Shown piece after piece: positions 1 through 64,000 of a stretch of 64,000 nucleotides of DNA. Both the position numbers and the translations under genes were made by a program. The first letter of the stretch is position 1. Every line of letters begins with the position of its first letter. The stretch is from NCBI GenBank assembly GCA_008632985.1, contig QPGO01000193.1:62001-126000 (forward strand). The letters are read 5' to 3'. The notes under the pieces were generated by a model that did no database searches, was not told the DNA's origin, and worked only from the letters and a program-made list of their open reading frames with translations. Source of the DNA: Psammoneis japonica. Its lineage: Eukaryota.

Positions 1-739
1 AACGAAAATTTCGACATTTCACACAACTCCCAGCAGTTGCAGCCAGCTGGCTGGAACAATTTGACTGAATGTTTTTTCAATGTTCATCCGCTGCATTCGA
101 ATTCATGGATTTTTGCTGTGTGTGTGGCAAAAAAAAAAAAGCCGCTGACCATGGTGAGTTCGCAGTTGCGTCGTCGTCCATGTTTGTGTGGGAGGTTGCA
201 TCGGTGCATGAGTGTCTCTGTGTTTTCCCTGTCAGAAGGCATCTACAGTGCTGTGGTGCAACTTCCCCCAAATTTGATTTGATGGGTCATTTCAACATTG
301 CTGCTCATTCATTTGGCATGTTTTTGCTGGTGTTTTCTGCTGCCACCAACAGAGTGCAAAGAACGATGAGGCACAGCCATCAGAAAGAGACAGCAGTCAG
401 CCAGGAGCACCAAGTTGTAAAACCACAGACAGAAAAATTGCCCAACCCTTCCACCTGCCTCTCATGAGCTTCGTCAAAAGAGCGCTTCTCTTCCACCCAG
501 CTGCTGCTTTGGTGGTGCCTGCTCCAGCTCCAGGGGGAACAAAATCATCCCTCAATGTCCTTTTTCAACGTCGACAATTGCAAACAAAATGAGATGCACC
601 CACATGCAAAATGCAGCACATTTCATGTGACTGCATGCCGTTTCTTTTGAAAATTTGCACCCCAAAAGTGGAGAGTTTGAGCGAGACAAACAACGCTCTC
701 TTGCCAAATGCTCAAAAGCATTCCACCTGCAGCTGGAAC

Positions 740-1150
740 AGGCCTGGCACCTGGCACCTCACCAGCCTTGAGCAAGGATCTTCAGGTCCCTTGTTGTTTG
801 AGAATGACAAGGCAGCAATCTTGTCTGATGATGTTGTACAACCCTTGGCACTGCTGGCCTGGCTTGTGCCACGATCAACCTTGAATGAGGTGCAAATGAC
901 CAAGTGCACCACCCCAAGCTTGTCAAAGCATCCAGCACTTGATCCACAAGTTTCAAGATTGAAGCAATGAAGGCAGCTGATGAAAGTCTTGTTCTGCTCA
1001 CACCCAACCCACCCAACACACAAAATTTTCTTTTCTTTCAAAGCAAGGAGCATTTTGCTCCATCCCTGTGGTGAGTTGGATGTTGGCCTGGCGAGCACTT
1101 TCTGCTCCACTTTTTTAGCACAACCATTGAATCTGATGTTTCATCAAGAT
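740..1150 (-). pseudogene. Fragment of SF2 helicase (HA-helicase family), motifs I-Ia region
   Basis: Frames give 'PQGWSKMLLALK', 'ILKLVDQVLDAL' and 'CTTSSDKIAA', matching 'PPGWGKTPLALK', 'PTLKLVDQVLD' and 'CTTSSDEIAA' of the copies at 11-13.7 kb and 23.7-26.4 kb; frameshifted. Confidence 0.75.
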
Positions 1151-1282
1151 GGCTGTTTGCCATTGACAGCTGACTTGGCTTTTTCTTGAAAAGCACTTGC
1201 GCTGCTGTTCCTGGTGTGTTGTCACTGATGGTTGTTCTGCCCCTCACATTTGCTTGATTTCTTTTTGACAACATTCCCATGG

Positions 1283-4200
1283 AGCAGGTTCTGAGCCAGT
1301 GCATGGGACAAGCACTTGAAATGTGTCTTCACTGCACTGCTGACATGTTGCTGCACCTTGGAAATGAGTGCGCAGGCATCACAAAAACAATGGTTGGGAA
1401 GCAGCCACTTGTGCAAGCAACCCCAAGCACCATCCACTCTGTTTCAAACAATTGTGGGACAGCACCCACTGGAAGCACCAACAACAAGTGAGTGCATGGC
1501 CAAGTGCAACAACTCATCAAAAATGGAATTGCTTTTCAATGCACTGCCACTTGACTGCACATTTTGACAACCTTTTCACAAGAGTCGGGGCAAAAATGTG
1601 GGACACAAACAGTCTGTTCTCCATGTTGTTGTAGAGACTTCAGTTCTTGATCAGTTGAAGAAATGCAAGATCTGCAACAAAGACAGCCCACTCAGCCAGA
1701 GCATCAAAACATGGTCTCAGGAGATTCTGAAACCAGACTTTCCTGGTGCAAAAGAAACTGCAATGCCATCGGCAAAAGTGGCAGACCATGTCAGCCAAGA
1801 AGTGCTCAATTTGCCAGAACATGCAATCAAATTGGAGAGTGTCAGACAACTCATTTCATGCAAAGAACCTCACATTTCAAAAATGGCTTGGTGGGGATGA
1901 TGTGGGGAGCACCATTGCCAAAGCAATTGACATCTCGCAGATGATGCAGCAATGGCTTGTAGAGCCACTTGTTCACTTTCATTTGACAAGGGCCCTCTTG
2001 GCCAGTGATTGCTGCTGCAGCATTGTTGATTTTGCATGTGTTTCATCATCATTGGCTCTCCCCCCCCCCCAACTTGCAATTTTGGAATTGTCCTTTCCAT
2101 GAGCAAGGGTCTGCTGTTGAGCCAAAATGCAGCACAACAGAAGCAACTCATTTGCATGAGATGTTGACAAGTCCAGCTGAAGTGGCAGATGACCATCTTT
2201 GATTCCAAGGTCAATGTCCAGCAACTTTCTTTTCTTGTTGTCATCTTTTCCACCATTGGCACTTGGTGGTTGCCTCCTCCCCATGAGGCGCCCCCTTCTT
2301 TAGAAGCCAAATGTGCACCTTGGTGATGCCAACCGTCAAATTCTGCACTCCAACTTGCTCTGCAACTTGTTGGATTGTCCGGGAGATCTGGTGATCCTTG
2401 TGGCTGCTTTGCAATGTCCACTGGGGAAAATTGATGTGTTGAACACTTTGAGAGAAATTTCTTGCAGATGGGGATCCATCTGATTGCTCTCAACCCAAGA
2501 TGGGTGAAGAAGGAATGGATCTTTCATTGACCCCACAAGAAGCAAACAAGAAGAATGCAGCATTGCAGGATGAGCTGAAACGATGCTGTTCCAAAGACTG
2601 CAGCTTTGCTTCTGATGACTTGGGATGTGCACACTGCTCCAGAAGAACTCGACAAGGAGCTGGCATGCATGAAAGGTCAACCGGAGTGCAAAAGATGGGA
2701 AGAAATCATGGCAGCACACCCAAAACCAATCAAAGGGAGTTTGAATGAACAAGGCATCAAAAGTTCACTGACTTGCACTGGGAAGACAAGCAATGCAAGC
2801 AATGGATCCAAAATGGCCAGAGTTGCAAGACGCGTTCCAGCCCCAGGTGGGACTCCGTGTGACATTGGGCCCGTAGAATTCTACGTGCGAGCTCCGTAGT
2901 ACGAGAATTTAATTAATGGATATATTTATCTTCAACATCAAATAAACGGCCAAGTTTGTGGTACAATTATGCCTCTTGCCACTCGACGTTTTTGCAAATA
3001 CGCCTGCCCTACGCGATTCTTAAGACATTATAGAATCGCGCTGTAACAAAAAATGTCAAAAGTTATTGGACGGATCGCTCAATAAGTGTACCGTAAAATG
3101 ACACAAAATATCGAAAAAATCACGTAGAAATCTACGTGCGCGACATACGACGTGATTCAAAAAACTATCGATGTCACAGTTCAGTAGTACGAGGTCCCAC
3201 CTAGACCTGGAACGCGTCGCAAATGGAAGAGTGCAAGGTGCTAAATCAACAGTCTGAGAGGGCCACAAAAAAAAGCAAAGACTTTGAAGCAAAACTGAAA
3301 GCCAAGGTCAATCAAGATGTCTTCTTTCAGTTGGCCAACATGTCCATTCCCAGTTCATGTGCAAGTGTCCAATTGAGTGCAAGCAGCAACATGTTGTTCC
3401 GTCTGCGGCTGTGCTGCCCTCCCCTCTGTCTGGGGATGCTTCCTCTGCACACTCCGCATGATCATCTGATGCATCTGCTTGGCATGGGCTGACAGGATTC
3501 ACTCAATCCCAACCCCCTGGCCACCAGTTTTTCTAAAACAGCAGTGCATTGACTCATTCTGGCAGTGCACTTTAGATGTTGAAATGCTGCATGCTGTCCA
3601 TCCAACGACTGTTCACAATTCTTCAATGACTTGTTCAGGGAATGCTTGGGGCTTTTGGATGGTTTCCTGTGACTCTTCTTGAAAGCATCAATGCATTTCC
3701 TCTCAATGGCAGACAAAAATGTAAACCATCCTTGCCCACAATTGATGGATGAAAGTGAAAATCATCATTGCCTCTTGTTTCATGCCCAGCAACAGCCTTG
3801 AACACTTGCACTCTTGCAGGCTTTGTGTTGTCCCCTGAATGCATGACCAACAGCAACTCCAGGTTGATTGCACTTCATTGTCTGCCATCTGTCTTGGAAG
3901 GTTCAATTGTTCCGTTCAATGCCAAGCACACAACATGCACACATGTTTCATCATCAAGTCAGTTTTGACAGTGTGTTGCATCAGCAATGATTCCTGCTTT
4001 CTTCAACAGTGCATGAATCAAATCAATTGCAGTTCTGTGTTCTGTCCACCTGTTGGCTGAGAGAAGCTGAATTCTTCATCCCCATCAGAGATGCAAAGTG
4101 TCTTGAGATGTTTTTGCCTTTTTTTCATCTTCTGTCAAAACTGGTGCTGGGGAAAAAAGTGGTGTGGCCTTCAGATTGAAACTTGAGCCACCACAGTTGG

Positions 4201-4929
4201 TGGGGGTGCTCATTTGTTCCACAGACTCTGATGCCAGAGTTCTGCGGCAACACTTTCTGCCCTTGCCTCTAAAAAAACCTTTGACAATTCTGACAAGCTG
4301 GCTCATGTCAGTCTTTTGTCAGATGCATTGCCACGTGGCTCTGCCTGTTGTTCTCTGGTGGCATCATTGTCTGTTGTGACTGGTGATTGTTCTGCAACCG
4401 GCTGCGGCATGGGCAAAGCTGGTTGCAGCAATTTTGAAGTTCCAACAGCTGCTCATGCATGCATTTCATGAATGGAAGCCTTTTGCTCATTCAACACGCA
4501 AATGCTTTGTTCATGTGTGCTTTTCTCCCATTGTGGGAATTTGTCCTGGCAGCTCTTCTTGATCTTCTGCTTGGCGGCATCCATTTTGAAAACAGTTTGG
4601 ACATTCCAAAAAATGTTTTGCCAACTGGCATCACAACCGAGCATGTGATGTGGCATCTTGCATCCACTGCATTCCAAACCAAGCACTTGAATGATTGAAA
4701 GGTTGATTTTGGGATCAACAAGATTGGCCTGCCTCTCCAGGGTCATGCTGTGCTTTGGAGCCACATTTTTGCATGCTTCCATGAGTGTCTCCATTCAACC
4801 TTGGTGCAACTGATGAACCTGACATGTTTCATGAAATCCAAAACATGAGCGTGCACTCAAATGCTGTTGGATCACATGTGCAAGGTTTGGCAGTCATTGT
4901 TGCAATGGGCGCAGCACTGCAAGATGATG
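1283..4929. repeat. Dispersed repeat block, copy 1 (unclassified)
   Basis: Collinear and highly similar to 13816-16608, from AGCAGGTTCTGAGCCAGTG to CAAGATGATG; this copy additionally has the MITE and ~540 bp (about 3946-4484) absent from copy 2. Confidence 0.9.
2829..3218. mobile_element. 390-bp MITE-like non-autonomous DNA transposon, 25-bp imperfect TIRs, 4-bp TSD (GCAA)
   Basis: Left end GACGCGTTCCAGCCCCAGGTGGGAC; right end reverse complement GACGCGTTCCAGGTCTAGGTGGGAC (22/25); GCAA at 2825-2828 and 3219-3222; the paralogous empty site at ~15421 reads AGAGTTGCAAATGGAAGA with a single GCAA. Confidence 0.92.
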
Positions 4930-6161
4930 CGTTGGTGGCACTCATCATGCATCATGGGGGTGCGCAAGTTTTGTGGTGGTTTGGTGGTTTGCAAAAGTCA
5001 GTTTTCAACAGGTCTCGCACAAAGGCCAGACAAACCACACTGAGCAGGGTTGCTTCTCAGATGAACTGATGGTGTTTGACCCAAGAAAGCCAACCCACCC
5101 ACCTCCTGCAGTGACCTTGCATTTTCAATCAAGTTTCCAGCCCTGCATTGGAGCCAACCATCACATTCTTGACAGCATGATGGATTCATTGTTGGGGCTG
5201 TTGACCATTTTGAGAAGCACTTCACAGGAGGCAGGTCTGCAGGCTGCTGGGGGACACGAACCTCTGCATGAGAAGATCCAGGTGCAAAGGCAAAGCAATG
5301 TGACAAAGACAGCTGTGTTCCAAAAAAAAATTTCTGCCATTGCTGATGTCACAGCATGTTTTTGTCTTGACAAAAAGTGTGAAAAATGGTGGAAAAGACC
5401 AGCTTTCCAAACATCCAAAAAACAGCCGTGGGCTCTTTGCACTCTGCAGAAATGGCACAACCAAATCTTTGGCACTCATGCAGATCAACTCAAAGGCAAA
5501 GATGGGCATGGTCATTTTGGTGTCAACGCCCCCCCCCCCCTTTTCACAGCAGCTAATTTTGTGGCATCCTTGAGCAGCAAGCAAAGGAAAAGTGGTGCAA
5601 TCTTCAGAAGAAACACATCTCATTCTCTTGCAACATGTGAAGCATCATTTGACCATTGTTGTCAACACCCCACCGTCTCTGCCATGAGTCAACATGTTGA
5701 CAGCACTGCTGCGCACACTTTGCAGGCTCATGATGGAGAGATCTCACTGCTGTTTGGGAGCTGATGTCAAGACTGGCTTTTCGTGGACTTTGTCAGCCAT
5801 CACACAATCACACAATGTCATGTCAATTGTGTTGGGTGCTGTGACACCTGAAAATTGTTGCTGCACAATGACCTCCAATGTGTTGGCATTCACAAGGGGG
5901 TGTGGGTGGCCATCAAAAAGTTGCAAATCCAGCCAGCAAAAGCCAAACAGGAGGTGCCGCCATCTGAGGTTGGCAGCACAGCTGTGAGATGTTGTGCAGA
6001 AATGCAAGTGGGAGGCAAAGTGGGCAACAAATGATGCAGAGTTGTGGCTCAACCAACCTTCCAGCCAACACATCATTTGGAGCTTCTTTGCTCTCCATGT
6101 GGAGGCAAAAAGTGCCTTTTTTGTGTGCATTGTGCTTTTGCATGCCCAGCTCATTGCATTT

Positions 6162-6168
6162 GCAACAA

Positions 6169-6203
<35 letters not shown>
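6162..6203. repeat. (CAA/CAG)n microsatellite
   Basis: GCAACAACAGCAACAGCAGCAGCAGCAGCAACAACAACAACA seen directly. Confidence 0.9.
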
Positions 6204-6206
<3 letters not shown>

Positions 6207-6931
6207 AAGACAAAAACAGTGTCGCGCTGAGCTGAGTGTGACCAACCAGCAGAGCTGAGCAAAACAAGTGCACACAACTCACAATTGCCAGAGGAGACAG
6301 AGAGAGAGAAAGCAAAGCAGAAAAAGTTTGAGGCAAAATTTCTCTGGGTTGTGTTCATTGTCCACCCTGCATCGACCCTTTCTGCGCACGCAGTTGTCCA
6401 TGTTTCCTCCTTGTTGCCAAAGGACTGAGAAAGACAATCAAATGCTGAAGACAGGAGCTCCTGCAAACAACCTGTGATGATTGCTTTGATGAGAGAGCAA
6501 ATGAATGACAAAGAATGACGCAAGTGAGAAGGCTGTAGAACAGGACTGAAAACCATGGTTGTCATCTGTCACAATGCCTGGGTCACCTCTGCGGCGGTTT
6601 CGGATTTTCAGGTGTGTCCTCGGTGTGAAAATTTCACAAGAACACTGAGTCAAACGTGTGTCCTGATCAAAAACAGCATCGCTTGCAGGGCCAGCCGCCA
6701 TCAGCACACCCAGTTTTCAGCATCACAGCAAACGGCGAAGGAAAATGCAAAGAGGTGTGTTGTGTGTCGTTGACAAGCCATTTCTGCAACTCTCTCTTTC
6801 GAGCAATTACATTGTTGAGACGAGTGTCATTGTTGGGGTTTTGTTCGACTGGTGCCGTGTTTTTTAAGAAAGGTTTAGACTTCATTGCTTAAAGCTGGAG
6901 TCTCTCACCAAGTTCCTTTCATTTCTCCTGC

Positions 6932-7812
6932 ATGACAACACAGAAGGCGATTTATGTCGCCACAGGGGAGACTGTGAGGTTGTGTTTGGGCCAGATGAAG
7001 CTGTGCACTGAAACCCCGAGCATGCCCAGCCACCAACATTCTGACGTGCACTGTCTTTTGAAAGCTGATGGATCAGAAGGACTCGATGATGCCTTCCCAG
7101 CTTCCATGGATTGTTTGCACAAAGAGTGCAATGCAACTTTGGATCTTGATGCTTCTGCTGATCGGTCAAACAACCTTGGTAAAATCTCTGAGGTGACCAT
7201 CAACAGCTCCTTGTTCGGAAAGAGTCTTGGTGATGCCTGTGGGTTGGAGAACGAAGAGGATGGTGCGCAAGTCACAGTGGCACCAAACAAGATGGTCAAC
7301 GAATGCGTGAAGCCACCCACGATGAACGCCACGGTGGCGATTAAAACTGCAGAGCCCACAACGAATCATGATGATCAATCCATCCCTGTGGCAAACCTTG
7401 TTCCTGTCCAACCAAGGCCGGTCACTCCTGACAAATCGCCCAGCAACAAGTGTCAGGCATCCAAAGCAACTCCACCCTCTGAAAAGCACAGTGGAGGACA
7501 CCTTTGCGGCAGGTGCCAAGTGAAAAAGAAAGGACACGACTGCCCGCACAAGCACAAAAAAAAACTCCAAGGAAGTGCAACCGCAAGCGCAAGAAGTCAA
7601 ATCCAACCAAGGATTGCCCAGTGAGGGGGGCTTGCTGGTGTCACGAGTGTGACACCCCAAAGAAAAACCACATTTGCATGCAACTCCGCCAAGGTGCTAG
7701 CCTCGAAAGCCAGATGCCCATTGTCGCACGAGCTTCTAAAGGTCAAAAGGCGATGGTGGCTTTTGGAAGCAGTCACATGCGACGTTTGCCACTCTCATGG
7801 TCTTGTGGTTGA
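6932..7812 (+). pseudogene. Degenerate gene with two CxxC-x-(K/P)K(K)-xHxC zinc-knuckle-like motifs
   Basis: 'GGHLCGRCQVKKKGHDCPHK' in the 6932-7624 frame and 'GACWCHECDTPKKNHIC' in the 7504-7812 frame; a frameshift separates them; lies in TA-depleted DNA. Confidence 0.5.
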
Positions 7813-8061
7813 CAGCACCCCGCTCATCGTTTTGTTTCGAAGATGACAGGATGTGCTGTCCAACAAAAATGAGAGAGGAAGACACATGCATGTGTTTTTG
7901 TTAAAGAATGCAATTGTCAATTTCTCCGTCACGGGCGTCAGGAAGATGAGGGACAAGGAGATTTCTCTGACGCCATGGCAGATCTGCCACGGCACAACAA
8001 GCAATCAAGAACACTGCCAATCCTGAGTTGAAGGCAGAAGTCTCTGAGCAATTCAACTGCA

Positions 8062-8304
8062 TCTCGATGCGCTCTCTCATCAGGCGAAAGCAACGCAAAT
8101 GCGAGAAGTTGGAAGACCACTTTGTTGTGCATGCTTGCAAATGCACGGTCATCGAATCGAAAGAAAAGACCTGCACTTTCCAAGGCAAGGCACACTCCTT
8201 TCGAATCCTCTGTGTGGCAGTGCATTCTCAAGCATGCACAACAAAGAGGTCTTTCAACTTCTCGCATTTGCGTCTCTTTCGCCTGCCGAGAGAGCGCATC
8301 GAGA
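8062..8304 (+). repeat. Long inverted repeat / hairpin (85-bp arms, 73-nt loop)
   Basis: 8062-8146 is the reverse complement of 8220-8304 with about 8 mismatches. Confidence 0.9.
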
Positions 8305-8898
8305 GGCGGCTGGGTTGCTTCAGTGCAAGAACGCCGCCACGCCGTGAAAAGAACAAGCTGCTCCACTGTTGTCATGTTGATTCTTTTGCATTAATGACAA
8401 ATGGACAAGCTTTCATTGGCAAACAGTGGCATCTTTGCTGCCGCTTTGATTGCTTTGTTTCGTGCTGACATTGTCGATTCAGTCGTGGGTGTGAGTCGTG
8501 CATGCCTCCACGTGCCGTTCGCTCCATGCCCATTGGCAGATGCGCACACAGTAAGCAGCAAAATTGGTCAGCTATGTCACAGGCACTCACTTGTGCACGT
8601 CTGATGACCGTGAATGAGAGCATACAAAGGATTCAATTCATTGATGTAGCTCTGGTTGCGTCACTTCGCTTCGACTTTAAGTTTCATTCAGTCGTGGATC
8701 AATCCGTCCATCCGCCACGTGCCAGTCGTGCGGCGAAGAAGAAGGAGTGGATCATGGGCATGACGCCTCACAGTGATTCACTTGTGCACGTCGGACGACC
8801 TTGATTGCACTCCTGATGATGTTTGGATTTCCACTGGTGGTGTTTGAAAGCCACATCTTAAAAAATTTGTGTCGTGACACGACGGGAGACAAAAAATC

Positions 8899-9641
8899 AT
8901 GACGCCTTCACGGAGTGTCGCACTCTTCCTGTTTATCACTCTCGTCTTGATACGGTTCTGTACAGCGCAAGAGGAAAGCAAGAGCAACTACACAATACTA
9001 TCCATTGTTGCGGCGAATGCACCTGTTGACTGGGAGACGGTTGAGTCGTTCTCACAATCCAAAAGCTTTTCTTGGAATGTTCGTGAAATCGAGCTAGAGG
9101 GGTTTGGTGAAACTATGAAAGCAGAGGGTTTTCAGGCTGCGCTCGATCAAAGCGATGTCACTCTAAGAGATGCAACGCTGGAAATACGACCCGACCTGCT
9201 ACTCGTTGCCTCCAAGGGTGTTGGCATCCTGACTCATCTCGCCATCAAGGGCCAATGGCGTGGACCGGCCGTACTTCTTTCTCCAATCCCGAACGCTTGC
9301 AATCATGTTGACGGCGGATCGTGGGAAAAAGAATGGCAGTCGACACAATGCAAATACTCACGTCAAATAACATTGGTCCAATCGCGATTGGAGTAGGTTC
9401 CAGTTCCGATGAGCAAGACCTTATTGTCAAGGGAATTGAAGAGACAACCGTATGTGGCAAGCTACACCGAGACCGTCCAGTCTTTGAAACCTGCCCATCC
9501 TATTTCGTTTTATCCTTTGACGGCAATCATGGATGGAAGAATCAACCGGAAAACGCTCAAAACATTGCCTTGCTGCTTGATCTTGCCTTGACAGCCTGGG
9601 AGCGATCGATAATGTTGGTCTCGGCAAAGGAAGATCTTTAA
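8899..9641 (+). CDS. Secreted alpha/beta-hydrolase-fold-like protein, one frameshift near 9345
   Basis: N-terminal signal peptide; 'PDLLLVASKGVG' nucleophile-elbow-like segment and 'WRGPAVLLSP'; continues in the 9321-9641 frame to 'FDGNHGW'; normal TA content. Confidence 0.6.
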
Positions 9642-10013
9642 GCTAGGCACTCTCTATGTATTGTGTTTTGGGTGTGAAATAGTCACCGTGTGTGCTCGTG
9701 CTTGTGATCATTCAGGAATAGAAGCATGCCAATGATTGCTATGCTGGCTATAGTACACTGCACTCTACCTCATGTGTTCTCTCGTTGCTTTTCCGCCAAA
9801 GTACCTGCCCTATGCTTAATAGCAGTAGGATTGCTCTGAAGCAGTTCGTTGAATCGTACTTCAAGTCTCGCCAAAGCTTCCGCGGTTGCTCGGTTGGGAT
9901 GATGCTATAGTGCATCATGAACTACATGGGAGAGGTATTTGCAACAAAAGAGTATACAATTCCCCGAGTTTTAAACTCAGAGATCAAATGCTGAACGAAA
10001 CAGAACGCTCGAA

Positions 10014-10394
10014 GAGTGTCTATGGAGCGACAAGAACCGACAAGCAGTGTTGAGGAAGAACGTGATTCAAAAGTATGATTACTGCAAATTTTGCAATCAT
10101 GGTATATTGGGTCCAAGGACGACCTGTTGGCATAGAGTGAATGAATCCACTGAAATCCGACAATCATTGTATAGAAAATGGCGACTTAACGAGCCAGCAG
10201 CTATAGATAGATATTCATCTGCTCAATGCTTCTGTTGGCATCATTGGAAATAGAAAAGCCGGGGCGGGTTGACGAGACATCAGTGACAAAAGTGAATCTG
10301 TTCTGGGTGTGTCCGATGCCTGCGATGCAACAAGGGAAACAAGATTACCGTATGCAGATTCTCTGAGGTAGAGAAACAGCATCAAATTAATAAC
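10014..10394. repeat. Shared 3' flank of HA-helicase genes (homologous to 23318-23677)
   Basis: Both begin GAGTGTCTATGGA..GCGACAAGAACCGACAAG and share CAAGGGAAACAAGATTACCGT up to the stop codon. Confidence 0.8.
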
Positions 10395-10785
10395 CTATCG
10401 AATTCTCCATCGAATGCCAATCCGAACTAAGCTTTTCTTGCGATCCTAAAATTCAGTTTTCTCGGCATTCCTCGAAAAACGCTGACGACTCAACCGCATT
10501 CCAAGGTTCTTTCCATCCTCGACATGCCTCGATGGAACGTCGCACCCCCCTCGCGTTTCTTGTTGGACGAAGAGCCGAAACATTTCTTCCCACTTTTCAG
10601 AAGGAACATCCCAAGCAACGCCAGCGTTTGTGAGGCGTTCCGCAAGAGCACTGTTGAGCTTCCTGGCATTCCTCAAAACACGCTGCCTGTTTAACCATGC
10701 ACCAAGGTTCTTTCCGTCCTCTGTCTGCATTTTGGGAACGTTGCAATACCCCCCCCCTCGCGTTTTTTATATTGTACTTTGAGCC
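10395..10785 (-). pseudogene. Truncated helicase-associated (HA) domain repeat gene end
   Basis: 'EDGKNLGAWLNRQR..LNSALAERLTNAGVAW..WEEMFRLFVQ'; ends like the 23678 copy; frameshifted. Confidence 0.8.
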
Positions 10786-11009
10786 GTTGCAAAAGAGCAC
10801 TGTTGACGGTGCTCCAGTGATGAAGGAAAGTGAGCAGAGGATCTCAGAGAGATCCAATCTCACTGTCTGCATGTACTAATGTCTTTCCCACTTTTTGGAA
10901 GTTGCGCGATGGCTTTCAACCATTTCATTGCAACTGTTTTTAGGCACTGGCACCAATGCGTGCCCGCGTCCTTTGCCCGGTGGAAGATTAATGACATGCA
11001 TCAGTTGCG

Positions 11010-13725
11010 TCATTGTCGAAAGCTCCACCGAACGCCCAAATCTTCCAAGCGCTTCTCATGGTCTCGTTTAAGTGTCGCCGTTTTCCTCGACCTGCGCTGC
11101 CAACTTAACCAATGTCCAAGATTCTTTCCGTCCTCCTTGTGCTTGAATGGAACATAACAACCCCCCTCGCGTTTCTTGTGTTGGACGAGAAGCTGAAACA
11201 TTTCGTCCCACTTTTCAGAAGCAACATTCCAAGAAACGCCAACGTCTTTGAGACGTTCCTCCAGAACACTGTCTAGCTTCCCGGCATTCCTCGCAGCACG
11301 CTGCCTGTTTGACCACTTTCCAAGGTTCTGTCCATCCTCTTTGTGCTCTCGTAGAACGTTGCAACCCCCCTCGCGTTCTTTACACTGAATGAGGAGTCGA
11401 AACATTGCTTCCCATCTTTCAGAACCAACATTCCAAGCAATGCCAATGTTTTTGAGACGTTCCTCAAGCGCGCTGTCGAGCTTTCCAGCTTTCCTCGTTT
11501 TACACTGCATGCTCATCCATGCTCCAAGGTTCTTGCCATCCTCTTTGTGTCTTTGTGGTGCGTCGCAACCCCCTCGCGTTTCCCACATTGGACGAGGAGT
11601 CGAAACATTGCTCCCCAATGTTCAGAAGGAACATCCCAAGCAACGTCAACGTTTTTGAGCCGTTCCTCAAGAGCACTGTTGAGCTTCCCCGCTTTTCTCA
11701 TTTTACACTGCCAGCTTGGCCACACTCCAAGGTTCTTTCCATCCTCGACATGTCTGGCTGGAACACTGCAGTCACCCTCTCTTTCTGTGCAAACCAAAAG
11801 CAATGCATGCATTTGATCCCAAAAGCTTTCGCGGTTCTTGCACTCCGTGATTGCTCGATTCATGATGTCGTTCTTCAATTCAAGCGGCATTGAGTCTGGG
11901 AGCATGAATGATTCAAGCACCCGAGAAGGAAATTCCACGTTGCACAAAGGCCTTCCGAGTCTAGCGCTCTTGTCAATTACAAACACGACATCCTCCCGCA
12001 ATTCGGGATCTAGTCCGACCATTGCATCGAGTGCCAATGTGAAAGATTCATGGCCACCTTCATCTTCCATAAATTCAGCATCACCAGTTGCAGGCAAGGG
12101 TGCCAAAACGTGTCCACGCTCTTTGCCAGGAGCCTTCTGGCTGACACGTCCAATCATTTGGCGCGCATCAACGGCACTTCAGACCGGATCTGCCATCACT
12201 GCTAACTCCCAATCTGCCTCGTCCATGCCGGTCGCCAATGCTCTGCAATTGGCGACAATTGATTTGGTTGCTCATTTTGCTCTTGACAAGATTTCTTCCC
12301 ACTTGGCAGGTGACATGTCCGAGCTGCCACTGACAGCAAATGCGGTGACATCGTCCTTTTGCGCACAAAAGCATGAGCACGGCAGTTCATGGAATGAAAC
12401 GACACAGCACTGCTCACATTGAGTTTGTGAAAAGCCACTTGAATTGCAAAATGGGAGTGGGTAGTTCTTTGAGAGTGCCCTCGGGATGGAATCATCAAGG
12501 AGCAGATCAGCAAGAACTGCGTCGATTTCATTGGCATCCAGTGCACAAAGTGTGATTGGAGCAGTGACATTTTGGTTCACGGCATCACTTGGCATCCGTT
12601 TCACGAGGCAACAAGGTTGCACTGTCAAAACTGCGGACACCAGTGGCCTTTTTGGGCTCTGAGCTTTTGTTGGGAATGAGCGTTTGCGAGCCATCCTCAC
12701 AAAGCTTGCCACTGACAATGTCAACTTGTTGTGGAGCACCCGTGTGTCAACGTGGAGCAGCAGTTAGAAACAAGTGACAATCAACTGGGATCAATGAGTC
12801 ACAGAGACCACATCCAGACAGTTTGCCAATCCCTTCCATCTCGTGCGCCTCATCAAATGCGGCAAACCCAATGGCAACACCTGGCTTCGACAGCGCCTCT
12901 CCAACCTCAGGCAATGACTTGTGAGTGCAGCCAATGAAGGACAAGCCATCATTTTTTGAGGACAGAAATGCCGCAATCTCGTCAGAAGATGTTGTGCAAT
13001 CCTCAGTGCGATTGGTCTGGCTCGCCACAATCAATCGTGAATGAGGCACGTGATCAAGCACCCCAAACTCATCCAGGTCATCCAACACTTGATCAACGAG
13101 TTTCAAAGTTGGTGTGGCACACACATGGCCGATTGAAGCATTTCTCTGCGCTTGGACCCATTCCATCCATTGCAAACTTTTTGATCGACTTGAGTGCAAG
13201 CAAAGTTTCGCCCCATCCCGGTGGCAGCTGGACGTTGGCCCGGCGACCACCTTCTGCCCTTCGAGATTTCTTGTTGTTGTGAATGTTCTTTCCACTTTTT
13301 CCTCCATCCCACTGTGCAGGCGCTCTGCAAAAGTGCCACGCAATCAAATCTGAAATGTCATCGTGACGATCATCTTGCTGTTGACACTCGTCTTGACAAT
13401 TTTCTGATGCACTTGCACTTGTTTCTGATGTTGTTTTATCTTCTGCTCTCAAACAGCTGCAACCTCTGTGTTCTTGACATCCTTTCTTGGAACGAGCTCT
13501 GTGATTGTCAAACTTGTCCCCTCCAATGTCCTCTGGGATTGCTTCGGCCTTTGCATTTGCTGCTGCATCATTCAAAGCCTTCGCTGCTGCCACCACGCTT
13601 GCTGCCTGATGCGTGGAGGCTGTCGTCACTCTTGAACGGCTTCTAAACAGCATGGATTGAAATTGAAAAGACCCACTAAACTGCTCCAGAGTGTAAACGA
13701 GAAAAATGCAGTGGCAGTTGTTCAT
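11010..13725 (-). pseudogene. SF2 (DEAH, Res-subunit-like) helicase with C-terminal HA-domain repeats, copy A
   Basis: Motifs QLPPGWGET (I), PTLKLVDQ (Ia), AAFDEAH (II), LFLTAAPR (III), QMIGRVSQ (VI), then ~4 'W..MF.LL...K.REG.C.VP..H.EDGKNLG.W...QR' repeats; several frameshifts and stops. Confidence 0.88.
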
Positions 13726-13815
13726 GGTTGGCATGTGATTGAAGGCACTGTCCCAGGCATCAATCAAGTTCAAAATTCGAAAAATGGTTGAACGCCGCAA
13801 GGCGCTTTCCACGCA

Positions 13816-16608
13816 GCAGGTTCTGAGCCAGTGCATGGGACAAGCACTTGAAATGTGTCTTCACTGCACTGCTGACATGTTGCTGCACCTTGGAAATGAA
13901 TGCGCAGGCATCACAAAAACAATGGTTGGGAAGCAGCCACTTGTGCAAGCAACCCCAAGCACCATCCACTCTGTTTTGAACAATTGTGGGACAGCACCCA
14001 CTGGAAGCACCAACAACAAGTGAGTGCATGACCAAGTGCAACAACTCATCAAAAATGGAGTTGCTTTTCAGTGCACTGCCACCTGACTGCACATTTTGAC
14101 ATCCTTTTCACAAGAGTCAAGCAAAAATGTGGGACACAAACAGTCTGTTCTCCATGTTGTTGCAGAGACTTTAGTTCTTGATGAGTTGAAGAAAATGCAA
14201 GATCTGCAACAAAGACAGCCCACTCAGCCAGAGCATCAAAACATGGTCTCTCAGGAGATTCTGAAACCAGACTTTCCTGGTGCAAAAGAAATTGATTCTG
14301 AAACCTGAAACAAGACTTTCCTGGTGCAAAAGAAGCTGCAATGCCATTGGCAAAAGTGGCAGACCATGTCGGCCAAGAAGTGCTCAATTTGCCAGAACAC
14401 ATGGTTGAATTGGAAGAGTGTCGAACAACTCATTTCATGCAAAGAGCTTTGCATTTCAAAAATGGCTTGGTGGGGATGTGATGTGGGGAGCACCATTGCC
14501 AAAGCAATTGACATCTCGCAGATGATGCAGCAATGGCTTGTAGAACCACTTGTTCACTTTCATTTGATGAGAGCCGTTTTGGCCAGTGATTGCTGCTGCA
14601 GCATTGTTGATTTTGCACATGATGTTTCATCATTCATCATTGGCTCTCCCCCCCCCCCCCCCCCCCCCCAACTTGCAATTTTGGAGCTGTCCTTTCCATG
14701 AGCAAGGGTCTGCTGTTGAGCCAAAATGCAGCACAACAGAAGCAACTCATTTGCATGAGATGTTGACAAGTCCAACTGAAGTGGCAGATGACCATCTTTG
14801 ATTCCAAGGTCAACGTCCAGCAACTTTCTTTTCTTGTTGTCATCTTTTCCACCATTGGCACTTGGTGGTTGCCTCCTCCCCATGAGGCACCCCCTTCTTT
14901 AGAAGCCAAATGTGCACCTTGGTGATGCCAATCATCAAATTCTGCACTCCAACTTGCTCTGCAACTTGTTGGACTGTCCGGGAGATCTGGTGATCCTTGT
15001 GGCTGCTTTGCAATGTCTGTTGGGGAAAAGTGATGTGTTGAACACTTTGAGAGAAATTTCTTGCAGATGGAGATCCATCTGATTGCTCTCAACCCAAGAT
15101 GGGTGAAGAAGGAATGGATCTTTCATTGACCCCACAAGAAGCAAACAAGAAGGATGCAGCATTGCAGGATGAGCTGAAACAGTGCTGCTCCGAAGACTGC
15201 AGCTTTGCTTCTGATGACTTGGGGTGTGCACACTGCTCTAGAAGAACTCGACAAGAAGGAGCTGGCATGCATGAAAGGTCAGCTGGAGTGCAAAAGATGG
15301 GAAGAAATCATGGCAGCACACCCAAAACCAATCAAAGGGGGTTTGAATGAACAAGGCATCAAAAGTTCACTGACTTGCACTGGGAAGACAAGCAATGCAA
15401 GCAATGGATCCAAAATGGCCAGAGTTGCAAATGGAAGAGCACAAGGCAAATCAACAGTCTGAGAGGGCCACAAAAAAAGCAAAGACTTTGAAGCAAAACT
15501 GAAAACCAAGGTCAATCATGATGTCTTCTTAGTTGGTCAACTGTCCATCCCCAGTTCATGTGCAAGTGTCCAATTGAGTGCAAGCAGCAACATGTTGATC
15601 CATCTGCAACTGTGCCACCCTCCCCTCTGTCCAGGGATGCCTCCTCTGCACACTCCGCATGATCATCTGATGTGCATCTGCTTGGCATGGGCCAACAGGA
15701 TTCACTCAATCCCAATCCCCTGGCCATCAGTTTTTCTAAAGCAGGGGTGCATTGACTCATTCTGGCAGCACACTTTAGATGTTGAAATGCTGCATGCTGT
15801 CCATCCAATGACTGTTCACAATTCTTCAATGACTTGTTCAGGGAATGCTTGGGGCTTTTGGATGGTTTCCTGTGACTCTTCTTGAAAGCATCAATGCATT
15901 TCCTCTCAATGGCAGACAAAAATGTAAACCATCCTTGCCCACAATCGATGGATGAAAGTGAAAATCATCATTGCTTCTTGTTTCATGCCCAGCAACAGCC
16001 TTGAACACTTGCATTCTTGCAGGCTTTGTGTTGTCCCCTGAATGCATGACCAACAGCAACTCCAGCTTTTTGGCAGGAAGGTTGGTTGCATTTTGTTGTC
16101 TGCCATCTGTCTTGGAAGGTTCAATTGTTCCATTCAATGCCAAGCACACAACATGCACACATGGCTCATTCAACACGCAAATGCTTTGTTCATGTGTGCT
16201 TTTCTCCCATTGTGGGAATTTACCCTGGCGGCTCTTCTGGATCTTCTGCTTGGCGACATCCATTTTGAAAAAAGTTTGGACATTCCAAAAAATGTTTTGC
16301 CAACTGGCATCACAACCGAGCATGTGATGTGGCATCTCGCATCCACTGCATTCCAAATCAAGCACTTGAATGATCAAAAGGTTGATTTTGGGATCAACAA
16401 GATTGACCTGCCTCTCCAGGGTCATGTTGTGCTTCGGAGCCACATTTTGCATGCTTCCGTGAGTGCCTCCATTCAACCTTGGTGCAATTGATGAACCTGA
16501 CATGTTTCATCAAATCCAAAACATGAGCATGCACTTAAATGCTGTTAGATCACATGTGCAAGGTTTGGCAGTCATTGTTGCAATGGGCACAGCACCACAA
16601 GATGATGG
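13816..16608. repeat. Dispersed repeat block, copy 2
   Basis: Collinear with 1283-4929; lacks the MITE; small internal duplication near 14257-14335. Confidence 0.9.
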
Positions 16609-16687
16609 GTTCACGTGTGGCACATTCAGCACATCAGTTCATGCCGCACTGTGCATCTTGGTTCACTGACTCATCTCGCTCTAATCG

Positions 16688-16990
16688 CCAACCCATCTTA
16701 CAAAAATCACCAACACATCTTCGGTCAGAGAACCTGTCCGGTGTGTCCTTGCATTTTTGCTGTCTTCAACAGGGGACTTGTGTGAGCAGTGCAGAGAGGC
16801 AGTGTTTTGGGCTTGGATTTTTGGGCACTCTTGGCGTGTCATGGTTTTCTGGCTCATCTTACTTCGATGGCCAACCCATCTTGCAAAAGTCGCCAATCCA
16901 TCTTGGGTCAAAAGACACGCCTGGTGCATCCTTGTGCTTTTGCTGTCTTCAACAGGGGAGGTTTGTGCAAGCAGCACAGAGAGGCAGCAG
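16688..16990. repeat. Imperfect direct repeat, 183-bp period
   Basis: CCAACCCATCTT..CAAAA..TTTTGCTGTCTTCAACAGGGGA..CAGAGAGGCAG begins at 16688 and 16871; the period is a multiple of 3, suggesting a former protein repeat. Confidence 0.75.
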
Positions 16991-19900
16991 TGTTGGGCCC
17001 AGCACTTCTCTTGGCTGCCCCTTCACTCAAGTGTCACCTGCAATCCACACAAGTGTGCCTTTTGAACCCCAAGGGCTGCAAAAACAAAGTGCCCACATGC
17101 TTGAAAACACATGCCTGCACTCTCCAGCTGTTTTTGAGCAGCATTTGTTTTTTTGCTCCCCTTGCTTGCTGCCTGTCTTCTTTCAGAATTTTCTCCCTCA
17201 ACAAGAAACAAGGCTGCACACTCAATCTCGTGGAAAATGACTCCCTTGTCAGCATTGCTGTGTCTGCCAAGCCTGCAGACTTGGTCAGCAGAAGCTGTGC
17301 ACATGCAGCACTGTTCATGCACTGTGCTTCCTTCCATTGTGATGTCCAGAGGTTTGGCTCATGAAGAGGTGCTTGCCCCCTTGTGAGTGCCTCCAGCCAG
17401 CTGCTGTGCCAGTTTTCCAGCTGCACAGCTTGCCATGCTTTCCTGTGCATTTGTGCATGTTGTCTAAACTCAAGCAAACAATGCTTGTTGCTGTCAAGCT
17501 CCAACCCAGCAATGGCAGCTTGTGTGCCATGCACTTGTGTCAGAGACAGCCCAGCATGCCACATTGACCACACAAGATGGTTTGGAGAACACCAGAGTGG
17601 GAGCACATTGTGCTCCAAATTGTGGCAGGCTCAGTCCTCAACTGTTTGAGCACTGTGCTCTTCTTTTGCAACATGTTTTTTCAATGACAGGGGGCATTGA
17701 GCATTGAGGATGACCCCCATTTCCACTGGGACCACCCACATGGCCTCAAAGTGGCTGTCCAAGGCAAGCAACAGTGATGGCAAATCCATGTGTTGCCTGC
17801 TTCCCTTCCACACTTGATTGATGCATTTGAGCAGGGTCTTGATTTGCTGGTCAGAAATGCACTTTTGATCACTCCAAACCCAATGTGGTGTGATGTGATG
17901 TGGTTGTCACAAATGGCAAACCAATTGCTTTTGCCACAACTGAGCACAACAGTGTTGGCAGAGCTCAACATTGGGGCCAAAGATGATGTGTTCTGTGCCT
18001 GCCACACCTTGTGCCATCATCGCTGGACAGTCAGTTTGCAACTTTTTTGTTGCAAAAGATGTCAATGAAGGACTGTCCTGTGCTCAGGCTGCTGATGATT
18101 TTCTGAATTGTCCCTGCAATCTGGGCTTGTTGCAGTCCCAAGTTGAGTGTTTGGACATTTGTTCTCAGCCACAGTGCTCATGATTGCAGCTGCACATGTT
18201 GACACAACTGTCCCAAATTGGTGTCATGACAGTGCCACCCAACAAGCAACAGCACAAACTGGCTGGCAAACAGTGCCCAATGCTTCTCCTTTGCCTTTGC
18301 CAAGGACAGAACATGGAAAATTTTGCCAGGGCAATGCCACACACCCAACTGCATCCACAGACAAGGTGCTCATGTGGTTTGTGCTGGTGATGCCTGCTGC
18401 TGTGTGGAATTTGAGCTGCCTGTCTGACTTGCAGCAAACACCCCTTGGCATGGCCTGTTCCAACTCCAGGTGATCTGCAATCCATCATGCAAGATGCCAG
18501 CCAAGTGTCGCATGTTTGGCACAACAAACTTCTTCAATCTTGATCATTTCAAAAATTGACAGGTGAGTGCACACAAAAATGAAAAGTTTTGTGTGCACTC
18601 ACCCTTTGATTTTGTAAAAAAATGCGCAAACAGGCCAGAGATGGACTGCACCCCCTTTTTGGACACCTGGAGCTGGCACAGGCCACACATCTCTGCACAC
18701 TGACAAAGGTGTCACAGATGGGCTGGTTGTTGCATGGGATCTGCCTTGGGTCTGCTGCTCCATCCAGTCACTTGTGCTGGATGTGTCTCTGCTGGTCAGC
18801 TTTGTTCCTCTTTGTGCCACCCACATGTTCACAATGCAAAATTGGGGCAACATGCTCTTGGCAGCATTTCCCACTGGCACAGGGAGCTCATTGTGTCATT
18901 GATGTGCTTCTCTTGCTCTGATGACTTGTTTGATGCCTCATGCATCCATTTTGGGGCAACCTGAAGCACAGCACCCCTTTCCTGCATTTGAAGGAGACAG
19001 TGTGACATGCAGCTCTCCCTCCACCACTTTTGTTTGAGCCACGCTCATGTGACATTTGACAACAAGGCATCAGGGGGTCAACCATGGAGACCAGCGCACC
19101 CTGCCAACTGCGCCAAGTGCACAAAGACTGCAAAAGCAAGCATGTTTCCCAGGAGGGCAGCAGCTCCACTGAAGCACTGCTGCTTGGGGCATTTCATGTG
19201 AAAGCCACTTCCAAGATGAGTGCTTGGGTCAGCATTGTGAGTGTTGTTAAGATCAACAGCTGCCAAAGGATTTCCCCCTGCTGCCTGCAGCTGGGGTGCT
19301 CCAACATTGTTGCCAGACAATGAACTTGTTGATGCATTTGAGCACAGAGTTCCAACAAATGCACACAGCAAAAGCGTGCAGTCCTCCAGGACTTTGATCT
19401 CTTTGCTCACATGATTGCAGCACTCACCTCATTTTGTGAATGGGTTGAGCGAGCCAAAGCTGCTGAAGGCAGATTTCAAGAGATCATTTTGAAAGCCAAT
19501 GCACCAAAGAAGAAGAGCACCTGGGAGTGAGGTTGATGAGTCACCAGCACAGCTCAAAATCCCACATGTTGCACAGTGTGAATTGCTGTGGTCGTTTGGC
19601 CAAAGAATCTTGCACCCCACTGTGTCAAGCCATCAATCAAGGGGCTCATCAATCAAATTGTTGTCAAGAATTTGAACAAGGGAAAGAAGACCAAATGCAA
19701 GGTTCTGACAAAAGATGCAAGCCAATTCAAGTTGTTGGCACTCTCAAAAGCTTCTGACAGCAAAGACAAGGAGGGGCACTGCATTGTCTGAGATGAAGGA
19801 TGGCATGACAGTCCTGAATTTTTTGCACCTTGGATGAATGTCTCAATGCCACTTTTCAATTCTCTGTGGACCTCGTGATGCATGGGCCAACCCAGAAAAT

Positions 19901-21760
19901 GGCAAAACTCAAACATGTTGCTTGTGCCAACATTGTTTGCAGCAACTTGTTCCACACCCGTGGGACAAAATTTTTTGTCCCAGCATTTTCTCCATCCATT
20001 GAACTCAAGTTAATTGTCGTTTCCATTGTTGTTTTCATGTTTGGACATGCATTTCTTGGTGCAAAAGCTGGTGTGTCATTTGAGCACAAAATGTTGATGT
20101 TCATCTTTGTCAGCAACTTCAGAAGAATGACTCAGCTCAACACATTTCAACCCCTGCTGCAGACACAAACCCATGCACAATGCAAAAGTTTGAACAGGAC
20201 AGAAGATTCCGGAAATTGTTGCTGAAAGTCACAACTCCATGGTGTCCACATGCGGCCCCAGCATGTGCGCATCTGTCTGTCTGTCACTTTTTTGCACCAT
20301 GTTGCCCTGGTCCATTCAGATGTGTCACCTCCATTTGCACAAGGCATTGATCTCTGTGCAATGTTGTCCAAACTGCAGGTCAAAAATCTGTCTGAGGGCT
20401 TGCAATGCCATCGCAGCAGACAGAGCTGCCACGGTCAAAAAAGCCCATGCTCACTTGCACTCATTTGAGTGGAAGAGATTGTCACTCATTTTGGCATTCT
20501 TCACAATTAAAAAAATTGTCTGAACAGGGCAATCACACAAAACTGCATGGGGTGGAATCTTTCCTGGATCTTTGGGCTTTCTCCATCTGCACATTGTCTC
20601 TCCAACGTGCCAGCTCCAACACACTCCTGAGCCCAAGGAACAGGAACATGCACTGAACCCACTTGATTGCCAGTTTCCACAATCAATGATGCCTCAAGAT
20701 GAATCTTGCTTGTGTTGCTTTGCATTGCTGCTCCTGCGGGTCATGGGGAGGTCACCCCCACTCTTCAGCATGGTGTCGAGGCAGCTCCATTGCCATTGAT
20801 TGGAGAGGAAAGTCATCACATGTGGCAGAGACCTGGCAAGATCATGCATGTGGCATTGTTTGCAAGTGGCAACAAAAAAGAAATGTTTGTCATCAAGTGC
20901 CACAGGATTGGCACAAGGCAAGCATGTGCAAAGTGACAGCAAAAATGAGAAAAAAGCTTGCATTGGCTGGCAATTTGATCCAAATTTTTGCCCATTTCAG
21001 AGCACTGTCTGCAGACAATTTTCTTGAACAAACTTCAATGCGTGCAGCCTCTGACATGCATCACACCCTTTGACATTGACTGAGCCAAGGCGCGGGATTG
21101 TGCCCCCCCCCCCCCCCAAGTTGTCTCCCTTGAAAGCTGTCTCCAACAATGCTTTGGTGCTTGTCGCAGGCAGGGTTTCTGATTCTTGCATGCCCCCAAG
21201 GTGAATCCATGTGACAATGTGTGCAACAGGAGTTGGACCTGGTTGCTGCTTGGATGGAACAAGAAGTGTGAACATGTTTGTCAGCAAGCAAACTGGGTGG
21301 GCCACAAGCTCAACACACGGCGATTTGGAAGACCGCTGCACTCTGTGCAGTGTTCTCTGGCACATTCTGGCAACGACATCCATGTTGCACAACAACACCT
21401 GCACAAATCATGCTCGTGTGTGCTGGCTTGGATGCAAACAGCTGCTTCTTGGATGGTCCTTCTCCACACAGAGACCAGGTCCAGTCACATTCAACATGGT
21501 CCAAAATGGCTTGTCCTGTTTTCCACCGCGCGCACGATCTCGACCGCCACGTTTCATGTCCACGTCGTGCTGTTTTCGCAATAACGTGCTTTGTGATACG
21601 GCGACGAGGCGACGACGACTCCTGCCAGTAGCTACTGCTAGCTAGAGTAGCACCAGCACATGCATCTAATGTATCACGACCGAGACGATGACGCGCCGGT
21701 TAGGAGTTCGGTTTCGACGTCCTTTGTGGGATCGAAAGCCCGCAGTCATGACGGCCTCGA

Positions 21761-22918
21761 ATGATGATGGGTGGGGGTTCGGTTCGCACCATCTTTCCAC
21801 AAACACAGCAAGTCGATCGTGTTAACCGAAGAACAATGAGAGTGGTACCTTATTCTATAAATCCGGTTCCTCCCCCGGATGATAACGCTGCGGTATCCGG
21901 CACAAATTCGGTCATACCTAAACAGTTTGGAGACTGGGAATCGAAGCTGGGAAGGGAGTTAAAAATTCCCGAGCAAAAAGAGTCTGAACCACGAGATCTT
22001 GCGAAAAAAGATTGTGTCTATTCTCCCTACGCTGCTGGATTTCTTTCCTTTGTGGCGGGATGGTCCTACTCTGACTTACATACCTTTAAAGACATTATGG
22101 AGCGTGCCGGTATTAAGGCGAAGACCTGCTACCAGATTTCCGTGAAGAACGACCCCATGTTTATCGTATCCACTACGCAGGTGATCCGCAGCGACAATGG
22201 AGAGATTGCCATTGTCTGCTTTCGCGGTACGGAGCTCACAAACACCGTCAACTGGCTGACGGACGCATCCGCCAAAACTCTCGAGTATAATCCGCCCGGT
22301 TGTCATGATGGGGAGCATCTTGATGTCCATGGTGGCTTCTTACGGAATTTCCAGGCTGTGTGGCCCGTGGTTGTCAAATGCTTGAAGTCCGACGACGACA
22401 AGAAGCCAGAGGAGGATACCATGAGGAAGCCCAAGCTAAAAGCGCTTTACATAACAGGGCGTAGTCTTGGCGGTGCAATGGCAGTTCTCGCTCCCATGAG
22501 TATCTACTACGAGAAAGATCAGCTGCTCTGGGAAAGTTTGCGGGGTGTTTACACCTACGGTCAGCCCATGGCGTTTAAGAAGGAGGGTGATGCGTTGGCA
22601 AAAGCTGCTTTTTCGCAGCCAATTTTTCGTCACGTCTACGAGAGAGACGTTGTCCCTCGTTTGCCACCGATAACCGCGGGTATCTTTGAGCACGTTGGTG
22701 CTGAACGTAAATGTACAGGGAAAGAGTGGGACGACAAAGAGGATGATTCCGCCCAGATTTATACCCTGTTTCTTGCAGCACCGTTTGCCCTGGTTGACTT
22801 TGTGTTGGAGCAACTTCCTCTCGGCAAGTGGGTGAAAATGCCATGGTCATTTGGAGATCACAGTCCCTGGGGCTACATAAACACACTTAATAAGACCGAG
22901 AAAACTGGTAGTGGATAA
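21761..22918 (+). CDS. Class 3 lipase (start may be a downstream Met)
   Basis: 'IVCFRGTE..NWLTD', 'VHGGF', 'YITGRSLGGAMA', 'VYTYGQP', 'DVVPRLPP', 'GDH'; uninterrupted 385-aa ORF. Confidence 0.9.
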   Translation: MMMGGGSVRTIFPQTQQVDRVNRRTMRVVPYSINPVPPPDDNAAVSGTNSVIPKQFGDWESKLGRELKIPEQKESEPRDLAKKDCVYSPYAAGFLSFVAGWSYSDLHTFKDIMERAGIKAKTCYQISVKNDPMFIVSTTQVIRSDNGEIAIVCFRGTELTNTVNWLTDASAKTLEYNPPGCHDGEHLDVHGGFLRNFQAVWPVVVKCLKSDDDKKPEEDTMRKPKLKALYITGRSLGGAMAVLAPMSIYYEKDQLLWESLRGVYTYGQPMAFKKEGDALAKAAFSQPIFRHVYERDVVPRLPPITAGIFEHVGAERKCTGKEWDDKEDDSAQIYTLFLAAPFALVDFVLEQLPLGKWVKMPWSFGDHSPWGYINTLNKTEKTGSG

Positions 22919-23677
22919 GGTCGAGCTGACAGCGTCGAATTGGTCGTTCGGGCTTTGCGCTCAACCATCGTCTTTACATGTTCGAGGTTGCATAAGACGT
23001 TTCTTCACTTTGTTTTCTCCCCTTTTCCGGTAAGACCAAACATCGCGGAAGCATCATAGAGGGAGAAGCTTCTATCTATTCATTACACGTGTCTTCAGGC
23101 CTCTATCTCTTTTCATGTGTTTGTATGATAACATGTCCTCATTTACATGTTTAGTTTTATCCTTGAATGCTTGACTTTGGCAGTACATTATTTATTGTAG
23201 CGGTGCAGCCTCTCGCCTTATTTATCTGACAGGAAAACTATTGAAATTCTGTTGTACAATAGCCTTTTCTACGTGCTCTAAAATCGCGAGAGAACCATCA
23301 ATGTCTGAGTGTGAATGGAGTGTCTATGGATAGCGACAAGAACCGACAAGTAGTGTTGAGGGAGCGCATGATTACTACAAGTTTTGCAGTCATTGCATTG
23401 GTTCTGAGGATGACTTGTTGGCAAAGTAAAAAATGGAGTAACTGAAATCCTCGAATCATAATAAAAAGCGGCGACTTATCGAACTGGCAACTATTGATAT
23501 TCGCTCTCCCAGCATAATCATCAGCGACTCACGTCTTTTGTTAGTATCGTCGGAACATACACGACGCAAGGGAAACAAGATTACCGTTTGTTGAGCTTTC
23601 AAAGATAGGCGACCCGACAGGGTGCTGGCATTACAAAGATTCAGTGAGGGTAGAAACAATATTTCAATTACAATGAC

Positions 23678-26401
23678 CTATCGAATGCTCCACCGAATGC
23701 CAATCTGATCCAAGCGTTTCTCACGATCATGATCCAGTTCCCCGGCTTTTCTCACTGTGCGTTGTCTCTGCAACCACGCTCCAAGTTTCATCCCATCCAA
23801 CATGTGCCTTCTTGGAACGTCGCAATGTCCCTCGCTTTTCTTGTGTTGGACGAGGAGTCGAAACATTGCTTCCCAGTATTCAGAAGCAACATTCCAAGAA
23901 ACGCCAACGTCTTTGAGCCGTTCCTCAAGAGCACTGTTGAGCTTCCCGGCATTCCTCAAATAACGCTGCTTAGCCAACCACAATCCAAGGTTCTTTCCAT
24001 CCTCCACATGGCTGCGTCGAACGTTGCAATCCCCCTCACGTTCTTTGAATTGAACAAGAAGTCGATACATTGTTTCCCAGTTTTCTAAAGCAACATTCCA
24101 AGCAACGCGAACCTCTTTGAGACGTTCCTCAAGAACACTGTCGAGCTTCCCGGCTTTCCTCTTTTTACGCTGCGCACTTAACCATGCTCCAAGGTTCTTT
24201 CCATCCTCTTTGTGTCTTTGTGGCACGTCACAACCCCCCTCGCGTTTCTTACATTGGACGAGGAGTCGAAACATTGCTTCCCAACGTTCAGAAGGAACAT
24301 CCCAAGCAACGTCAACGTTTTTGAGCCGTTCCTCAAGAGCACTGTCGAGCTTCCCCGCTTTTCTCATTTTACGCTGCCAGCTCAGCCACACTCCAAGGTT
24401 CTTTCCATTCTCCACATGTCGTTGTGGAACATGACAATCACCTTCTCTTTCTTTATAGACCAAAAGCCATTCATGCATTCGGCCCCAATTGCTTTCACGA
24501 TTCTTGCATTCCGTGATTGCTCAATTCATGACATCGTTCTTCAACTCAAGCGGCATTGAGTCTGGGAGCATGAACGATTCAAGCACTCGAGAAGGAAATT
24601 CTACGTCATGCAAAGGCCTTCCGAGTCTGGCGCTCTCGTCAATTACAAACACGACATCCTCCCGTAATTCGGGATCCAATCCGACCATTGCATTGAGTGC
24701 CAATGTGAAAGATTCACAGCCACCTTCATCTTCCATAAATCCAGCATCACCAGTCACAGGCGAGGGCACCAAAACGCGTCCACGCTCTTTGCCAGGAGCC
24801 TTCCGGCCAACACGTCCAATCATTTGGTGCACATCAACGGTGCTTCGGACAGGATCTGCCATCACTGCCAACTCCCAATCTGCCTCGTCCACGCCAGTCA
24901 CCAATGCTCTACAATTGGCAACAATTGATTTGGTCACTCATTTTGCTCTTGACAAGATTTCTTCCCGCTTGGCAGGTGACATGTCCGAGCTGCCACCAAC
25001 TGCAAATGCGGTGATGTCGTCCTTCTCGAGAGCTGGTGCTGCGTCACGCACAAAAGCACGAGCACGGCAGTTCATGGAATGGAATGACATGGCGCTGCTC
25101 ACATTGAGTTTGTGAAAAGCCACTTGAATTGCAAATGGGAGCAGGTGGTCCTTCGAGAGTGCCGGCGGGATGGAATCATCAAGGAGTGCATCAGCAAGGA
25201 CGGCGTCGATTTCGTCGGCATCCAACACACAAAGTGTGATTGGAACGGCGATGTTTTGGTTCACGGCATCACTCAGCATCTTTTTTGCAAGGCATGGTCC
25301 AAACAGGGTCGCATTGTTAAAACTGCGGACACCAGCAGCCTTTTTGGGCTCTGAGCTTTTGCTGGGAATGAGCGTTTGCGAGCCATCCTCACAAAGCTCA
25401 CTGTCGACAATGTCAACCTGTTGTGGAGCGCCCATGTGTCAACGTGGAGTTGCAGTTAGAAACAAGCGACAGTCAACTGGGAGCCGCGAATCACAGAGAC
25501 CACACCCAGACAGTTTGCCAATCCCTTCCATCTTGTGCGCCTCATCAAATGCAGCAAACTGAGTGGCAACACCTGGCTACGACAGCGCCTCTCCAACCTT
25601 GGGCAAAGACTTGCAAGTACAGCCAATGAAGGATGAGCCGTCATTTTTGGAGGATGGAAATGCAGCAATCTCGTCAGAAGATGTTGTGCAATCCTCGGTG
25701 CGATTGGTCTGGCTCGCCACAATCAATCGCGAATGAGGCACGTGATCAAGGACTCCGAATCGATCCAAGCCATCCAGGACTTGATCAACGAGTTTCAAAG
25801 TTGGCGCAACATGTGCAGCCGATTGAAGCATTTCTCTGCTCGGACCCATTCCGTCCATGGCAAAGTTTTCGATCGACTTGAGTGCGAGTGGCGTTTTGCC
25901 CCACCCCGGCGGAAGCTGGACGTTGGCCCGGCGACCACCTTCTGCCCTTCGAGATTTCTTGTTGTTGTGAGTGTTTTTTCCACTTTTTCCTCCATCCAAC
26001 TGTGCAGGAGCTCTGCAAAAGCACTCTGCAATCGAATCTAAAATGTCATCGTGACGATCATCTTGCTGTTGACACTTGTCTCAACAATTTTCTGATGCAC
26101 TTGCACTTCCCTCTGATGCTGTTTTCTCTGCTGCTCTCAAATGATCTCCTTTTTCTCGACATCCTTTCGTCGGACGAGCTCTGTGATTGTCACATTTCTG
26201 ACTTGTGTCCTCTAGGATTGCTTCAACCCTTGCATCGACTGCTGCATCATTCAAAGCCTCAACTGCTGCATGCGCGCTTGTCTGATGCTTGGACGCTGTC
26301 GCCACTCTTGAGCGGCTTCTAAATTGTGCGGATTGAAACTGAAAAGACCCACCAAACTGTTCCAGAATCAAAACGAGGAAAATGTAGCGGCAGCTGTACA
26401 T
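23678..26401 (-). pseudogene. SF2 helicase with C-terminal HA-domain repeats, copy B (least degraded)
   Basis: QLPPGWGKT, HVAPTLKLVDQ, AAFDEAH, LTATPR-like, QMIGRVGR, then four HA repeats open from 24478 to 23678; in-frame TGA at 24938-24940 and frameshifts in the helicase part. Confidence 0.9.
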
Positions 26402-26700
26402 GGTTGTGTGCTTTCATTATTGTGATTGATGCGTTGTCCGGCAAACTGTGTGTCCCGGTGACATTGGTTGGGTGATGTGAAATCAGATGCAGGCTCGAGT
26501 GCTTCATTCTATGCGCTCTACTACCGCGCGCGCGCTACCATACAGCTCTTCGAAGTTACCCGCCAACTTTCTTGAAGAAGTTTTTGTGTGGTGGGAAAGC
26601 TCTTGATCCTCATCTTTTTTTTGGTTCTTGCCAATCCCTCTCTTATATGAAACATTTCACTCACGCCATCCTTTTATAAAGCAACGCCCATATAGCCACC

Positions 26701-27654
26701 ATGAAAGTGAAAAGCCCCCTCACAGGTTTGGAAGTGGAGGTAAAAACAGTGCGGGAACACCCTCAGTTTCCTGGAAAGCAAATTGTCGAAGACTTGAACG
26801 ATGGCTATCAATTTACCCATCCGCTCCCGACTCCGGAAGAGCTCGCCAAGGTGTATGGTGAAGATTACAACGCCATGTACGGGCGCGACCCCTCCAAGAT
26901 CCCCACCTTTGTCAAGCGTCGTGCGGTGGCTCAATTGGATTTTATTCAAAAGCACATGGGTGAGGAACGCCTTGCCAAGTGCACCACGGTCGGAGAGGCG
27001 GGCGCCGGATGGGGCGAATTGAGCCGTGTCGTGGCCGAACGTCTACCCAATGCGCGGGTCGTCACGTACGAGTTGGATCATGATTCCGTCAAGAGCATGA
27101 AGGACCTTGGATTGGATGCTCGATATGGATTGATGGAGGACGAAGAGAAGGAAGAATCCAGTTATGATATGATTATGGGCTCTCATGTTACGGAGCATTT
27201 CCTCGATCCTCGTGATTTCTATCAAAAAGTCCGTCCCCTATTGAAGCCCGACGGGTATCTCTTTATTGAAATTCCTCTTGAGAACCCAATCCCAAACCAC
27301 TGGGGAATTGTAAGCACTGAACTCGTTGTTCTTTCAAGTAGAATATTTGATACGCTCACTTGTTTCCTCATTTACGTTTTTCGCTGGTTGTTTTTTTAAT
27401 TATTACAGAACCCAGACAAACCATATTGGGTTGGCCACCTCCATTATTTTGCCGTGGGTCATTTGGAAAAGCTGTTGGAATCGTTGGATTACAAGATTTT
27501 GGCCAAGAGCTGCCATGATCACCCCTTTTCTCCTGGCGTTGCAATGCCGGGAACCCAGTTGTACGAAGTGGACAAGGTCCCCGTGGAAGAAGATTCCAAA
27601 GAGTCCACTTCAGAGTTTCCAGTCAGTCTTCGTATCTTGGCGTGCAAGAAGTAA
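26701..27654 (+). CDS. Class I SAM-dependent methyltransferase; intron 27310-27408
   Basis: 'EAGAGWG', 'YDMIMGSHVTEHFLDP', 'LLKPDGYLFIEIP'; a 99-bp GTAAGC..TTACAG intron joins in frame to 'NPDKPYWVGHLHYF'. Confidence 0.9.
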
Positions 27655-28278
27655 GACTGTTTTGCAAAAAACCCCGGCTTGATGTCGATCGCTAGTTGTG
27701 TAGTTAATTAGCAACTCATAAAGACGTCCACATTATTTTCACTTTCTGGGGCTACATTTAATCATGGTGTAGAACCAGGGCATGCTGTACTTTAGATATT
27801 CAATACTTACCTTTCACTCGTTCATCTCTAGAGTGCGGCAGATGACATAACGATGCCGTAGCGGCCTAGCAGGTGAGGGCGCTACGTAAAACTCTGCCGT
27901 ATCGGCTAGATTTAGGGCCAGCAGAGATCACTCCAAGCATTCTTTCACCACACAAGAGACTCTAGCTTGGGCTATCTCTAGTTAGAGTGGGGCCTAGAGG
28001 GATATAGCTCTGTTCTTTAGAGAGCTAAGGTTAGCTCTCTAAAGAGTGAGCTGCCACACGCAGGTGCGTCCGCGTGTAACGAGAGGACGTTGTGGACGTA
28101 CGTACGTAGGTCGCGGTTCGGTCGTGTTTGGAATCGGGAATCCGCAGTGAACAAAACAATGCGTCATTGCTCCAAAGATCTTGTGCGGTCTTCAAAATGA
28201 CCGAGAAGCGAACATCAAACCCCGTTGCGCTTTTCTGTGTCATAAGTTTTTGTGTTACGCTCTCTTCTGCTTTTGACA

Positions 28279-28728
28279 ATGATGAAGACAACGCTCGCTG
28301 TCCTTTCTACTACTGCTTTGCTTTTCTCCCGTGCCGCCCACGGTGCTCTGCCACGTCCGCACTTGGACGATGAGGCTCGTGTCAAGCAACACCGTGCCGG
28401 TGCCAATGGTGACTTGGTGGAGGGCGAGGAAGACTTGCGCAAAATCATTCTCGGTTGGCCTCATCAGGGAGACGACTATGAAATATGTCACAACTGCGAC
28501 ATTGACGAATCGAGTGGCGTACGAATCGATGAAGGAGTGGGACGTGTCATTCCCATCCCCCACGGTCAAGAATGTGGAGCCGCTCCCTGTATGGTGATGC
28601 CCGGTGCGCCCCTCGGTATCAACACGTTTCATCTTCGTGTGATTGATGAAGGAGAGGTGAGCACCTGGAGTGAGGCTCGCAACTTTAACATTGTGGACCC
28701 GGGATTTGCGTCGCACGAGGAACTCTAG
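28279..28728 (+). CDS. Small secretory-pathway protein with C-terminal HEEL (ER-retention-like)
   Basis: Signal peptide MMKTTLAVLSTTALLFSRAAHG; four Cys; ends SHEEL*. Confidence 0.75.
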   Translation: MMKTTLAVLSTTALLFSRAAHGALPRPHLDDEARVKQHRAGANGDLVEGEEDLRKIILGWPHQGDDYEICHNCDIDESSGVRIDEGVGRVIPIPHGQECGAAPCMVMPGAPLGINTFHLRVIDEGEVSTWSEARNFNIVDPGFASHEEL

Positions 28729-29525
28729 TTATTGGGCGGTGTGGCTCTGGTAGAAGTGCTTTGTAGTGAAAAACCTACAGTAAGCAGAGGGAGAACTGTA
28801 GAGAGTGTATAAGTTTATAAGGTTCTCTTAGTTGGCATCGACTCCGTTGTCTTGTGGTCTTATCGTCGTGAATAGACTGTACTGGGAAGAGTGAGTGATA
28901 TACAGGGTTATTAGAACTTTGAGTTGCTCAGAGCTCAGAACACTGAGTTGTGGATACTCCCGGCACACATATGTGTATCATGTTATAGGAGTGTACACAA
29001 TATTTCCCACCCCTCTCATAGCACTTGGACTGCTTTTGAGTTATCGCACCACTTTGATATCTCTTAGCGCACCTTGAAACCTGGAGTTAGGCTCGCCGCT
29101 TTAGAGCACGAGAATCTCTAGGTGATTTGCAGTGAAAGGCATGAGCAGAGTTAGATCTACAACAGGCCCTCTTTGTGTCGATGCTGCACTATTATCCTGC
29201 GGTCGTTTTTTGTTGCGAGTGCGCAATGGTTGATGGCATAATATGCACAGGGCGGGCGCTTTGCAGCCAAACTGAAGAAAGAAAGAATTACTATATGAAT
29301 ATCTCAACTCCAGACACACACAGAGTACTTTTCGCATTGGAAATGACAAATAGGACAGCAATAGAATAGCCAGAGAGGCCAGAGGCGAATCGCAGTAGAC
29401 AGGGAGAAACTGTGGGAAGTGTGAAAGGAGAATACGTAACGTCATGTCATATTGTCGACCAAGGATCAAGCACTCAAGCATATCATTCTTCGTCCCACCC
29501 CTTTTCGTTGTGATGATTTCGTTTA

Positions 29526-31070
29526 TTACATTCCATACATTTCATTTGTATTGTAGTCTGGTGGTGGCGGTTGCATTGGAATGTATCGTCCTGGGCCACT
29601 GCAGTACCCCAAAAAGGAATCCACCTCAAAGTTACCATTGGCGTTCGATGGCACAACTCGGGTCGCGTGTTGCAATTTCGTTTCAAAGTCTCGTCTCAAT
29701 TCAAACCACTTTTGAAACAATGCCATACACGTTGTAATGTTGGTAAGATGATTTAAACGGTATTGTTGACGTTCATCGGCAGCCTTTCGGGATGTGGCAC
29801 GGTGCATTCCCACGGTTTCTTACATGCCGTATAATGAACCGTCCTCGTTAATTCAATCGGTGTGACACGACAATCTTCACAATCGTCTTGTTTTGGGGAA
29901 TTCCATTCTTGACAAATCACCACCACGTTGTCGACAATACAAGTGCATTGTATCCTTTCGTGCGGGACCTCTCCACAAGACATCGGCCACGACTTGATTC
30001 CAACGACACGCATTCAATTCCACCGCCGTGTGGGATGCAAGACATCGTAAAAGTACGCCACAATGCCTTGATAGGCCATGGCACCCTGAAAACCACCATA
30101 ACCCATACCTCCACCCCATCCGGAACCTTCTCCTCGACCACGAATATAATTGCCCTCGCGAATCACATCCAAATACTCTCGAGGTACTTTGGATTGGGCC
30201 GTGCCACGAGAAAACCGCCTTGGACACCTTGGACCGGTTCCCATGGTTGAGACGACGTCACGTCTCGTGTAAAAAAGGCATCAATGCTTTGTAGTGGTGA
30301 TAGTGGTACAGTAGGATGCTGCAATTCCAATCGTCCACGTGCCGCCATGCCTTGAGGAGAGTGGCGGGATACAACATGGCATCAAACAAATCATCCATGG
30401 GTTGCAAGACGGCTACATCCATGTCCCAATGCACGACAATTGGATATTGAGTCAAATTGTAAGCATACAATTTGATAAATTCGGCTGATCCACAACAATT
30501 TTCACCCTCGACATGAGCTTTATACCATTCGCCTTGAATTTCATCCAATTGAACCGGCGAAGGTACAATCCATGTTTATATCCCAATCGTTCCAATACGG
30601 GTGCATGATTGGCACAATTTTCATGGACAATGGCATGCATTTGATACGAATATTTGGATTTGACGTTGGCGTGTATGGATTGTTGGTGTATGGAATGACG
30701 AAACACTGCTGCGGCATCCAAAAAACCCGTTACAGCACCGACTTTACCACATTTGATGAGTGATACGACATGACCAATTTTGATGGGAACAGATGATGAT
30801 TCTACTAGCTCGTTTTGTATGTGTTGCTCATTGTTCTCCAAAAAGGGTGACGCTTTTGTTAATAGCGGAGTAGTGTCTGCAGCAGTAATGTTTTTGTTTC
30901 CAGAAGTAGCCAGAATGTTGTTCCTCCCCAAACAAAAAGCGCAGCATGAGCGATAAATTGGTAAGAAATCCCAACAATGCAACGATCAGCAACACGTTTT
31001 TCAGCTTGGTGAGGGAAAAGCCTTGTGGTTGCTTCTGTGTATGTGTGGGACGACGACGCACCACCGTCAT
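29526..31070 (-). CDS. Glycosyltransferase family 8-like type II membrane protein, multiple frameshifts (assembly errors or pseudogene)
   Basis: N-terminal TM helix; 'FLDAAAVFRHSIH', 'CCGSAEFIKLYAYNLTQYPIVVHWDMD' (DxD), 'GVQGGFLVARP', 'QGIVAYFYD' spread over several frames. Confidence 0.75.
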
Positions 31071-31347
31071 GGTGAGTTTTGACTTGACCGATTTTTTTTG
31101 TGAGATTTCAGATCCGGGATCCGGCGAATGGGCCGAGTTATTACAATATTCATTCATTAATAGTATATTTAAATTCAACGGAGTCAACCGTTAAGATCAT
31201 TTCTATTTATAAGAATCTGAATGTTTCATTCTGGATTCGTCATCAAAATCCGATGCCGTTTTCTTCAAGAAAGACAATGGTATGATTTAGCCCCGCTTTT
31301 GCGTTTTGTTACCCGCATATGTGTGCCATAAGCTACAGGTTAACACC

Positions 31348-34300
31348 ATGAACGACCTCAATGCTAGTTCTGTTTCGATTGAGTTACCCCAGTTGAGAGG
31401 AGAACAACAGGATGATGATGCAGTAGTCGAGAATCCAACAACAACGACTCGTCTCCCACAACATTCTTATTCTCTCGAAACGAACGAAAACAGCAGCAGT
31501 GCCTTATTGTTGCAAGATCGAATTCTGGTGACATCGGCAAATCACAATATCATTCATCATTGGGGCAAATCGCCATCATTATTACCTCCCGAAATTGCAT
31601 CGTTTGATTCCGAATCGGCACATCACCATCACAAACTCATGCCACCAACACAAGATACCTTTTTCGTACAAGTCCAACTGCTGGCCGTCTTGTTACTTAC
31701 AACGCTATTGGCATGGTTTTCTGCCATGGATGCCAAGAATCATTGTCTATCACATCAAGCTTATGCTGTTTATGACATGTTGGAAGATGAAGAAACGTCA
31801 CAACAACAACAAGACGACTCGTACTTGGAACAACAAAAATCTTGCAAACAAGTTTTTCGATGGGTCATGATTCCCGTTTGTACGACAACACTTGTATTGG
31901 GGAGTGCTTGTATATTTGCCATTCAACGATATGCAAACAATACTACTACTACTAAACAAGAACAACAATCGATGGATCCACAACCACCACGTTCCGGCTC
32001 TTCACAAGTATTGCTGCTTCAAGAACAAGACAAGTGTCGTTTTTGTTGGAAACTTTTGGGTGGTGTCTTTGTTATTGCATTGGCCTGGTCTTACGGCATC
32101 GTTTCCGTCATGCTTTGGCCACGATACTTTTTCATGCAAAACAACAATAACAAAAACAATCCCTATCAAAGTTTGGCAGCCGTGGATGTTTTGGGACATG
32201 TCAGTGACAATGCCAATTTGTACTATACAAGTTGGTTGGGTGTTTGTTTATCGATTGCACTCGTCTATCAAGCATCCATGCATTTGTTGCGTCAAACACG
32301 ACAATTGGCCGTCCTCTCCAAACAACAAGAACAATGCTCGACACAACACGACGCTTCTTCTTCTAATTTTTCTCTTTATGAAAATGTGGAAACCATGTTG
32401 TCTTCGGTTTCGGCATCCATCCAGGATTACAAAACCTATCGTCAATCACGTGCGACGTGGTACAATTCATTTACAAGCTGAGAAAACGAACCGGAATCTG
32501 GATTGCTGCATCCTTGGCAACCATTGTCGTATTGGCATCGTCTATTCATATATACCATCAAGTGCTCTATCCGACGGCTGTATCCATCTTTATGGAGCAA
32601 CGACAAGAACAAAACAACAACGACAACAACAATGATGACGCAGTCGTGTCGGTACCACATGGATTGCGCAATGTGTGTTCCATATTGCACGCCGAGGGAC
32701 CACAATACGGGGTACCCTCTGAAATGTGTATCCGTACCAGTTATTCTTTTTGTTCTGCCGCCATTGCAACCTTTTTACAATTACTCGCTATTGTTTTGCA
32801 TTGGTTGGCACGACACGATGCCGCCGACGTGGTGGACGTCGAGCAACAACAACAACAGTCATCGACGACGACTTCTGCCGGATCCATAATGATGCAAATG
32901 TATTATTACAATCTCGAAAGAGCAGGACCAGAAGAAATCATTCGTCATCATTTTCGTGGTGCCAATAAGCATATTCCACTCAAATTTGAATTTGTGCTGA
33001 GTGTCCTTTTATCCAATCTGTTGGGATTGAATGCGGTCTGTTGTACAAGTGTACAAGGACCGGCAGCCAAGGTTGGTAACTTGTATTATGCGAGTTGGGT
33101 TAGTTTCTTGTTGTGTTTGAGAATATGCTTGGGGTGTTTGGAAGAATTGTACCATATCGAGGATGAAGACGAATTGACTCGAAAGGAAAAGCGACGACTC
33201 AAAAAACGACGAAATGTCGAGCAAAGAACCACAATGCGAGGTGATGGTGTCCATGATGACGATGCAAACGGGACAAGTTCCGACGTTACCCCAATGTCAC
33301 AACAACAAGAGTCACTTTCATCTAAACTTAACCCTTCCTTATTGGAAGAAGCAGAAGCTACAATGTATCCTCATTTGGTTCTTCAAGACACACCGACAAC
33401 CATTGCCGTAAACACTCGAATGGACAAGAATAAGCATGAATCGTTTACTTGGCGGGATTTTGGAGAAACAAAGCGTGCCAATCGTTTACGGGTCTACTTC
33501 TTTTTGGGTATTTTCTCTACCGTTTGTGTTTGTGCGGCAATGGATTCTGTAAGTATATTACATCATTCTTCAAAATGCTTGATAAACCCCAAAATATACG
33601 CAGCTCAACTCTTGTTTTTGCGTGACTCTTTAGGCATCCAACACGTCGGACGCTCTCACGAGAGCTCAGAAAGCCATGATTATTCTTCCGTCAGTAGTAT
33701 CCGCCTTGTCGATTGCTCAATTCCTTCTGTGCTTGCACTCCATCAGCTATGTGATTGTTTCTAGTTTACAAGTCGGCGGTGTTCTCTCCGTCGTGACCTG
33801 CGGCTTGTGTCTGATTGACTTGGTCTTGACCATGCACTCGGATTCGTCATGGGCGGTGAATGCTATCGGGGACATTGAAATGGCAAACCTCTACTACTTT
33901 ACATGGGCTTCCATCTTGACGGCTGGTATCCAAATGGCATCCTATACCAAGGACAAGTTAGAATCCGTGATTTTTGGTGACCAACCAAAGGATCTCATGG
34001 TTGTCGTTTGGATCGTTGTCATTAAGGTTTGCTTTGTCATTATTTGTGCAGGATTGCACGTGTGGAACACCATATCCGACACTTGTGGGATTGATGAATT
34101 GCAATCGGGTGCAGTCACCTTTTGCTCCCGTACCGTCTTTTCGATCCTTGTCGGATTGACTGGAATCGTTGTGGCATCTCTCGCGGTGGTCATTCGACTG
34201 CTGCAGCTGTTGTGTTTGAGACAGCAATGTTGCTGCGACAGCCACCATGGCGTTTGTTGTTCCAGGCGACTCTGTACGCGTGTTGAAGTACTTGCTTCCT

Positions 34301-34566
34301 TGTTTCTGGTTGCTCTCTTTGGAGTCGCACTGTGTATTATTACGGGTATTGGTGGTCCGGGACAAAGTGTCGGTGACATGTACTACGCAACGTGGCTTGC
34401 TTTTGTTGTTTCCATTGGCGTCGGAGTAAGTTGCTATGGCCAAATCAAACAACAAGGCCAGGTGGATACCACAGCTACACTCGCCGACAGAGACAACCCG
34501 GAATCCTCAATGGCATCGAGCAGAAAATCGAAAAGATTCGAAACACCATTTGTTTCGATGGAGTGA
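31348..34566 (+). CDS. Large multi-pass membrane protein with repeated (G/A)NLYYxxW modules; frameshift ~32470; intron 33549-33633
   Basis: ANLYYTSW, GNLYYASW, ANLYYFTW and GDMYYATW each follow hydrophobic helices; an 85-bp GTAAGT..TTTAG intron keeps frame. Confidence 0.8.
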
Positions 34567-34995
34567 CCGTGTAAGAGTTACGGTTTGGATTGCGCCGTTT
34601 TTCCACGTGAAGGGTAAGCAAAATAAACAATGTGAATTTTTCTTTACAAATACAATCTTACTGTTGCATAGGTCATCATGGTGTCGCAGTTGTAAACCTA
34701 GTGTTAGGCTGCACCCTGACACAACTTGCTTTTGCCGCAGCTACTGGCCTTCTGCTTCGAGCACACGGTATCGAGTACAACCGAATGATGTCCCAAAGCT
34801 GGTAGAACGCAAGCATGAACAGAAATTTGCCCATTGGTCATTTCACTACTCATCGTTTCAAGGGAGGTGGCAAAACCAACGAAGCGATTGATGCGCTTCA
34901 TTCTTGCACATGCTGGAGAGCTGTTGTGGAATACTCGCACTAGCTATCAAGAAGGGACTGTTGGGCACTGTAACTTTGTCATGGTAATCTTTAAA

Positions 34996-37100
34996 TTACT
35001 TCAAGATAAATGGCGAAGTTACATAGAGACTCTTTCCATTAGGTTGGTTGATCTTGAACTCGACTGCATAGCATCCAGCACCTCCAAGCTCATTCACCGG
35101 GTCTTCAATGTCGAACACCCACCTTCCCGTTTTCTTGCTAAGTCGCATCGTCCCACCACGCAAGCCGGTGTCCTCCGTTGTGAGGTTGCCTTCAATTTTT
35201 AGAATTCGCACCAACTCGGCCTCACTTCCATTCAACACCAGAGTGTCTTTTTCACTTGCCAAGCTGTCCGTGCAGTCCTTTAATTTTATCTTTAACCTCA
35301 GATTTCTCTTTTTTGTGGTATCGAATGCTTTCCGTTCCAATGGTGATCTGGAAGGGCAGAAAACGCCTTTGATTTTGCTTGGTGATGTACGAAAGTTCAT
35401 TTTACCCATTGGCTTCATGGTTCTAATGACATGGGCATCGCGTTGATCAGCATTCGGAATTGCGGGGCAGTTGTCACACGCATCTCCTACACCGTCCTCG
35501 TCTTTGTCGGCCTGATCGGCATTGGGAACCAAGAGGCAGTTGTCCGTGTCATCAGGAACGCCGTCGCCATCGATGTCACGGTGGCCGTCTGTGTCTACCG
35601 TCAAATCCAACTCCCAAAGCCCAAGGCGGGAATCTGCATCCTTTCCTTGGAAATAGATCTTTCCACCCATTTCCGTCCCTTTCCTGGCATCACGTACTAT
35701 TCCGTTTTTCACTTCGTTTACCTCCTCAACAAGTCTAGTTGTGTTTGCCACGGGATCGTGTACCCAAAGCTTGCTTGGCTGTTTCCATGTTACTTGATTG
35801 AAAAACAACTTTCCGTTTATGGCTACGAAGCAGCATAGGTTTTGGTTCTTTTCGAGGCCGAAGTCCCATAACGTCTGAGTAGTGTTACTCATGGGGTTGT
35901 ACACTAAAAGCAAAGATCCAGGGTAGTCGGCGAAAAAAAGCTTGCCATCCAGTGGAGTTATGTTTTCTCCAGCAACTTCACCTCCAGGTACTTCATGAGT
36001 TGCGTTGGTGATGGGATTGTGCGCCCAAAGCGTCCGTCGGTGGAAGTCCCGTTGTACAACCGCGCGGCTGCCTACTATAGCTTTGTAATAGAGCACACCG
36101 TCCATTGCTATCAAAACCTTGGAATACGTTTCCAATTCATCACCGGAAAAGCTTACCAGCACCCGAGTTTTGCCGGTGTTGGGGTCATACTCAGAGAACA
36201 CGTCGCCGAAAACTGAGCCACCTACTCGTCCTATTGGGCCGGTTTTGAAATATACCTTTCCATCCATCATTGCGATTGAATTATGGAATGCAATGTCAAA
36301 TACGACTTCCGTTCTGCCTGTGTCTGCATCATGCACATAAGTTCCGAAAAGGCCAGCTCTGAAGGCAAATAAATTTCCCTCGGCTTTCAAAAAATTGAAA
36401 TTCTTGTATTCTCCCAAATTCTTCTTTTCCAAACTCACTGGGTCGTACACAAAAAGCGTACTTACTCGTCGGGCTGCTATTGTGGTGAAATACAACTTTC
36501 CATNTTCTTGCATTCTCCCAAATTCTTCTTTTCCAAACTCACTGGGTCGTACACAAAAAGCGTGCTTACTCGTCGGGCTGCTATTGTGGTGAAATGCAAC
36601 TTTCCATTGGATGGTGTCAATGTGGCTAGACGGTTGCCGGGATCATCCGCTAACATTTGAGTTGTGTTGAGAGATGGATCATATACCCAGAGCTTTTTCC
36701 CGGCAGTGTAGCACAGTTTTCCATCCAGTGCCTTGACGTCGAAGCATTCTGCATTCCTTGTCTCTATCGCCTTCACCGTTTCAGTTGTCTTTTTCAAAGG
36801 ATCATGCACCCAGATCTTTTTGTCATTAAAGAAAAACAACTTTCCACCCAACGGCGCAATACGAGGCGTCCTCCTCTTTCGGATTGCCGCACTGACGAGA
36901 GCTTGAATGAGACAGCTGACGTTTGGCCAAATGATTATGGTCATTGTCCTCGTTTTGGGGGGAATTTTGGTTTGGCTGTTCATGCAGGGTGGAAAGGAGG
37001 CGATTCTTTTCGTTGTTGTGACCATTTTTTACAGTGCTGCTGGCGGAAAAGCCGATGACGAAACATGGCAAAACGAGGAACAGCGCACAAGGCCAACGCG
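34996..37100 (-). CDS. Secreted beta-propeller-repeat protein with thrombospondin type-3 Ca-binding repeats; 5' part disrupted and crosses a scaffold N
   Basis: Repeated 'GKL(F/Y)F...LW(V/A)(Y/H)(D/N)P'; '[37 protein letters not shown]'; hydrophobic leader '[15 protein letters not shown]' in another frame near 37050-37097. Confidence 0.75.
36401..36607. other. 103-bp duplicated contig overlap flanking a single N (36504)
   Basis: 36401-36503 equals 36505-36607 except for three substitutions. Confidence 0.9.
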
Positions 37101-37455
37101 TGGCACTTCTTCTTGTTCTGCGGTGCGAGATCTAGCTTGTGCGAAATATAATAACGAGAATTGCCTGATCGAGTGCGGTGAAGACAACCGTCATGTCGAT
37201 CTTTTATTCAGTTCCTCGAATCTTTCGATCAGTTTCAAAGTTATGGCATCCTCGAATCGCTCTGACGGAATTTGTGCGCGCTGAGGATATGTCGTCCGCA
37301 GACATTTGCTTGTGTCCAAAATGACATATGACTCTAAGAAATGTCGAAGGCGCGTACTCGACAAAAGTGTCAACATTTTGAACCTCTCGCTCAATGGCAA
37401 TGCATTTTTCTACTCGAGAAAGGCCAAAGGAACGCAATAACTGCGACTACCAACG

Positions 37456-37778
37456 ATGAGAACAACTTTTAGCTTACCTCTTCTTTTCCTTCTTTGTAGC
37501 ATGGCAGTGGCGGTCGATGCCAAAGGTTCATGCTGCGTCATGGGAGAAGGTTGTCTCATTATCTCTGAAGATCCTGCCGGTCTCGTACAGGAATCTTTGT
37601 TGGATCTGATGAGTGCATCAGAGGCACATGCCCAAATATGGGTGCGTGTTGCACGATGACAAGTGGCGTGGCATGTAGGATGACTGACATGACAACATGT
37701 GAAAATATAAGCGGCGACTTCCAAGGCTTCGGATCGATGTGTGACCCCGGTTTGTGTCCGACTGCGCCGTTCTACTAA
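37456..37778 (+). CDS. Small secreted Cys-rich protein with two G(S/A)CC repeats; 1-bp frameshift ~37571
   Basis: Signal peptide, then 'GSCCVMGEGCLIISE' / 'SCRSRTGIFVGSDECIRGTCPNMGACCTMTSGVACRMTDMTTCENISGDFQGFGSMCDPGLCPTAPFY*'. Confidence 0.7.
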
Positions 37779-38515
37779 CGATTGCGGCAACGATATCGAG
37801 CTCAATGTGGACGCAAAGCTGTCATGCTTGACTCAATAGATGTCAGTGTTGGAGACAAGAACCCAGTTTCACGTTTTTAATCGTTGGATCTACGCAGTGT
37901 ACAACATTCAACAGTTGGTTTCGACAATCGCTGAATAATTCTTATTACTCTTAGATAAGCTATTGCAAGCTCTAGAGTTCCCTACCTTTCCGGTAATGAT
38001 TTTTCATATGTTCTTGTAGGGACTATAGACTCCCCATATGCTGAAATCACAGCAAGTGCACTTTGTTGAAACAGTCCAAGCGCTGGAAGAGGGGAGGGAA
38101 AATCGGAAAAGCTGGCACCAAGTGAAAAAAGAACAAGCGCCCCGTCATCCTTCCTACTAATATCACAATGGGCTCCTCTTGAGATGGGGTCGGGTGCGTG
38201 CTCAGTTGATAAGATTTCCGAAGCGATTAAAACTTTGTATCGTCAAGTGTGTACATCACATTCCCTCATGACAGCTGTCGATGTATTCTTTGCCATCCAT
38301 CATTCAACAGCTGCTTCTTTCCTGAAGGATATGTAGCATGCTACTTCGCTACTGGAGTTCGGAGCGTTACCGGTCAATCAGAAAATCAATCAGTTATTGT
38401 TTCGAGCTGGCGAAGACTTGTGATATTATCGTGAGTCTTCTGCATACTTGTTGAGGTTGAAATCGACACCTCCTACAGGATGTGCGTATTTTCTTCGAAT
38501 CTTCTACAAAGTGGC

Positions 38516-40231
38516 TCAAGTATCTAAACTTCGCTTGGTTCGGAATGACCGTTCTGTCTTCTTGTCGTTTGCATGACGATTGAATTCGATACCGGCAATG
38601 AACCCATTTCGAATAGCTGCCGTGTTGGCTTGCGCGTCTCCACTGCCAAGGTACAAGCGAAACATGGCGTTACACAAGGTCTCGTCACGGACCGTGTAGG
38701 TTCCGTGTGGCGACGTGACAATCAACATGTTTTTCTTGTTGCACAGAATCGAAATCTCGCTTCCCTTTGCAAGGATCGTCCCAGGCGGTAGCAGCGCCAT
38801 CATTAACTGTTCCAAAGCAAGGTACGCCTCATTATGAGTCGCATCATTCAAATCCAGCACTTGCTTGCTATTGAGTAAGAGCGCCGACGAAAAGCCCATT
38901 GATTTAACTTGACGGTGAAACTTTAGCACCATGGCTTTTCGTCGTGATCGGGATTGAATAAAATTGTCGATAAAGGCATTTCTGGCCTCCGTTGAGTTAT
39001 TCTCTTGCTGATAGAGCTTTTCTAGCATTGATTTCAGTTTTGGGCGTTCTCTGGCATGAACATAGAGTGCGACAGAATAAACGGTGATGGATCCAAACGG
39101 ACCACCGCCAACAAAGGACAAAAGTCCGTTTGCCGTGGTTGGAAACGTTAAACCGTGAATGACGTTTGACGATGTGTAAGCTTTTTGTTGAGTGCCATTA
39201 CCAATCGTGGAAAAGGTGTGATTCTTCGCCCATTTCAAATTGCTTGATACCGTTTCCTTGGCTGCCGTTGCGTTTGTTAGTGATTTTGGAATAGAATTGA
39301 CAAGAGAACTGGCCGTTGTGGATATGGATGACGAGTTATTCGTGAGAAAGGACAGCGATGCGACTTGGGCCTTGGTCCAATTCAAATTTGCATTCAAATT
39401 TTTCCTAGCTGCCGATACTAGACGTAGTAAGGAACCACCACTTTCACCACTCGTTCGCGCGGTTTCTTCCATGACGTGCATTGCATCTTTTCGTCGTTTT
39501 CTCTCGCTTCGTCTCGTATAACTCGACTTGGTGTCGGTGCTATTCCTTAGCGCTGTATCCAAGGTGGAGTTTCTGCCGGACCTTGATACCTTTTGTTTTG
39601 CTCTTTTGGATACGCGAAGCAGCCGATTTCCCATTGTACTCGCCAACTGGCGCGTCTTGCTTGCAATTGTCGACGCGAACGAAGCAGAAGTTGCATTCGA
39701 TGAAATGTTCTGCGCAAATACCGCTCGATTCACGTTTCTGTGCTGCACCACCCAATTCATACTTGTCGCGGCTCCACTCTTTGTAGATTTCCATACACTT
39801 GTTGTGGAGTTGACAAAAACACCAATGGATTTCGGCATGCCCTTGTGCAAGTAGAATGGCCGCACCACAAACAGGACAAACATACCAATCATGCAAGAAA
39901 CGAGTACAAGTTTCCATTCGTTCTCGATTTCCGGTTTTTCTTTTGTTATTCTCGGTGGCGTGTCGACTCTTTCATGATTGTCGAAATTTTCTATTCGATC
40001 TTCTTGAAGTTGAGGTGCGACAACCACAGTATGATTCTCGCTTGCAACAGCCAGCGATTTCTTGGTTTCTTCAACAACAGGTTCCTGAGCTTCGACGCAA
40101 TCATTGCTTACAACGATTTCTCTCCGCGACTCCTCTGCAACGGCAAGTATAATCGTAAGGACAAACAGATCATTGTATCAGATAAAAAAAGTTTGTATTC
40201 ATAAGCACGTACGTGTATCATTGCTGCTCAT
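38516..40231 (-). CDS. Membrane-anchored protein with C-terminal chalcone-isomerase-like fold; intron 40135-40212
   Basis: Exon 1 MSSNDT spliced (GTACGT..TTGCAG) in frame to the 503-aa ORF; one TM helix; 'ITVYSVALYV' and 'LCNAMFRLYLG' resemble CHI-fold proteins. Confidence 0.7.
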
Positions 40232-40891
40232 CTTCTCGGTTGGTTTTGTGAACCAGCGAAAAAGATCGGTGTCAAAGATACTATGACGTTCAACAGTCAC
40301 AGTGCGTTGTTGTTCCTGGCCAGACATTGTCTACTTAAAAATCTTGTATCGTATAGAGATGGAATGCTTCAATGATAAGAATCTACTGTTCACTGTTACC
40401 AGAAAGAAGTTGGATGTTATGGATAAAAGTTCATCGTCGCATCGCCGAAAATTCAAGCAACACGAGAAACGAGAAAAAAGCAAACGAGCTCTTTTGCGAA
40501 CAGTACGAGCTCTGCTTCGCGATTACAGCCGCCGCCGCTCTGCTGACCATTCGATGTTTATTCTCTCTCCTTCACTTCGCTTTCTTCCATCTTGTTATAG
40601 AAAGCAGTCTTAAAAGCACCTTTGCAATCATTCGCCATTCGCCTTTGTGCAACCTCCTGTAGCACACTCTGATTGTGCCATGCAATGCTTGTGCGGATGC
40701 AGGCCAGTTGTGCGAGTGAGTCGGGAGTCACAGCAAGATCCGCGACCGCGATTCCCGAATCACGACTCGCAACCTAAGCAACTCGCGACCTATGCTTGGA
40801 ACGAACCCCATTCCTGCTTGCTGCTTGGCGTGACCTCACAATTTCCTGCTCATGCAACTGGTCGCTGTGCAAAGTTCATGAACGAGTTAAC

Positions 40892-42586
40892 ATGATGAAG
40901 CGAAACAGTCATAAAATCAAAAAGAAAGTAAAAAAGAGCCTACCTTTCCTTCTAGCTTGCGTCAAAATGATCCGTCCGACGACCCATGCTGTGGATGAGA
41001 GTCCGACAAAACGCATTGAGGCCATTCGATATGCGCAAGTTGGTAAAACAGTCTGCATCTATGGCTTTTACTTTTCATCCTTGTATCTATTGATGAAACA
41101 GGTTATACAAAATGGTGTATTCTGGATACTGATTTGTATTCCTATTTTAATCACCGTGATAGCAGCATTTGCGCTACTGGCCCTTGTGCTTTCAACAGTT
41201 CTCTTCACCAATCCCAAGAAACCATGGTCTGCGGCTGGTGATCTCACTTCCAATTTTTCTTGGGACGGGAAACGTCCTCTTCGTATTACATTTATTACCT
41301 GGGGTTCGCGCGGGGATGTGCAACCGAACGTTTCCTTGGGATTGGAGCTTGCCAGACGTGGTCATACCGTGAGGGTGATGGGAATGGAGTGCTTTCGTTC
41401 ATGTATTGATTGCCATCCCGAACTAGAGTACATCCCCATGGAAGACGACTACATGTTCAAACTCGGGTCAGAATTAAACGAGCCACAAAATCGAGACAAG
41501 CTTCCAGCAATATGTGCCAAATTTGTTGGTTTGTCATTTCGGGTTTATGTCTCTCAATACATCAAAGCTGCCGAGGATTCTGACATTATCATCGGGCAGA
41601 ACATACCAATATGCAACCTCGCTCATCTTACTGTTTCTCAGGTGGTGAAGAAGCCCATCTTCTTTGTTACACATGATGCCATGAATAGCATGCCGAACAC
41701 TACATATTCTTATGATCCTTCAACCAACCGAGTCAAAGATTATGGATGGCTTATGAACATCATTAATACGCGAGCGCTTCCATTGATTGTGGGAGCAATG
41801 GCCACAATGTCGCCTTGGTCTGATGTGAGACGTTATCGTCGTGAATTGGGACTTTCTACTCCTTGGCCATTTATGGAGCTGCTTGGACCAAGAATAGTCT
41901 CTTCGATTCCGACCTTTGCCACATGGGATCCATCATTGTGGCCACGACCAAAGGACTTCTCGTCGCACTGGATTAGCACCGGTTTCTTCGTTACCAAGTC
42001 GAGTTGCGTCCATGATGAGGAAGGAGTTTTGGAATGGTTGAAAAAGCGAAGCAAGGATGCACCAGGACGAAGAACAATCTACGCAGCTTTGGGTTCTTTT
42101 GGCCACCATGACAAGACGTTCTATACCGACATGCTGCTGGATGCATCACAGAAACTTGGCTTGGATGTGGTGACTCTCAGCTCAAGTGTAGACAATCGAC
42201 CCATGCCGGCTAACGTCTTTGTTGCCAAGAATGTTCCACAAGACAAAGTCTTCCCCCAGTGTGATTTCATTGTGCACCATGGGGGAGCCGGTACGGCTTC
42301 GCAGGTGATTCGATCAGGGAAGCCGGGTGTCTGCATTCCGGCAATGCATTTCCAAGAAACATGGGGTGCTCGTCTCAAAGAGTATGGGGCTGGTGTTATG
42401 ATAACTCAGACAGAACTCGAGGCAGCTTATCAAACCCGCTCTACCAACCTACTGCTCGAAGCTTTCGAAGCAGCAATGCAACCCAAGATTAGGGAAAAAG
42501 CTGAATGCCTTGGAGAAGCCGCCCGCCAAGCTGGTGGAGTCGAGCTTGCCGCGGATAAGATTTTTGAATACCTCAACGACTCATGA
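40892..42586 (+). CDS. UDP-glycosyltransferase (GT1, sterol glucosyltransferase-like); start uncertain
   Basis: 'ITWGSRGDVQP..LGLELARRGHTV', 'VPQDKVFP', 'VHHGGAGT', 'FQETWG'. Confidence 0.9.
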   Translation: MMKRNSHKIKKKVKKSLPFLLACVKMIRPTTHAVDESPTKRIEAIRYAQVGKTVCIYGFYFSSLYLLMKQVIQNGVFWILICIPILITVIAAFALLALVLSTVLFTNPKKPWSAAGDLTSNFSWDGKRPLRITFITWGSRGDVQPNVSLGLELARRGHTVRVMGMECFRSCIDCHPELEYIPMEDDYMFKLGSELNEPQNRDKLPAICAKFVGLSFRVYVSQYIKAAEDSDIIIGQNIPICNLAHLTVSQVVKKPIFFVTHDAMNSMPNTTYSYDPSTNRVKDYGWLMNIINTRALPLIVGAMATMSPWSDVRRYRRELGLSTPWPFMELLGPRIVSSIPTFATWDPSLWPRPKDFSSHWISTGFFVTKSSCVHDEEGVLEWLKKRSKDAPGRRTIYAALGSFGHHDKTFYTDMLLDASQKLGLDVVTLSSSVDNRPMPANVFVAKNVPQDKVFPQCDFIVHHGGAGTASQVIRSGKPGVCIPAMHFQETWGARLKEYGAGVMITQTELEAAYQTRSTNLLLEAFEAAMQPKIREKAECLGEAARQAGGVELAADKIFEYLNDS

Positions 42587-42779
42587 CACTACTAGAGAAT
42601 AATGCGAATGTAAGATATGCACATTTACGTGGGAGTTCATTAGCACACCAAAGAAAAAGCCTATTGACATATTCTGTTAAGCCCTACGACAACCTCCAAC
42701 GAGCTGCAACGTCGATTGAGTAGCTTCCAACGAAGGGAGTTCTTATGTTACACAACTTGCATAACTTAAATGTGGGTTC

Positions 42780-44700
42780 TGAGCAAAACAAATTGCAACG
42801 GAATGCAGCAGACGCATCTGGAAGAGAGGCAGGGAGTGCTTTGGATGTGATCATGATGGATGAGATGGACCATGTAACAGAAGAAACGGTGTCTTGCTGA
42901 CAGGTGCGAGGGCTTCTTTTGTGCCTTCTTTGACAGAGCGTGGATCTTGATTGTCGTGCTGTGTCTCACAGCGCTGTACAATGAGAAAGGAATCATTTGG
43001 AGATGGGATCTGGGGCAAGTCAGATGGTCCCAGGCTTTGCTTTGTGCAAAGGGGCACAACCTCTTTGACACCTGTCACAACACTGGCCTTCCACTTTCTG
43101 GCTGATTGCATGGACTGTCTGGCTTTCATGTCATTGAGAGCAGCCTCCACCTGTCAAGTTCTCCATGTCATGAAAGTGGATCCTTGAAGCATTTAGATGG
43201 ACCTTTGGGCCAGACCAATTGCACAGGAGCTTTCGCCAGTGCTGACCTCATTGGCAAAATCAGAAATTGCTTTTTTTGCCTTCTCAATTGATGCCACAGC
43301 TTTTTTCAGTCTGCCAAGCAGGGCAGCCACCACACATGCTTTCATTGCCAGTCAAATGCTTTGAATCCAAAATCTTCTTTCTGGCTTGATTGGCAACAAT
43401 GTTGCAGAATGACAAGTGGCTAAAATGAGCCTGCAATCCCAGAGCTGCATTCTTTGGGGCAACAGGTGATGTTGACATTGCCTGTCACACAGTTGCGCTG
43501 GACAGAGCAAGACATCCCTGCTTGCCCTCTGCAAGGAGGAACCCAACACCCCAGAGCTGCACTCTTTGGGGCAACAGGTGACGTTGACATTGCCTGTCAC
43601 ACAATTGTGCTGGACAGAGCAAGACATCCCTGCTTGCCCTCTGCAAAGAACCCAACATGACCATGGCCTTCAGCAGTGCCACCCTTGCAAAACAGCTGGC
43701 AATCTTTGCACACCATTGTTGTCACCATTTCCAGCCAAGTCACTGCTGGTCAGCCTGCCCTCCTCTGACTGAGGCACCCTCTGTGGTGCATTGTTGGACA
43801 GAAGAGCCTCCACTCATTTTGCCAATGAGGCCACCAACATGGTTGCCATTTCTGGCAACACTGCTCCCAGGAAAGAACAGCAAGATGCCGCACACTGGCA
43901 TGACTCTGCATCACAGGCACCCAGCGGAGCATGCTGGTTTGAGGCTTTGCACTTGCTGCCATCCCCAGCAGCAATGACTTGGTTTTCCTTGCACTTTGCT
44001 GCAGCTTGCAAAAACATTTTTTCCACGCCTTGGCTGCCTCCAATGGCTGGCCATCATGAACGAACCAATGCATGCTCCAAATCATCATCTCCGTGAACTT
44101 CATTTGCAAGTGCCGCTCTGTTGTTCTGTTGTTGCACTGCATGTCTTCCATCTTGATGTGGACCCTCCTTTCAGTGGGGCAACACACCTTCAAATCTTGG
44201 CCAGCCAGCGTCGCAGCTGCGACCCGCTTCTTGGTTGACCGGCCGCCCGCCCTTTCACTTGGGAGCACCCCGTCACTTGGAGGAAGAACCACTTCTGTTG
44301 CCTGCTGCTGCTGCTGCAGATTGTGATGCTCTTGTTCTTTTGCCACTCAAAGTCAAAGTTGACAAGCCGTTTCTCTGTGAAGTTGGGTGTCTTGTCACCC
44401 ATGATCGGCAGCCCGCTCCTCAGCAGTGGAGCGATTGCCAACTTGTTGTTGTTGCTTGTCACATTGTGTTGTTGTTGCACAGCTTTCTGTTTGCTTGTTG
44501 TGCTCAGTGCTCGCGTCAGTTTGAATTTGTTGGTTAGGGGGGAAACTGCCAGAGTTGCGTTGACGCCCAGAACGACCATCACGCATCAATCATCACCTCA
44601 GATGCCTCCAGCGACTGCATGCACGCGCCACGTGAAACAATTGCGCGCCATTCCCGATGAGGAAATGCGCGGGAAACTAACACGTCATCGAACTCACGTC
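42780..44700. repeat. TpA-depleted degenerate repeat domain (unclassified)
   Basis: Abrupt loss of TA between two normal genes; contains a 112-bp tandem duplication. Confidence 0.8.
43438..43657. repeat. Tandem duplication, 112-bp period
   Basis: CCCAGAGCTGCA..CTTTGGGGCAACAGGTGA..ACCCAACA starts at 43438 and 43550. Confidence 0.9.
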
Positions 44701-44795
44701 AACAATTTGTCAACCATCACTGCCCAATAACCAACTTGTCGATCTTGTATTACCAACAAGGGCGTCGATGCATCAGCTTTGTTAGTCTTTGCACC

Positions 44796-45474
44796 ATGTC
44801 GCATTCACAGAAATTGAAAGAATCACTTCCAAAACTTGTTCAGCAGTTCCAAATTCATTGTTTGAAAAAGGGCGCCAACCAAGGAAAGTTTCCCATTTTA
44901 TCGGCATCACGACACGATCGAATTTTTGAAAAGTATCCCAATTATACCAAACGGCATGCGGCAGTGTTGGTTCCGTTACTCTTTGTTGAGGATGAACCGC
45001 ACGTACTCTTTACGGTTCGAGCCTCCAATCTCAACACACACGCCTCTGAGATTTCCTTTCCAGGGGGGACATTATGACGAGGGACACGACTCGAGTCTAG
45101 TCGAAACAGCTCTTCGAGAAACACGAGAAGAATTGTTATTGGATGAGCAAGAGCCAATTACAGTTTTAGGAATGGCAACAGCAGTGCCAAGCGTAAAGGG
45201 AGTTCCCGTTACTCCAGTTTTGGGTGTCTTGGAGCGCAACATTTCACCTCATGAATTGTGGAAGGGAAATCCACAAGAAGTAACAAGGGTGTTTGTTGTT
45301 TCGATAACTCAATTACTAGATACAGAAACATCGGAGCCATTGAAACGGTTGGGCGACAAGAATGGGCCCGTGTTTCCTAGTCCACACGGCAAGATTTGGG
45401 GCTTGACGGCGTTTGTTTTGAGACCCATTCTGCACAAGATTTTCAAACCAGTCTTTCAATCGCAAGAGCAATGA
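44796..45474 (+). CDS. Nudix hydrolase, CoA pyrophosphatase (NUDT7/NUDT8-like); +1 G in homopolymer ~45065
   Basis: 'AAVLVPL', 'TVRASNLNTHASEISFPGG', then 'DSSLVETALRETREE' and 'IWGLTA'; removing one G from a G6 run restores the frame. Confidence 0.85.
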
Positions 45475-45753
45475 TATATATGGAGTTAGAGGAGAGAGAA
45501 ACAACAGCGCAGAAGATGTGGCAACGTCTATTTATTTCCGTGATTGGTCCGAAGGGGGTTTCCGGAATCACTCTCTAGAGGAGCTCGAAGTAACTGCAAC
45601 GGCCTGCAGCGATGAGCATTTTGAATTATGCAAAAGATCCAAAGCATGCCTTCAATGCATGCTTGGTCTTGATATGACGGTGTATTGAAACGAAAATGTA
45701 AAAATGCAGACAGAAAGAGGCATCCGGTGCTCTGATATGGAAAGTGTGGCGAT

Positions 45754-47122
45754 TCACTGATGAATCGCGTAGGGGTTCGAGCCACAGATGCAAAGGCTAT
45801 CGAGTTGCTCCGCCAATGTAATAAGCTTGCCCTTGGCCTTTTCTGGTGACGGAAAGGAGTCGTAGGATACGTCCTGCTTTGCAGGCGATTGCTCTTGAAC
45901 GATCGAGGGGTCACCTTCAACCTTGTGGAACGACTCTTGCTCCTGCAAAGCTTTTGGAGTTTTTTTGTTGGAATGTCGGCGACGAGAATTGGTTCTGGAG
46001 CGTTTCGGGGTCTGATACATGGTTTCAGAAGCAACAATTGAGACATCGTCTGAAGATTGAGAAACGTCAAGAGGAGCTGGTTTGCGGTGTGGCTGGCTGC
46101 CGCGGTTCTTGGGTTTACTCCTGCCGCGTGCTTCACCTGCACGCCCCAGTTCATGTTGTTTCGACACGCCAAATTGATATTGGAAACCCGGCCGTGCTAG
46201 TGATGATGTTTCGTCGTTTCGGAGTCTTGACGTGGGTATCTCTTGATTGCGTTCCGTCCGTAAGGCCGTTTCCTTGAGAGCATCCCAAACAGCTTCTTGA
46301 GGGACTAGCGCTGATTCGGACACCATTCCGCAGAGGTCAGAAGGTGCAATACGAGACAAATCAATAGCCGACTCAACCAACTTCTTGGCGAAAGCTTTTC
46401 GTTGCTTGTCTCTGGGAACGATGGGGTGCCCACTCGACGCTATTATGGAGCTGTGATTGACCCAAACCTGAACAGCTCGAAACACTGTAATCTCCTCGCA
46501 ATTCAAGTGTTTGTCGCTTACGACAAGTTCAAGTGCCGGCGGACTCAACAAGAAAACCCCTGGTGATTGATAGTCTTGTGTTTGCTGCAACAAGGCCATA
46601 TCTGGATCCGATCGGATTGCATCCATAGCCAGACGCTGAATACGTAGTCTCGGATTTGCCGGTAGCTACCGTCTCGTCTAGAATAGCGCACGCCCACAAT
46701 AAGTTGCCGTGTTCCCACAATACCTTCGTGATCATATCGCATGCTAGTTCTTGCAATTTTGGTAACTGAAATGCTTTTGCGCAATCAAACAAGTGTACCA
46801 CGTGCCGTACAGAAACATCGTCTCGTGTCGCGGTGCGCGAGAATTCAGCAATATCGTTGGTACCGCAAAATTCCACCATGGCCCGAATCACCACACCAGA
46901 ATATGGAATACGCGTCTTTTGTTTGGTACGATACAGCAACTGCTGCAAGACTTGTGATCGTGCTCCCAACACAAATCGCAACGCTGGTACTTGATCTCCA
47001 TCACTCGCGACGAGCACAACGTCTGTCATTTGACTGCTATTAGCATGCGCCAACAAATCAAACGCCAGTGTCGTGTCGTGATGTGCAAGATGTTCATCAT
47101 ATGGCCGGCGGCGGTGAACCAT
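45754..47122 (-). CDS. BTB/POZ-BACK domain protein; frameshift ~46635
   Basis: 'TDVVLVASDGDQVPALRFVLGARSQVLQQLL'; second frame 'LNCEEITVFRAVQVWV', 'IDLSRIAPSDL'. Confidence 0.8.
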
Positions 47123-47841
47123 GATGTAATAGCACGCTGCAATATGGAATACCGACAACAGCGACGCAGCAACCTTACCGCGGTACAAAAGACTCAAGAC
47201 AAAGATCGCGTCGCGCCATCTTTTTCCAAAAAATTGAATTGTTCGACTCAAGAAAGCGTCTGTACGTCGCTAAAAAGTCCTTGGAAAAAAGTCGATGGAC
47301 ATCCGGGACCGCATATTGACATTTCCCTCTGCATACTAATTTCAACTGTTCTTCTTCGTTGATAAAAAAGAGACATTCTTCGAGTCATTTCATATTTTGT
47401 CTTTATGTGTTCAAAGATACGTACATTTGCCTAATTCTCTTAATTGTTAGTCGTTAATCCGCTGTCAATCAATTAGTGGACAGCTGATCCTTTAAGTGAA
47501 GATGGCAACATCGAGTCATAGTTTCTTATCTATTTAACCAAATCAGCTGTGCGACTCCACTCATGACATCACATCATTATGTTTCAATTGCCCTCTGCAA
47601 ATTCTTCTTTTCCCCACATTATTCGCAGCGAAGCGAGATCGCAAAAAAACCCTCTCGTCCCTCTGCAACGAATTTTGTTTTGATTCGATGCTGAGATTTT
47701 CAGAGAAAGCGTACAGTTTGGGACGAAAAGAAAGAGAGCAAGCGTTCTCTTGACCTTGACTGCCAAAAGGAATCGGTCGTTCGACGGCTAAGCTGTTCAT
47801 TGACACTCAATCGCAAGAGCTACATCAGCAACATCGCGATA

Positions 47842-49356
47842 ATGAGGCGTCGATTGGTGAAACAAGTCCTTTCCTTATGGTTTTGCTTTGCTCTAATTCC
47901 TTTTGCGGAATCCTTCTTGAATGCGAATCTTTACGATATAGACTCCACCACCATGTGGAACGGAATTCCACAAGAGGTAAACAGAGAAGCAATAGGTCCG
48001 CCCACAATATTCAAAGTTGGAGTCGATTGCGATGCAGACTACGAAACGATTGGAGAAGCCATGAAGATAGCTAGATCAGGGGATACTCTTCAATTGTGTG
48101 CGGGGGTCTTTGATGAGACTGTTACTATATTCAACATGAAGCTTGCTATTATTGGGCAAGGAAGGGGGAAAACAATTCTGAGAGCGCCGTTTAACACTCG
48201 TTATATGATCAATGCTGGCCCCAACAGCAACATTACCGTATCGAGATTATCCTTGGATGGCAACAACAACATGGCCCACTATGTACCTACCCCGGACAAT
48301 TCTCAAGTGTTTATTGCAGGTGTACTTTGCTATGGATGTGACGCCCTGATTCGAGCGGTGTCTATTTTCAACATTGATTCTCACCAAGACGCTAAGACAA
48401 AGTCACCGAGTTTTGGTGTCTTTGCGAGGTCCATGTCCCCTGTCGAGCACATGGTGGAGGTCACCAACGTCAACATTACAGGAGTGACATCCAGTGGTAT
48501 TGTACTGGATGGGAGGGCCATGACTGGATTGGTGAGACGAAACACTTTGGTGGGTACGGGTCGTATGAGTTACCCGGCCAGTGGGATTCGGGTGACACGC
48601 CAAGCAACTGCTATCGTCAAAAAGAACGACGTGAGCAACTTCAAGTCTGCGATTCCATGGCTCTTTCAACTTTCTGGGATATCAACATCATGTCCAGGAT
48701 ACAAGACAGCTATTCGACACAATGTCGTTCACGACAACGACATGGGGATCACCCTCGTCTCATCCTCCGAAGTTCAAGTACGATACAATCAAGTTTACGC
48801 ACACGCTATAGGTGTGAGTGTTGAAGTCCAAGACATGTCCAGATCAAAATGCCTTACTCCATTTTCAAGCTCAAGAAATCGAATTTCAAGGAACGCAATA
48901 CAAGACAGTTCCGAGCATGGACTGCAGTTCAGAAGCAAGATCGGAGCGCAAGGCAAAATCAACAAAAACAAGGTGTTTCGCAACTCTATCAAGTACAGTG
49001 ACAAATTCCACATTGCTATGTTTGACGGAAGGCAAGACAGTTTTACAGACAATAAGTTCCTCAAGGCTGGCAACTCCAGCATCTACGTGGCCGGCGGTGA
49101 CTTGGGTTACTTTGAAAACAACGTCATGTACGAAAGCACTTCAAGTGGCCTGTTGATCGCCAATACGGGCGACAGAATACCAAGAAACTTTACTTTTGTG
49201 AAAAATTTCATATCTCTGAGCGGAGAGTACGGCATCTTTCTTCAAGGTGGAGACTCGTGCCTCTTTGACAGCAACACCATTCAATTCAGTGGTACCGAAG
49301 CAATTTATGAAGAAGAAGGCACGAACAATATGTTTGTCAACAATAATGCATGGTAG
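47842..49356 (+). CDS. Secreted right-handed parallel beta-helix (pectin-lyase-fold) protein
   Basis: Signal peptide; 'YETIGEAMKIARSGDTLQLCAGVFDE'; repeated 'GI......N...N' coils; intronless. Confidence 0.85.
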   Translation: MRRRLVKQVLSLWFCFALIPFAESFLNANLYDIDSTTMWNGIPQEVNREAIGPPTIFKVGVDCDADYETIGEAMKIARSGDTLQLCAGVFDETVTIFNMKLAIIGQGRGKTILRAPFNTRYMINAGPNSNITVSRLSLDGNNNMAHYVPTPDNSQVFIAGVLCYGCDALIRAVSIFNIDSHQDAKTKSPSFGVFARSMSPVEHMVEVTNVNITGVTSSGIVLDGRAMTGLVRRNTLVGTGRMSYPASGIRVTRQATAIVKKNDVSNFKSAIPWLFQLSGISTSCPGYKTAIRHNVVHDNDMGITLVSSSEVQVRYNQVYAHAIGVSVEVQDMSRSKCLTPFSSSRNRISRNAIQDSSEHGLQFRSKIGAQGKINKNKVFRNSIKYSDKFHIAMFDGRQDSFTDNKFLKAGNSSIYVAGGDLGYFENNVMYESTSSGLLIANTGDRIPRNFTFVKNFISLSGEYGIFLQGGDSCLFDSNTIQFSGTEAIYEEEGTNNMFVNNNAW

Positions 49357-49399
49357 AGACTTGTCAAGACTCATTTTTTTATGCAAGAATCCTTCAAAC

Positions 49400-49612
49400 T
49401 ACAGCAGCTACTCTAGCTACTCTCTCTAGCTAGCTAGCTACTACGGTACTCTCTAGCTAGTAGAGAGGTCTCTAGCTAGCTAGAGTAGAGACTCTCTAGC
49501 TACAGAGAGAGAGAGAGAGAGATAGCTACAGCATTGCCGCTCCAAAACGCAGACGATGATGGTAGATACTCTACTCTAGCTCTACCGTAGCTACTAGAGA
49601 GTAGAGTAGCAA
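49400..49612. repeat. CTAG/TAGC/AG low-complexity, self-complementary tract
   Basis: Runs of TAGCTAGCTAGC, CTCTCTAG and (AG)n seen directly. Confidence 0.85.
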
Positions 49613-50189
49613 TTATTCACGGGCAACACGGACGGATGGCGGATGGACGCCAGCCTCAAGGGGCGCTCGCGCGAGCGACAGCGGCTTGACGCATGGCCAT
49701 GGCGCAGTGTGTTTTGTTGGCTTGCCGCTTGTCATTCACCGTTTGCTTGACCAGCTAACTCTCAAATGAGAGATGCAATCACACCACATTCTCCATGTCC
49801 TGCCACTGGTGCACCTTTGTGGCTTCACTCAATTTCAATCAATGCGAGTCGTCAGCCCAAAAAGAGCTGCTGCGAGATCGCCGACTCAGCAGCTGAGCTC
49901 CGCAGCAGCAGAGATTCTGAATGACACAGCTGTCAACACATGAGTTGAATAAATCATGCAGGGCATTGATCAAAAGTGGGATAAATCTGGCTGTGCAGCT
50001 GACCATCTGGACAGAAGGTGAGATGATTGCCGAGCAAAAGGCCTGAGAGAACACAGGGGCAACACATTTTTTGCAACGAGGTCAATCACAAACACAGAAA
50101 ACCAAGGTGACTGTCAGCAGCAAGACAATTGTCATGACAAAGTGCAGGATGCAATTGTTTGCTGCTTTTGAAATGTTCAAACACCATCC

Positions 50190-51440
50190 GACGGAGGTGG
50201 AGAAGGAAACAAGATTCACAACAACAAGGAACAATCTTGAGCTGAAACAGCAAAGCAAAAGTCACTGGGCCAACATCCAGCTGCCACCGGGAAGGGGCAA
50301 AATGCTGGTCGCACTTAAGTCAATCAAAATGTTTGCATTGGATGGAACAGGTCTGAGCTGATCTAGACTTCAGTCTGACATCCACATCACTCCAACTTTG
50401 AAACACTCGTGGATCAACGAGACTTGGACAGGTTCAAAGCACTTTTTCACATCCCTGACTTGCAATTGATTGTGGTGAGCCAAGCCAACCAAATTGAGGA
50501 ACATGCACAACCTCTTCTGATGAGATTTGCAGCTTTTCTGAGATCCAACACAAGCAGATTGTCACTTGTTTGCTGCACTTGCAGATCCTCCTCGCCCAAG
50601 GTTGGGGTGTGCAATTTTTGATTTTTGATGAGGTGCATGAGATGGAAGGGATTGGCAAATTTTCTGGCTTTGGTCTCTGCAACTCATCACTTCCAGTTAA
50701 CTGACACTTGTTTCCAACAGATGATCCATGTCATTGTGCACAGACAATCCCCAACAGATTTAAGTTGGTGGCGGCAAGCCTTTGTGAGGATGGCTCACGA
50801 ACGCTCATTTCCCAACAGAACTTCCAAGCCCAAGAAGGCCACTGGTGTCCGCAGTTTTGTTGACAAATCATCATTTGGCCCTTGTTTTGCAAAACAGGTG
50901 CTGAGTGATGCCATGGACCAAAACATCGCCACTCCAATCACACTTTGTGCACTGGACGATGATGACAAAATCGACTCCTTTCCCGGCGATCTGCTCGTCC
51001 TTGATGATTCCATCCCGCCGGCACTCTCAAAAGATTGTTTGCTCTCATTTGCAGTTCAAGTGGCATTTCACAAGCTCAGCGTGATTGGTGCCATGTTGTT
51101 TCATTCCATGAACTGCCTTGCACATGCTTTTGTTCATGATGCAGTGCTGGTGCTGGAGAAGGATGATGTCACAGCATTTGCTGTTTGCGGCAGCTCAGCA
51201 GACATGTCTCCTTCCAAGTGAGAGGATGTCTTGTTGAGATCAAAAACAGCAAGGAAATCAGTTTAAAAAACGAGAAGGACAACACAAAGCTCCTTTTTCT
51301 CATGTGGGGTGTGGAGAGAGTGGGAAAAAGCTCGGGTGCTGGTGGGTGAACAAGAAGCAGCACAAGTTGAGAAAAGCCAGGGAACTTGATTGATTGTGAC
51401 CACAAGAACAGGCTTGAGCAGGTTGGCATGGAGTGGAGCT
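50190..51440 (+). pseudogene. SF2 helicase/HA family relic, copy E, internally deleted, in TpA-depleted domain 49700-51560
   Basis: 'ANIQLPPGRGKMLVALKSIK', 'DEVHEMEGIG', 'GPCFAKQVLSDAMDQNIATPITLCALD', then a jump to the HA tail 'HKNRLEQVGMEWS'. Confidence 0.85.
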
Positions 51441-51897
51441 TGCATTTGGCAATGAAGCAAACAATGAATGCATTCTTTGCCTTCTCCCATTCCATCTGAT
51501 GAGTGCTCTCTGGCATCAACTTGTGCACTCGAAAACTCAATCAATCGGTTTCCGTGTTTTCAATTTCTAATGGTTGCTGCTCTAGGCTCTAGAGAGAGAG
51601 AGAGAGAGAAAGCAACTCACGAGCTCGTGGCTCTAGAGAGAATAATGTCGTTGTAGACCGGCGCATTCTCTCTCGAGGGGGAACACACCGAGAAGCAAGC
51701 GGAAGGACCTGTGACGGATGACGGACGCAACGCAGCTTCGACCGGTTGACGACCGCGGCCGAACAATGCGCAATGATGATGCGCTTTGATGTAGAAGTTA
51801 GAAGTAGGCCATGAAGGAAAAACAACGCTGTCTCGCCTTATCAGCAGCACAACTAACGTCCTCTTCTAGCTAGAGAAAAGGAATTCTTTTGCAAATA

Positions 51898-53826
51898 ATG
51901 TCAAGAACAATCGGAACAAGGCAGTTTGATCCTCGAATAACTCACAGCGAAAATGACACTGAGGATTTGCTCCTTTTCCCAGAGGACGATAAAAATGATC
52001 GGAGAAGAGAAACCAGCAGAACAGTCTCTACTTCGTTTGCCCTGTCGTCCAAAATAAATGACGTGGAAGATGATTTGTCTGTACTGCTACCTACACCGAA
52101 ACGACAAAGCTCTTCTCAACATTCTTCATCTATGCATACTGCAGCTCCTCTTGAACGCACACCTCTGTTTCCAACGACAAAGAGACGAAACAGACAGAGG
52201 GTTGTTTCCCCCAGAACAACAAACGTTTTGTTTGGACCCACAGTGTTGGAAGATTCTCGACAATTTAGAAATGAATCATCAAGTCATGGCGAAGACCGAT
52301 CGCACTGTTGTTTTCAGAATGCTCATAACTCAAACCACAATCAGAATGAACGACCAACAGGGCTTGCTGGATTCTTTTTTGGATTCATGTATGAAGAAAA
52401 ACTTGAGGATTTTGAAGAAGATGACGAACACAATCACGAGGATGTTCGACGGCCTGTATGGAACAATCACTTTAATCGAGTCTTGTGTTTGGCACATGCT
52501 TGCATGATTGCTGCGGCCGCTGTACCTGTGACGCTGATTCCCTATCTGCACAATGGAGTAGAGCAAGACTTGTCTGTCTTCTCTTCTCGAGCCGCTGCCT
52601 TTGCAGTGCTGGGTACAGCTTGTGGCAAATTTGCCAATGGACCACTCGGAGACGTGTGCGGTGCAAAACGAGTCTCGTGTATCTACAGCGTCTTGTTGGC
52701 GCTGTCGCTCTCAGCACTCACCCTGTGTTGGACATCAAGAGCTATATGGGCGTGCTTGTTTTTTGTGGAATTCTTTACCAGCGTGCAGTGGCCCTGCATC
52801 ATTGTCATGTTGGCCAGTCACTACCATAACGATGCGTCTCTGTACGATGGCGGAGTCTATTTTGCGTCCATGGCGTCAAGATTCGGGGCTGTCTTGGCGA
52901 TTCCACTGTCTTCATACCTGCTACAAAGCATACACTGGATCACCGTCGCACAAGCGAGTGCTTTTCTAGCTCTATTGGGATGCGCAATGATGTATCTTTG
53001 GGTACCCGATGATGATGCAATGGATTACCATACATACAACAAGGAGGCCAAGACGCGACGACCAACGAAATACATGCCGTCCTACTTTTCTTTGAGAACT
53101 TGTTTCTTGGAAAAACTTTTACCCTCCATCTCGCAAGTCTTTGCAAGCGGTACGTTTTGGATTGTAGCCATTGCCCATGCCGGCGGCTGCATGGTTCGTT
53201 CCTCGGGACGAGTCTTGGGAACCTATCTTGCGGATACGTCGCTGACGAAAAGTGGTTCTTTTCCCGTCGTGTTGGACGTGGGTATCTTGTTGGGACTAGC
53301 CATTGGTGGTAGAGCCTTTTCATCGTGTGAATGCTGGTTCCAAAAGAAACGACTCGTTGGGCGCTTGTACTTGATGACCATTGCCTCTTGCTATGCATTG
53401 GCACTCTTGGCCATACCGGCTGTTCACAAGTTTTTCAATTCGACACTGCTGTTGGTTTTCCAGCTTGTAGCGATTGTGTGTGCCGGAGTGGGTGTGGCGG
53501 TCCAGTTGGTACACATTCCAAGTATCGTAGGAGTCACAACGTTTGCTTCTTGTAAAGGATTGTACTCTTCATTCACGGATGGTGTAGCAAATGGATTGGC
53601 AAGTTTCTTCTGGCGCGTTGTGGGTAACGCGGTTCAACAACCGCAACTGCAGAGCCAGACATCAAGCACGGGTGTTGGTTGGGCCTATGGTTGGGCTGCC
53701 GTGGCACTCTTGGTGATTATGTCTTCGGTGCTCATGGTGGAGTTTATCTATCACTACTTTTGTCGTCATCGTGGAGGGCCACGACGATCCGATGGGGATG
53801 GGTATGAGACAATCATCTTTGTCTAA
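51898..53826 (+). CDS. Major facilitator superfamily transporter
   Basis: Long hydrophilic N-terminus, then ~12 hydrophobic segments; MFS motif A-like 'GPLGDVCGAKR'. Confidence 0.85.
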   Translation: MSRTIGTRQFDPRITHSENDTEDLLLFPEDDKNDRRRETSRTVSTSFALSSKINDVEDDLSVLLPTPKRQSSSQHSSSMHTAAPLERTPLFPTTKRRNRQRVVSPRTTNVLFGPTVLEDSRQFRNESSSHGEDRSHCCFQNAHNSNHNQNERPTGLAGFFFGFMYEEKLEDFEEDDEHNHEDVRRPVWNNHFNRVLCLAHACMIAAAAVPVTLIPYLHNGVEQDLSVFSSRAAAFAVLGTACGKFANGPLGDVCGAKRVSCIYSVLLALSLSALTLCWTSRAIWACLFFVEFFTSVQWPCIIVMLASHYHNDASLYDGGVYFASMASRFGAVLAIPLSSYLLQSIHWITVAQASAFLALLGCAMMYLWVPDDDAMDYHTYNKEAKTRRPTKYMPSYFSLRTCFLEKLLPSISQVFASGTFWIVAIAHAGGCMVRSSGRVLGTYLADTSLTKSGSFPVVLDVGILLGLAIGGRAFSSCECWFQKKRLVGRLYLMTIASCYALALLAIPAVHKFFNSTLLLVFQLVAIVCAGVGVAVQLVHIPSIVGVTTFASCKGLYSSFTDGVANGLASFFWRVVGNAVQQPQLQSQTSSTGVGWAYGWAAVALLVIMSSVLMVEFIYHYFCRHRGGPRRSDGDGYETIIFV

Positions 53827-54007
53827 GAACTCTTTAAGATGCAATAAAAAGGAGTATGCAATATGTATTTATTAATAGTAGCTATCTAAGCAGGTTCTAA
53901 GAATGAAGCGATGTATCTCATGAATCAAAACAACATGAAGCAAAAACATGCAAACCTGGTGATATAGAGATGCTCTCTCTCTCTCTCTCGCTCTTTCTCT
54001 GCACTCT

Positions 54008-55363
54008 CTAAATGTTGTTTCCATTGTTGTTACTGCCGACTGCCACATTAGTCTGAAAGGGAGAGTCGGAATCAGTGTTGCCATTGTAATATCCATTCCA
54101 GCTCGATGCAATCTCAATCGCTTCCTGTCCGCTGTTGGATATGGCATTGTTTGTAAAGCTGCAACCATACACATCATCCACGTAAATACCACTGTTTCCT
54201 GAATTTGAGAAGCTGTTGCCACTGTATTCATCTTGGTCACCCGAAAAGACAGCAAGACCGTTCGCGGCACTCAGGTCCACAGTATTGTCACGCACACTAT
54301 TGTTTTCAATATCACCTGAATGCGTTTCAAGGACTCGAATACCATCTTCGATAGAATCATAGATACTATTGCTTGTCACCGTATTGGAGGCAAGACGGAA
54401 TGGAGGACAAGTAGCGCTCTGAAGCTCAAGTAGGATTCCAATCCTGCTACGGTCAATGTCATTGTCATGAACCACCACGTTAGACGACGAAACAACCAAA
54501 ACTCCGATATCGTTGTCGTCCAAATCATTCTGCTCGATCGTGACGGTCGAACAAATCGTGCTGATACCAGAAGCGAGAGTGGAGATTCCCGACTTGTAGT
54601 CGATTATTCTGTTGTTCCGGGCAGAACCAGTAGCGCCTCGGGAGAACTGAATCCCTGCAGCGGGGTACATGACATTTCCGTTGCCATCAATGTTAGTGGT
54701 TTCAATCGTACCGCTCATGCCTGCTCCGTCTACGACAATACCTCCAGCTGTCGGCGCAATGATTCTGCTGTTTCGCACCGTAATGCTGTTTCCCGCATTT
54801 GCGGTCCAATCTCGCGCAAAGATTCCATAGGAAGCCGTCGGGGTGCTCGTATATGTATTCAAGTTTACCATTCTGACGTTATTCAGGTCAGCGGTACACT
54901 TATCGCAAGACAACCCAGCGATAATTTCGTGAGTCGCTGTAGTTTCGGCCATGTTGTTACGCCCGTCCAGTTGCAAAGCCCTGAGTGTTAAGCTGCTACC
55001 GGGGAGAGCATTGACCATATACCGAACACCCTGGTTTGCTTTGATAATGGTCAAACTTTTCCCTCTTCCAACAATTTCGATCTCTTTATCTTCGGCAATA
55101 ACTATAGAGTCTTCGTAGAAAGTCCCTCTGCACAACCACACGGTGACTCCGGAGCTGGCAGCATCGTTCACTGCAGCAGCGATAGATGTATACGTAGCTC
55201 CGCTGCATGTGCCCACCTTGACGGTCGTCTGCAGTCTGCGAGAGTTTCCTCGCAGTAACGAGACAGATGACGCCTCATCTTGCATAGTCTCGGGAGTGCT
55301 AATAGTGGCAACGACCGCACGAAACACCGCACATACCGCGAAAATCAGTGTGGTCCTCTTCAT
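54008..55363 (-). CDS. Secreted parallel beta-helix protein, paralog of 47842-49356
   Basis: Signal peptide, 'LLRGNSRRLQ' pro-region, 'YTSIAAAVNDA'; shares 'RYM.NA.P.S', 'LDG.NNMA' and 'YPA.GI...R.AT' with the paralog. Confidence 0.88.
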   Translation of the reverse strand: MKRTTLIFAVCAVFRAVVATISTPETMQDEASSVSLLRGNSRRLQTTVKVGTCSGATYTSIAAAVNDAASSGVTVWLCRGTFYEDSIVIAEDKEIEIVGRGKSLTIIKANQGVRYMVNALPGSSLTLRALQLDGRNNMAETTATHEIIAGLSCDKCTADLNNVRMVNLNTYTSTPTASYGIFARDWTANAGNSITVRNSRIIAPTAGGIVVDGAGMSGTIETTNIDGNGNVMYPAAGIQFSRGATGSARNNRIIDYKSGISTLASGISTICSTVTIEQNDLDDNDIGVLVVSSSNVVVHDNDIDRSRIGILLELQSATCPPFRLASNTVTSNSIYDSIEDGIRVLETHSGDIENNSVRDNTVDLSAANGLAVFSGDQDEYSGNSFSNSGNSGIYVDDVYGCSFTNNAISNSGQEAIEIASSWNGYYNGNTDSDSPFQTNVAVGSNNNGNNI

Positions 55364-58279
55364 CTTCTTGTCTATCGTTTATCGCTCCTTCAGTAGGATC
55401 TAATGTATAACTATACTTGTACCAGAGTGAGGTAACCTTCCAGGTTGTGTCTGCGATCGTGTCAAAGAAAGAGCGAAGAATGGAGAACGAATGCACTTTC
55501 ACTCTTCTGCATTCCAACGGTCACAACCCAAGACTCTCGGTACTGAATCCATACCCAATCCCGTGCAAGTTTACGTGATCTCTCGTGGTTTCTCCGAGAC
55601 GTTGACCATAAGTAAACTCACATTTATTAGTCCCTACAGGTTCGCGAAGCGATTCGTAACTCCTACATGCTCACACGGTATTGCGTCGCCAAGGGTGCCG
55701 GAGGGCTGGGATGGTCAAGAAGTCCTCCATTCGTCTCATAAACATTGTCAAAAGGAATGGACAAGACGATACGATCGGATCGAGCTTCTCTTCCAAACAT
55801 TTATCAAATTGATAGTTTATGGTAATTAACGCCTTCTCTTTCCAAGAATCAGCATAAATAATTATTTCATTCAGACACTCTATTGCCCAGAGGAATCTAC
55901 TCGAACAAAGTGACACTTCAGAGTCTCATAAAAGTGATACTCGTTAAGTAAGTAAAGAAGGTAGTACACGTGTCACACATAAAAGACTTATTACGCTCAT
56001 TAGTAAGAGTGTCACGTTGGCGATTGTTGCTTTCAGGCCCTTTGTGTTTGCAAGACACTTGTCATCAGAATCACTTATGAAAAAGAAGCTCTATTCTACT
56101 GATACTTCATAGTACGAGGTCGTGAAAAGAAGAGATCAGGATTTTGTCCAATCCACAGAGAATTCCACGTCGAGCGTTCTTCGATCTTCTTCTGTTCGTT
56201 CGACGCACGGCAAGTTAGTCGTAGAAATCGGATTGCGAAGCCAAAATGACTTGCCATGATGGTGTGCGTTGTTCCTTCAGCAGTGAAGCGTTGAGTGTTG
56301 CGGATGCTTGACTTGAACACAGGTTTAACCACAGCAAACAACTGCATTGTTCATGTGCAGAATGAGTGTGAGATGTTCCTCCACTGATTCAAATGACTGC
56401 ACCCTGTCTGCTGCTTCGCCAGGCCCAGATGCCTGTGTGTTTTTGTCTGAGAGGAGCTCGAGCAAATTGCCTTCACATTGGCTTCAGCATCGCTGGCGCT
56501 ACATTGAGAAGACTTGTGAGTTTCAAAGTCAAGCCCACAAATGTTGTCTTTGTGGGAACCCCACAGGTCCTGCTGCTGTGTCCAACAAATGAAGCTGCCA
56601 GCCAAGCCAACAGAGCCGCTGTGCCCCCCAATCCACCAACCACCATCATGTTTGTCGTGGCTGGAAGAAAGAGTTTGATGAGCACCGCTGCTGGCCAGAG
56701 GAAGACATGAGGCTGGAAGCTTCACATCAATGAACTGACTTGCATCATTTGGAAGCAACTGAAAAACATTTTGCAGCTTGTGAGCAACAAGACAATCTGC
56801 TGGGAGAAGATGCATGATTCGAGAAGCACAAGTCTGGCTCACATGAAGCACACTTTGTCAAGTCTTTGCTTTTCCAGTTGTTTGCCACCAGCTCAAAAAT
56901 CTGCCACACACTGTGTTTTCATTGTCACTTTTCTTTTGTCAAGAGAGGTGTCTGGCAGTGCAGTGGCACAACAAAGTTGGGCCGTGGCAAAAAAAAACAA
57001 AAATGCACTGTGTGTTTTCCTTGTCAGTTTTCTTTTGCCAAGAGAGGTGTCTGGCAGCACAGTGGCACAACATGGTTGGGCCGTGGCAAAAAAACCAAAA
57101 ATGCATGGAGCTGCTGATGCTTGAAAAAGAGGACATGAAACAAACAAACTTTGGGGCCTGCTCTCAGCATGCAAGGTGCTGCCAGCTGGAGCAGAGAAGC
57201 AGAGAACAAGCCGGCACCATGATGTGAGTTGTTCTTTGTTCTTTGACATGCTGTTTTGTTTGCCACAGACAAGTTTTGTGTGCAGCATCACAGAAGTGGG
57301 GCATTGCAGCAGAGAAAATGATGACAAGGCACACATGAAACAAGAGAAATTTTCAGACTCACGGCACTTGGTGTGCCTCATGATGCTGCCCTCCTGCCTC
57401 CTGCCTGTGTTTGAAAATGAGCTCTGCACTGAGGATCATCAAGTGCACTTGATGTCTCAATGCACAATGACCATGAATCCAGATGACATGAGATGCTGAC
57501 AGCTTGGAACAATTTGGGTTAAAATGAGAGCTGGGGACAAAACAAAGCTGGCTTCTTCTTGGCAGAAGTGTCTCTTTCAAAACTCGTGCTCATTTGCATG
57601 GGCGCCAGTTGCCACTCTTTTTTGCATGCTGTGCTGCTCCCCATGTGTTGTTGGAAACGGTCTCTTCTTCCTCCTCTTCTTGCCTCACCACAGCCCTCTG
57701 TGCTGTTGAGAGAGAGCTCCTGTGTCATGAGCTCCCAGCTGCCCACTGCTGACTGTGCAAACAGTGGAGCAACGAGTGCAGCAGTGCACAGAGAGCTGAG
57801 TTGTTGGGCAGAACACAAAAATTGCCAACTGCAACATTTCCCCAAGTTGCAGCAAATTGCTTGTGATGAAGATCTGTTGACAGTGATTGAAAGTGGCCTC
57901 AGCACACACAAAAATGCAGAAAGCAAAAGGGCGCACCCCATGAAGGTGGCCTCAAACAAGGGAAAAAGCACTCCACATCAACAAACCCTGTCAGTTGTTC
58001 AAGACAGATTGCCAACACTCACAACAAACTGCACTGAAGACAGCAATGAGAAAACCTCTCTCTTGGTCAATTGGTGCGGAACTTGGAAGAATTTGAGATG
58101 ATTGTTGGTTGCTGGGGGGAAACTGCCCAGCAGTGCGTGCACATTCAGAATCAAACCGTCATTGTTTCCCTGTGGAATTTAATGTTCTGAACAATCCAAC
58201 CCAACCAATGATCCATTTGCTGCAGAGGAGTTGATGACCTCACACTTGGCAAACGTCTCATCAACACAACGCTGTGAGA

Positions 58280-58536
58280 TGACAGGATTTGAACAGGATT
58301 CAGGTGCGTGCGAAATGTCGCGCACAGTTTTGTGTGCTCTAGTTCCACGCGTTCGCGCGTGATGCAGTTTGCTTTCGAGCCACAAGGCTCACAAGAATGA
58401 CAACAGCAGCCCGATCATGCCGACTTGCACGTCTTTCGGCTCCTGCAACGGTCTCTGAGCGGAGACTCATCTGCCATTTAGACAGCAGCAAGGAGTCATT
58501 GTTTGAATTCTTGCCATTTGCCTTCAATTTCTGTCA
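58280..58536 (+). repeat. 5' LTR (257 bp)
   Basis: Direct repeat of 61521-61796; lacks a 19-bp segment present in the 3' LTR. Confidence 0.93.
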
Positions 58537-59490
58537 GATTGACAGTCTTGCTCATTGTCAACCCATTGAGCAACCGCCATCGTCGTCGTTGATTTACCAA
58601 CGATGCCACTTCAATTCTGCGTGGACCTCCGTGTGTGCTCTACATGCATCGGCAAGTCTGCGCGCATTCAATGCCAGGCATCGGCAGGAATTTAACATCA
58701 CCGTCAAGTCTCCTTGCCGCTGGATGTCTGGATTGATTGTGCTGCCTTTGATCGCTGAAGACATGCATCAATGGTCACATCCAAGTCTGTCCTTGATCCT
58801 CATCCCTTGGCACACCCATTCATTGGTCAATGGTCAAGAACCCCACATGTTCAAGGATCTTCGTCGCTGAAGACACACACATGCATGCACATCTTCACGG
58901 CCAAGAACTTGTGCCCACTCTTCGGACTGCGGTTTTGCTGCCACCCTGCAAGCACACTGAGTCCATTGCACCTGATCTGCCCCAGACTGCTGGTGCTCTG
59001 CAGTTCTGCCAGGTCCACGAGGACGACTGTGAGAGCAAGTGGCCGTGATTGCAGCCTGCGTTGGGGCGAGGGTGCTTTCCCGCGTTTGTTCGTTCGTCCA
59101 CAGCGCCTGGCGCCCACGTCAACTGGCCAGCCTGATCGGGAAATCCAACCGATGTAAAACAAGAACGGTTTGGGGGTCTTGTCCACCTCCAGTCAGCTCA
59201 CCTGCAGGGGTTTACAACCCGCCACTCCGCTCACAAGCAACCCAAAGCGCCACCAGCTGCAGGTTCGGACGTGCCGGCACAACTCTACGGACCGGATGGG
59301 AAGTTTAGCACTTGACAACGAACGGGGTGGCACAGCCCGGCGACTTCTGATTTTAAGATGGTCCAAGATTTCAAGTCAAGTCCAGCTCAAGTCAAGTCTT
59401 TTTCAAGCCAAGTTCCAAGTCAAAACTCCGAGTCAAGATCGCGCTCTAGATTGGTTCCTGTCTTTTGTTTCTACTGCACCGTCCTCCGTC

Positions 59491-61454
59491 ATGGTTCTCA
59501 CGCGACAGCAACAAACTGAAAGCTTCAAATACATTCTAGGCACTGTGCTCAATCAAGACGATGACAGCCCTCTTCGTTCTGCCCTGTCCATCAACGGGAT
59601 CGAATCGTGCGAGGATTGTTCACGTTCTTACCCACCCAAATTGACGCCCTCACTTGCAGAGACGGCGCCAATGTAGTGCCTTTGCCACGGACCCACAGAA
59701 ACCTCCTAGCAGCTTTGATCAGCTTCTACTTTGTCAAAGTTTGCAACGGTGATGATGTGACCAATGAACCCCAGTTGCTCACACCCGAGGAATTTCGCAA
59801 CTGCCGCCTTGGTCCGGACTACTTGACCTCTCTAGCCACTGGCGCAGCACCCTCCGCACCTGTGCCGAGTCCCTTGCCATCCAAACCAGGTGAACCCAGT
59901 GCCATTTTGACACCAGCCTTGCACTGTGCTGCCACTCAGGTGTCCCCCAGAAGTGGTGTCAGTCGCGCCCCGCATGTCTTGACCAACCCGCCTGCAAGCA
60001 ACCTCGGCCCAGTGCAGGATTGCAGCCCTTGCACAGGCCCACACTTCGAGACCAGTTGGGACACTCCACCCATGGCTTCCAAAGCTGCAGTCTTTGCACC
60101 CCGCAAACCACGTGCTGCCAACCTCCACGTGTCGACCGCTGTCACCCTTCACAGTCTTCGTTTGGGAAGTGATGGAGGTGACAACTTGCTTCTCGCATCT
60201 CCTGATGGGGAGCCTCCTTTTCCCGTCATTGAATCTGTTCACAACAGTTCAACCAGTTCATCAGATGGGGAGTTCAGGACATCCAAGCAGCTTTGTTGTC
60301 TTCGGATCCTCCAAGCATCGCACCATGAGACCAGGCCTCCTGATTGGATGCCTCAAGTCTCGCACCCCGAGACTGGGCCTCCTGATTGGATGCCCCAAGT
60401 CTCGTACCTCGAGACCAGGTCTCCTGATTGGATGCCTCAAGTCTCGTACCTCGAGACTGGGCCTCCTGATTGGATGCCTCAAGTCTCGTACCTCGAGACT
60501 GGGCCTCCTGATTGGATGCCTCAAGTCTCGTACCTCGAGACCAGGCCTCCTGATTGGATGCCCCAAGTCTCGTACCTCGAGACCAGGTCTCCTGATTGGA
60601 TGTCCCAAGTCTCGCACCTCGAGACTGGGCCTCCTGATTGGATGCCTCAAGTCTCGTGCCTCGAGACTGGGCCTCCTGATTGGATGCCCCAAGTGTCGTA
60701 CATCGAGACTGGGCCTCCTGATCGGATGCCCCAAGTCTCGTGCCTTGAGACCAGGCCTCCCAACTGGACTCTCCACGTCTCGTGCCTCAAGACCGGGCCT
60801 CCCAATTGGATCCTCCACGTCTCATACCTCAAGACTCGGCCTCCGGATTGGATCCCTCAAGTCTTGCGTCACGAGACTCGGCCTCCTGATTGGATCCCCC
60901 AAGTTTCGCACCTCAAGACTTGGCCTCCTGATTGGATCCCCGAAGACTCGTGTCACAAGACTGGCAAGTCCTTTTGGATCCCAGAAGTCTTGCAGCACGG
61001 GACTGGTTGCCCCAATCAGACATCTGCAGCCTTGCACCACAAGACGTCTTGCTCCAATCCGATCCCCAAAGGCTTGCACCTTGAGACTCGTTTCTCCAAT
61101 TGGATCAGTCTCTCAGGAGATGCAGCTGAGCTTGCAATTGGATTGGTGGAACACAAGACCACCGCTTGTGCCTTTGAACTCATGCTTGCTCTGTTCCCCA
61201 AGTCGTGCAAATGCCATGCCGCCTGCAATGTTGCCCCGCCGTTCAACATTGTCAACCAGACCAAGCTTTGCTCCTTCCATTGCAAGTGCGGATGTGGAAT
61301 CCCACAAGATCCCAAGTGTGCCTTGAGCTTTGAAAAGCACAACGGCATCTGCAATTGGGGAGACGCAGCTCATCTCAAGATGACCCACTTGGAGAATGCA
61401 ACGTTGCTCTTGGATCTTGATCCTTTCTTGTCTCCTCATGTTTTGGTGCTTTGA
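59491..61454 (+). pseudogene. gag-like N-terminus fused via a 14-aa repeat array to a pre-RT pol fragment; frameshift ~59615
   Basis: 'MVLTRQQQTESFKYILGTVLNQDDDSPLRSALSINGIESCED/LFTFL..LTPEEFRN.R' resembles diatom copia gag starts; 'NQTKLCSFHCKCGCGIPQDPKCALSFEKHNGICNWGDA' resembles the 'YKYG.E.P....A...D..NGN..W.DA' segment preceding copia RT (family consensus recalled, not searched). Confidence 0.65.
60327..61110 (+). repeat. 42-bp tandem array (~15 good units to 60956, ~4 degenerate), encoding ET(G/R)PPDWMPQVS(Y/H/C)L
   Basis: Unit GAGACTGGGCCTCCTGATTGGATGCCTCAAGTCTCGTACCTC repeated head-to-tail without spacers. Confidence 0.95.
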
Positions 61455-61520
61455 CTCCAAAGTTCTTCAGTCAATCCGAAGTTGAATCTGTTTCTGTGGC
61501 TCCTCAAGCAAACTGGGGAG

Positions 61521-61796
61521 TGACAGGATTTGAACAGGATTTAGGTGCGCGCGAAATGTCGCGCGCTGTTTAGTTCACCGCCCACAGTTTTGTGTGCTTT
61601 AGTTCCGCGCGTTCGCGCGCGATGTAGTTTGCTTTCGAGCCACAAGGCTCACAAGAACAATGACAGTGGCCCGATTGTGCCGACTCACACGTCTTTTGGC
61701 TCCTGCAACGGTCTCTGAGCGGAGACTCATCTGCCATTTAGACAGCAGCAAGGAGTCATTGTTTGAATTCTTGCCATTTGCCTTCAATTTCTGTCA
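61521..61796 (+). repeat. 3' LTR (276 bp)
   Basis: Direct repeat of 58280-58536, preceded by GGGGAG. Confidence 0.93.
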
Positions 61797-62249
61797 TGAG
61801 ACACATGTTGTGTCACAGTGGTTGCACGTCAATTGGAGTCAAAGGTGTGCAAGTGCTGCAAAGAAAGCTGCTTCAGTCCACTGCAACATCACCCAGTGGC
61901 ATGGGGGGAGGGGCAGATGTGGAGCAAGGGTGGAACTGAGTCACATGGGTGGGAAAAGGGATGGATTTCAAATTGGGGTTGGAGAGTTGGGATTCAATTT
62001 GGTGGAGAGCAGCGGGTCAACTGGTCAGTGAGTGATTTGGCAATTGCAAGGCTCAGGCTTTGAAGGCCCCACTGCAATGGAGTGGAAGCATGGTGGGTTG
62101 AGCCAAAGCATTTGGCAGCTGTTGTGTTTTGCCAAGCGGCAGCAGCAGCGGGGAGAATGGCCGACAGTGACAGTGGTCCAGGGAGGGGCTGGTGCTGGGG
62201 CAGGGATTGGGTGTGTTCTTGGTTGGCACCAAAAAGGAAGCAGTGAGCA

Positions 62250-62720
62250 AAGCAGCCAGGGGCTCCCAGACAGTCGACAGTGATTGGAATGAGACAAATG
62301 CCAGTGTTGTTGAGGGCAGATGCAAGAAGGGTTGCTGGCTGGTGGCTTCGTGTTGGGTTTCATGGGTGTGCCGTTGAACAACTTCCGTTTGGTGCTCACA
62401 TGGTGTGCCTCAGTGTGAGGGTCAAGGGTGGGGGCAGGCAAGCCAGGAGCAGGCAATGGAGGAGGTTTGGGGATGGTGATGTCGATTGCAAGGCAGCGGT
62501 GTCCGAGAGAAGAGGCTTCAGAGGCAGCTGGGGTGAGCTGGATGCCCACATCAGCAGGGCGCTTGAGGGGTGAATGGGGCATCAAGTCAGCAGCAGGTTC
62601 ATGGTGGATGGTGGATGAGCATTTGCAGATGCTAGATGGAGGGGCGAGTGTTTGGAGAGTCGCGCACAGGCCGTCTCGGATGGCGCTGGACATGGTTGTT
62701 TTGTGTCCTGGGGATCGGCA
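62250..62720 (-). mobile_element. Relic of the restriction-like endonuclease domain of a CRE/R2-type non-LTR retrotransposon
   Basis: 'AIRDGL..L....EP..LMP..P.KRPAD......LAIDITI' matches the H..IRD / RP(A)D / D(V/I)T pattern of RLE domains. Confidence 0.55.
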
Positions 62721-63480
62721 GCAGAAAGCGTTGTGATCTCCATGGTCTGGGGGGTCGATGGCACCAGTGGTGCAAGAGGGGGCAGGAGATGGATTGAAGC
62801 TGGTGATTCGAGATGGGGAGCCGTAGTTTGCGTTGTAGCATGAGACGGAACTGCTCGGGGTTCAGGAGTTGCTTGATTCTTGTGTGAGTCGTGAAGTGCC
62901 AGTCCGACGTGCGTTGAGCAAAATTTTCTACAGTATGTCTGTCTGTCGTTTTCTGAATAGACGGGACTTGCTCAATCTTTGGTGGCGTCTCTACGGCTGA
63001 CTCAACGGACGAGGCTATTCAATGATGTTATACAAGCTTTTAGGTGATATTCTCATATCATAGTTCTTTCAAATGATTAGTATCGATTTGGATGAGCCAA
63101 AATCTCAATAATGATCTTTGAGTACGTATGAGTTAAAAATAAAATATTTGTCCAACGGAAGTATGCATTCAACAATCTCTGAATGTTCTGAAATTCAAAT
63201 GCAGTGGTCGCCATGCTAAATCATTATAGAGTGTTTTCGATACCGTCCGAATTATTCCTTGATGCAAGGTGAAAAACAGTTTGCAGAAGTGGACACACTA
63301 ATCGATTTTCACGTGAGCACAACGTGACTTGCCCCAAAAAATGAAAAACACTCGCATCGCCGCGTTATTGCTTCTCACGACCCCAACAAGAAGCTGAGTG
63401 AACCGTAACTTGTGTATGCTATGATGGCTACGAACATCAATTGAGTGTGTTACTGTGCTATACCATCAGACTTATAGACA

Positions 63481-64000
63481 ATGTCGGGACGTTTTGAAAC
63501 AACGACGCGTCGGTCATCGCGGTTTCGCAGCACACCTGCGTATGATGATGATTTTTATGCTCAACAAATATTTCAGGGCAGCAGCGGCCGTATGGAACCA
63601 TCCACGACGACAGAACCACCACCCGGTCCACCCCTCATGTCTCCTGCACCCATGTCGTATATTGATGTCGGTGAAGAAGAAGCATCGGCCGCATCGAGTT
63701 TGTGTGCGTCTCCCAGCATGTATCCACCACGGCGCTCACCTCGTCCCAAAACGGCCTCTGTGAAAACGGTCAATCGTTATCGTGATTTGAGTCGCAAGGC
63801 TCTTCCGACTGAACGAGGACGACTCAAGGTGGTGCGTGCCGAACAAATGCGTCTAGAAGAAGAAGCACGGCGGCAACGACAAGCTCAGGAAGAATTGCTA
63901 TTGCAAGAACAACGGGCAGAGTTGGAAAAGCAGCAATTCAAACAGCACGAATTCCAATTGTTGTCGAATCAATTGAGTCAAATTCTATATTGGTTGACAG
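63481..64000 (+). CDS. 5' part of a hypothetical protein (runs off the window)
   Basis: Open frame from ATG 63481 (MSGRFETTTRRSS...) to the end, with a Glu/Gln/Arg coiled-coil-like stretch; normal TA content. Confidence 0.7.
   Translation, partial: MSGRFETTTRRSSRFRSTPAYDDDFYAQQIFQGSSGRMEPSTTTEPPPGPPLMSPAPMSYIDVGEEEASAASSLCASPSMYPPRRSPRPKTASVKTVNRYRDLSRKALPTERGRLKVVRAEQMRLEEEARRQRQAQEELLLQEQRAELEKQQFKQHEFQLLSNQLSQILYWLT

Follow-up and report, generated by a model that had tools for sequence, protein, structure and literature searches.

The window analysed here, i.e. the whole 64,000-base stretch of DNA, holds 1514 TA dinucleotides (observed/expected, o/e, 0.35), with CA at an o/e of 1.45 and TG at 1.44, and the named protein matches in it all come from diatoms, at no more than 53% identity. 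A sequence-only reading had flagged six domains that had lost almost all TA. In 500-bp windows, a TA o/e of 0.00–0.10 was determined across these domains versus 0.4–0.9 in the intervening genes, bearing out its statement that the neighbouring genes are normal in TA. When pyrimidine-purine (YR) steps were modelled with a two-state HMM, all six domains were recovered as seven depleted segments, which cover 32,108 of the 64,000 bases, half of the window, and to which no strand is assigned:

3..2873, domain 1, left part: 7 TA in 674 YR steps, TA o/e 0.035, CG o/e 0.20; contains repeat A from 1274
3247..8931, domain 1, right part: 23 TA in 1386 YR steps
11158..21580, domain 2: 35 TA in 2533 YR steps; in order, repeat B, repeat A′ and 5 kb without identified content
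23682..26314, domain 3: 22 TA in 622 YR steps (share 0.035); CG share 0.223, the normal level
42771..44726, domain 4: 6 TA in 480 YR steps
49618..51562, domain 5: 8 TA in 463 YR steps; contains the inverted helicase fragment B″
56229..62823, domain 6: 37 TA in 1554 YR steps

The segments lie close to the limits first proposed, apart from two starts, domain 3 beginning at 23682 rather than 24450 and domain 2 at 11158 rather than 11400. The sharp bounds ascribed to the domains fail at the left edge of domain 2, which is a gradient with no step (TA o/e 0.56, 0.29, 0.19 and 0.13 over 10001–12000). As a control, the HMM was run on 20 related metagenome loci totalling 135 kb, and none of the 20 had a depleted segment. 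The elements recognised in the window are the following, with the strand given where one applies:

1274..4933, repeat A, with its paralogue A′ at 13806–16611
13806..16611, repeat A′, paralogue of A
2829..3215, MITE-like 387-bp insert with terminal inverted repeats of ~24 bp; the paralogous copy has an empty site at ~15430
11016..13730, minus strand, repeat B, a decayed SF2 helicase and HA-repeat gene (HA and helicase Pfam matches; tblastn matches to helicase-HA homologues)
23681..26406, minus strand, repeat B′, paralogue of B (HA Pfam 201 bits; ResIII and Helicase_C traces)
25613..25615, minus strand, codon for a Tyr invariant in 41/41 homologues, TGC (Cys) in B′ and CAC (His) at the aligned site of B
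50205–51263, helicase fragment B″, inverted relative to B and B′, with a 70–71% match to both
58271–58536 and 61512–61796, LTR-like direct repeats in domain 6
60178–61107, 42-nt tandem array in domain 6

The proposal that the domains coincide with repeats held in part. Paralogous copies occur within the window in families A and B and as one LTR-like pair; domain 4 has none there, and in 16700–21500 multicopy depth in run X1 was confined to two short parts (18317–18778 and 19934–20395), most of this interval being single-copy by run X1 depth at a likeness of at least 90%. No TE or viral Pfam domain was found in 185 ORFs (35 + 150) of the domains, nor any Pfam match in six read-through frames of 16612–21580, and the duplicated helicase/HA gene is the single identifiable target in the domains.

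Contigs of run X1 (word depth 55–69) differed from the assembly by one substitution and two indels in 6.9 kb and matched depleted and normal parts alike, a check that is not fully independent, as run X1 is possibly the assembly's own source. This possible identity, together with a sequencing platform that is not on record, leaves some room for an artefact of assembly or base calling at a modified motif, which we nevertheless find scarcely credible: besides the agreement with run X1, the domains carry transversions (118 between B and B′) together with indels and in-frame stops, as old pseudogenes typically do, and the outcomes differ at homologous sites of B and B′.

Pooled over 30,828 bases, the domains contain 134 TA, 715 CG, 3218 TG and 3312 CA, compared with 1325, 1623, 2370 and 2257, respectively, in 30,795 bases of normal stretches. 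TA accordingly makes up 134/7379 (1.8%) of the YR steps inside and 1325/7575 (17.5%) outside (Fisher P ~1e-262); segment by segment, the shares were 1.0–3.5% and 15–21%, and the TA o/e per domain segment was 0.03–0.15, i.e. near saturation. Concomitantly, the YR steps balance, with TA down by 1191 and CG down by 908 against TG+CA up by 1903, and they constitute 23–24% of dinucleotides in the domains and 24–26% outside. TG and CA are about equally abundant in each of the seven segments. AA, TT and AT do stay common as first noted (o/e 1.26, 1.24 and 0.87); the early counts of about 2 TA in bases 1–600 and about 30 in a 390-bp MITE were reproduced as well, at 2 and at 30 in the 387-bp insert.

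These figures speak against several known processes. Pol-eta-type mutagenesis at WA (A>G at TA and AA), one of the agents put forward from the sequence alone, was not supported, since AA has kept its level (o/e 1.26 in the domains versus 1.14 outside). Fungal RIP, in which C>T changes turn CpA into TpA, was rejected too, TpA being destroyed here and CA and TG being 1.7-fold enriched. A third candidate is RNA-level A-to-I hyperediting by an ADAR- or ADAT-like enzyme, with the edited repeat transcripts then reverse-transcribed and reinserted; a U preceding the edited A is favoured by ADARs and in fungal TAD2/TAD3 editing. The ADAR preference is also mentioned in the available part of a preprint on Bigelowiella natans (Mettrop et al., bioRxiv 10.64898/2026.01.13.699255). 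Sense-strand editing, however, predicts TG far in excess of CA, which is contradicted by their near equality in every domain; family B, a duplicated helicase gene, bears no retroelement hallmark, the domain ORFs and the read-through frames of 16612–21580 yielded neither a reverse transcriptase nor an integrase domain, and the depletion tracks DNA segment limits. We rejected this route as extremely unlikely.

Loss of CG accompanies that of TA in most domains (CG o/e 0.20–0.48 in six of the seven segments), with a matching gain of TG/CA, a pattern as in CpG decay. Such decay by 5-methylcytosine deamination yields the same TG/CA products, yet it is unable to remove TA, and in domain 3, where CG o/e is 0.85, TA was lost without loss of CG. 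TA sites flanked as ATA or TAT were the most thoroughly removed, the TAT context being the most complete. A strand-level model of this flank preference failed, since the TG/CA outcome ratios by flank were inconsistent, and no strand-coordinated runs of TG or CA were seen.

TpA reads identically on both strands, so that T>C and A>G on the opposite strand are indistinguishable from sequence, and the change may be framed as thymine chemistry instead: a TET/JBP-like enzyme would oxidise or hydroxylate the T of TpA (5hmU/5fU), or a glycosylase would wrongly remove it, with C then being read or put in by repair. The strand symmetry is compatible with either chemistry, and the flank effect operates at the level of sites, not strands; moreover, 5hmU favours TpA and TpC in dinoflagellate DNA, and 5-formyluracil mispairs with G. 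We still consider thymine chemistry unlikely, as the sole experimental precedent, that in B. natans, proposes adenine deamination, which the available part of the preprint offers as a hypothesis.

The two copies of family A are 92–96% identical (96–99% in the purine/pyrimidine alphabet). YR-site transitions account for 59 of their 123 substitutions, and the excess of transitions at YR sites falls short of significance (P = 0.11). Their YR states are TG/TG at 291 sites, CA/CA at 293 and TG/CA at 15, i.e. 584 shared and 15 discordant; with the TG/CA states nearly all shared, the TA loss in family A predates the duplication, and we infer its direction by analogy. A TA-poverty older than the duplication (584/599 states shared) would also suit families that were TA-free from the outset, whether by intrinsic composition or by selection against TA (e.g. 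through TA-targeting insertions or nucleases).

It is family B that speaks to this alternative. B and B′ are 84–85% identical in full letters and 94% in the purine/pyrimidine alphabet, and indels are present too. Transitions predominate between them; those at YR sites make up 171 of their 393 substitutions, 118 others being transversions, and the transition rate is 0.15 at YR sites versus 0.05–0.065 elsewhere. The swaps among TA, TG, CA and CG by which paired copies were said mostly to differ are thus a large share of the differences in both families, but not the majority. One frame of B′ reads through with five in-frame stops (four TGA, one TAG), and its helicase part contains no Tyr in 472 aa, compared with a median of 1.64% in homologues (n = 41); none of five conserved Tyr columns retains Tyr. 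The invariant Tyr, now Cys in B′ and His in B, confirms what had been read from the sequence alone, namely that conserved Tyr codons appear as Cys or His.

Forty sites are discordant between B and B′ as TG versus CA. They were polarised with a protein outgroup of the 41 homologues at codon positions 1–2 or 2–3, which made 21 of the 40 usable, and the inferred ancestor was TA-like at 11, CG-like at 2 and ambiguous at 8; this is a small sample, with one family providing the 13 informative sites. Control classes gave TA-like:CG-like ratios of 1:11 (CG/CG), 2:7 (CA/CG), 2:5 (CG/TG) and 5:0 (TA/TG), and the 11:2 of the discordant sites differed from the 5:23 of the pooled CG-containing controls (Fisher P = 8e-5). 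The same ancestral TA sites were hence resolved differently in B and B′. A TA-free origin is also at odds with the fate of the invariant Tyr, the normal Tyr content of the 41 intact homologues, the same-family HA repeats at 10388–11013, which sit in normal-TA sequence, and the YR mass balance; it is largely refuted for family B and, overall, very improbable.

The 11:2 polarisation and the conversion of an invariant Tyr to His and Cys show that, beside CpG decay, TpA was changed to TpG/CpA by a strand-symmetric process. The second process postulated by the sequence-only reading, A:T to G:C and symmetric between strands, is likewise upheld by the mass balance, the parity of TG and CA and the absence of Tyr. 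With a probability of roughly 0.8, we therefore read the six domains as repeats that are old and for the most part no longer recognisable, in a nuclear genome of diatom-like character, and that were rewritten at YR steps by DNA-level TpA hypermutation and by ordinary CpG decay. The former would turn TpA into TpG by A>G on one strand and into CpA by A>G on the other, and would, by comparison with the flanking genes, have erased over 90% of TA; the latter, CpG to TpG/CpA of the 5-methylcytosine deamination type, would have acted in the older parts. The putative agent is a polynucleotide adenine deaminase that turns A of DNA into inosine, which is read as G; it would be directed at duplicated or silenced DNA and active in episodes rather than constantly. 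The young insert at 2829–3215, with 30 TA (TA o/e 0.98, CG o/e 1.59), was spared by both processes; since it lies unmutated in domain 1, not everything in a domain is currently mutated.

The process had been thought undescribed. A full-text literature search returned no report of TpA-specific hypermutation other than the 2026 B. natans preprint, the available part of which does describe integrated NCLDV and virophage DNA that is hypermutated de novo from TpA to TpG/CpA, de novo A:T>G:C mutations at TpA only in mutation-accumulation lines, and genome-wide TpA-depleted clusters, with an ADAT2-like candidate (bioRxiv 10.64898/2026.01.13.699255). As far as that text goes, both cases have transitions confined to TpA (here as a footprint) that give both TpG and CpA, in sharply local, apparently episodic clusters in which TpA is depleted and CpA+TpG is enriched, here discrete regions with normal neighbours, and a role in genome defence is proposed for both; the hypermutation in the window would be the same kind of event. 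It thus appears to be of a kind very recently described in one chlorarachniophyte, now in the genome of a diatom-like stramenopile. The differences are that de novo mutations were observed in B. natans whereas the window preserves an evolutionary footprint; that the NCLDV region there has a Rho of 0.45 while depletion here is near-saturated (TA o/e 0.03–0.15); and that the targets there are viral, but here comprise unidentifiable repeats and a helicase/HA pseudogene that has been duplicated, the ORFs and frames searched containing neither a viral nor a TE domain. Overlaid CpG decay and an ATA/TAT flank effect, both seen here, do not figure in the available part of the preprint.

Among other known systems, fungal RIP likewise applies dinucleotide-specific transitions to repeated DNA and wrecks its coding capacity, and domain 3 begins (23682) 1–4 bases from the start of the B/B′ homology (23681 or 23678); direction and chemistry are opposite, and the host here is not a fungus. 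APOBEC on retroviral DNA and ADAR on viral dsRNA also disable parasites by motif-specific deamination, but APOBEC acts on C and ADAR on RNA. In ADAT/TadA targets, U precedes the edited A, and we know of no natural ADAT anticodon context with U after A34, whereas TAT is the context most thoroughly removed here. We tentatively suggest, at somewhat less than even odds, that TpA-directed hypermutation is an ancient, SAR-wide genome defence (diatoms and chlorarachniophytes) and a mirror image of RIP, which recognises duplicated DNA, that of host genes as well as of viruses, depletes TpA to the point of saturation, prefers the extended ATA/TAT context, precedes and is independent of cytosine-methylation decay, and is driven by a putative DNA-acting adenine deaminase.

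The same footprint in a diatom-like genome means that the process would not be peculiar to one alga. Much of a genome can be rewritten by it, with half of the present window affected, and duplicates of cellular genes are hit as well; deaminase families common to diatoms and Bigelowiella would give comparative leverage in the search for the enzyme. TA-free DNA lacks TAA and TAG stops and so yields long false ORFs, an annotation trap in which the change of Tyr to Cys or His further conceals transposable-element ancestry. The finding bears on how base composition, mutation bias and transposon control are modelled in a major group of marine primary producers.

Over the whole window TA was scarce (1514 steps, observed/expected (o/e) 0.35) and CA and TG were in excess (o/e 1.45 and 1.44), with the TA deficit being unevenly spread: in 500-bp windows, TA o/e was 0.00–0.10 over long blocks versus 0.4–0.9 in the intervening genes. 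A two-state HMM, in which each pyrimidine-purine (YR) step was scored as 'TA' or 'not TA', yielded seven depleted segments that together cover half of the window (32,108 bases).

TA-depleted segments from the HMM on YR steps
3–2873, domain 1, first part
3247–8931, domain 1, second part
11158–21580, domain 2
23682–26314, domain 3
42771–44726, domain 4
49618–51562, domain 5
56229–62823, domain 6

TA made up 1.0–3.5% of the YR steps within these segments versus 15–21% outside. The segments are the same six TA-poor domains that the sequence-only reading had described, the first being cut by a 370-bp island; domain 3, however, starts at 23682 rather than 24450, and in 500-bp windows TA changes gradually over HA repeats at the left edge of domain 2. 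The same HMM found depleted segments in none of 20 related environmental loci (135 kb in total), which are metagenome matches to the MFS alignment, lie on gene-rich contigs and all have normal TA, and which serve as a control for the HMM and not as evidence of absence in other diatoms. A metagenome search with the HA protein alone retrieved no related loci, and no terminal inverted or direct repeats exceeded shuffled controls at the domain ends in the purine/pyrimidine alphabet.

The missing TA was balanced within the YR class.

Pooled dinucleotide counts
Domains, 30,828 bases: TA 134, CG 715, TG 3218, CA 3312
Normal stretches, 30,795 bases: TA 1325, CG 1623, TG 2370, CA 2257

Summed, the four YR steps were nearly equal (7379 in domains versus 7575 in normal stretches) and occupied 23–26% of the dinucleotides in every segment, the drop of TA (1191) and CG (908) being offset by the rise of TG plus CA (1903). 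TG approximately equalled CA in each domain, and AA, TT and AT were kept (o/e 1.26, 1.24 and 0.87). With the YR sum constant, TG and CA balanced and AA, TT and AT retained, the composition is as expected from transitions confined to YR steps on both strands. GC-biased conversion as the cause of the TA loss is disfavoured, as it would not spare AA, AT and TT, and Pol-eta-type mutagenesis at WA, put forward in the sequence-only reading, is disfavoured by the AA retained in the domains. The CG loss is ordinary CpG decay, with CG o/e of 0.20–0.48 in most domains but 0.85 in domain 3, which lost TA without CG depletion; thus TA loss is independent of CG loss. No segment in the window had lost CG without losing TA. 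When trinucleotides were balanced by their 3′ base, losses and gains did not match, since gene sequence is an inadequate reference for the ancestors of the repeats.

Self-comparison of the window defined the repeat families.

Repeat families in the window
1274–4933 / 13806–16611, repeat A / A′, 92–96% identical, 96–99% in the purine/pyrimidine alphabet
11016–13730 / 23681–26406, minus strand, repeat B / B′, 84–85% identical, 94% in the purine/pyrimidine alphabet
50205–51263, inverted 1-kb fragment of family B, 70% identity
58271–58536 and 61512–61796, LTR-like pair
60178–61107, 42-nt tandem array

The higher identity of A/A′ and B/B′ in the purine/pyrimidine alphabet indicates that most of their divergence consists of transitions. 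The equal A–A′ and B–B′ offsets had suggested a simple 12.6-kb tandem duplication, which was not established, since a transition-blind self-comparison gave no further homology between 4934–10000 and 16612–23300. Contigs of sequencing run X1 on 16700–23600 agreed with the assembly in depleted and normal parts alike (depth 55–69, 1 substitution and 2 indels), and within this interval depth rose, up to 437–680, only at 18317–18778 and 19934–20395; of the same interval, run X2 covers 21551–23167 only, without the depleted part. The equation of domains with repeats is therefore shown for parts of the domains, through the paralogues and the X1 depth, and not for all of them.

Family B, on the minus strand, is the decayed remnant of a superfamily-2 helicase whose C terminus carries HA repeats; aligned with 1453-aa homologues, B′ keeps to a single frame with five in-frame stops (four TGA and one TAG). 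At its HA-repeat end (23678–24520, minus), an intact 280-aa ORF contains 4 Tyr as well as four HA repeats that score strongly in Pfam (201 bits); upstream of it, the helicase part is disrupted and lacks Tyr. Selection may still be maintaining this tail, or fewer mutations may have struck it. RNA editing followed by retro-copying is disfavoured as a source of the footprint both by the nature of this family and by the equality of TG and CA. No TE or viral Pfam domain was found in 185 domain ORFs (35 + 150) or in the six read-through frames of 16612–21580, the only part read through, and domain content other than family B is not recognisable.

The direction of change was read from the paralogues. 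In pair A nearly all TG and CA states were common to both copies (TG/TG 291, CA/CA 293, TG/CA 15), so the family was already TA-poor at duplication and is uninformative on direction. In pair B, 40 sites were TG/CA-discordant, 71 had CG versus TG or CA, 20 had TA versus TG or CA, and 6 were TA/TA, with a transition rate of 0.15 at YR sites versus 0.05–0.065 elsewhere (P = 1e-13). For a site to be TG in one copy and CA in the other, its ancestor must have been TA or CG, with the two copies changing in different ways. With a protein outgroup of 41 helicase-HA homologues, ancestral TA was recognised as Tyr-like at codon positions 1–2 and Leu/Ile/Val-like at positions 2–3, and ancestral CG as Arg-like and Pro/Ser/Thr/Ala-like, respectively. 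Among 21 discordant sites so polarised, 11 were TA-like, 2 CG-like and 8 ambiguous, whereas the control classes behaved as they should (TA-like:CG-like, CG/CG 1:11, CA/CG 2:7, CG/TG 2:5, TA/TG 5:0, TA/TA 2:0; Fisher P = 8e-5 for discordant sites versus the CG-containing control classes). At a Tyr invariant in 41/41 homologues, B has CAC (His) and B′ has TGC (Cys); Tyr was kept at 0/5 conserved Tyr columns versus 50% retention at other conserved columns, and the helicase part of B′ is devoid of Tyr over its 472 aa, against a homologue median of 1.64% (P = 4e-4). No Tyr-free relative occurred among 290 database proteins (lowest, 0.34%). The polarisation and the Tyr losses together indicate that family B once contained TA, which B and B′ converted separately after they had split; this rules out an intrinsically TA-free family and is hard to reconcile with a fixed base-calling error. 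The earlier proposal of TpA to TpG/CpA mutation on both strands thus gains support from the YR balance, the TG and CA equality and the B/B′ polarisation.

Surviving TAs were unevenly distributed by context: 15/134 (11%) in domains had a 5′ A or 3′ T versus 694/1325 (52%) in normal sequence (P = 7e-22), a baseline of genes and not of the true ancestors of the domains. When new TAs were instead derived from the domains' own TG/CA, about 41% was expected (computed from the flank table), so the flank effect stands. ATAT was found 0 times in domains versus 97 in normal sequence, and the best survivors were TTAA, TTAG/CTAA and CTAG. A strand-level preference, predicting TAT to TGT over CAT, was not consistently seen, and runs tests detected no strand-coordinated TG/CA clusters in the domains (z −1.25 to +1.66); the dependence on flanking bases seems to be a property of the site. 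Five consecutive units of the 42-nt array retain a TA at an identical position (60405, 60447, 60489, 60531 and 60573), reflecting either array expansion after depletion or a resistant context. Along B/B′ (23976–26083) the assignment of TG versus CA to the copies shifts, from 12:9 at the first 21 discordant sites to 2:14 at the last 16 (P = 0.007, post hoc); this trend may reflect strand-biased episodes.

Within domain 1, a 387-bp MITE-like insert (2829–3215) with ∼24-bp terminal inverted repeats and an empty site in the paralogue (15430) has normal TA and CG (o/e 0.98 and 1.59), thus being a recent insertion into hypermutated DNA, and shows that the process is not now acting on everything within a domain. 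Together with pair A, it points to episodes and not to constant activity.

The footprint is symmetric, confined to TpA, independent in two copies and independent of CG loss. From it we infer DNA-level adenine deamination at TpA, which would be directed at duplicated or silenced DNA; thymine modification at TpA would give the same symmetric outcome, and is a rival that sequence alone cannot separate from adenine deamination.

As to the host, three protein searches gave no near-identical match (best 47–53% identity), and all named eukaryotic top matches were diatoms: Pseudo-nitzschia for the HA protein, and Cylindrotheca, Synedra, Nitzschia, Epithemia and Thalassiosira for the transporter. The window genes are long and uninterrupted. 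The genome is diatom-like, with its proteome absent from the protein database, and is not Bigelowiella. At 31291–34566 (plus), three long ORFs of 396, 460 and 310 aa overlap; they have normal TA and no Pfam match, and together may be a single large gene, specific to the lineage, that contains introns or changes of frame. In the TSP_3-repeat gene, a single N at 36504 lies between exact 103-bp duplicates (36401–36503 and 36505–36607, 100% in the purine/pyrimidine comparison), which looks like an assembly join artefact. The domains also hold long meaningless ORFs of up to 629 aa (e.g. 59565–61454 and 4928–6568), because TAA and TAG stops hardly ever occur once TA is gone; 36 of 67 ORFs of at least 150 aa touch depleted segments, most lying wholly inside. 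Such domains are a trap for gene prediction.

A full-text literature search found one published account of TpA-specific hypermutation, a 2026 preprint (Mettrop et al., bioRxiv 10.64898/2026.01.13.699255), by which the supposition of an undescribed process has been overtaken. According to the accessible part of that text, 231/302 new substitutions in Bigelowiella natans mutation-accumulation lines fell in integrated NCLDV and virophage DNA, those in viral DNA being almost all A>G or T>C, these all at TpA and in some lines only; the genome has 124 TpA-depleted, CpA+TpG-enriched clusters, an ADAT2-like protein is proposed as the candidate enzyme, and diatoms, flanking context and CpG go unmentioned in that part. 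In the accessible portion of a paper on diatom DNA methyltransferases (PMC9998398), RIP is mentioned only for fungal DNMT4 relatives. The targets in B. natans are viral, whereas viral targets are not recognisable in the domains of the window, whose footprint is of the same kind but far more saturated. The window is a further case of the TpA hypermutation reported in B. natans, in a different lineage.

Follow-up and report, generated by a model that had tools for sequence, protein, structure and literature searches.

Hypermutation restricted to the dinucleotide TpA has been described in Bigelowiella natans. Of 231 mutations that two viral insertions gathered in a mutation accumulation experiment, 230 were A>G or T>C, and all of these AT-to-GC mutations occurred at TpA (Mettrop et al., bioRxiv 10.64898/2026.01.13.699255). 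As in the integrated giant-virus and virophage DNA of B. natans, the transitions at the locus described here are limited to TpA to TpG/CpA, affect both strands and are found in discrete genomic domains beside normal DNA. However, instead of viral genes the recognisable targets are paralogs from a host-type helicase family, introns are few in the genes, whose ORFs run uninterrupted for 450-650 aa, and the named family relative is a diatom. The erasure is near saturation (O/E 0.0-0.15), compared to a Rho of 0.45 for the NCLDV insert of B. natans. CpG decay co-occurs here and T-A-Y is preferred on the 3' side, neither of which is mentioned in the available sections of the preprint. Moreover, the mutations in B. 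natans were seen de novo, whereas here a footprint is read from the sequence alone.

RIP of ascomycete fungi is likewise a dinucleotide-specific hypermutation of duplicated sequence that produces only transitions, acts on both strands and on each copy independently, has sharp edges and inactivates genes. It runs the other way: RIP converts CpA/TpG into TpA and fills genes with TAA and TAG stops, whereas here TpA is destroyed, TAA and TAG are erased and the damage is a loss of tyrosine. Furthermore, RIP depends on homology, but a duplicated flank was spared here, and the host is not a fungus. The CpG decay of methylated repeats by deamination of 5-methylcytosine yields the same products, TpG and CpA, in the same domains, but it starts at CpG and explains neither the loss of tyrosine nor the erasure of TpA.

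Dead paralogs of an HA-repeat helicase

The window, i.e. the whole stretch of 64,000 nucleotides analysed, belongs to a nuclear genome that looks diatom-like. It contains an intact ORF of 602 aa whose best database protein is at most 53% identical. The helicase copies are:

23678..26401, minus strand: copy B, full-length ResIII-type SF2 helicase pseudogene, four C-terminal HA repeats
11010..13730, minus strand: copy A, paralog of copy B
49773..51311, plus strand: copy E, older pseudogene, helicase part only, about 70% nucleotide identity to A and B
10450..10800, minus strand: fragment C, last HA repeats of one more copy, 5 TpA in 341 nt
784..1089, minus strand: weak trace of a further helicase copy (29-53% identity to P0001 by tblastn)

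A, B and E are real paralogs. Over an alignment of 2750 nt, A (11016-13730) and B (23681-26406) share 84% of their nucleotides, and their identity rises to 94% in purine/pyrimidine space; E (50205-51263) aligns with either at 70-71%. Intact ResIII/DEAD-like SF2 helicases with C-terminal HA repeats (P0001-P0011; PF04851, PF00270, PF00271, PF03457) align end to end with A, B and E, in which the remnants PPGWGKT, FDEAH and TATPR and four HA repeats are retained. Unlike these intact proteins, the three copies are pseudogenes with internal stops and, in A and E, also frameshifts. B is a single reading frame with five internal stops (four TGA, one TAG) and no frameshift, and A has six frameshifting indels relative to B. 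The TpA O/E is 0.15 in B, 0.11 in A and 0.06 in E, where the CpG O/E is 0.36. Together with the fragments at 10450-10800 and 784-1089 they are dead paralogs of one helicase type. A further difference from the intact family members is that nearly every conserved tyrosine is gone, including that of the T-Y-x-S motif.

Fate of the conserved tyrosines

The tyrosine sites of the helicase motif and the HA repeats now read:

25613..25615, minus strand: helicase T-Y-x-S tyrosine of copy B, now TGC (Cys), in IGCTCKSLP
12921..12923, minus strand: same site in copy A, now CAC (His), in IGCTHKSLP
50580..50582, plus strand: same site in copy E, now TGC (Cys), in VCCTCRSSS
24455..24457, minus strand: HA-repeat tyrosine, copy B repeat 1, TAT, in LLVYKEREG, the only conserved HA-repeat Tyr left
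11789..11791, minus strand: site in copy A aligned to B 24455-24457, TGC (Cys), in LLVCTEREG
24251-24253, minus strand: sister HA repeat of copy B, TGT, in QCKKREG
24047-24049, minus strand: sister HA repeat of copy B, TTC, in QFKEREG
23843-23845, minus strand: sister HA repeat of copy B, CAC, in QHKKSEG
11382-11384, minus strand: sister HA repeat of copy A, TGT, in QCKEREG
11178-11180, minus strand: sister HA repeat of copy A, CAC, in QHKKREG

A further sister repeat of copy A is frameshifted and reads QCGKREG. The original prediction had claimed a change from Tyr to His in one paralog and to Cys in another, which is what the helicase site displays in A and B, and the codons it named (His in A, Cys in B and E, and at the HA site Tyr kept in B and Cys in A) are all present and correct to the base. 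It had also argued that the ancestral codon was TAY and not CGY (Arg), and the homologs support this. The helicase motif has T-Y in 9 of 9 close intact homologs covering the site, and of 918 HA repeats in 156 family proteins, 889 carry Phe or Tyr at the HA position (His 8, Cys 1). In a rough alignment of the wider family the helicase tyrosine is found in 63 of 81 proteins, with His in 4 and Arg in 5 distant members; intact homologs with His, Cys or Arg, which would speak against the claim, are therefore a few distant proteins, and no close homolog is among them. Starting at TAC, His in A and Cys in B each take a single transition; a path via CGC would take at least four. At three sites that are Tyr in 9/9, 11/11 and 10/10 close homologs, the two copies now have C/H, R/H and C/H; the conserved RGY tyrosine (codon 546) is CGC in B and CAC in A, and an Arg intermediate exists at that site.

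The pattern of tyrosine loss is far beyond chance. In columns with at least 80% agreement among at least 6 of 11 intact homologs, tyrosine was retained at 1 of 12 sites in A and B, compared to 378 of 435 sites for other residues (Fisher p=5e-9). When the fates were tabulated by residue, as had been suggested, Phe was retained at 21 of 23 sites, Asn at 8 of 10 and Lys at 9 of 12. At 50% consensus the values are 1/22 and 623/868 (p=9e-11), with Cys in place of Tyr 13 times, His 6 times and Arg and Phe once each. The tyrosine content is 0.66% in B and 0.34% in A, but 1.55-3.41% in the 11 homologs. Tyrosine codons preceded by a purine ended as Cys in 8 and His in 3 cases, those preceded by a pyrimidine as Cys in 6 and His in 3, without a clear relation between the preceding base and the outcome. 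Tyrosine has the only sense codon family that begins with TA, and TAY turns into Cys by a change to TGY and into His by a change to CAY. Conserved tyrosines most probably became Cys or His because the DNA of the copies underwent dinucleotide-specific hypermutation.

The same reasoning extends to the double differences between A and B. There are 39 adjacent double differences of the type CA versus TG, spread over all three codon phases, along with 6 sites with TA in both copies and 21 with TA versus TG/CA. Polarised by the homolog residues, 26 of the 39 point to a TpA ancestor, 6 to CpG and 7 are tied. A two-lineage model, which is simple arithmetic on the A/B difference counts, gives a loss of about 0.8 per TpA per lineage, 0.31 per CpG and about 0.03 per site for other transitions. 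Once duplicated, A and B each underwent the TpA process on their own, and it came close to saturation.

TpA-erased domains of the window

The conversion of TpA to TpG/CpA is not confined to the helicase copies but reached about 40% (about 36-45%) of the window. As many as 46 of 128 bins of 500 nt have three TpA or fewer, whereas 200 shuffles did not produce a single bin that low. From normal (28.1 kb) to depleted DNA (28.4 kb), the frequency per kb drops from 42.8 to 3.8 for TpA and from 52.3 to 21.6 for CpG, and that of TG+CA rises from 150.4 to 214.5; the TpA and CpG losses (69.7 per kb) about equal the gains (64 per kb). The domains and associated elements are:

10450..21550: largest TpA-erased domain, 0-6 TpA per 500 nt, with fragment C, copy A, repeat Y and 5 kb without recognisable origin
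13806-16611: repeat Y, inside the largest TpA-erased domain
1..8400: TpA-erased domain, contains repeat X, broken by an unmutated 394-bp insertion
1274-4933: repeat X, 93% identical to repeat Y
2825..3219: MITE-like 394-bp insertion in X, missing from Y, terminal inverted repeats of about 25 bp
43000..44520: isolated island, both TpA and CpG erased, 2 TpA in 1.5 kb
56350..62500: TpA-poor domain, 0-8 TpA per 500 nt
60327-60951: tandem array of 42-bp units within the TpA-poor domain
10020-10447, minus strand: 3' flank of fragment C, homologous to the flank of B, 21 TpA in 428 nt

The edges are sharp: bin 21001-21500 has no TpA and bin 21501-22000 has 20, and in the region of copy B TpA is sparse solely from 23680 to 26500. 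With about 30 TpA the MITE-like insertion is at normal density, and it is rich in CpG; it either escaped hypermutation or came later. None of 77 ORFs with 110 aa or more matched a Pfam family above threshold, and the depleted domains beyond the copies are of no recognisable origin. Since non-coding and unrecognisable DNA is equally erased, selection on protein is not the cause.

TG and CA were gained about equally, so both strands were affected. With gene-rich DNA as baseline, TpA survived at 5 of 372 RTAY, 61 of 175 YTAR and 43 of 654 mixed sites. This fits an independent editing of the A on each strand, T-A-Y being edited about four times faster than T-A-R; strand independence predicts a mixed-context survival of 0.067, and 0.066 was observed. 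The largest trinucleotide gain is TGC. The preferred target, 5'-T-A-Y-3', is exactly a tyrosine codon.

Depletion goes along with repetition. Summing the depth over the source run's contigs gives 48-62 for each of the 7 bins that lie wholly outside the copies and have a TpA O/E of at least 0.5, and values above 90 for 16 of the 20 bins with an O/E of at most 0.25 (Spearman rho -0.47, p=0.008); at a similarity of 90% or more, 4 of these 20 look single-copy. The data are not fully consistent with a simple homology-dependent, RIP-like trigger, because the duplicated 3' flank of B and fragment C was spared: it is 66% identical over 339 nt and has 22 and 21 TpA, whereas the adjoining coding parts have 3 and 5. 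Of the 209 differences that separate the window from other contigs of the source run, 40 were listed; only 2 of these are of the TpA type and 15 of the CpG type, which gives no direct sign that the process is still at work.

Mechanism and alternatives

We consider it likely, with a probability of roughly 0.8, that these dead helicase paralogs lost their tyrosines by an A-to-G hypermutation that is specific to TpA and acts on both strands, with CpG decay on top of it. CpG decay as the sole cause, with the Cys and His sites derived from Arg codons in methylated DNA (CGY becoming TGY or CAY depending on the strand), is highly improbable. The original prediction had excluded it for the named tyrosine sites, which holds (Tyr in 9/9 and 11/11 close homologs), but it does occur in the copies, where 71 single differences of CG versus TG/CA stand against 79 shared CG. 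It is also seen in the six double sites that polarise to CpG, in the CGC of B at the RGY tyrosine, in the CpG O/E of 0.0-0.3 over 14001-21500 and in at least two TGA stops for which the sister copy retains CGA (B 24521-24523, and A at B codon 523); for B 26081-26083 (TGA; CAA in A and E) an origin from CGA is presumed. This decay overlies the TpA process and supplies Arg-to-Cys/His changes and TGA stops. Alone, however, it cannot remove TpA, it predicts about 8 double sites where 39 were observed, most of them of TpA polarity, and it was about four times slower in A and B. Ordinary neutral decay with a high transition bias would fit the 279 transitions against 118 transversions between A and B, and His and Cys are the only replacements that tyrosine can reach by a transition. 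It is only slightly less improbable, as 87% of the other conserved residues survived, the TpA rate is about 28 times that of other transitions and bins with 0-2 TpA per 500 nt adjoin genes with about 20. Least probable of all is selection against TpA/UpA, be it for RNA stability or avoidance of nucleases or restriction. A mild deficit of TpA exists throughout, its O/E being about 0.45-0.9 in the window's intact genes, but the intact neighbouring genes are not affected by the erasure, which is found in unrecognisable DNA and in pseudogenes carrying stops and frameshifts, and invariant residues of catalytic motifs were destroyed.

If double-stranded transcripts underwent ADAR-like A-to-I editing and the changes then entered the gene copies by reverse transcription or by gene conversion from the edited cDNA, both strands would be affected, and the depleted island of B does comprise the coding region plus about 100 nt upstream and ends within 10-30 nt of the stop codon, with the homologous 3' flank spared. 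A spliced or 3'-UTR-bearing transcript would not stop at the stop codon, though, contiguous depleted domains of 8-11 kb span probably non-genic DNA and two segmental repeats, A and B were altered independently and in place after duplication, and the mutations reported for B. natans arose in chromosomal DNA during clonal growth; we regard this route as very unlikely, if a little less so than neutral decay. Unlikely, but the best placed of the alternatives, is a modification of the thymine at TpA in silenced DNA (for example its oxidation to 5-hydroxymethyluracil or a base-J-like derivative, by a TET/JBP-type enzyme) that mispairs with G and leads to T-to-C. Modified thymines in some protists favour TpA; a full-text literature search for such cases found nothing. 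T-to-C on one strand is A-to-G on the other, the T-A-Y preference equals R-T-A on the opposite strand, and the strand-symmetric footprint alone cannot separate this route from adenine deamination. The available sections on B. natans, the sole experimental precedent, propose adenine deamination with ADAT2 as candidate.

In the preferred hypermutation by A-to-G change, TpA would be turned into TpG or CpA depending on the strand, by an enzyme acting on DNA; the likeliest candidate is an ADAT/TadA-type adenine deaminase, which has also been proposed for B. natans. The process may be aimed at repeated or silenced DNA and would then be a genome defence, the mirror image of fungal RIP. As far as is known, TpA hypermutation has been reported once before, in the unrelated alga B. 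natans; here it is met in a diatom-like host and in duplicated host-type genes. The cause is larger than the loss of tyrosine from which the original prediction started, and beyond what it saw: a domain-wide hypermutation specific for TpA.

Degenerate helicase copies and the loss of their tyrosines

The window carries degenerate copies (A, B and E) and shorter pieces of a ResIII-type SF2 helicase gene with HA repeats:

11016-13730, minus strand: copy A, 84% identical to B over 2750 nt
23681-26406, minus strand: copy B, 84% identical to A over 2750 nt
50205-51263, plus strand: copy E, 70-71% identical to A as well as to B
10450-10800, minus strand: fragment C, the last HA repeats of a further helicase copy; its 3' flank has diverged from that of B but is homologous to it
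784-1089: fragment of a further helicase copy

None of A, B and E is an intact ORF. B has no frameshift and can be followed in one frame over 26413 to 23678, across five internal stops. Relative to B, copy A has six indels that shift the frame and three that do not, as well as stops; E has both stops and frameshifts. The in-frame motifs PPGWGKT (Walker A-like GxGKT) and FDEAH (DEAH-type motif II) of B point to a helicase core. The B fragments themselves score 18 bits for ResIII, under the Pfam cut-off of 22.5, and 18 bits for Helicase_C (cut-off 23.5); residues 100-620 are 46-56% identical, at 87-99% coverage, to four PF04851 proteins, three of which also match PF00270. Matches to PF04851, PF00270, PF00271 and PF03457 occur in the intact homologs aligned with B. 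Pfam matches to PF03457 (201 bits in four stretches of the B ORF 23678-24520, 118 bits in three stretches of A) indicate C-terminal HA repeats in both copies. The helicase/HA family is very large, an exhaustive search at E<=0.001 having found 17,394 proteins of the library; the only named close relative is from the diatom Pseudo-nitzschia multistriata.

According to the original prediction, a conserved tyrosine of the T-Y-x-S helicase motif had turned into His in A and into Cys in B and E, and an aromatic position of the HA repeats, kept as Tyr once, into Cys or His, by a route other than CpG decay. The five codons on which this was based and the readings of the sister repeats match the sequence exactly. 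A and E were threaded onto the reading frame of B, and B was aligned with 11 intact homologs. The T-Y-x-S residue is Tyr in all nine homologs covering the site and Cys in B and His in A; the R-G-Y residue is Tyr in 11/11 homologs and Arg in B and His in A; a third conserved tyrosine (10/10 homologs) again reads Cys in B and His in A. With Tyr present in the close homologs, CpG decay does not account for the tyrosine sites of the prediction. Across the wider family, 889 of 918 HA repeats have Phe or Tyr at the position in question, 8 have His and 1 has Cys; a rough alignment gives Tyr for 63 of 81 proteins at the helicase site, the His (4) and Arg (5) cases being distant members, which is a small caveat to the tyrosine ancestry. 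Family proteins low in tyrosine were considered as possible hypermutated relatives and rejected, having Phe at the HA position (156 proteins examined).

The loss is specific for tyrosine. Over 226 conserved columns, B retains one of six tyrosines, A none of six and E none of four, two of the latter lying outside the reliable alignment of E, whereas every other residue class is retained to about 85-90%. Pooled over A and B, 1/12 tyrosines are kept compared to 378/435 other residues (p=5e-9), and at a 50% consensus threshold 1/22 compared to 623/868 (p=9e-11). At this threshold the replacements in A and B are Cys (13), His (6), Arg (1) and Phe (1), hence Cys or His in 19 of 21 cases, and the Tyr sites of E at codons <=500 read H, C, F and C. 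The conservation of Tyr in close homologs together with its specific loss in the copies thus bears out the reasoning behind the prediction. Tyr to Cys and Tyr to His each remove one TpA.

Erasure of TpA and decay of CpG

The depletion of TpA is not restricted to the helicase copies. In 46 of the 128 bins of 500 nt, falling into 13 runs, TpA occurs three times or less, and in 67 bins at least ten times; the poorest bin of each of 200 shuffles had 13-25 TpA. The TpA-poor bins have a TG+CA O/E of 1.5-2.1. The edges of the depleted regions are sharp: TpA is absent from bin 21001-21500 and occurs 20 times in the following bin, in which the lipase gene starts. The depleted domains are:

1-2500
3501-8500
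about 10450-21550
23680-26500, holding copy B
43000-44520
49620-51560, holding copy E
56350-62500

Comparison of 28.4 kb of depleted with 28.1 kb of normal DNA of the window gave 3.8 and 42.8 TA per kb, 21.6 and 52.3 CG per kb, and 214.5 and 150.4 TG+CA per kb, respectively, the losses of TpA and CpG being about balanced by the gains of TG and CA. The loss of TpA is uniform and that of CpG is uneven (O/E 0.7-0.85 in A and B, 0.36 in E, about 0 in 14001-21500), and therefore TpA is erased faster than CpG decays, or earlier. TAA and TAG occur at 1.7 and 1.2 per kb in hypermutated domains (e.g. 11000-21500) and at 8.0 and 7.8 per kb otherwise. Since TAA and TAG have been erased, both strands of the depleted domains are rich in long ORFs that overlap one another, as artefacts of composition. 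A 2046-nt contig from the source sample, which is not independent of the assembly, agrees locally with the window, with one difference over 16566-18611; against the source-sample contigs there are 209 differences, mostly of the CpG type among the 40 listed.

Survival of TpA depends on its neighbours.

Survival of TpA by sequence context, with gene-rich DNA as baseline (context; count in depleted DNA; count in normal DNA; survival)
RTAY; 5; 372; 0.013
YTAR; 61; 175; 0.34
mixed; 43; 654; 0.066

A model in which A is edited independently on each strand and about four times faster before a 3' pyrimidine predicts a survival of 0.067 in mixed contexts. TGC is the trinucleotide with the greatest gain. 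Measured against gene-rich DNA, the preferred target would be T-A-Y, the tyrosine codon itself. At the few tyrosine codons available, the preceding base showed no clear relation to the outcome, with 8 Cys and 3 His after a purine and 6 Cys and 3 His after a pyrimidine.

A and B are 94% identical in purine/pyrimidine space, which means that transitions make up two thirds of their divergence. The pyrimidine-purine steps of the two copies were counted as pairs of states.

State pairs at pyrimidine-purine steps (A/B; count)
TG/TG; 201
CA/CA; 159
CG/CG; 79
CA/TG; 39
CA/CG; 36
CG/TG; 35
TA/TG; 11
CA/TA; 10
TA/TA; 6

The 39 adjacent CA/TG double differences, which fall in all three codon phases, are the mark of a dinucleotide that is hypermutable and has decayed in A and B independently. 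Polarised by the residues of the homologs, 26 go back to TpA, 6 to CpG and 7 to neither. A two-lineage model applied to the state-pair counts gives a loss per lineage of about 0.8 per TpA, 0.31 per CpG and about 0.03 per site for other transitions, so the decay of TpA is about 28 times as fast as the background and about four times as fast as that of CpG.

The stops tell of the second process. Four of the five premature stops in B are TGA and one is a TAG that arose by transversion. Where B has TGA at 24521-24523, A still has CGA; conversely, A has TGA at B codon 523, where B still has CGA. The TGA at 26081-26083 of B probably also derives from CGA, and those at codons 325 and 492 are without a clear ancestor. 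From this and from the polarised A/B differences it follows that two processes are superimposed, TpA erasure stripping the tyrosines and CpG decay giving Arg to Cys or His changes and TGA stops. CpG depletion, TpG/CpA gain and a CG ancestor at polarised steps all argue for CpG decay as a separate process.

What is hit and what is spared

B and E each form an island of erasure amid intact genes of normal TpA content, with limits within about 100-250 nt of the family homology. The uninterrupted ORFs of 450-650 aa in the window encode a class 3 lipase, a methyltransferase, a sterol-glucosyltransferase-like protein, an MFS transporter and two NosD/beta-helix proteins. The paralogous NosD/right-handed beta-helix genes (47695-49356, plus strand; 54008-55378, minus strand), which flank copy E and the MFS transporter gene, have normal TpA though duplicated. 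An intact ORF of 602 aa matches nothing in the database at more than 53% identity, the value also given for the best match to an intact glycosyltransferase ORF, and the window is therefore not part of an annotated reference genome such as that of Bigelowiella natans. This, together with the Pseudo-nitzschia multistriata relative, suggests a diatom-like genome.

In the source run, which is probably from the sample that was assembled, contig depths add up to 48-62 in all seven bins with TpA O/E >=0.5 wholly outside the copies and to more than 90 in 16 of 20 bins with TpA O/E <=0.25; summed depth does not equal copy number, and the pattern is consistent with a tie between erasure and repeated DNA. 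Outside the helicase copies a segmental repeat pair was found, each member upstream of a helicase copy:

1274-4933: repeat X, 93% identical to Y
13806-16611: repeat Y, 93% identical to X
2825-3219: MITE-like insertion of 394 bp in X, missing from Y at 15431, with terminal inverted repeats (about 25 bp) and a short duplication in its flank

X and Y, in which no coding content could be recognised, are 96-99% identical in purine/pyrimidine space and show 20 CA/TG double differences. None of the 77 ORFs >=110 aa in the other depleted domains had a Pfam match above threshold (two sub-threshold ones were at chance level), and a self-comparison in purine/pyrimidine-collapsed form revealed no additional repeats within the window of the regions at 16.6-21.5, 5-8.4 or 43-44.5 kb. 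A metagenome scan for relatives returned three loci and no further hypermutated copies; two of the loci are intact homologs with a normal TpA O/E of 0.61 and 0.67.

Two observations argue against a simple homology trigger. The 3' flanks common to fragment C (10020-10447) and B (23320-23677) are 66% identical over 339 nt and retain a normal TpA density, with 21 and 22 TpA, respectively, compared to 5 and 3 in the adjoining coding parts; in both, the TpA-poor state begins no more than 10-30 nt from the stop codon. Likewise, the MITE-like insertion in X has about 30 TpA and many CpG within a domain stripped of both and is either a later arrival or exempt from hypermutation.

Several smaller repeats are also present. 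The island at 43000-44520, 1.5 kb amid intact genes with two TpA and almost no CpG, holds, at 43438-43657, a unit of 112 bp that is repeated twice. At 60327-60951, about 15 tandem copies of a 42-bp unit (86% matches) sit in a TpA-poor domain within a 629-aa ORF (59565-61454) without Pfam match. An inverted repeat (8047-8151/8215-8319), whose 105-nt arms are 86% complementary and separated by 63 nt, marks the edge of a depleted domain.

A possible DNA-editing genome defence

The observed pattern, its polarity, its independence between the copies and its domain structure are those of a TpA-specific A-to-G hypermutation on both strands. Presumably it is aimed at repeated or silenced DNA. The enzyme is probably an adenine deaminase; alternatively, a thymine-modification route may be used, and a literature search on modified thymine at TpA found nothing beyond a preprint on Bigelowiella natans. 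Fungal RIP is alike in outline and opposite in chemical direction: RIP changes C to T at CpA and thereby creates TpA, whereas the affected DNA here has a TpA O/E of 0.0-0.15 at an ApT O/E of about 0.9. With TpA being destroyed, RIP was rejected as the identity of the process.

The closest parallel is in B. natans. According to the preprint, mutation-accumulation lines acquired 231 mutations in two viral regions integrated into the genome; 230 of them were A>G or T>C, all of these AT-to-GC changes fell on TpA, and an ADAT2-like DNA adenine deaminase was proposed; its main text mentions neither CpG nor helicases (bioRxiv 10.64898/2026.01.13.699255). A>G/T>C transitions falling on TpA are likewise indicated in the window, read here from sequence and there from accumulation lines. 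As far as that report goes, the two cases differ in organism, the present one being diatom-like, and in target, which is integrated viral DNA there and, where identifiable, paralogs of a cellular-type gene family here; near-complete saturation, the 3'-neighbour preference and the co-occurring CpG decay are further differences. A full-text literature search gave no report of a TpA-hypermutation signature in diatoms or other stramenopiles.

It is tempting to speculate that this diatom-like stramenopile has a dedicated DNA-editing genome defence. A deaminase would convert the adenine of 5'-T-A-Y-3' on both strands until TpA is gone, repeated or silenced DNA would be its substrate, duplicated genes would be killed by removal of their tyrosines and not by stop codons, and the system would work before, and jointly with, CpG methylation. 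For all of these steps taken jointly we estimate a probability of about 0.4.

To our knowledge, hypermutation at TpA by a eukaryote of its own chromosomal DNA had not been described until 2026, when a preprint did so for a single chlorarachniophyte. The same signature is seen here at saturation in an apparently unrelated diatom-like genome and on duplicated cellular-type genes. For annotation this is a warning: depleted domains yield long spurious ORFs because TGA is the sole remaining stop. If confirmed genome-wide, the phenomenon would span lineages, T-A-Y would offer a sharper motif for testing candidate deaminases, the relation between the TpA process and CpG methylation decay would be established, and the loss of Tyr to Cys or His, the lack of TAA and TAG in six frames and CA/TG double differences between paralogs would be a marker applicable to any genome. 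If the proposed defence is real, then, together with B. natans, TpA editing would be an old and widespread defence of the SAR supergroup and the mirror image of fungal RIP.

Follow-up and report, generated by a model that had tools for sequence, protein, structure and literature searches.

In haploid-style assemblies of heterozygous genomes, both haplotype versions of a stretch can be written out in series with a gap in between, as false heterotype duplications (Ko et al. 2022; PMC9516828). In the chlorarachniophyte Bigelowiella natans, integrated giant-virus, virophage, and transposon-like DNA is subject to TpA-to-TpG/CpA hypermutation, for which an ADAT2-like adenosine deaminase has been proposed and an analogy with ADAR has been drawn (Mettrop et al., bioRxiv 10.64898/2026.01.13.699255). 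Both systems bear on the locus studied here. In a stretch of 64,000 nt (the window, i.e., all of the DNA that was analyzed), two versions of the same 103 nt stand on either side of a scaffold joint inside a cellular gene, and the three differences between them are of exactly the type reported for B. natans. As in the false heterotype duplications described, haplotype versions here lie in series with a gap between them, carry heterozygous differences, and produce a false gene defect. The scale is smaller (103 nt here, kilobases to megabases there), and the form differs in that the duplication here is an unmerged overlap with a gap of one N. The object of interest in this DNA is a different feature, a purge of TpA that lies outside the coordinates of the overlap.

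When the window was read in 500-nt steps, normal DNA with an observed/expected (o/e) TpA ratio of about 0.4 to 0.9 alternated with sharp-edged blocks that hold 0 to 2 TpA per 500 nt. Eleven such purged blocks together make up 26,000 of the 64,000 nt (41%). Pooled, the blocks have o/e ratios of 0.04 for TpA, 1.74 for CpA, and 1.78 for TpG, a strand-symmetric pattern, with CpG at 0.31 and the remaining dinucleotides between 0.86 and 1.27. The CpG ratio varies by block: it is 0.12 to 0.2 in some, and it reaches 0.66 to 0.78 at 7001-8500 and 24751-26250, where TpA is equally scarce. The first-pass annotation had suggested that TpA loss is independent of CpG loss, and this is borne out in the window, as high-CpG and low-CpG blocks are equally poor in TpA.

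Some of the blocks are duplicated. Positions 1274-4933 and 13806-16611 share 95.6% identity, 10459-13730 and 23739-26406 share 86%, and a third copy lies inverted at 50261-51196. Double differences between duplicated blocks, in which one copy has CA and the other has TG, numbered 15, 41, 30, and 27. Such double differences are the mark of hits that each copy took on its own, once duplicated, at the same ancestral dinucleotide. The survival of TpA in the blocks relative to normal DNA varied with the flanking letters, from 0.006 at RTAY through 0.031 with mixed flanks to 0.257 at YTAR. This flank rule fits an A-to-G change acting independently on each strand at 5'-TAY-3'; such a model predicts 0.039 for mixed flanks. 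The gain of the YTGY product exceeded that of YCAY in three of four mixed contexts, and the rule was followed at four of the six informative mixed-flank sites among the duplicated copies (n = 6 only). A process that erases TpA, with a flank rule, is real in this window.

We also examined what the purged blocks encode. They hold 99 frames of at least 110 codons, 96 of them without a Pfam family and 3 with the HA domain (PF03457); no transposon or virus domains were recognized by Pfam among these 99 frames. The array of HA-domain genes is partly purged and shows that the process can extend to DNA with no recognizable transposon character, a result that bears on the earlier suggestion that genes other than those of transposable elements can be hit. 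Rfam and tRNA scans of the whole window found nothing.

The purge shares with the B. natans process the change of TpA to TpG/CpA on both strands and the clusters that are poor in TpA and rich in CpA/TpG. It is far deeper here (TpA o/e of 0.04, compared with a Rho of 0.45 given for the B. natans NCLDV region), and it is found in a probable diatom (Stramenopiles), whereas B. natans is a chlorarachniophyte. RTAY is strongly preferred over YTAR here, whereas the main text of the preprint is silent on the 3' neighbor (its supplements may hold context tables). The overlap lies in an expressed-looking, single-copy host gene and not in foreign DNA, and here no mutation has been observed as it happens. 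The main text of the preprint does not mention diatoms. In the literature, we found no report of a TpA-erasing process besides that for B. natans and none for diatoms.

Fungal repeat-directed mutation by RIP is alike in its dinucleotide-specific transitions that ruin repeats, in its leakage into unique flanks, and in the resulting CpA/TpA imbalance. Its direction is opposite, however: RIP makes TpA from CpA, whereas the process in the window destroys TpA. RIP is moreover a cytosine process of ascomycetes, in which its dependence on duplication has been demonstrated. We rejected RIP as a source of the pattern because the repeats here are almost without TpA and the named protein relatives are diatoms. 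ADAR hyperediting of dsRNA resembles the purge in that A is changed to G after a 5' T or U and in that both strands of repeats are affected. ADAR is a metazoan RNA enzyme with a known 3' preference for G; in contrast, a 3' pyrimidine is preferred here, and the changes are fixed in DNA, where the duplicated copies carry many independent hits.

Next to this background, the overlap is a small feature. Position 36504 is the sole N of the window, and the 103 nt directly on either side of it (36401-36503 and 36505-36607) are identical at 100 positions. A scan of alternative overlap lengths from 15 to 399 nt found none that fits except 103 nt. The differences are 36407 T versus 36511 C (TGTAT and TGCAT), 36460 A versus 36564 G (GTACT and GTGCT), and 36492 A versus 36596 G (ATACA and ATGCA). 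TA stands at all three in the left copy, where the right copy reads CA, TG, and TG, respectively; the left copy contains six TpA, of which three are retained in the right copy. Each copy has four CpG, at matching positions. On the minus strand, the first two differences give GEYK or GECK and GKLYF or GKLHF, and the third is silent (AGT or AGC, by our own codon reading). The first-pass annotation was exact on these points: the coordinates and the TA versus CA/TG identities, the protein changes EYK to ECK and LYF to LHF with one silent change, and the shared CpGs, all four of which are unchanged in both copies. The features of the locus are listed in Table 1.

Table 1. Coordinates of the gene, the scaffold joint, and the two versions of the overlap
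Feature	Position	Strand	Basis
One gene of about 643 codons that the 104-nt artifact breaks falsely into two frames (548 and 183 codons)	34996..37025	-	Frame restoration, repeats, Pfam
Best-scoring thrombospondin (TSP) type 3 stretch, residues 331-353 of the left-contig frame	35443..35511	-	Pfam; coordinates converted from residues
Left-contig end (103 nt), allele A; TA at 36407-8, 36459-60, and 36491-2	36401..36503	.	6 TpA, 4 CpG
Single N, the scaffold joint of two contigs with overlapping ends	36504..36504	.	Only N; X1 contig joins 36400 to 36505
Right-contig start (103 nt), allele B; CA at 36511-2, TG at 36563-4 and 36595-6	36505..36607	.	Sequence comparison

The gene product has nine blade repeats (G-K-L-aromatic / W-V-Y/H-D-P) and, after them, thrombospondin type 3 repeats (E = 3.6e-9 for the Pfam family TSP_3). 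The right-hand frame contains both KLCYTAG and IWVHDP, which had been singled out as unusual relative to the sister repeats. For KLCY, this is correct, as its C is the sole departure from the aromatic consensus. IWVHDP is not unusual, since H occupies the W-V-Y/H-D-P position in four of the nine blades, three of these on the left contig. The variable GKL-Y/H-F site is aromatic in eight of the nine blades of allele A, and this blade consensus suggests that TA is ancestral and CA derived there. The second variable site has no blade consensus, and the third is silent.

When the blade part (320 residues) was compared by HMMER with 1.84 billion representatives, there were 1,932 hits, the best at 36% identity, and no ortholog. 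With no relative above 36% identity for polarizing the changes, an ancestral state can be assigned to one of the three sites at most. In a homolog search, the left-contig protein drew mainly matches to its TSP3 repeats: among the 120 matches listed, nearly all cover 8 to 18% of the query, and one covers 40%. No second copy of the gene was found within the 64-kb window. The adjacent MFS transporter has 62 relatives at an E value of ≤1e-10, of which the 5 with names are all diatoms (34 to 40% identity). No protein of the window had a self-hit in the large protein collection, and Protein Atlas offered no clue to taxonomy. The source genome is probably that of a diatom and is not that of B. natans.

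Logan contigs from three runs of one sample (X1 to X3) were mapped onto 26500-46499 (20 kb). X1 and the window may go back to one set of reads: the assembler is independent, and the data perhaps are not. One X1 contig (record 4; 4,070 nt) covers 32508-36400 and resumes at 36505-36681, its joint skipping 104 nt. When these 104 nt are deleted, the minus strand reads through as one 643-codon open frame, whichever version is kept; when they are present, there are two overlapping frames of 548 and 183 codons that are out of register. The single copy in a separate X1 contig and the frame restored by removing 104 nt indicate that two alleles were left unmerged. The duplication is an assembly artifact, in which two probable alleles of one gene stand side by side. 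It has the marks of a false heterotype duplication: the copies stand at contig ends beside a gap, the other assembly has a single copy, and removal of one copy mends the gene. The bridging contig agrees with both sides of the joint for just 6 letters and so would carry the right-copy C at 36511; within 36505-36681, it has three other letters relative to the window. A search of metagenome_contigs with the 52-nt invariant stretch of the overlap gave no matches.

In these 20 kb, the window and the contigs of the one sample differ at 135 places. The X1 differences include 81 transitions and 41 transversions, and over the 20 kb their direction is balanced (42 A/T>G/C and 39 G/C>A/T). One variant joint has a depth of 23.3, about half that of its neighbors. 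Because of these 135 differing places and the half-depth variant joint, we infer that the sample is a heterozygous diploid and that the window is a mosaic of its two haplotypes. Among the 40 differences listed of the 135, 26 are transitions, of which 12 exchange TA for CA or TG in either direction, compared with 7.1 expected from composition (P = 0.03). The window has TA in five of these 12 listed differences and CA/TG in seven. Three TA-type differences of mixed polarity fall inside 27 nt at 30432-30459. The flank classes of the listed 12 mirror availability (RTAY, 4; mixed, 7; YTAR, 1), and six of the seven with mixed flanks obey TAY/TGY (among those listed; checked by hand).

We consider it probable that both alleles of one single-copy gene of a heterozygous diploid are represented here and that the three differences are ordinary allelic transitions. 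The assembler would have finished one contig on allele A and begun the next on allele B. Some scaffolders put a single N at an unresolved overlap; here, the contig ends would have stayed unmerged because of the three mismatches, and the scaffolder presumably wrote one N. The outcome would be a small false heterotype duplication that frameshifts the gene artificially. The three differences would then be heterozygous transitions in the TA versus CA/TG class, the most frequent one among allelic differences in this genome. This class is probably inflated by a TpA-directed A-to-G mutator, and by that presumed link between the single-nucleotide polymorphisms (SNPs) and the mutator, the three sites may owe something to it. 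The first-pass annotation had offered two alleles or recent paralogs as the sequences joined. The single-copy X1 contig, the repaired frame, and the 135 differing places in 20 kb speak for alleles, and a depth like that of the neighbors speaks against paralogs. The paralogous reading, either as recent paralogs at two loci or as a true 104-nt tandem duplication, has nothing in its favor beyond the text of the assembly itself, and we regard it as the least probable of the explanations, close to negligible. We rejected it because the separately built contig is single copy, because a 104-nt insert would frameshift an otherwise open 643-codon frame, because the copies lie exactly at contig ends beside the only N, and because the word depth of the bridging contig (56.4, with neighbors at 47.7 to 65.1) is ordinary, although word depth is no copy number. 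It is also very improbable that one version is simply wrong sequence at a weakly supported contig end and that the sample has only the other. The ends of short-read contigs are their least supported part, and by depth arithmetic (47.6 = 56.4 x 563/667) no X1 contig runs over the left copy at 36401-36503, so that allele A is seen in the window alone. However, contigs drop variants, so the missing left copy is no proof of its absence, random errors are unlikely to strike TpA three times as transitions (P of about 0.001), and real variants are plentiful in the 20 kb.

A more serious rival is that the allele with CA/TG underwent a local burst of the TpA-directed (5'-TAY-3') A-to-G mutator, either off target or leaking from a haplotype-specific mutated insertion. 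In that case, the defense process would be at work now and could damage an expressed, single-copy host gene. The chance that three random changes in 103 nt would all fall on the 12 TpA letters is low (P = 0.0012). Given the local spectrum (12 of the 40 listed differences), three out of three TA-type changes have a P value of 0.027, which falls to 0.007 with equal polarity as a further requirement, for a selected case with n = 3. The pattern of three out of three at TpA is thus real and mildly improbable. The variable sites are all RTAY (GTAT, GTAC, and ATAC), the class with the lowest survival in the blocks, and make up three of the four RTAY sites of the overlap; its two mixed-flank TpA are unchanged. 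The density of three differences in 86 nt is about 5 times the 20-kb average. The Y-to-H change at a blade position that is otherwise aromatic points to an ancestral TA, the nearby TA-type SNPs exceed expectation and mostly follow TAY/TGY where flanks are mixed, and the B. natans process is active in culture (bioRxiv 10.64898/2026.01.13.699255). In addition, one X1 contig tracks the reference up to 36527, a point within the overlap, and from there enters unlike sequence with no TpA among its initial 30 letters. This loose end could be an insertion on one haplotype, in which case leakage would again be a candidate cause, or a graph branch. Its 30 letters have no match in the window at up to three mismatches, such ends are frequent (at least six from X1 in the 20 kb, plus four further rows for which the run is not given), and the bridging contig, seemingly of the C allele, yet continues colinearly.

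Other observations weigh against such a burst, which rests on three sites. Past the overlap, the right contig (36608-37028) retains RTAY at a normal ratio: RTAY/(RTAY + products) comes to 0.19 (21st percentile among 221 windows), and three of its nine TpA are RTAY, compared with 32% in normal DNA. The part of the gene on the right contig has an overall TpA o/e of 0.32, within the lowest 3.9% of 233 windows, which is a point in favor of the burst, but the low ratio has no flank-class specificity, and RTAY sites, which are purged first, are kept at the normal ratio. There is accordingly no regional excess of TpA changes on the right contig. Nor is the target foreign or repeated, as it is an open-frame blade-repeat/TSP3 gene with no second copy in the window and no extra depth, and the closest purged blocks in the assembly are at least 6 kb away. 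The neighboring cluster at 30432-30459 is mixed in polarity, and the flank classes of the listed background SNPs follow availability. The proposal of the first-pass annotation that one version has begun to undergo TpA mutation is not established, in view of the normal RTAY retention of the right contig, the presence of both polarities nearby, and an ancestry known for at most one site. No allele can be named as the one under attack, because three differences are too few and the TA-type class is common on both haplotypes. We accordingly think a local burst unlikely, though less so than a contig-end error. It is likewise doubtful that the differences record recent action of a 5'-TAY-3'-directed A-to-G DNA mutator on a single allele of a diatom gene that is expressed and single copy.

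Read as two unmerged alleles, the duplication is a warning. It creates a false frameshift, and counts of "paralogs" that differ at TpA in the assembly must first drop such joints. The purge itself means that a TpA-erasing process that, among the reports found, was previously in print only for B. natans took 41% of a stretch of probable diatom DNA. If the mutator had indeed acted on a host allele, TpA hypermutation, known only from a chlorarachniophyte, would be at work at present in a second supergroup of eukaryotes, it would also stray onto host genes, and heterozygous diatom genomes would log its hits allele by allele. If the allelic differences share its signature, phased SNPs sorted by NTAN context could test the activity of the process, its targeting, and its damage to host genes without mutation accumulation.

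TpA was nearly absent from 11 blocks with sharp edges, which together make up 26,000 of the 64,000 nt of the window (see the table). Pooled over these blocks, the observed/expected (o/e) ratio of TpA was 0.04 (68 TpA in total), with CpA and TpG at 1.74 and 1.78, respectively. Such TpA-poor, CpA/TpG-rich blocks are the footprint of TpA-to-CpA/TpG hypermutation. CpG depletion was uneven among them (o/e, 0.12 to 0.78).

Loss of TpA depended strongly on the flanking bases. Relative to normal DNA at positions 26501-42500, 44751-49500, and 51501-56000, TpA survival in the 11 blocks was 0.006 in RTAY, 0.031 in mixed flanks, and 0.257 in YTAR (R, purine; Y, pyrimidine), as expected of A-to-G change acting per strand at 5'-TAY-3'. 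In three of four contexts, the gain was larger for YTGY products than for YCAY. The flank rule is not mentioned in the main text of the preprint on Bigelowiella natans hypermutation (bioRxiv 10.64898/2026.01.13.699255).

The window also contains a segmental duplication, with copies offset by about 12.6 kb. Double differences in which one copy has CA and the other TG numbered 15 and 41 between the duplicated copies and 30 and 27 in comparison with the further, inverted copy. These are independent hits on one ancestral dinucleotide after duplication. The 42-nt tandem array and its 218-nt flanking repeats are all in TpA-poor DNA, and the 105-nt inverted repeat and the 100-nt tandem pair are each within TpA-purged DNA. 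The 629-codon frame that includes the 42-nt array matched no Pfam family.

Features in the window and their positions
Feature	Position	Strand or orientation	Details
TpA-purged blocks	1-2750; 3251-6750; 7001-8500; 12251-16500; 16751-21500; 24751-26250; 43001-44500; 49751-51500; 56251-59000; 60751-61500; 61751-62750		From dinucleotide o/e
Duplicated pair	1274-4933 and 13806-16611		95.6% identical
Duplicated pair	10459-13730 and 23739-26406		86% identical
Further copy	50261-51196	Inverted	
Helicase-associated (HA, PF03457) repeat arrays	11013-12178 and 23681-24520	Minus	E = 2.3e-34 and 2.7e-60
Tandem array	60178-61107		42-nt unit repeated about 16 times or more; within frame 59565-61451 (+)
218-nt direct repeats flanking the 42-nt array	58319-58536 and 61579-61796		93% identical
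105-nt inverted repeat	8047-8151 and 8215-8319	Inverted	86% complementary; spacing, 63 nt
100-nt tandem pair	43438-43537 and 43550-43649		95% identical

When positions 26500-33000 were compared with contigs from the same sample, 12 of the 26 transitions among the 40 of 135 places listed were TA<->CA/TG, an enrichment of this class among the allelic differences (7.1 expected; P = 0.03), and both polarities were present. Farther along, a contig of sequencing run X1 agrees with the window up to position 36527, inside the 103-nt overlap around the only N, and then continues for at least 255 letters unlike the window. The first 30 of these letters lack TpA and had no match within the 64,000-nt window. 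An insertion on one haplotype, or a branch in the assembly graph, may explain the divergence.

Contigs of a second run, X2 (recorded as "DNA?"), lack 85 and 58 nt at 33548-33634 and 34612-34671, both GT..AG bounded and both kept in the X1 contig. Word depth in X2 reached 1296 over the glycosyltransferase gene (40944-42606). Both the skips and the depth are in keeping with X2 being cDNA. Within the blade-repeat gene, too, positions 34963-36317 are spanned by a contig of X2.

In the zones of the two HA-repeat arrays, one of which has a 280-codon open frame, TpA o/e steps down from about 0.4 to 0.1 and CpG stays normal. Partial purging therefore affects gene-like sequence that is not recognizably transposon. 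To date, in the literature searched, TpA-to-CpA/TpG hypermutation has been published only for B. natans (bioRxiv 10.64898/2026.01.13.699255); the organism with the purged blocks described here is probably a diatom.
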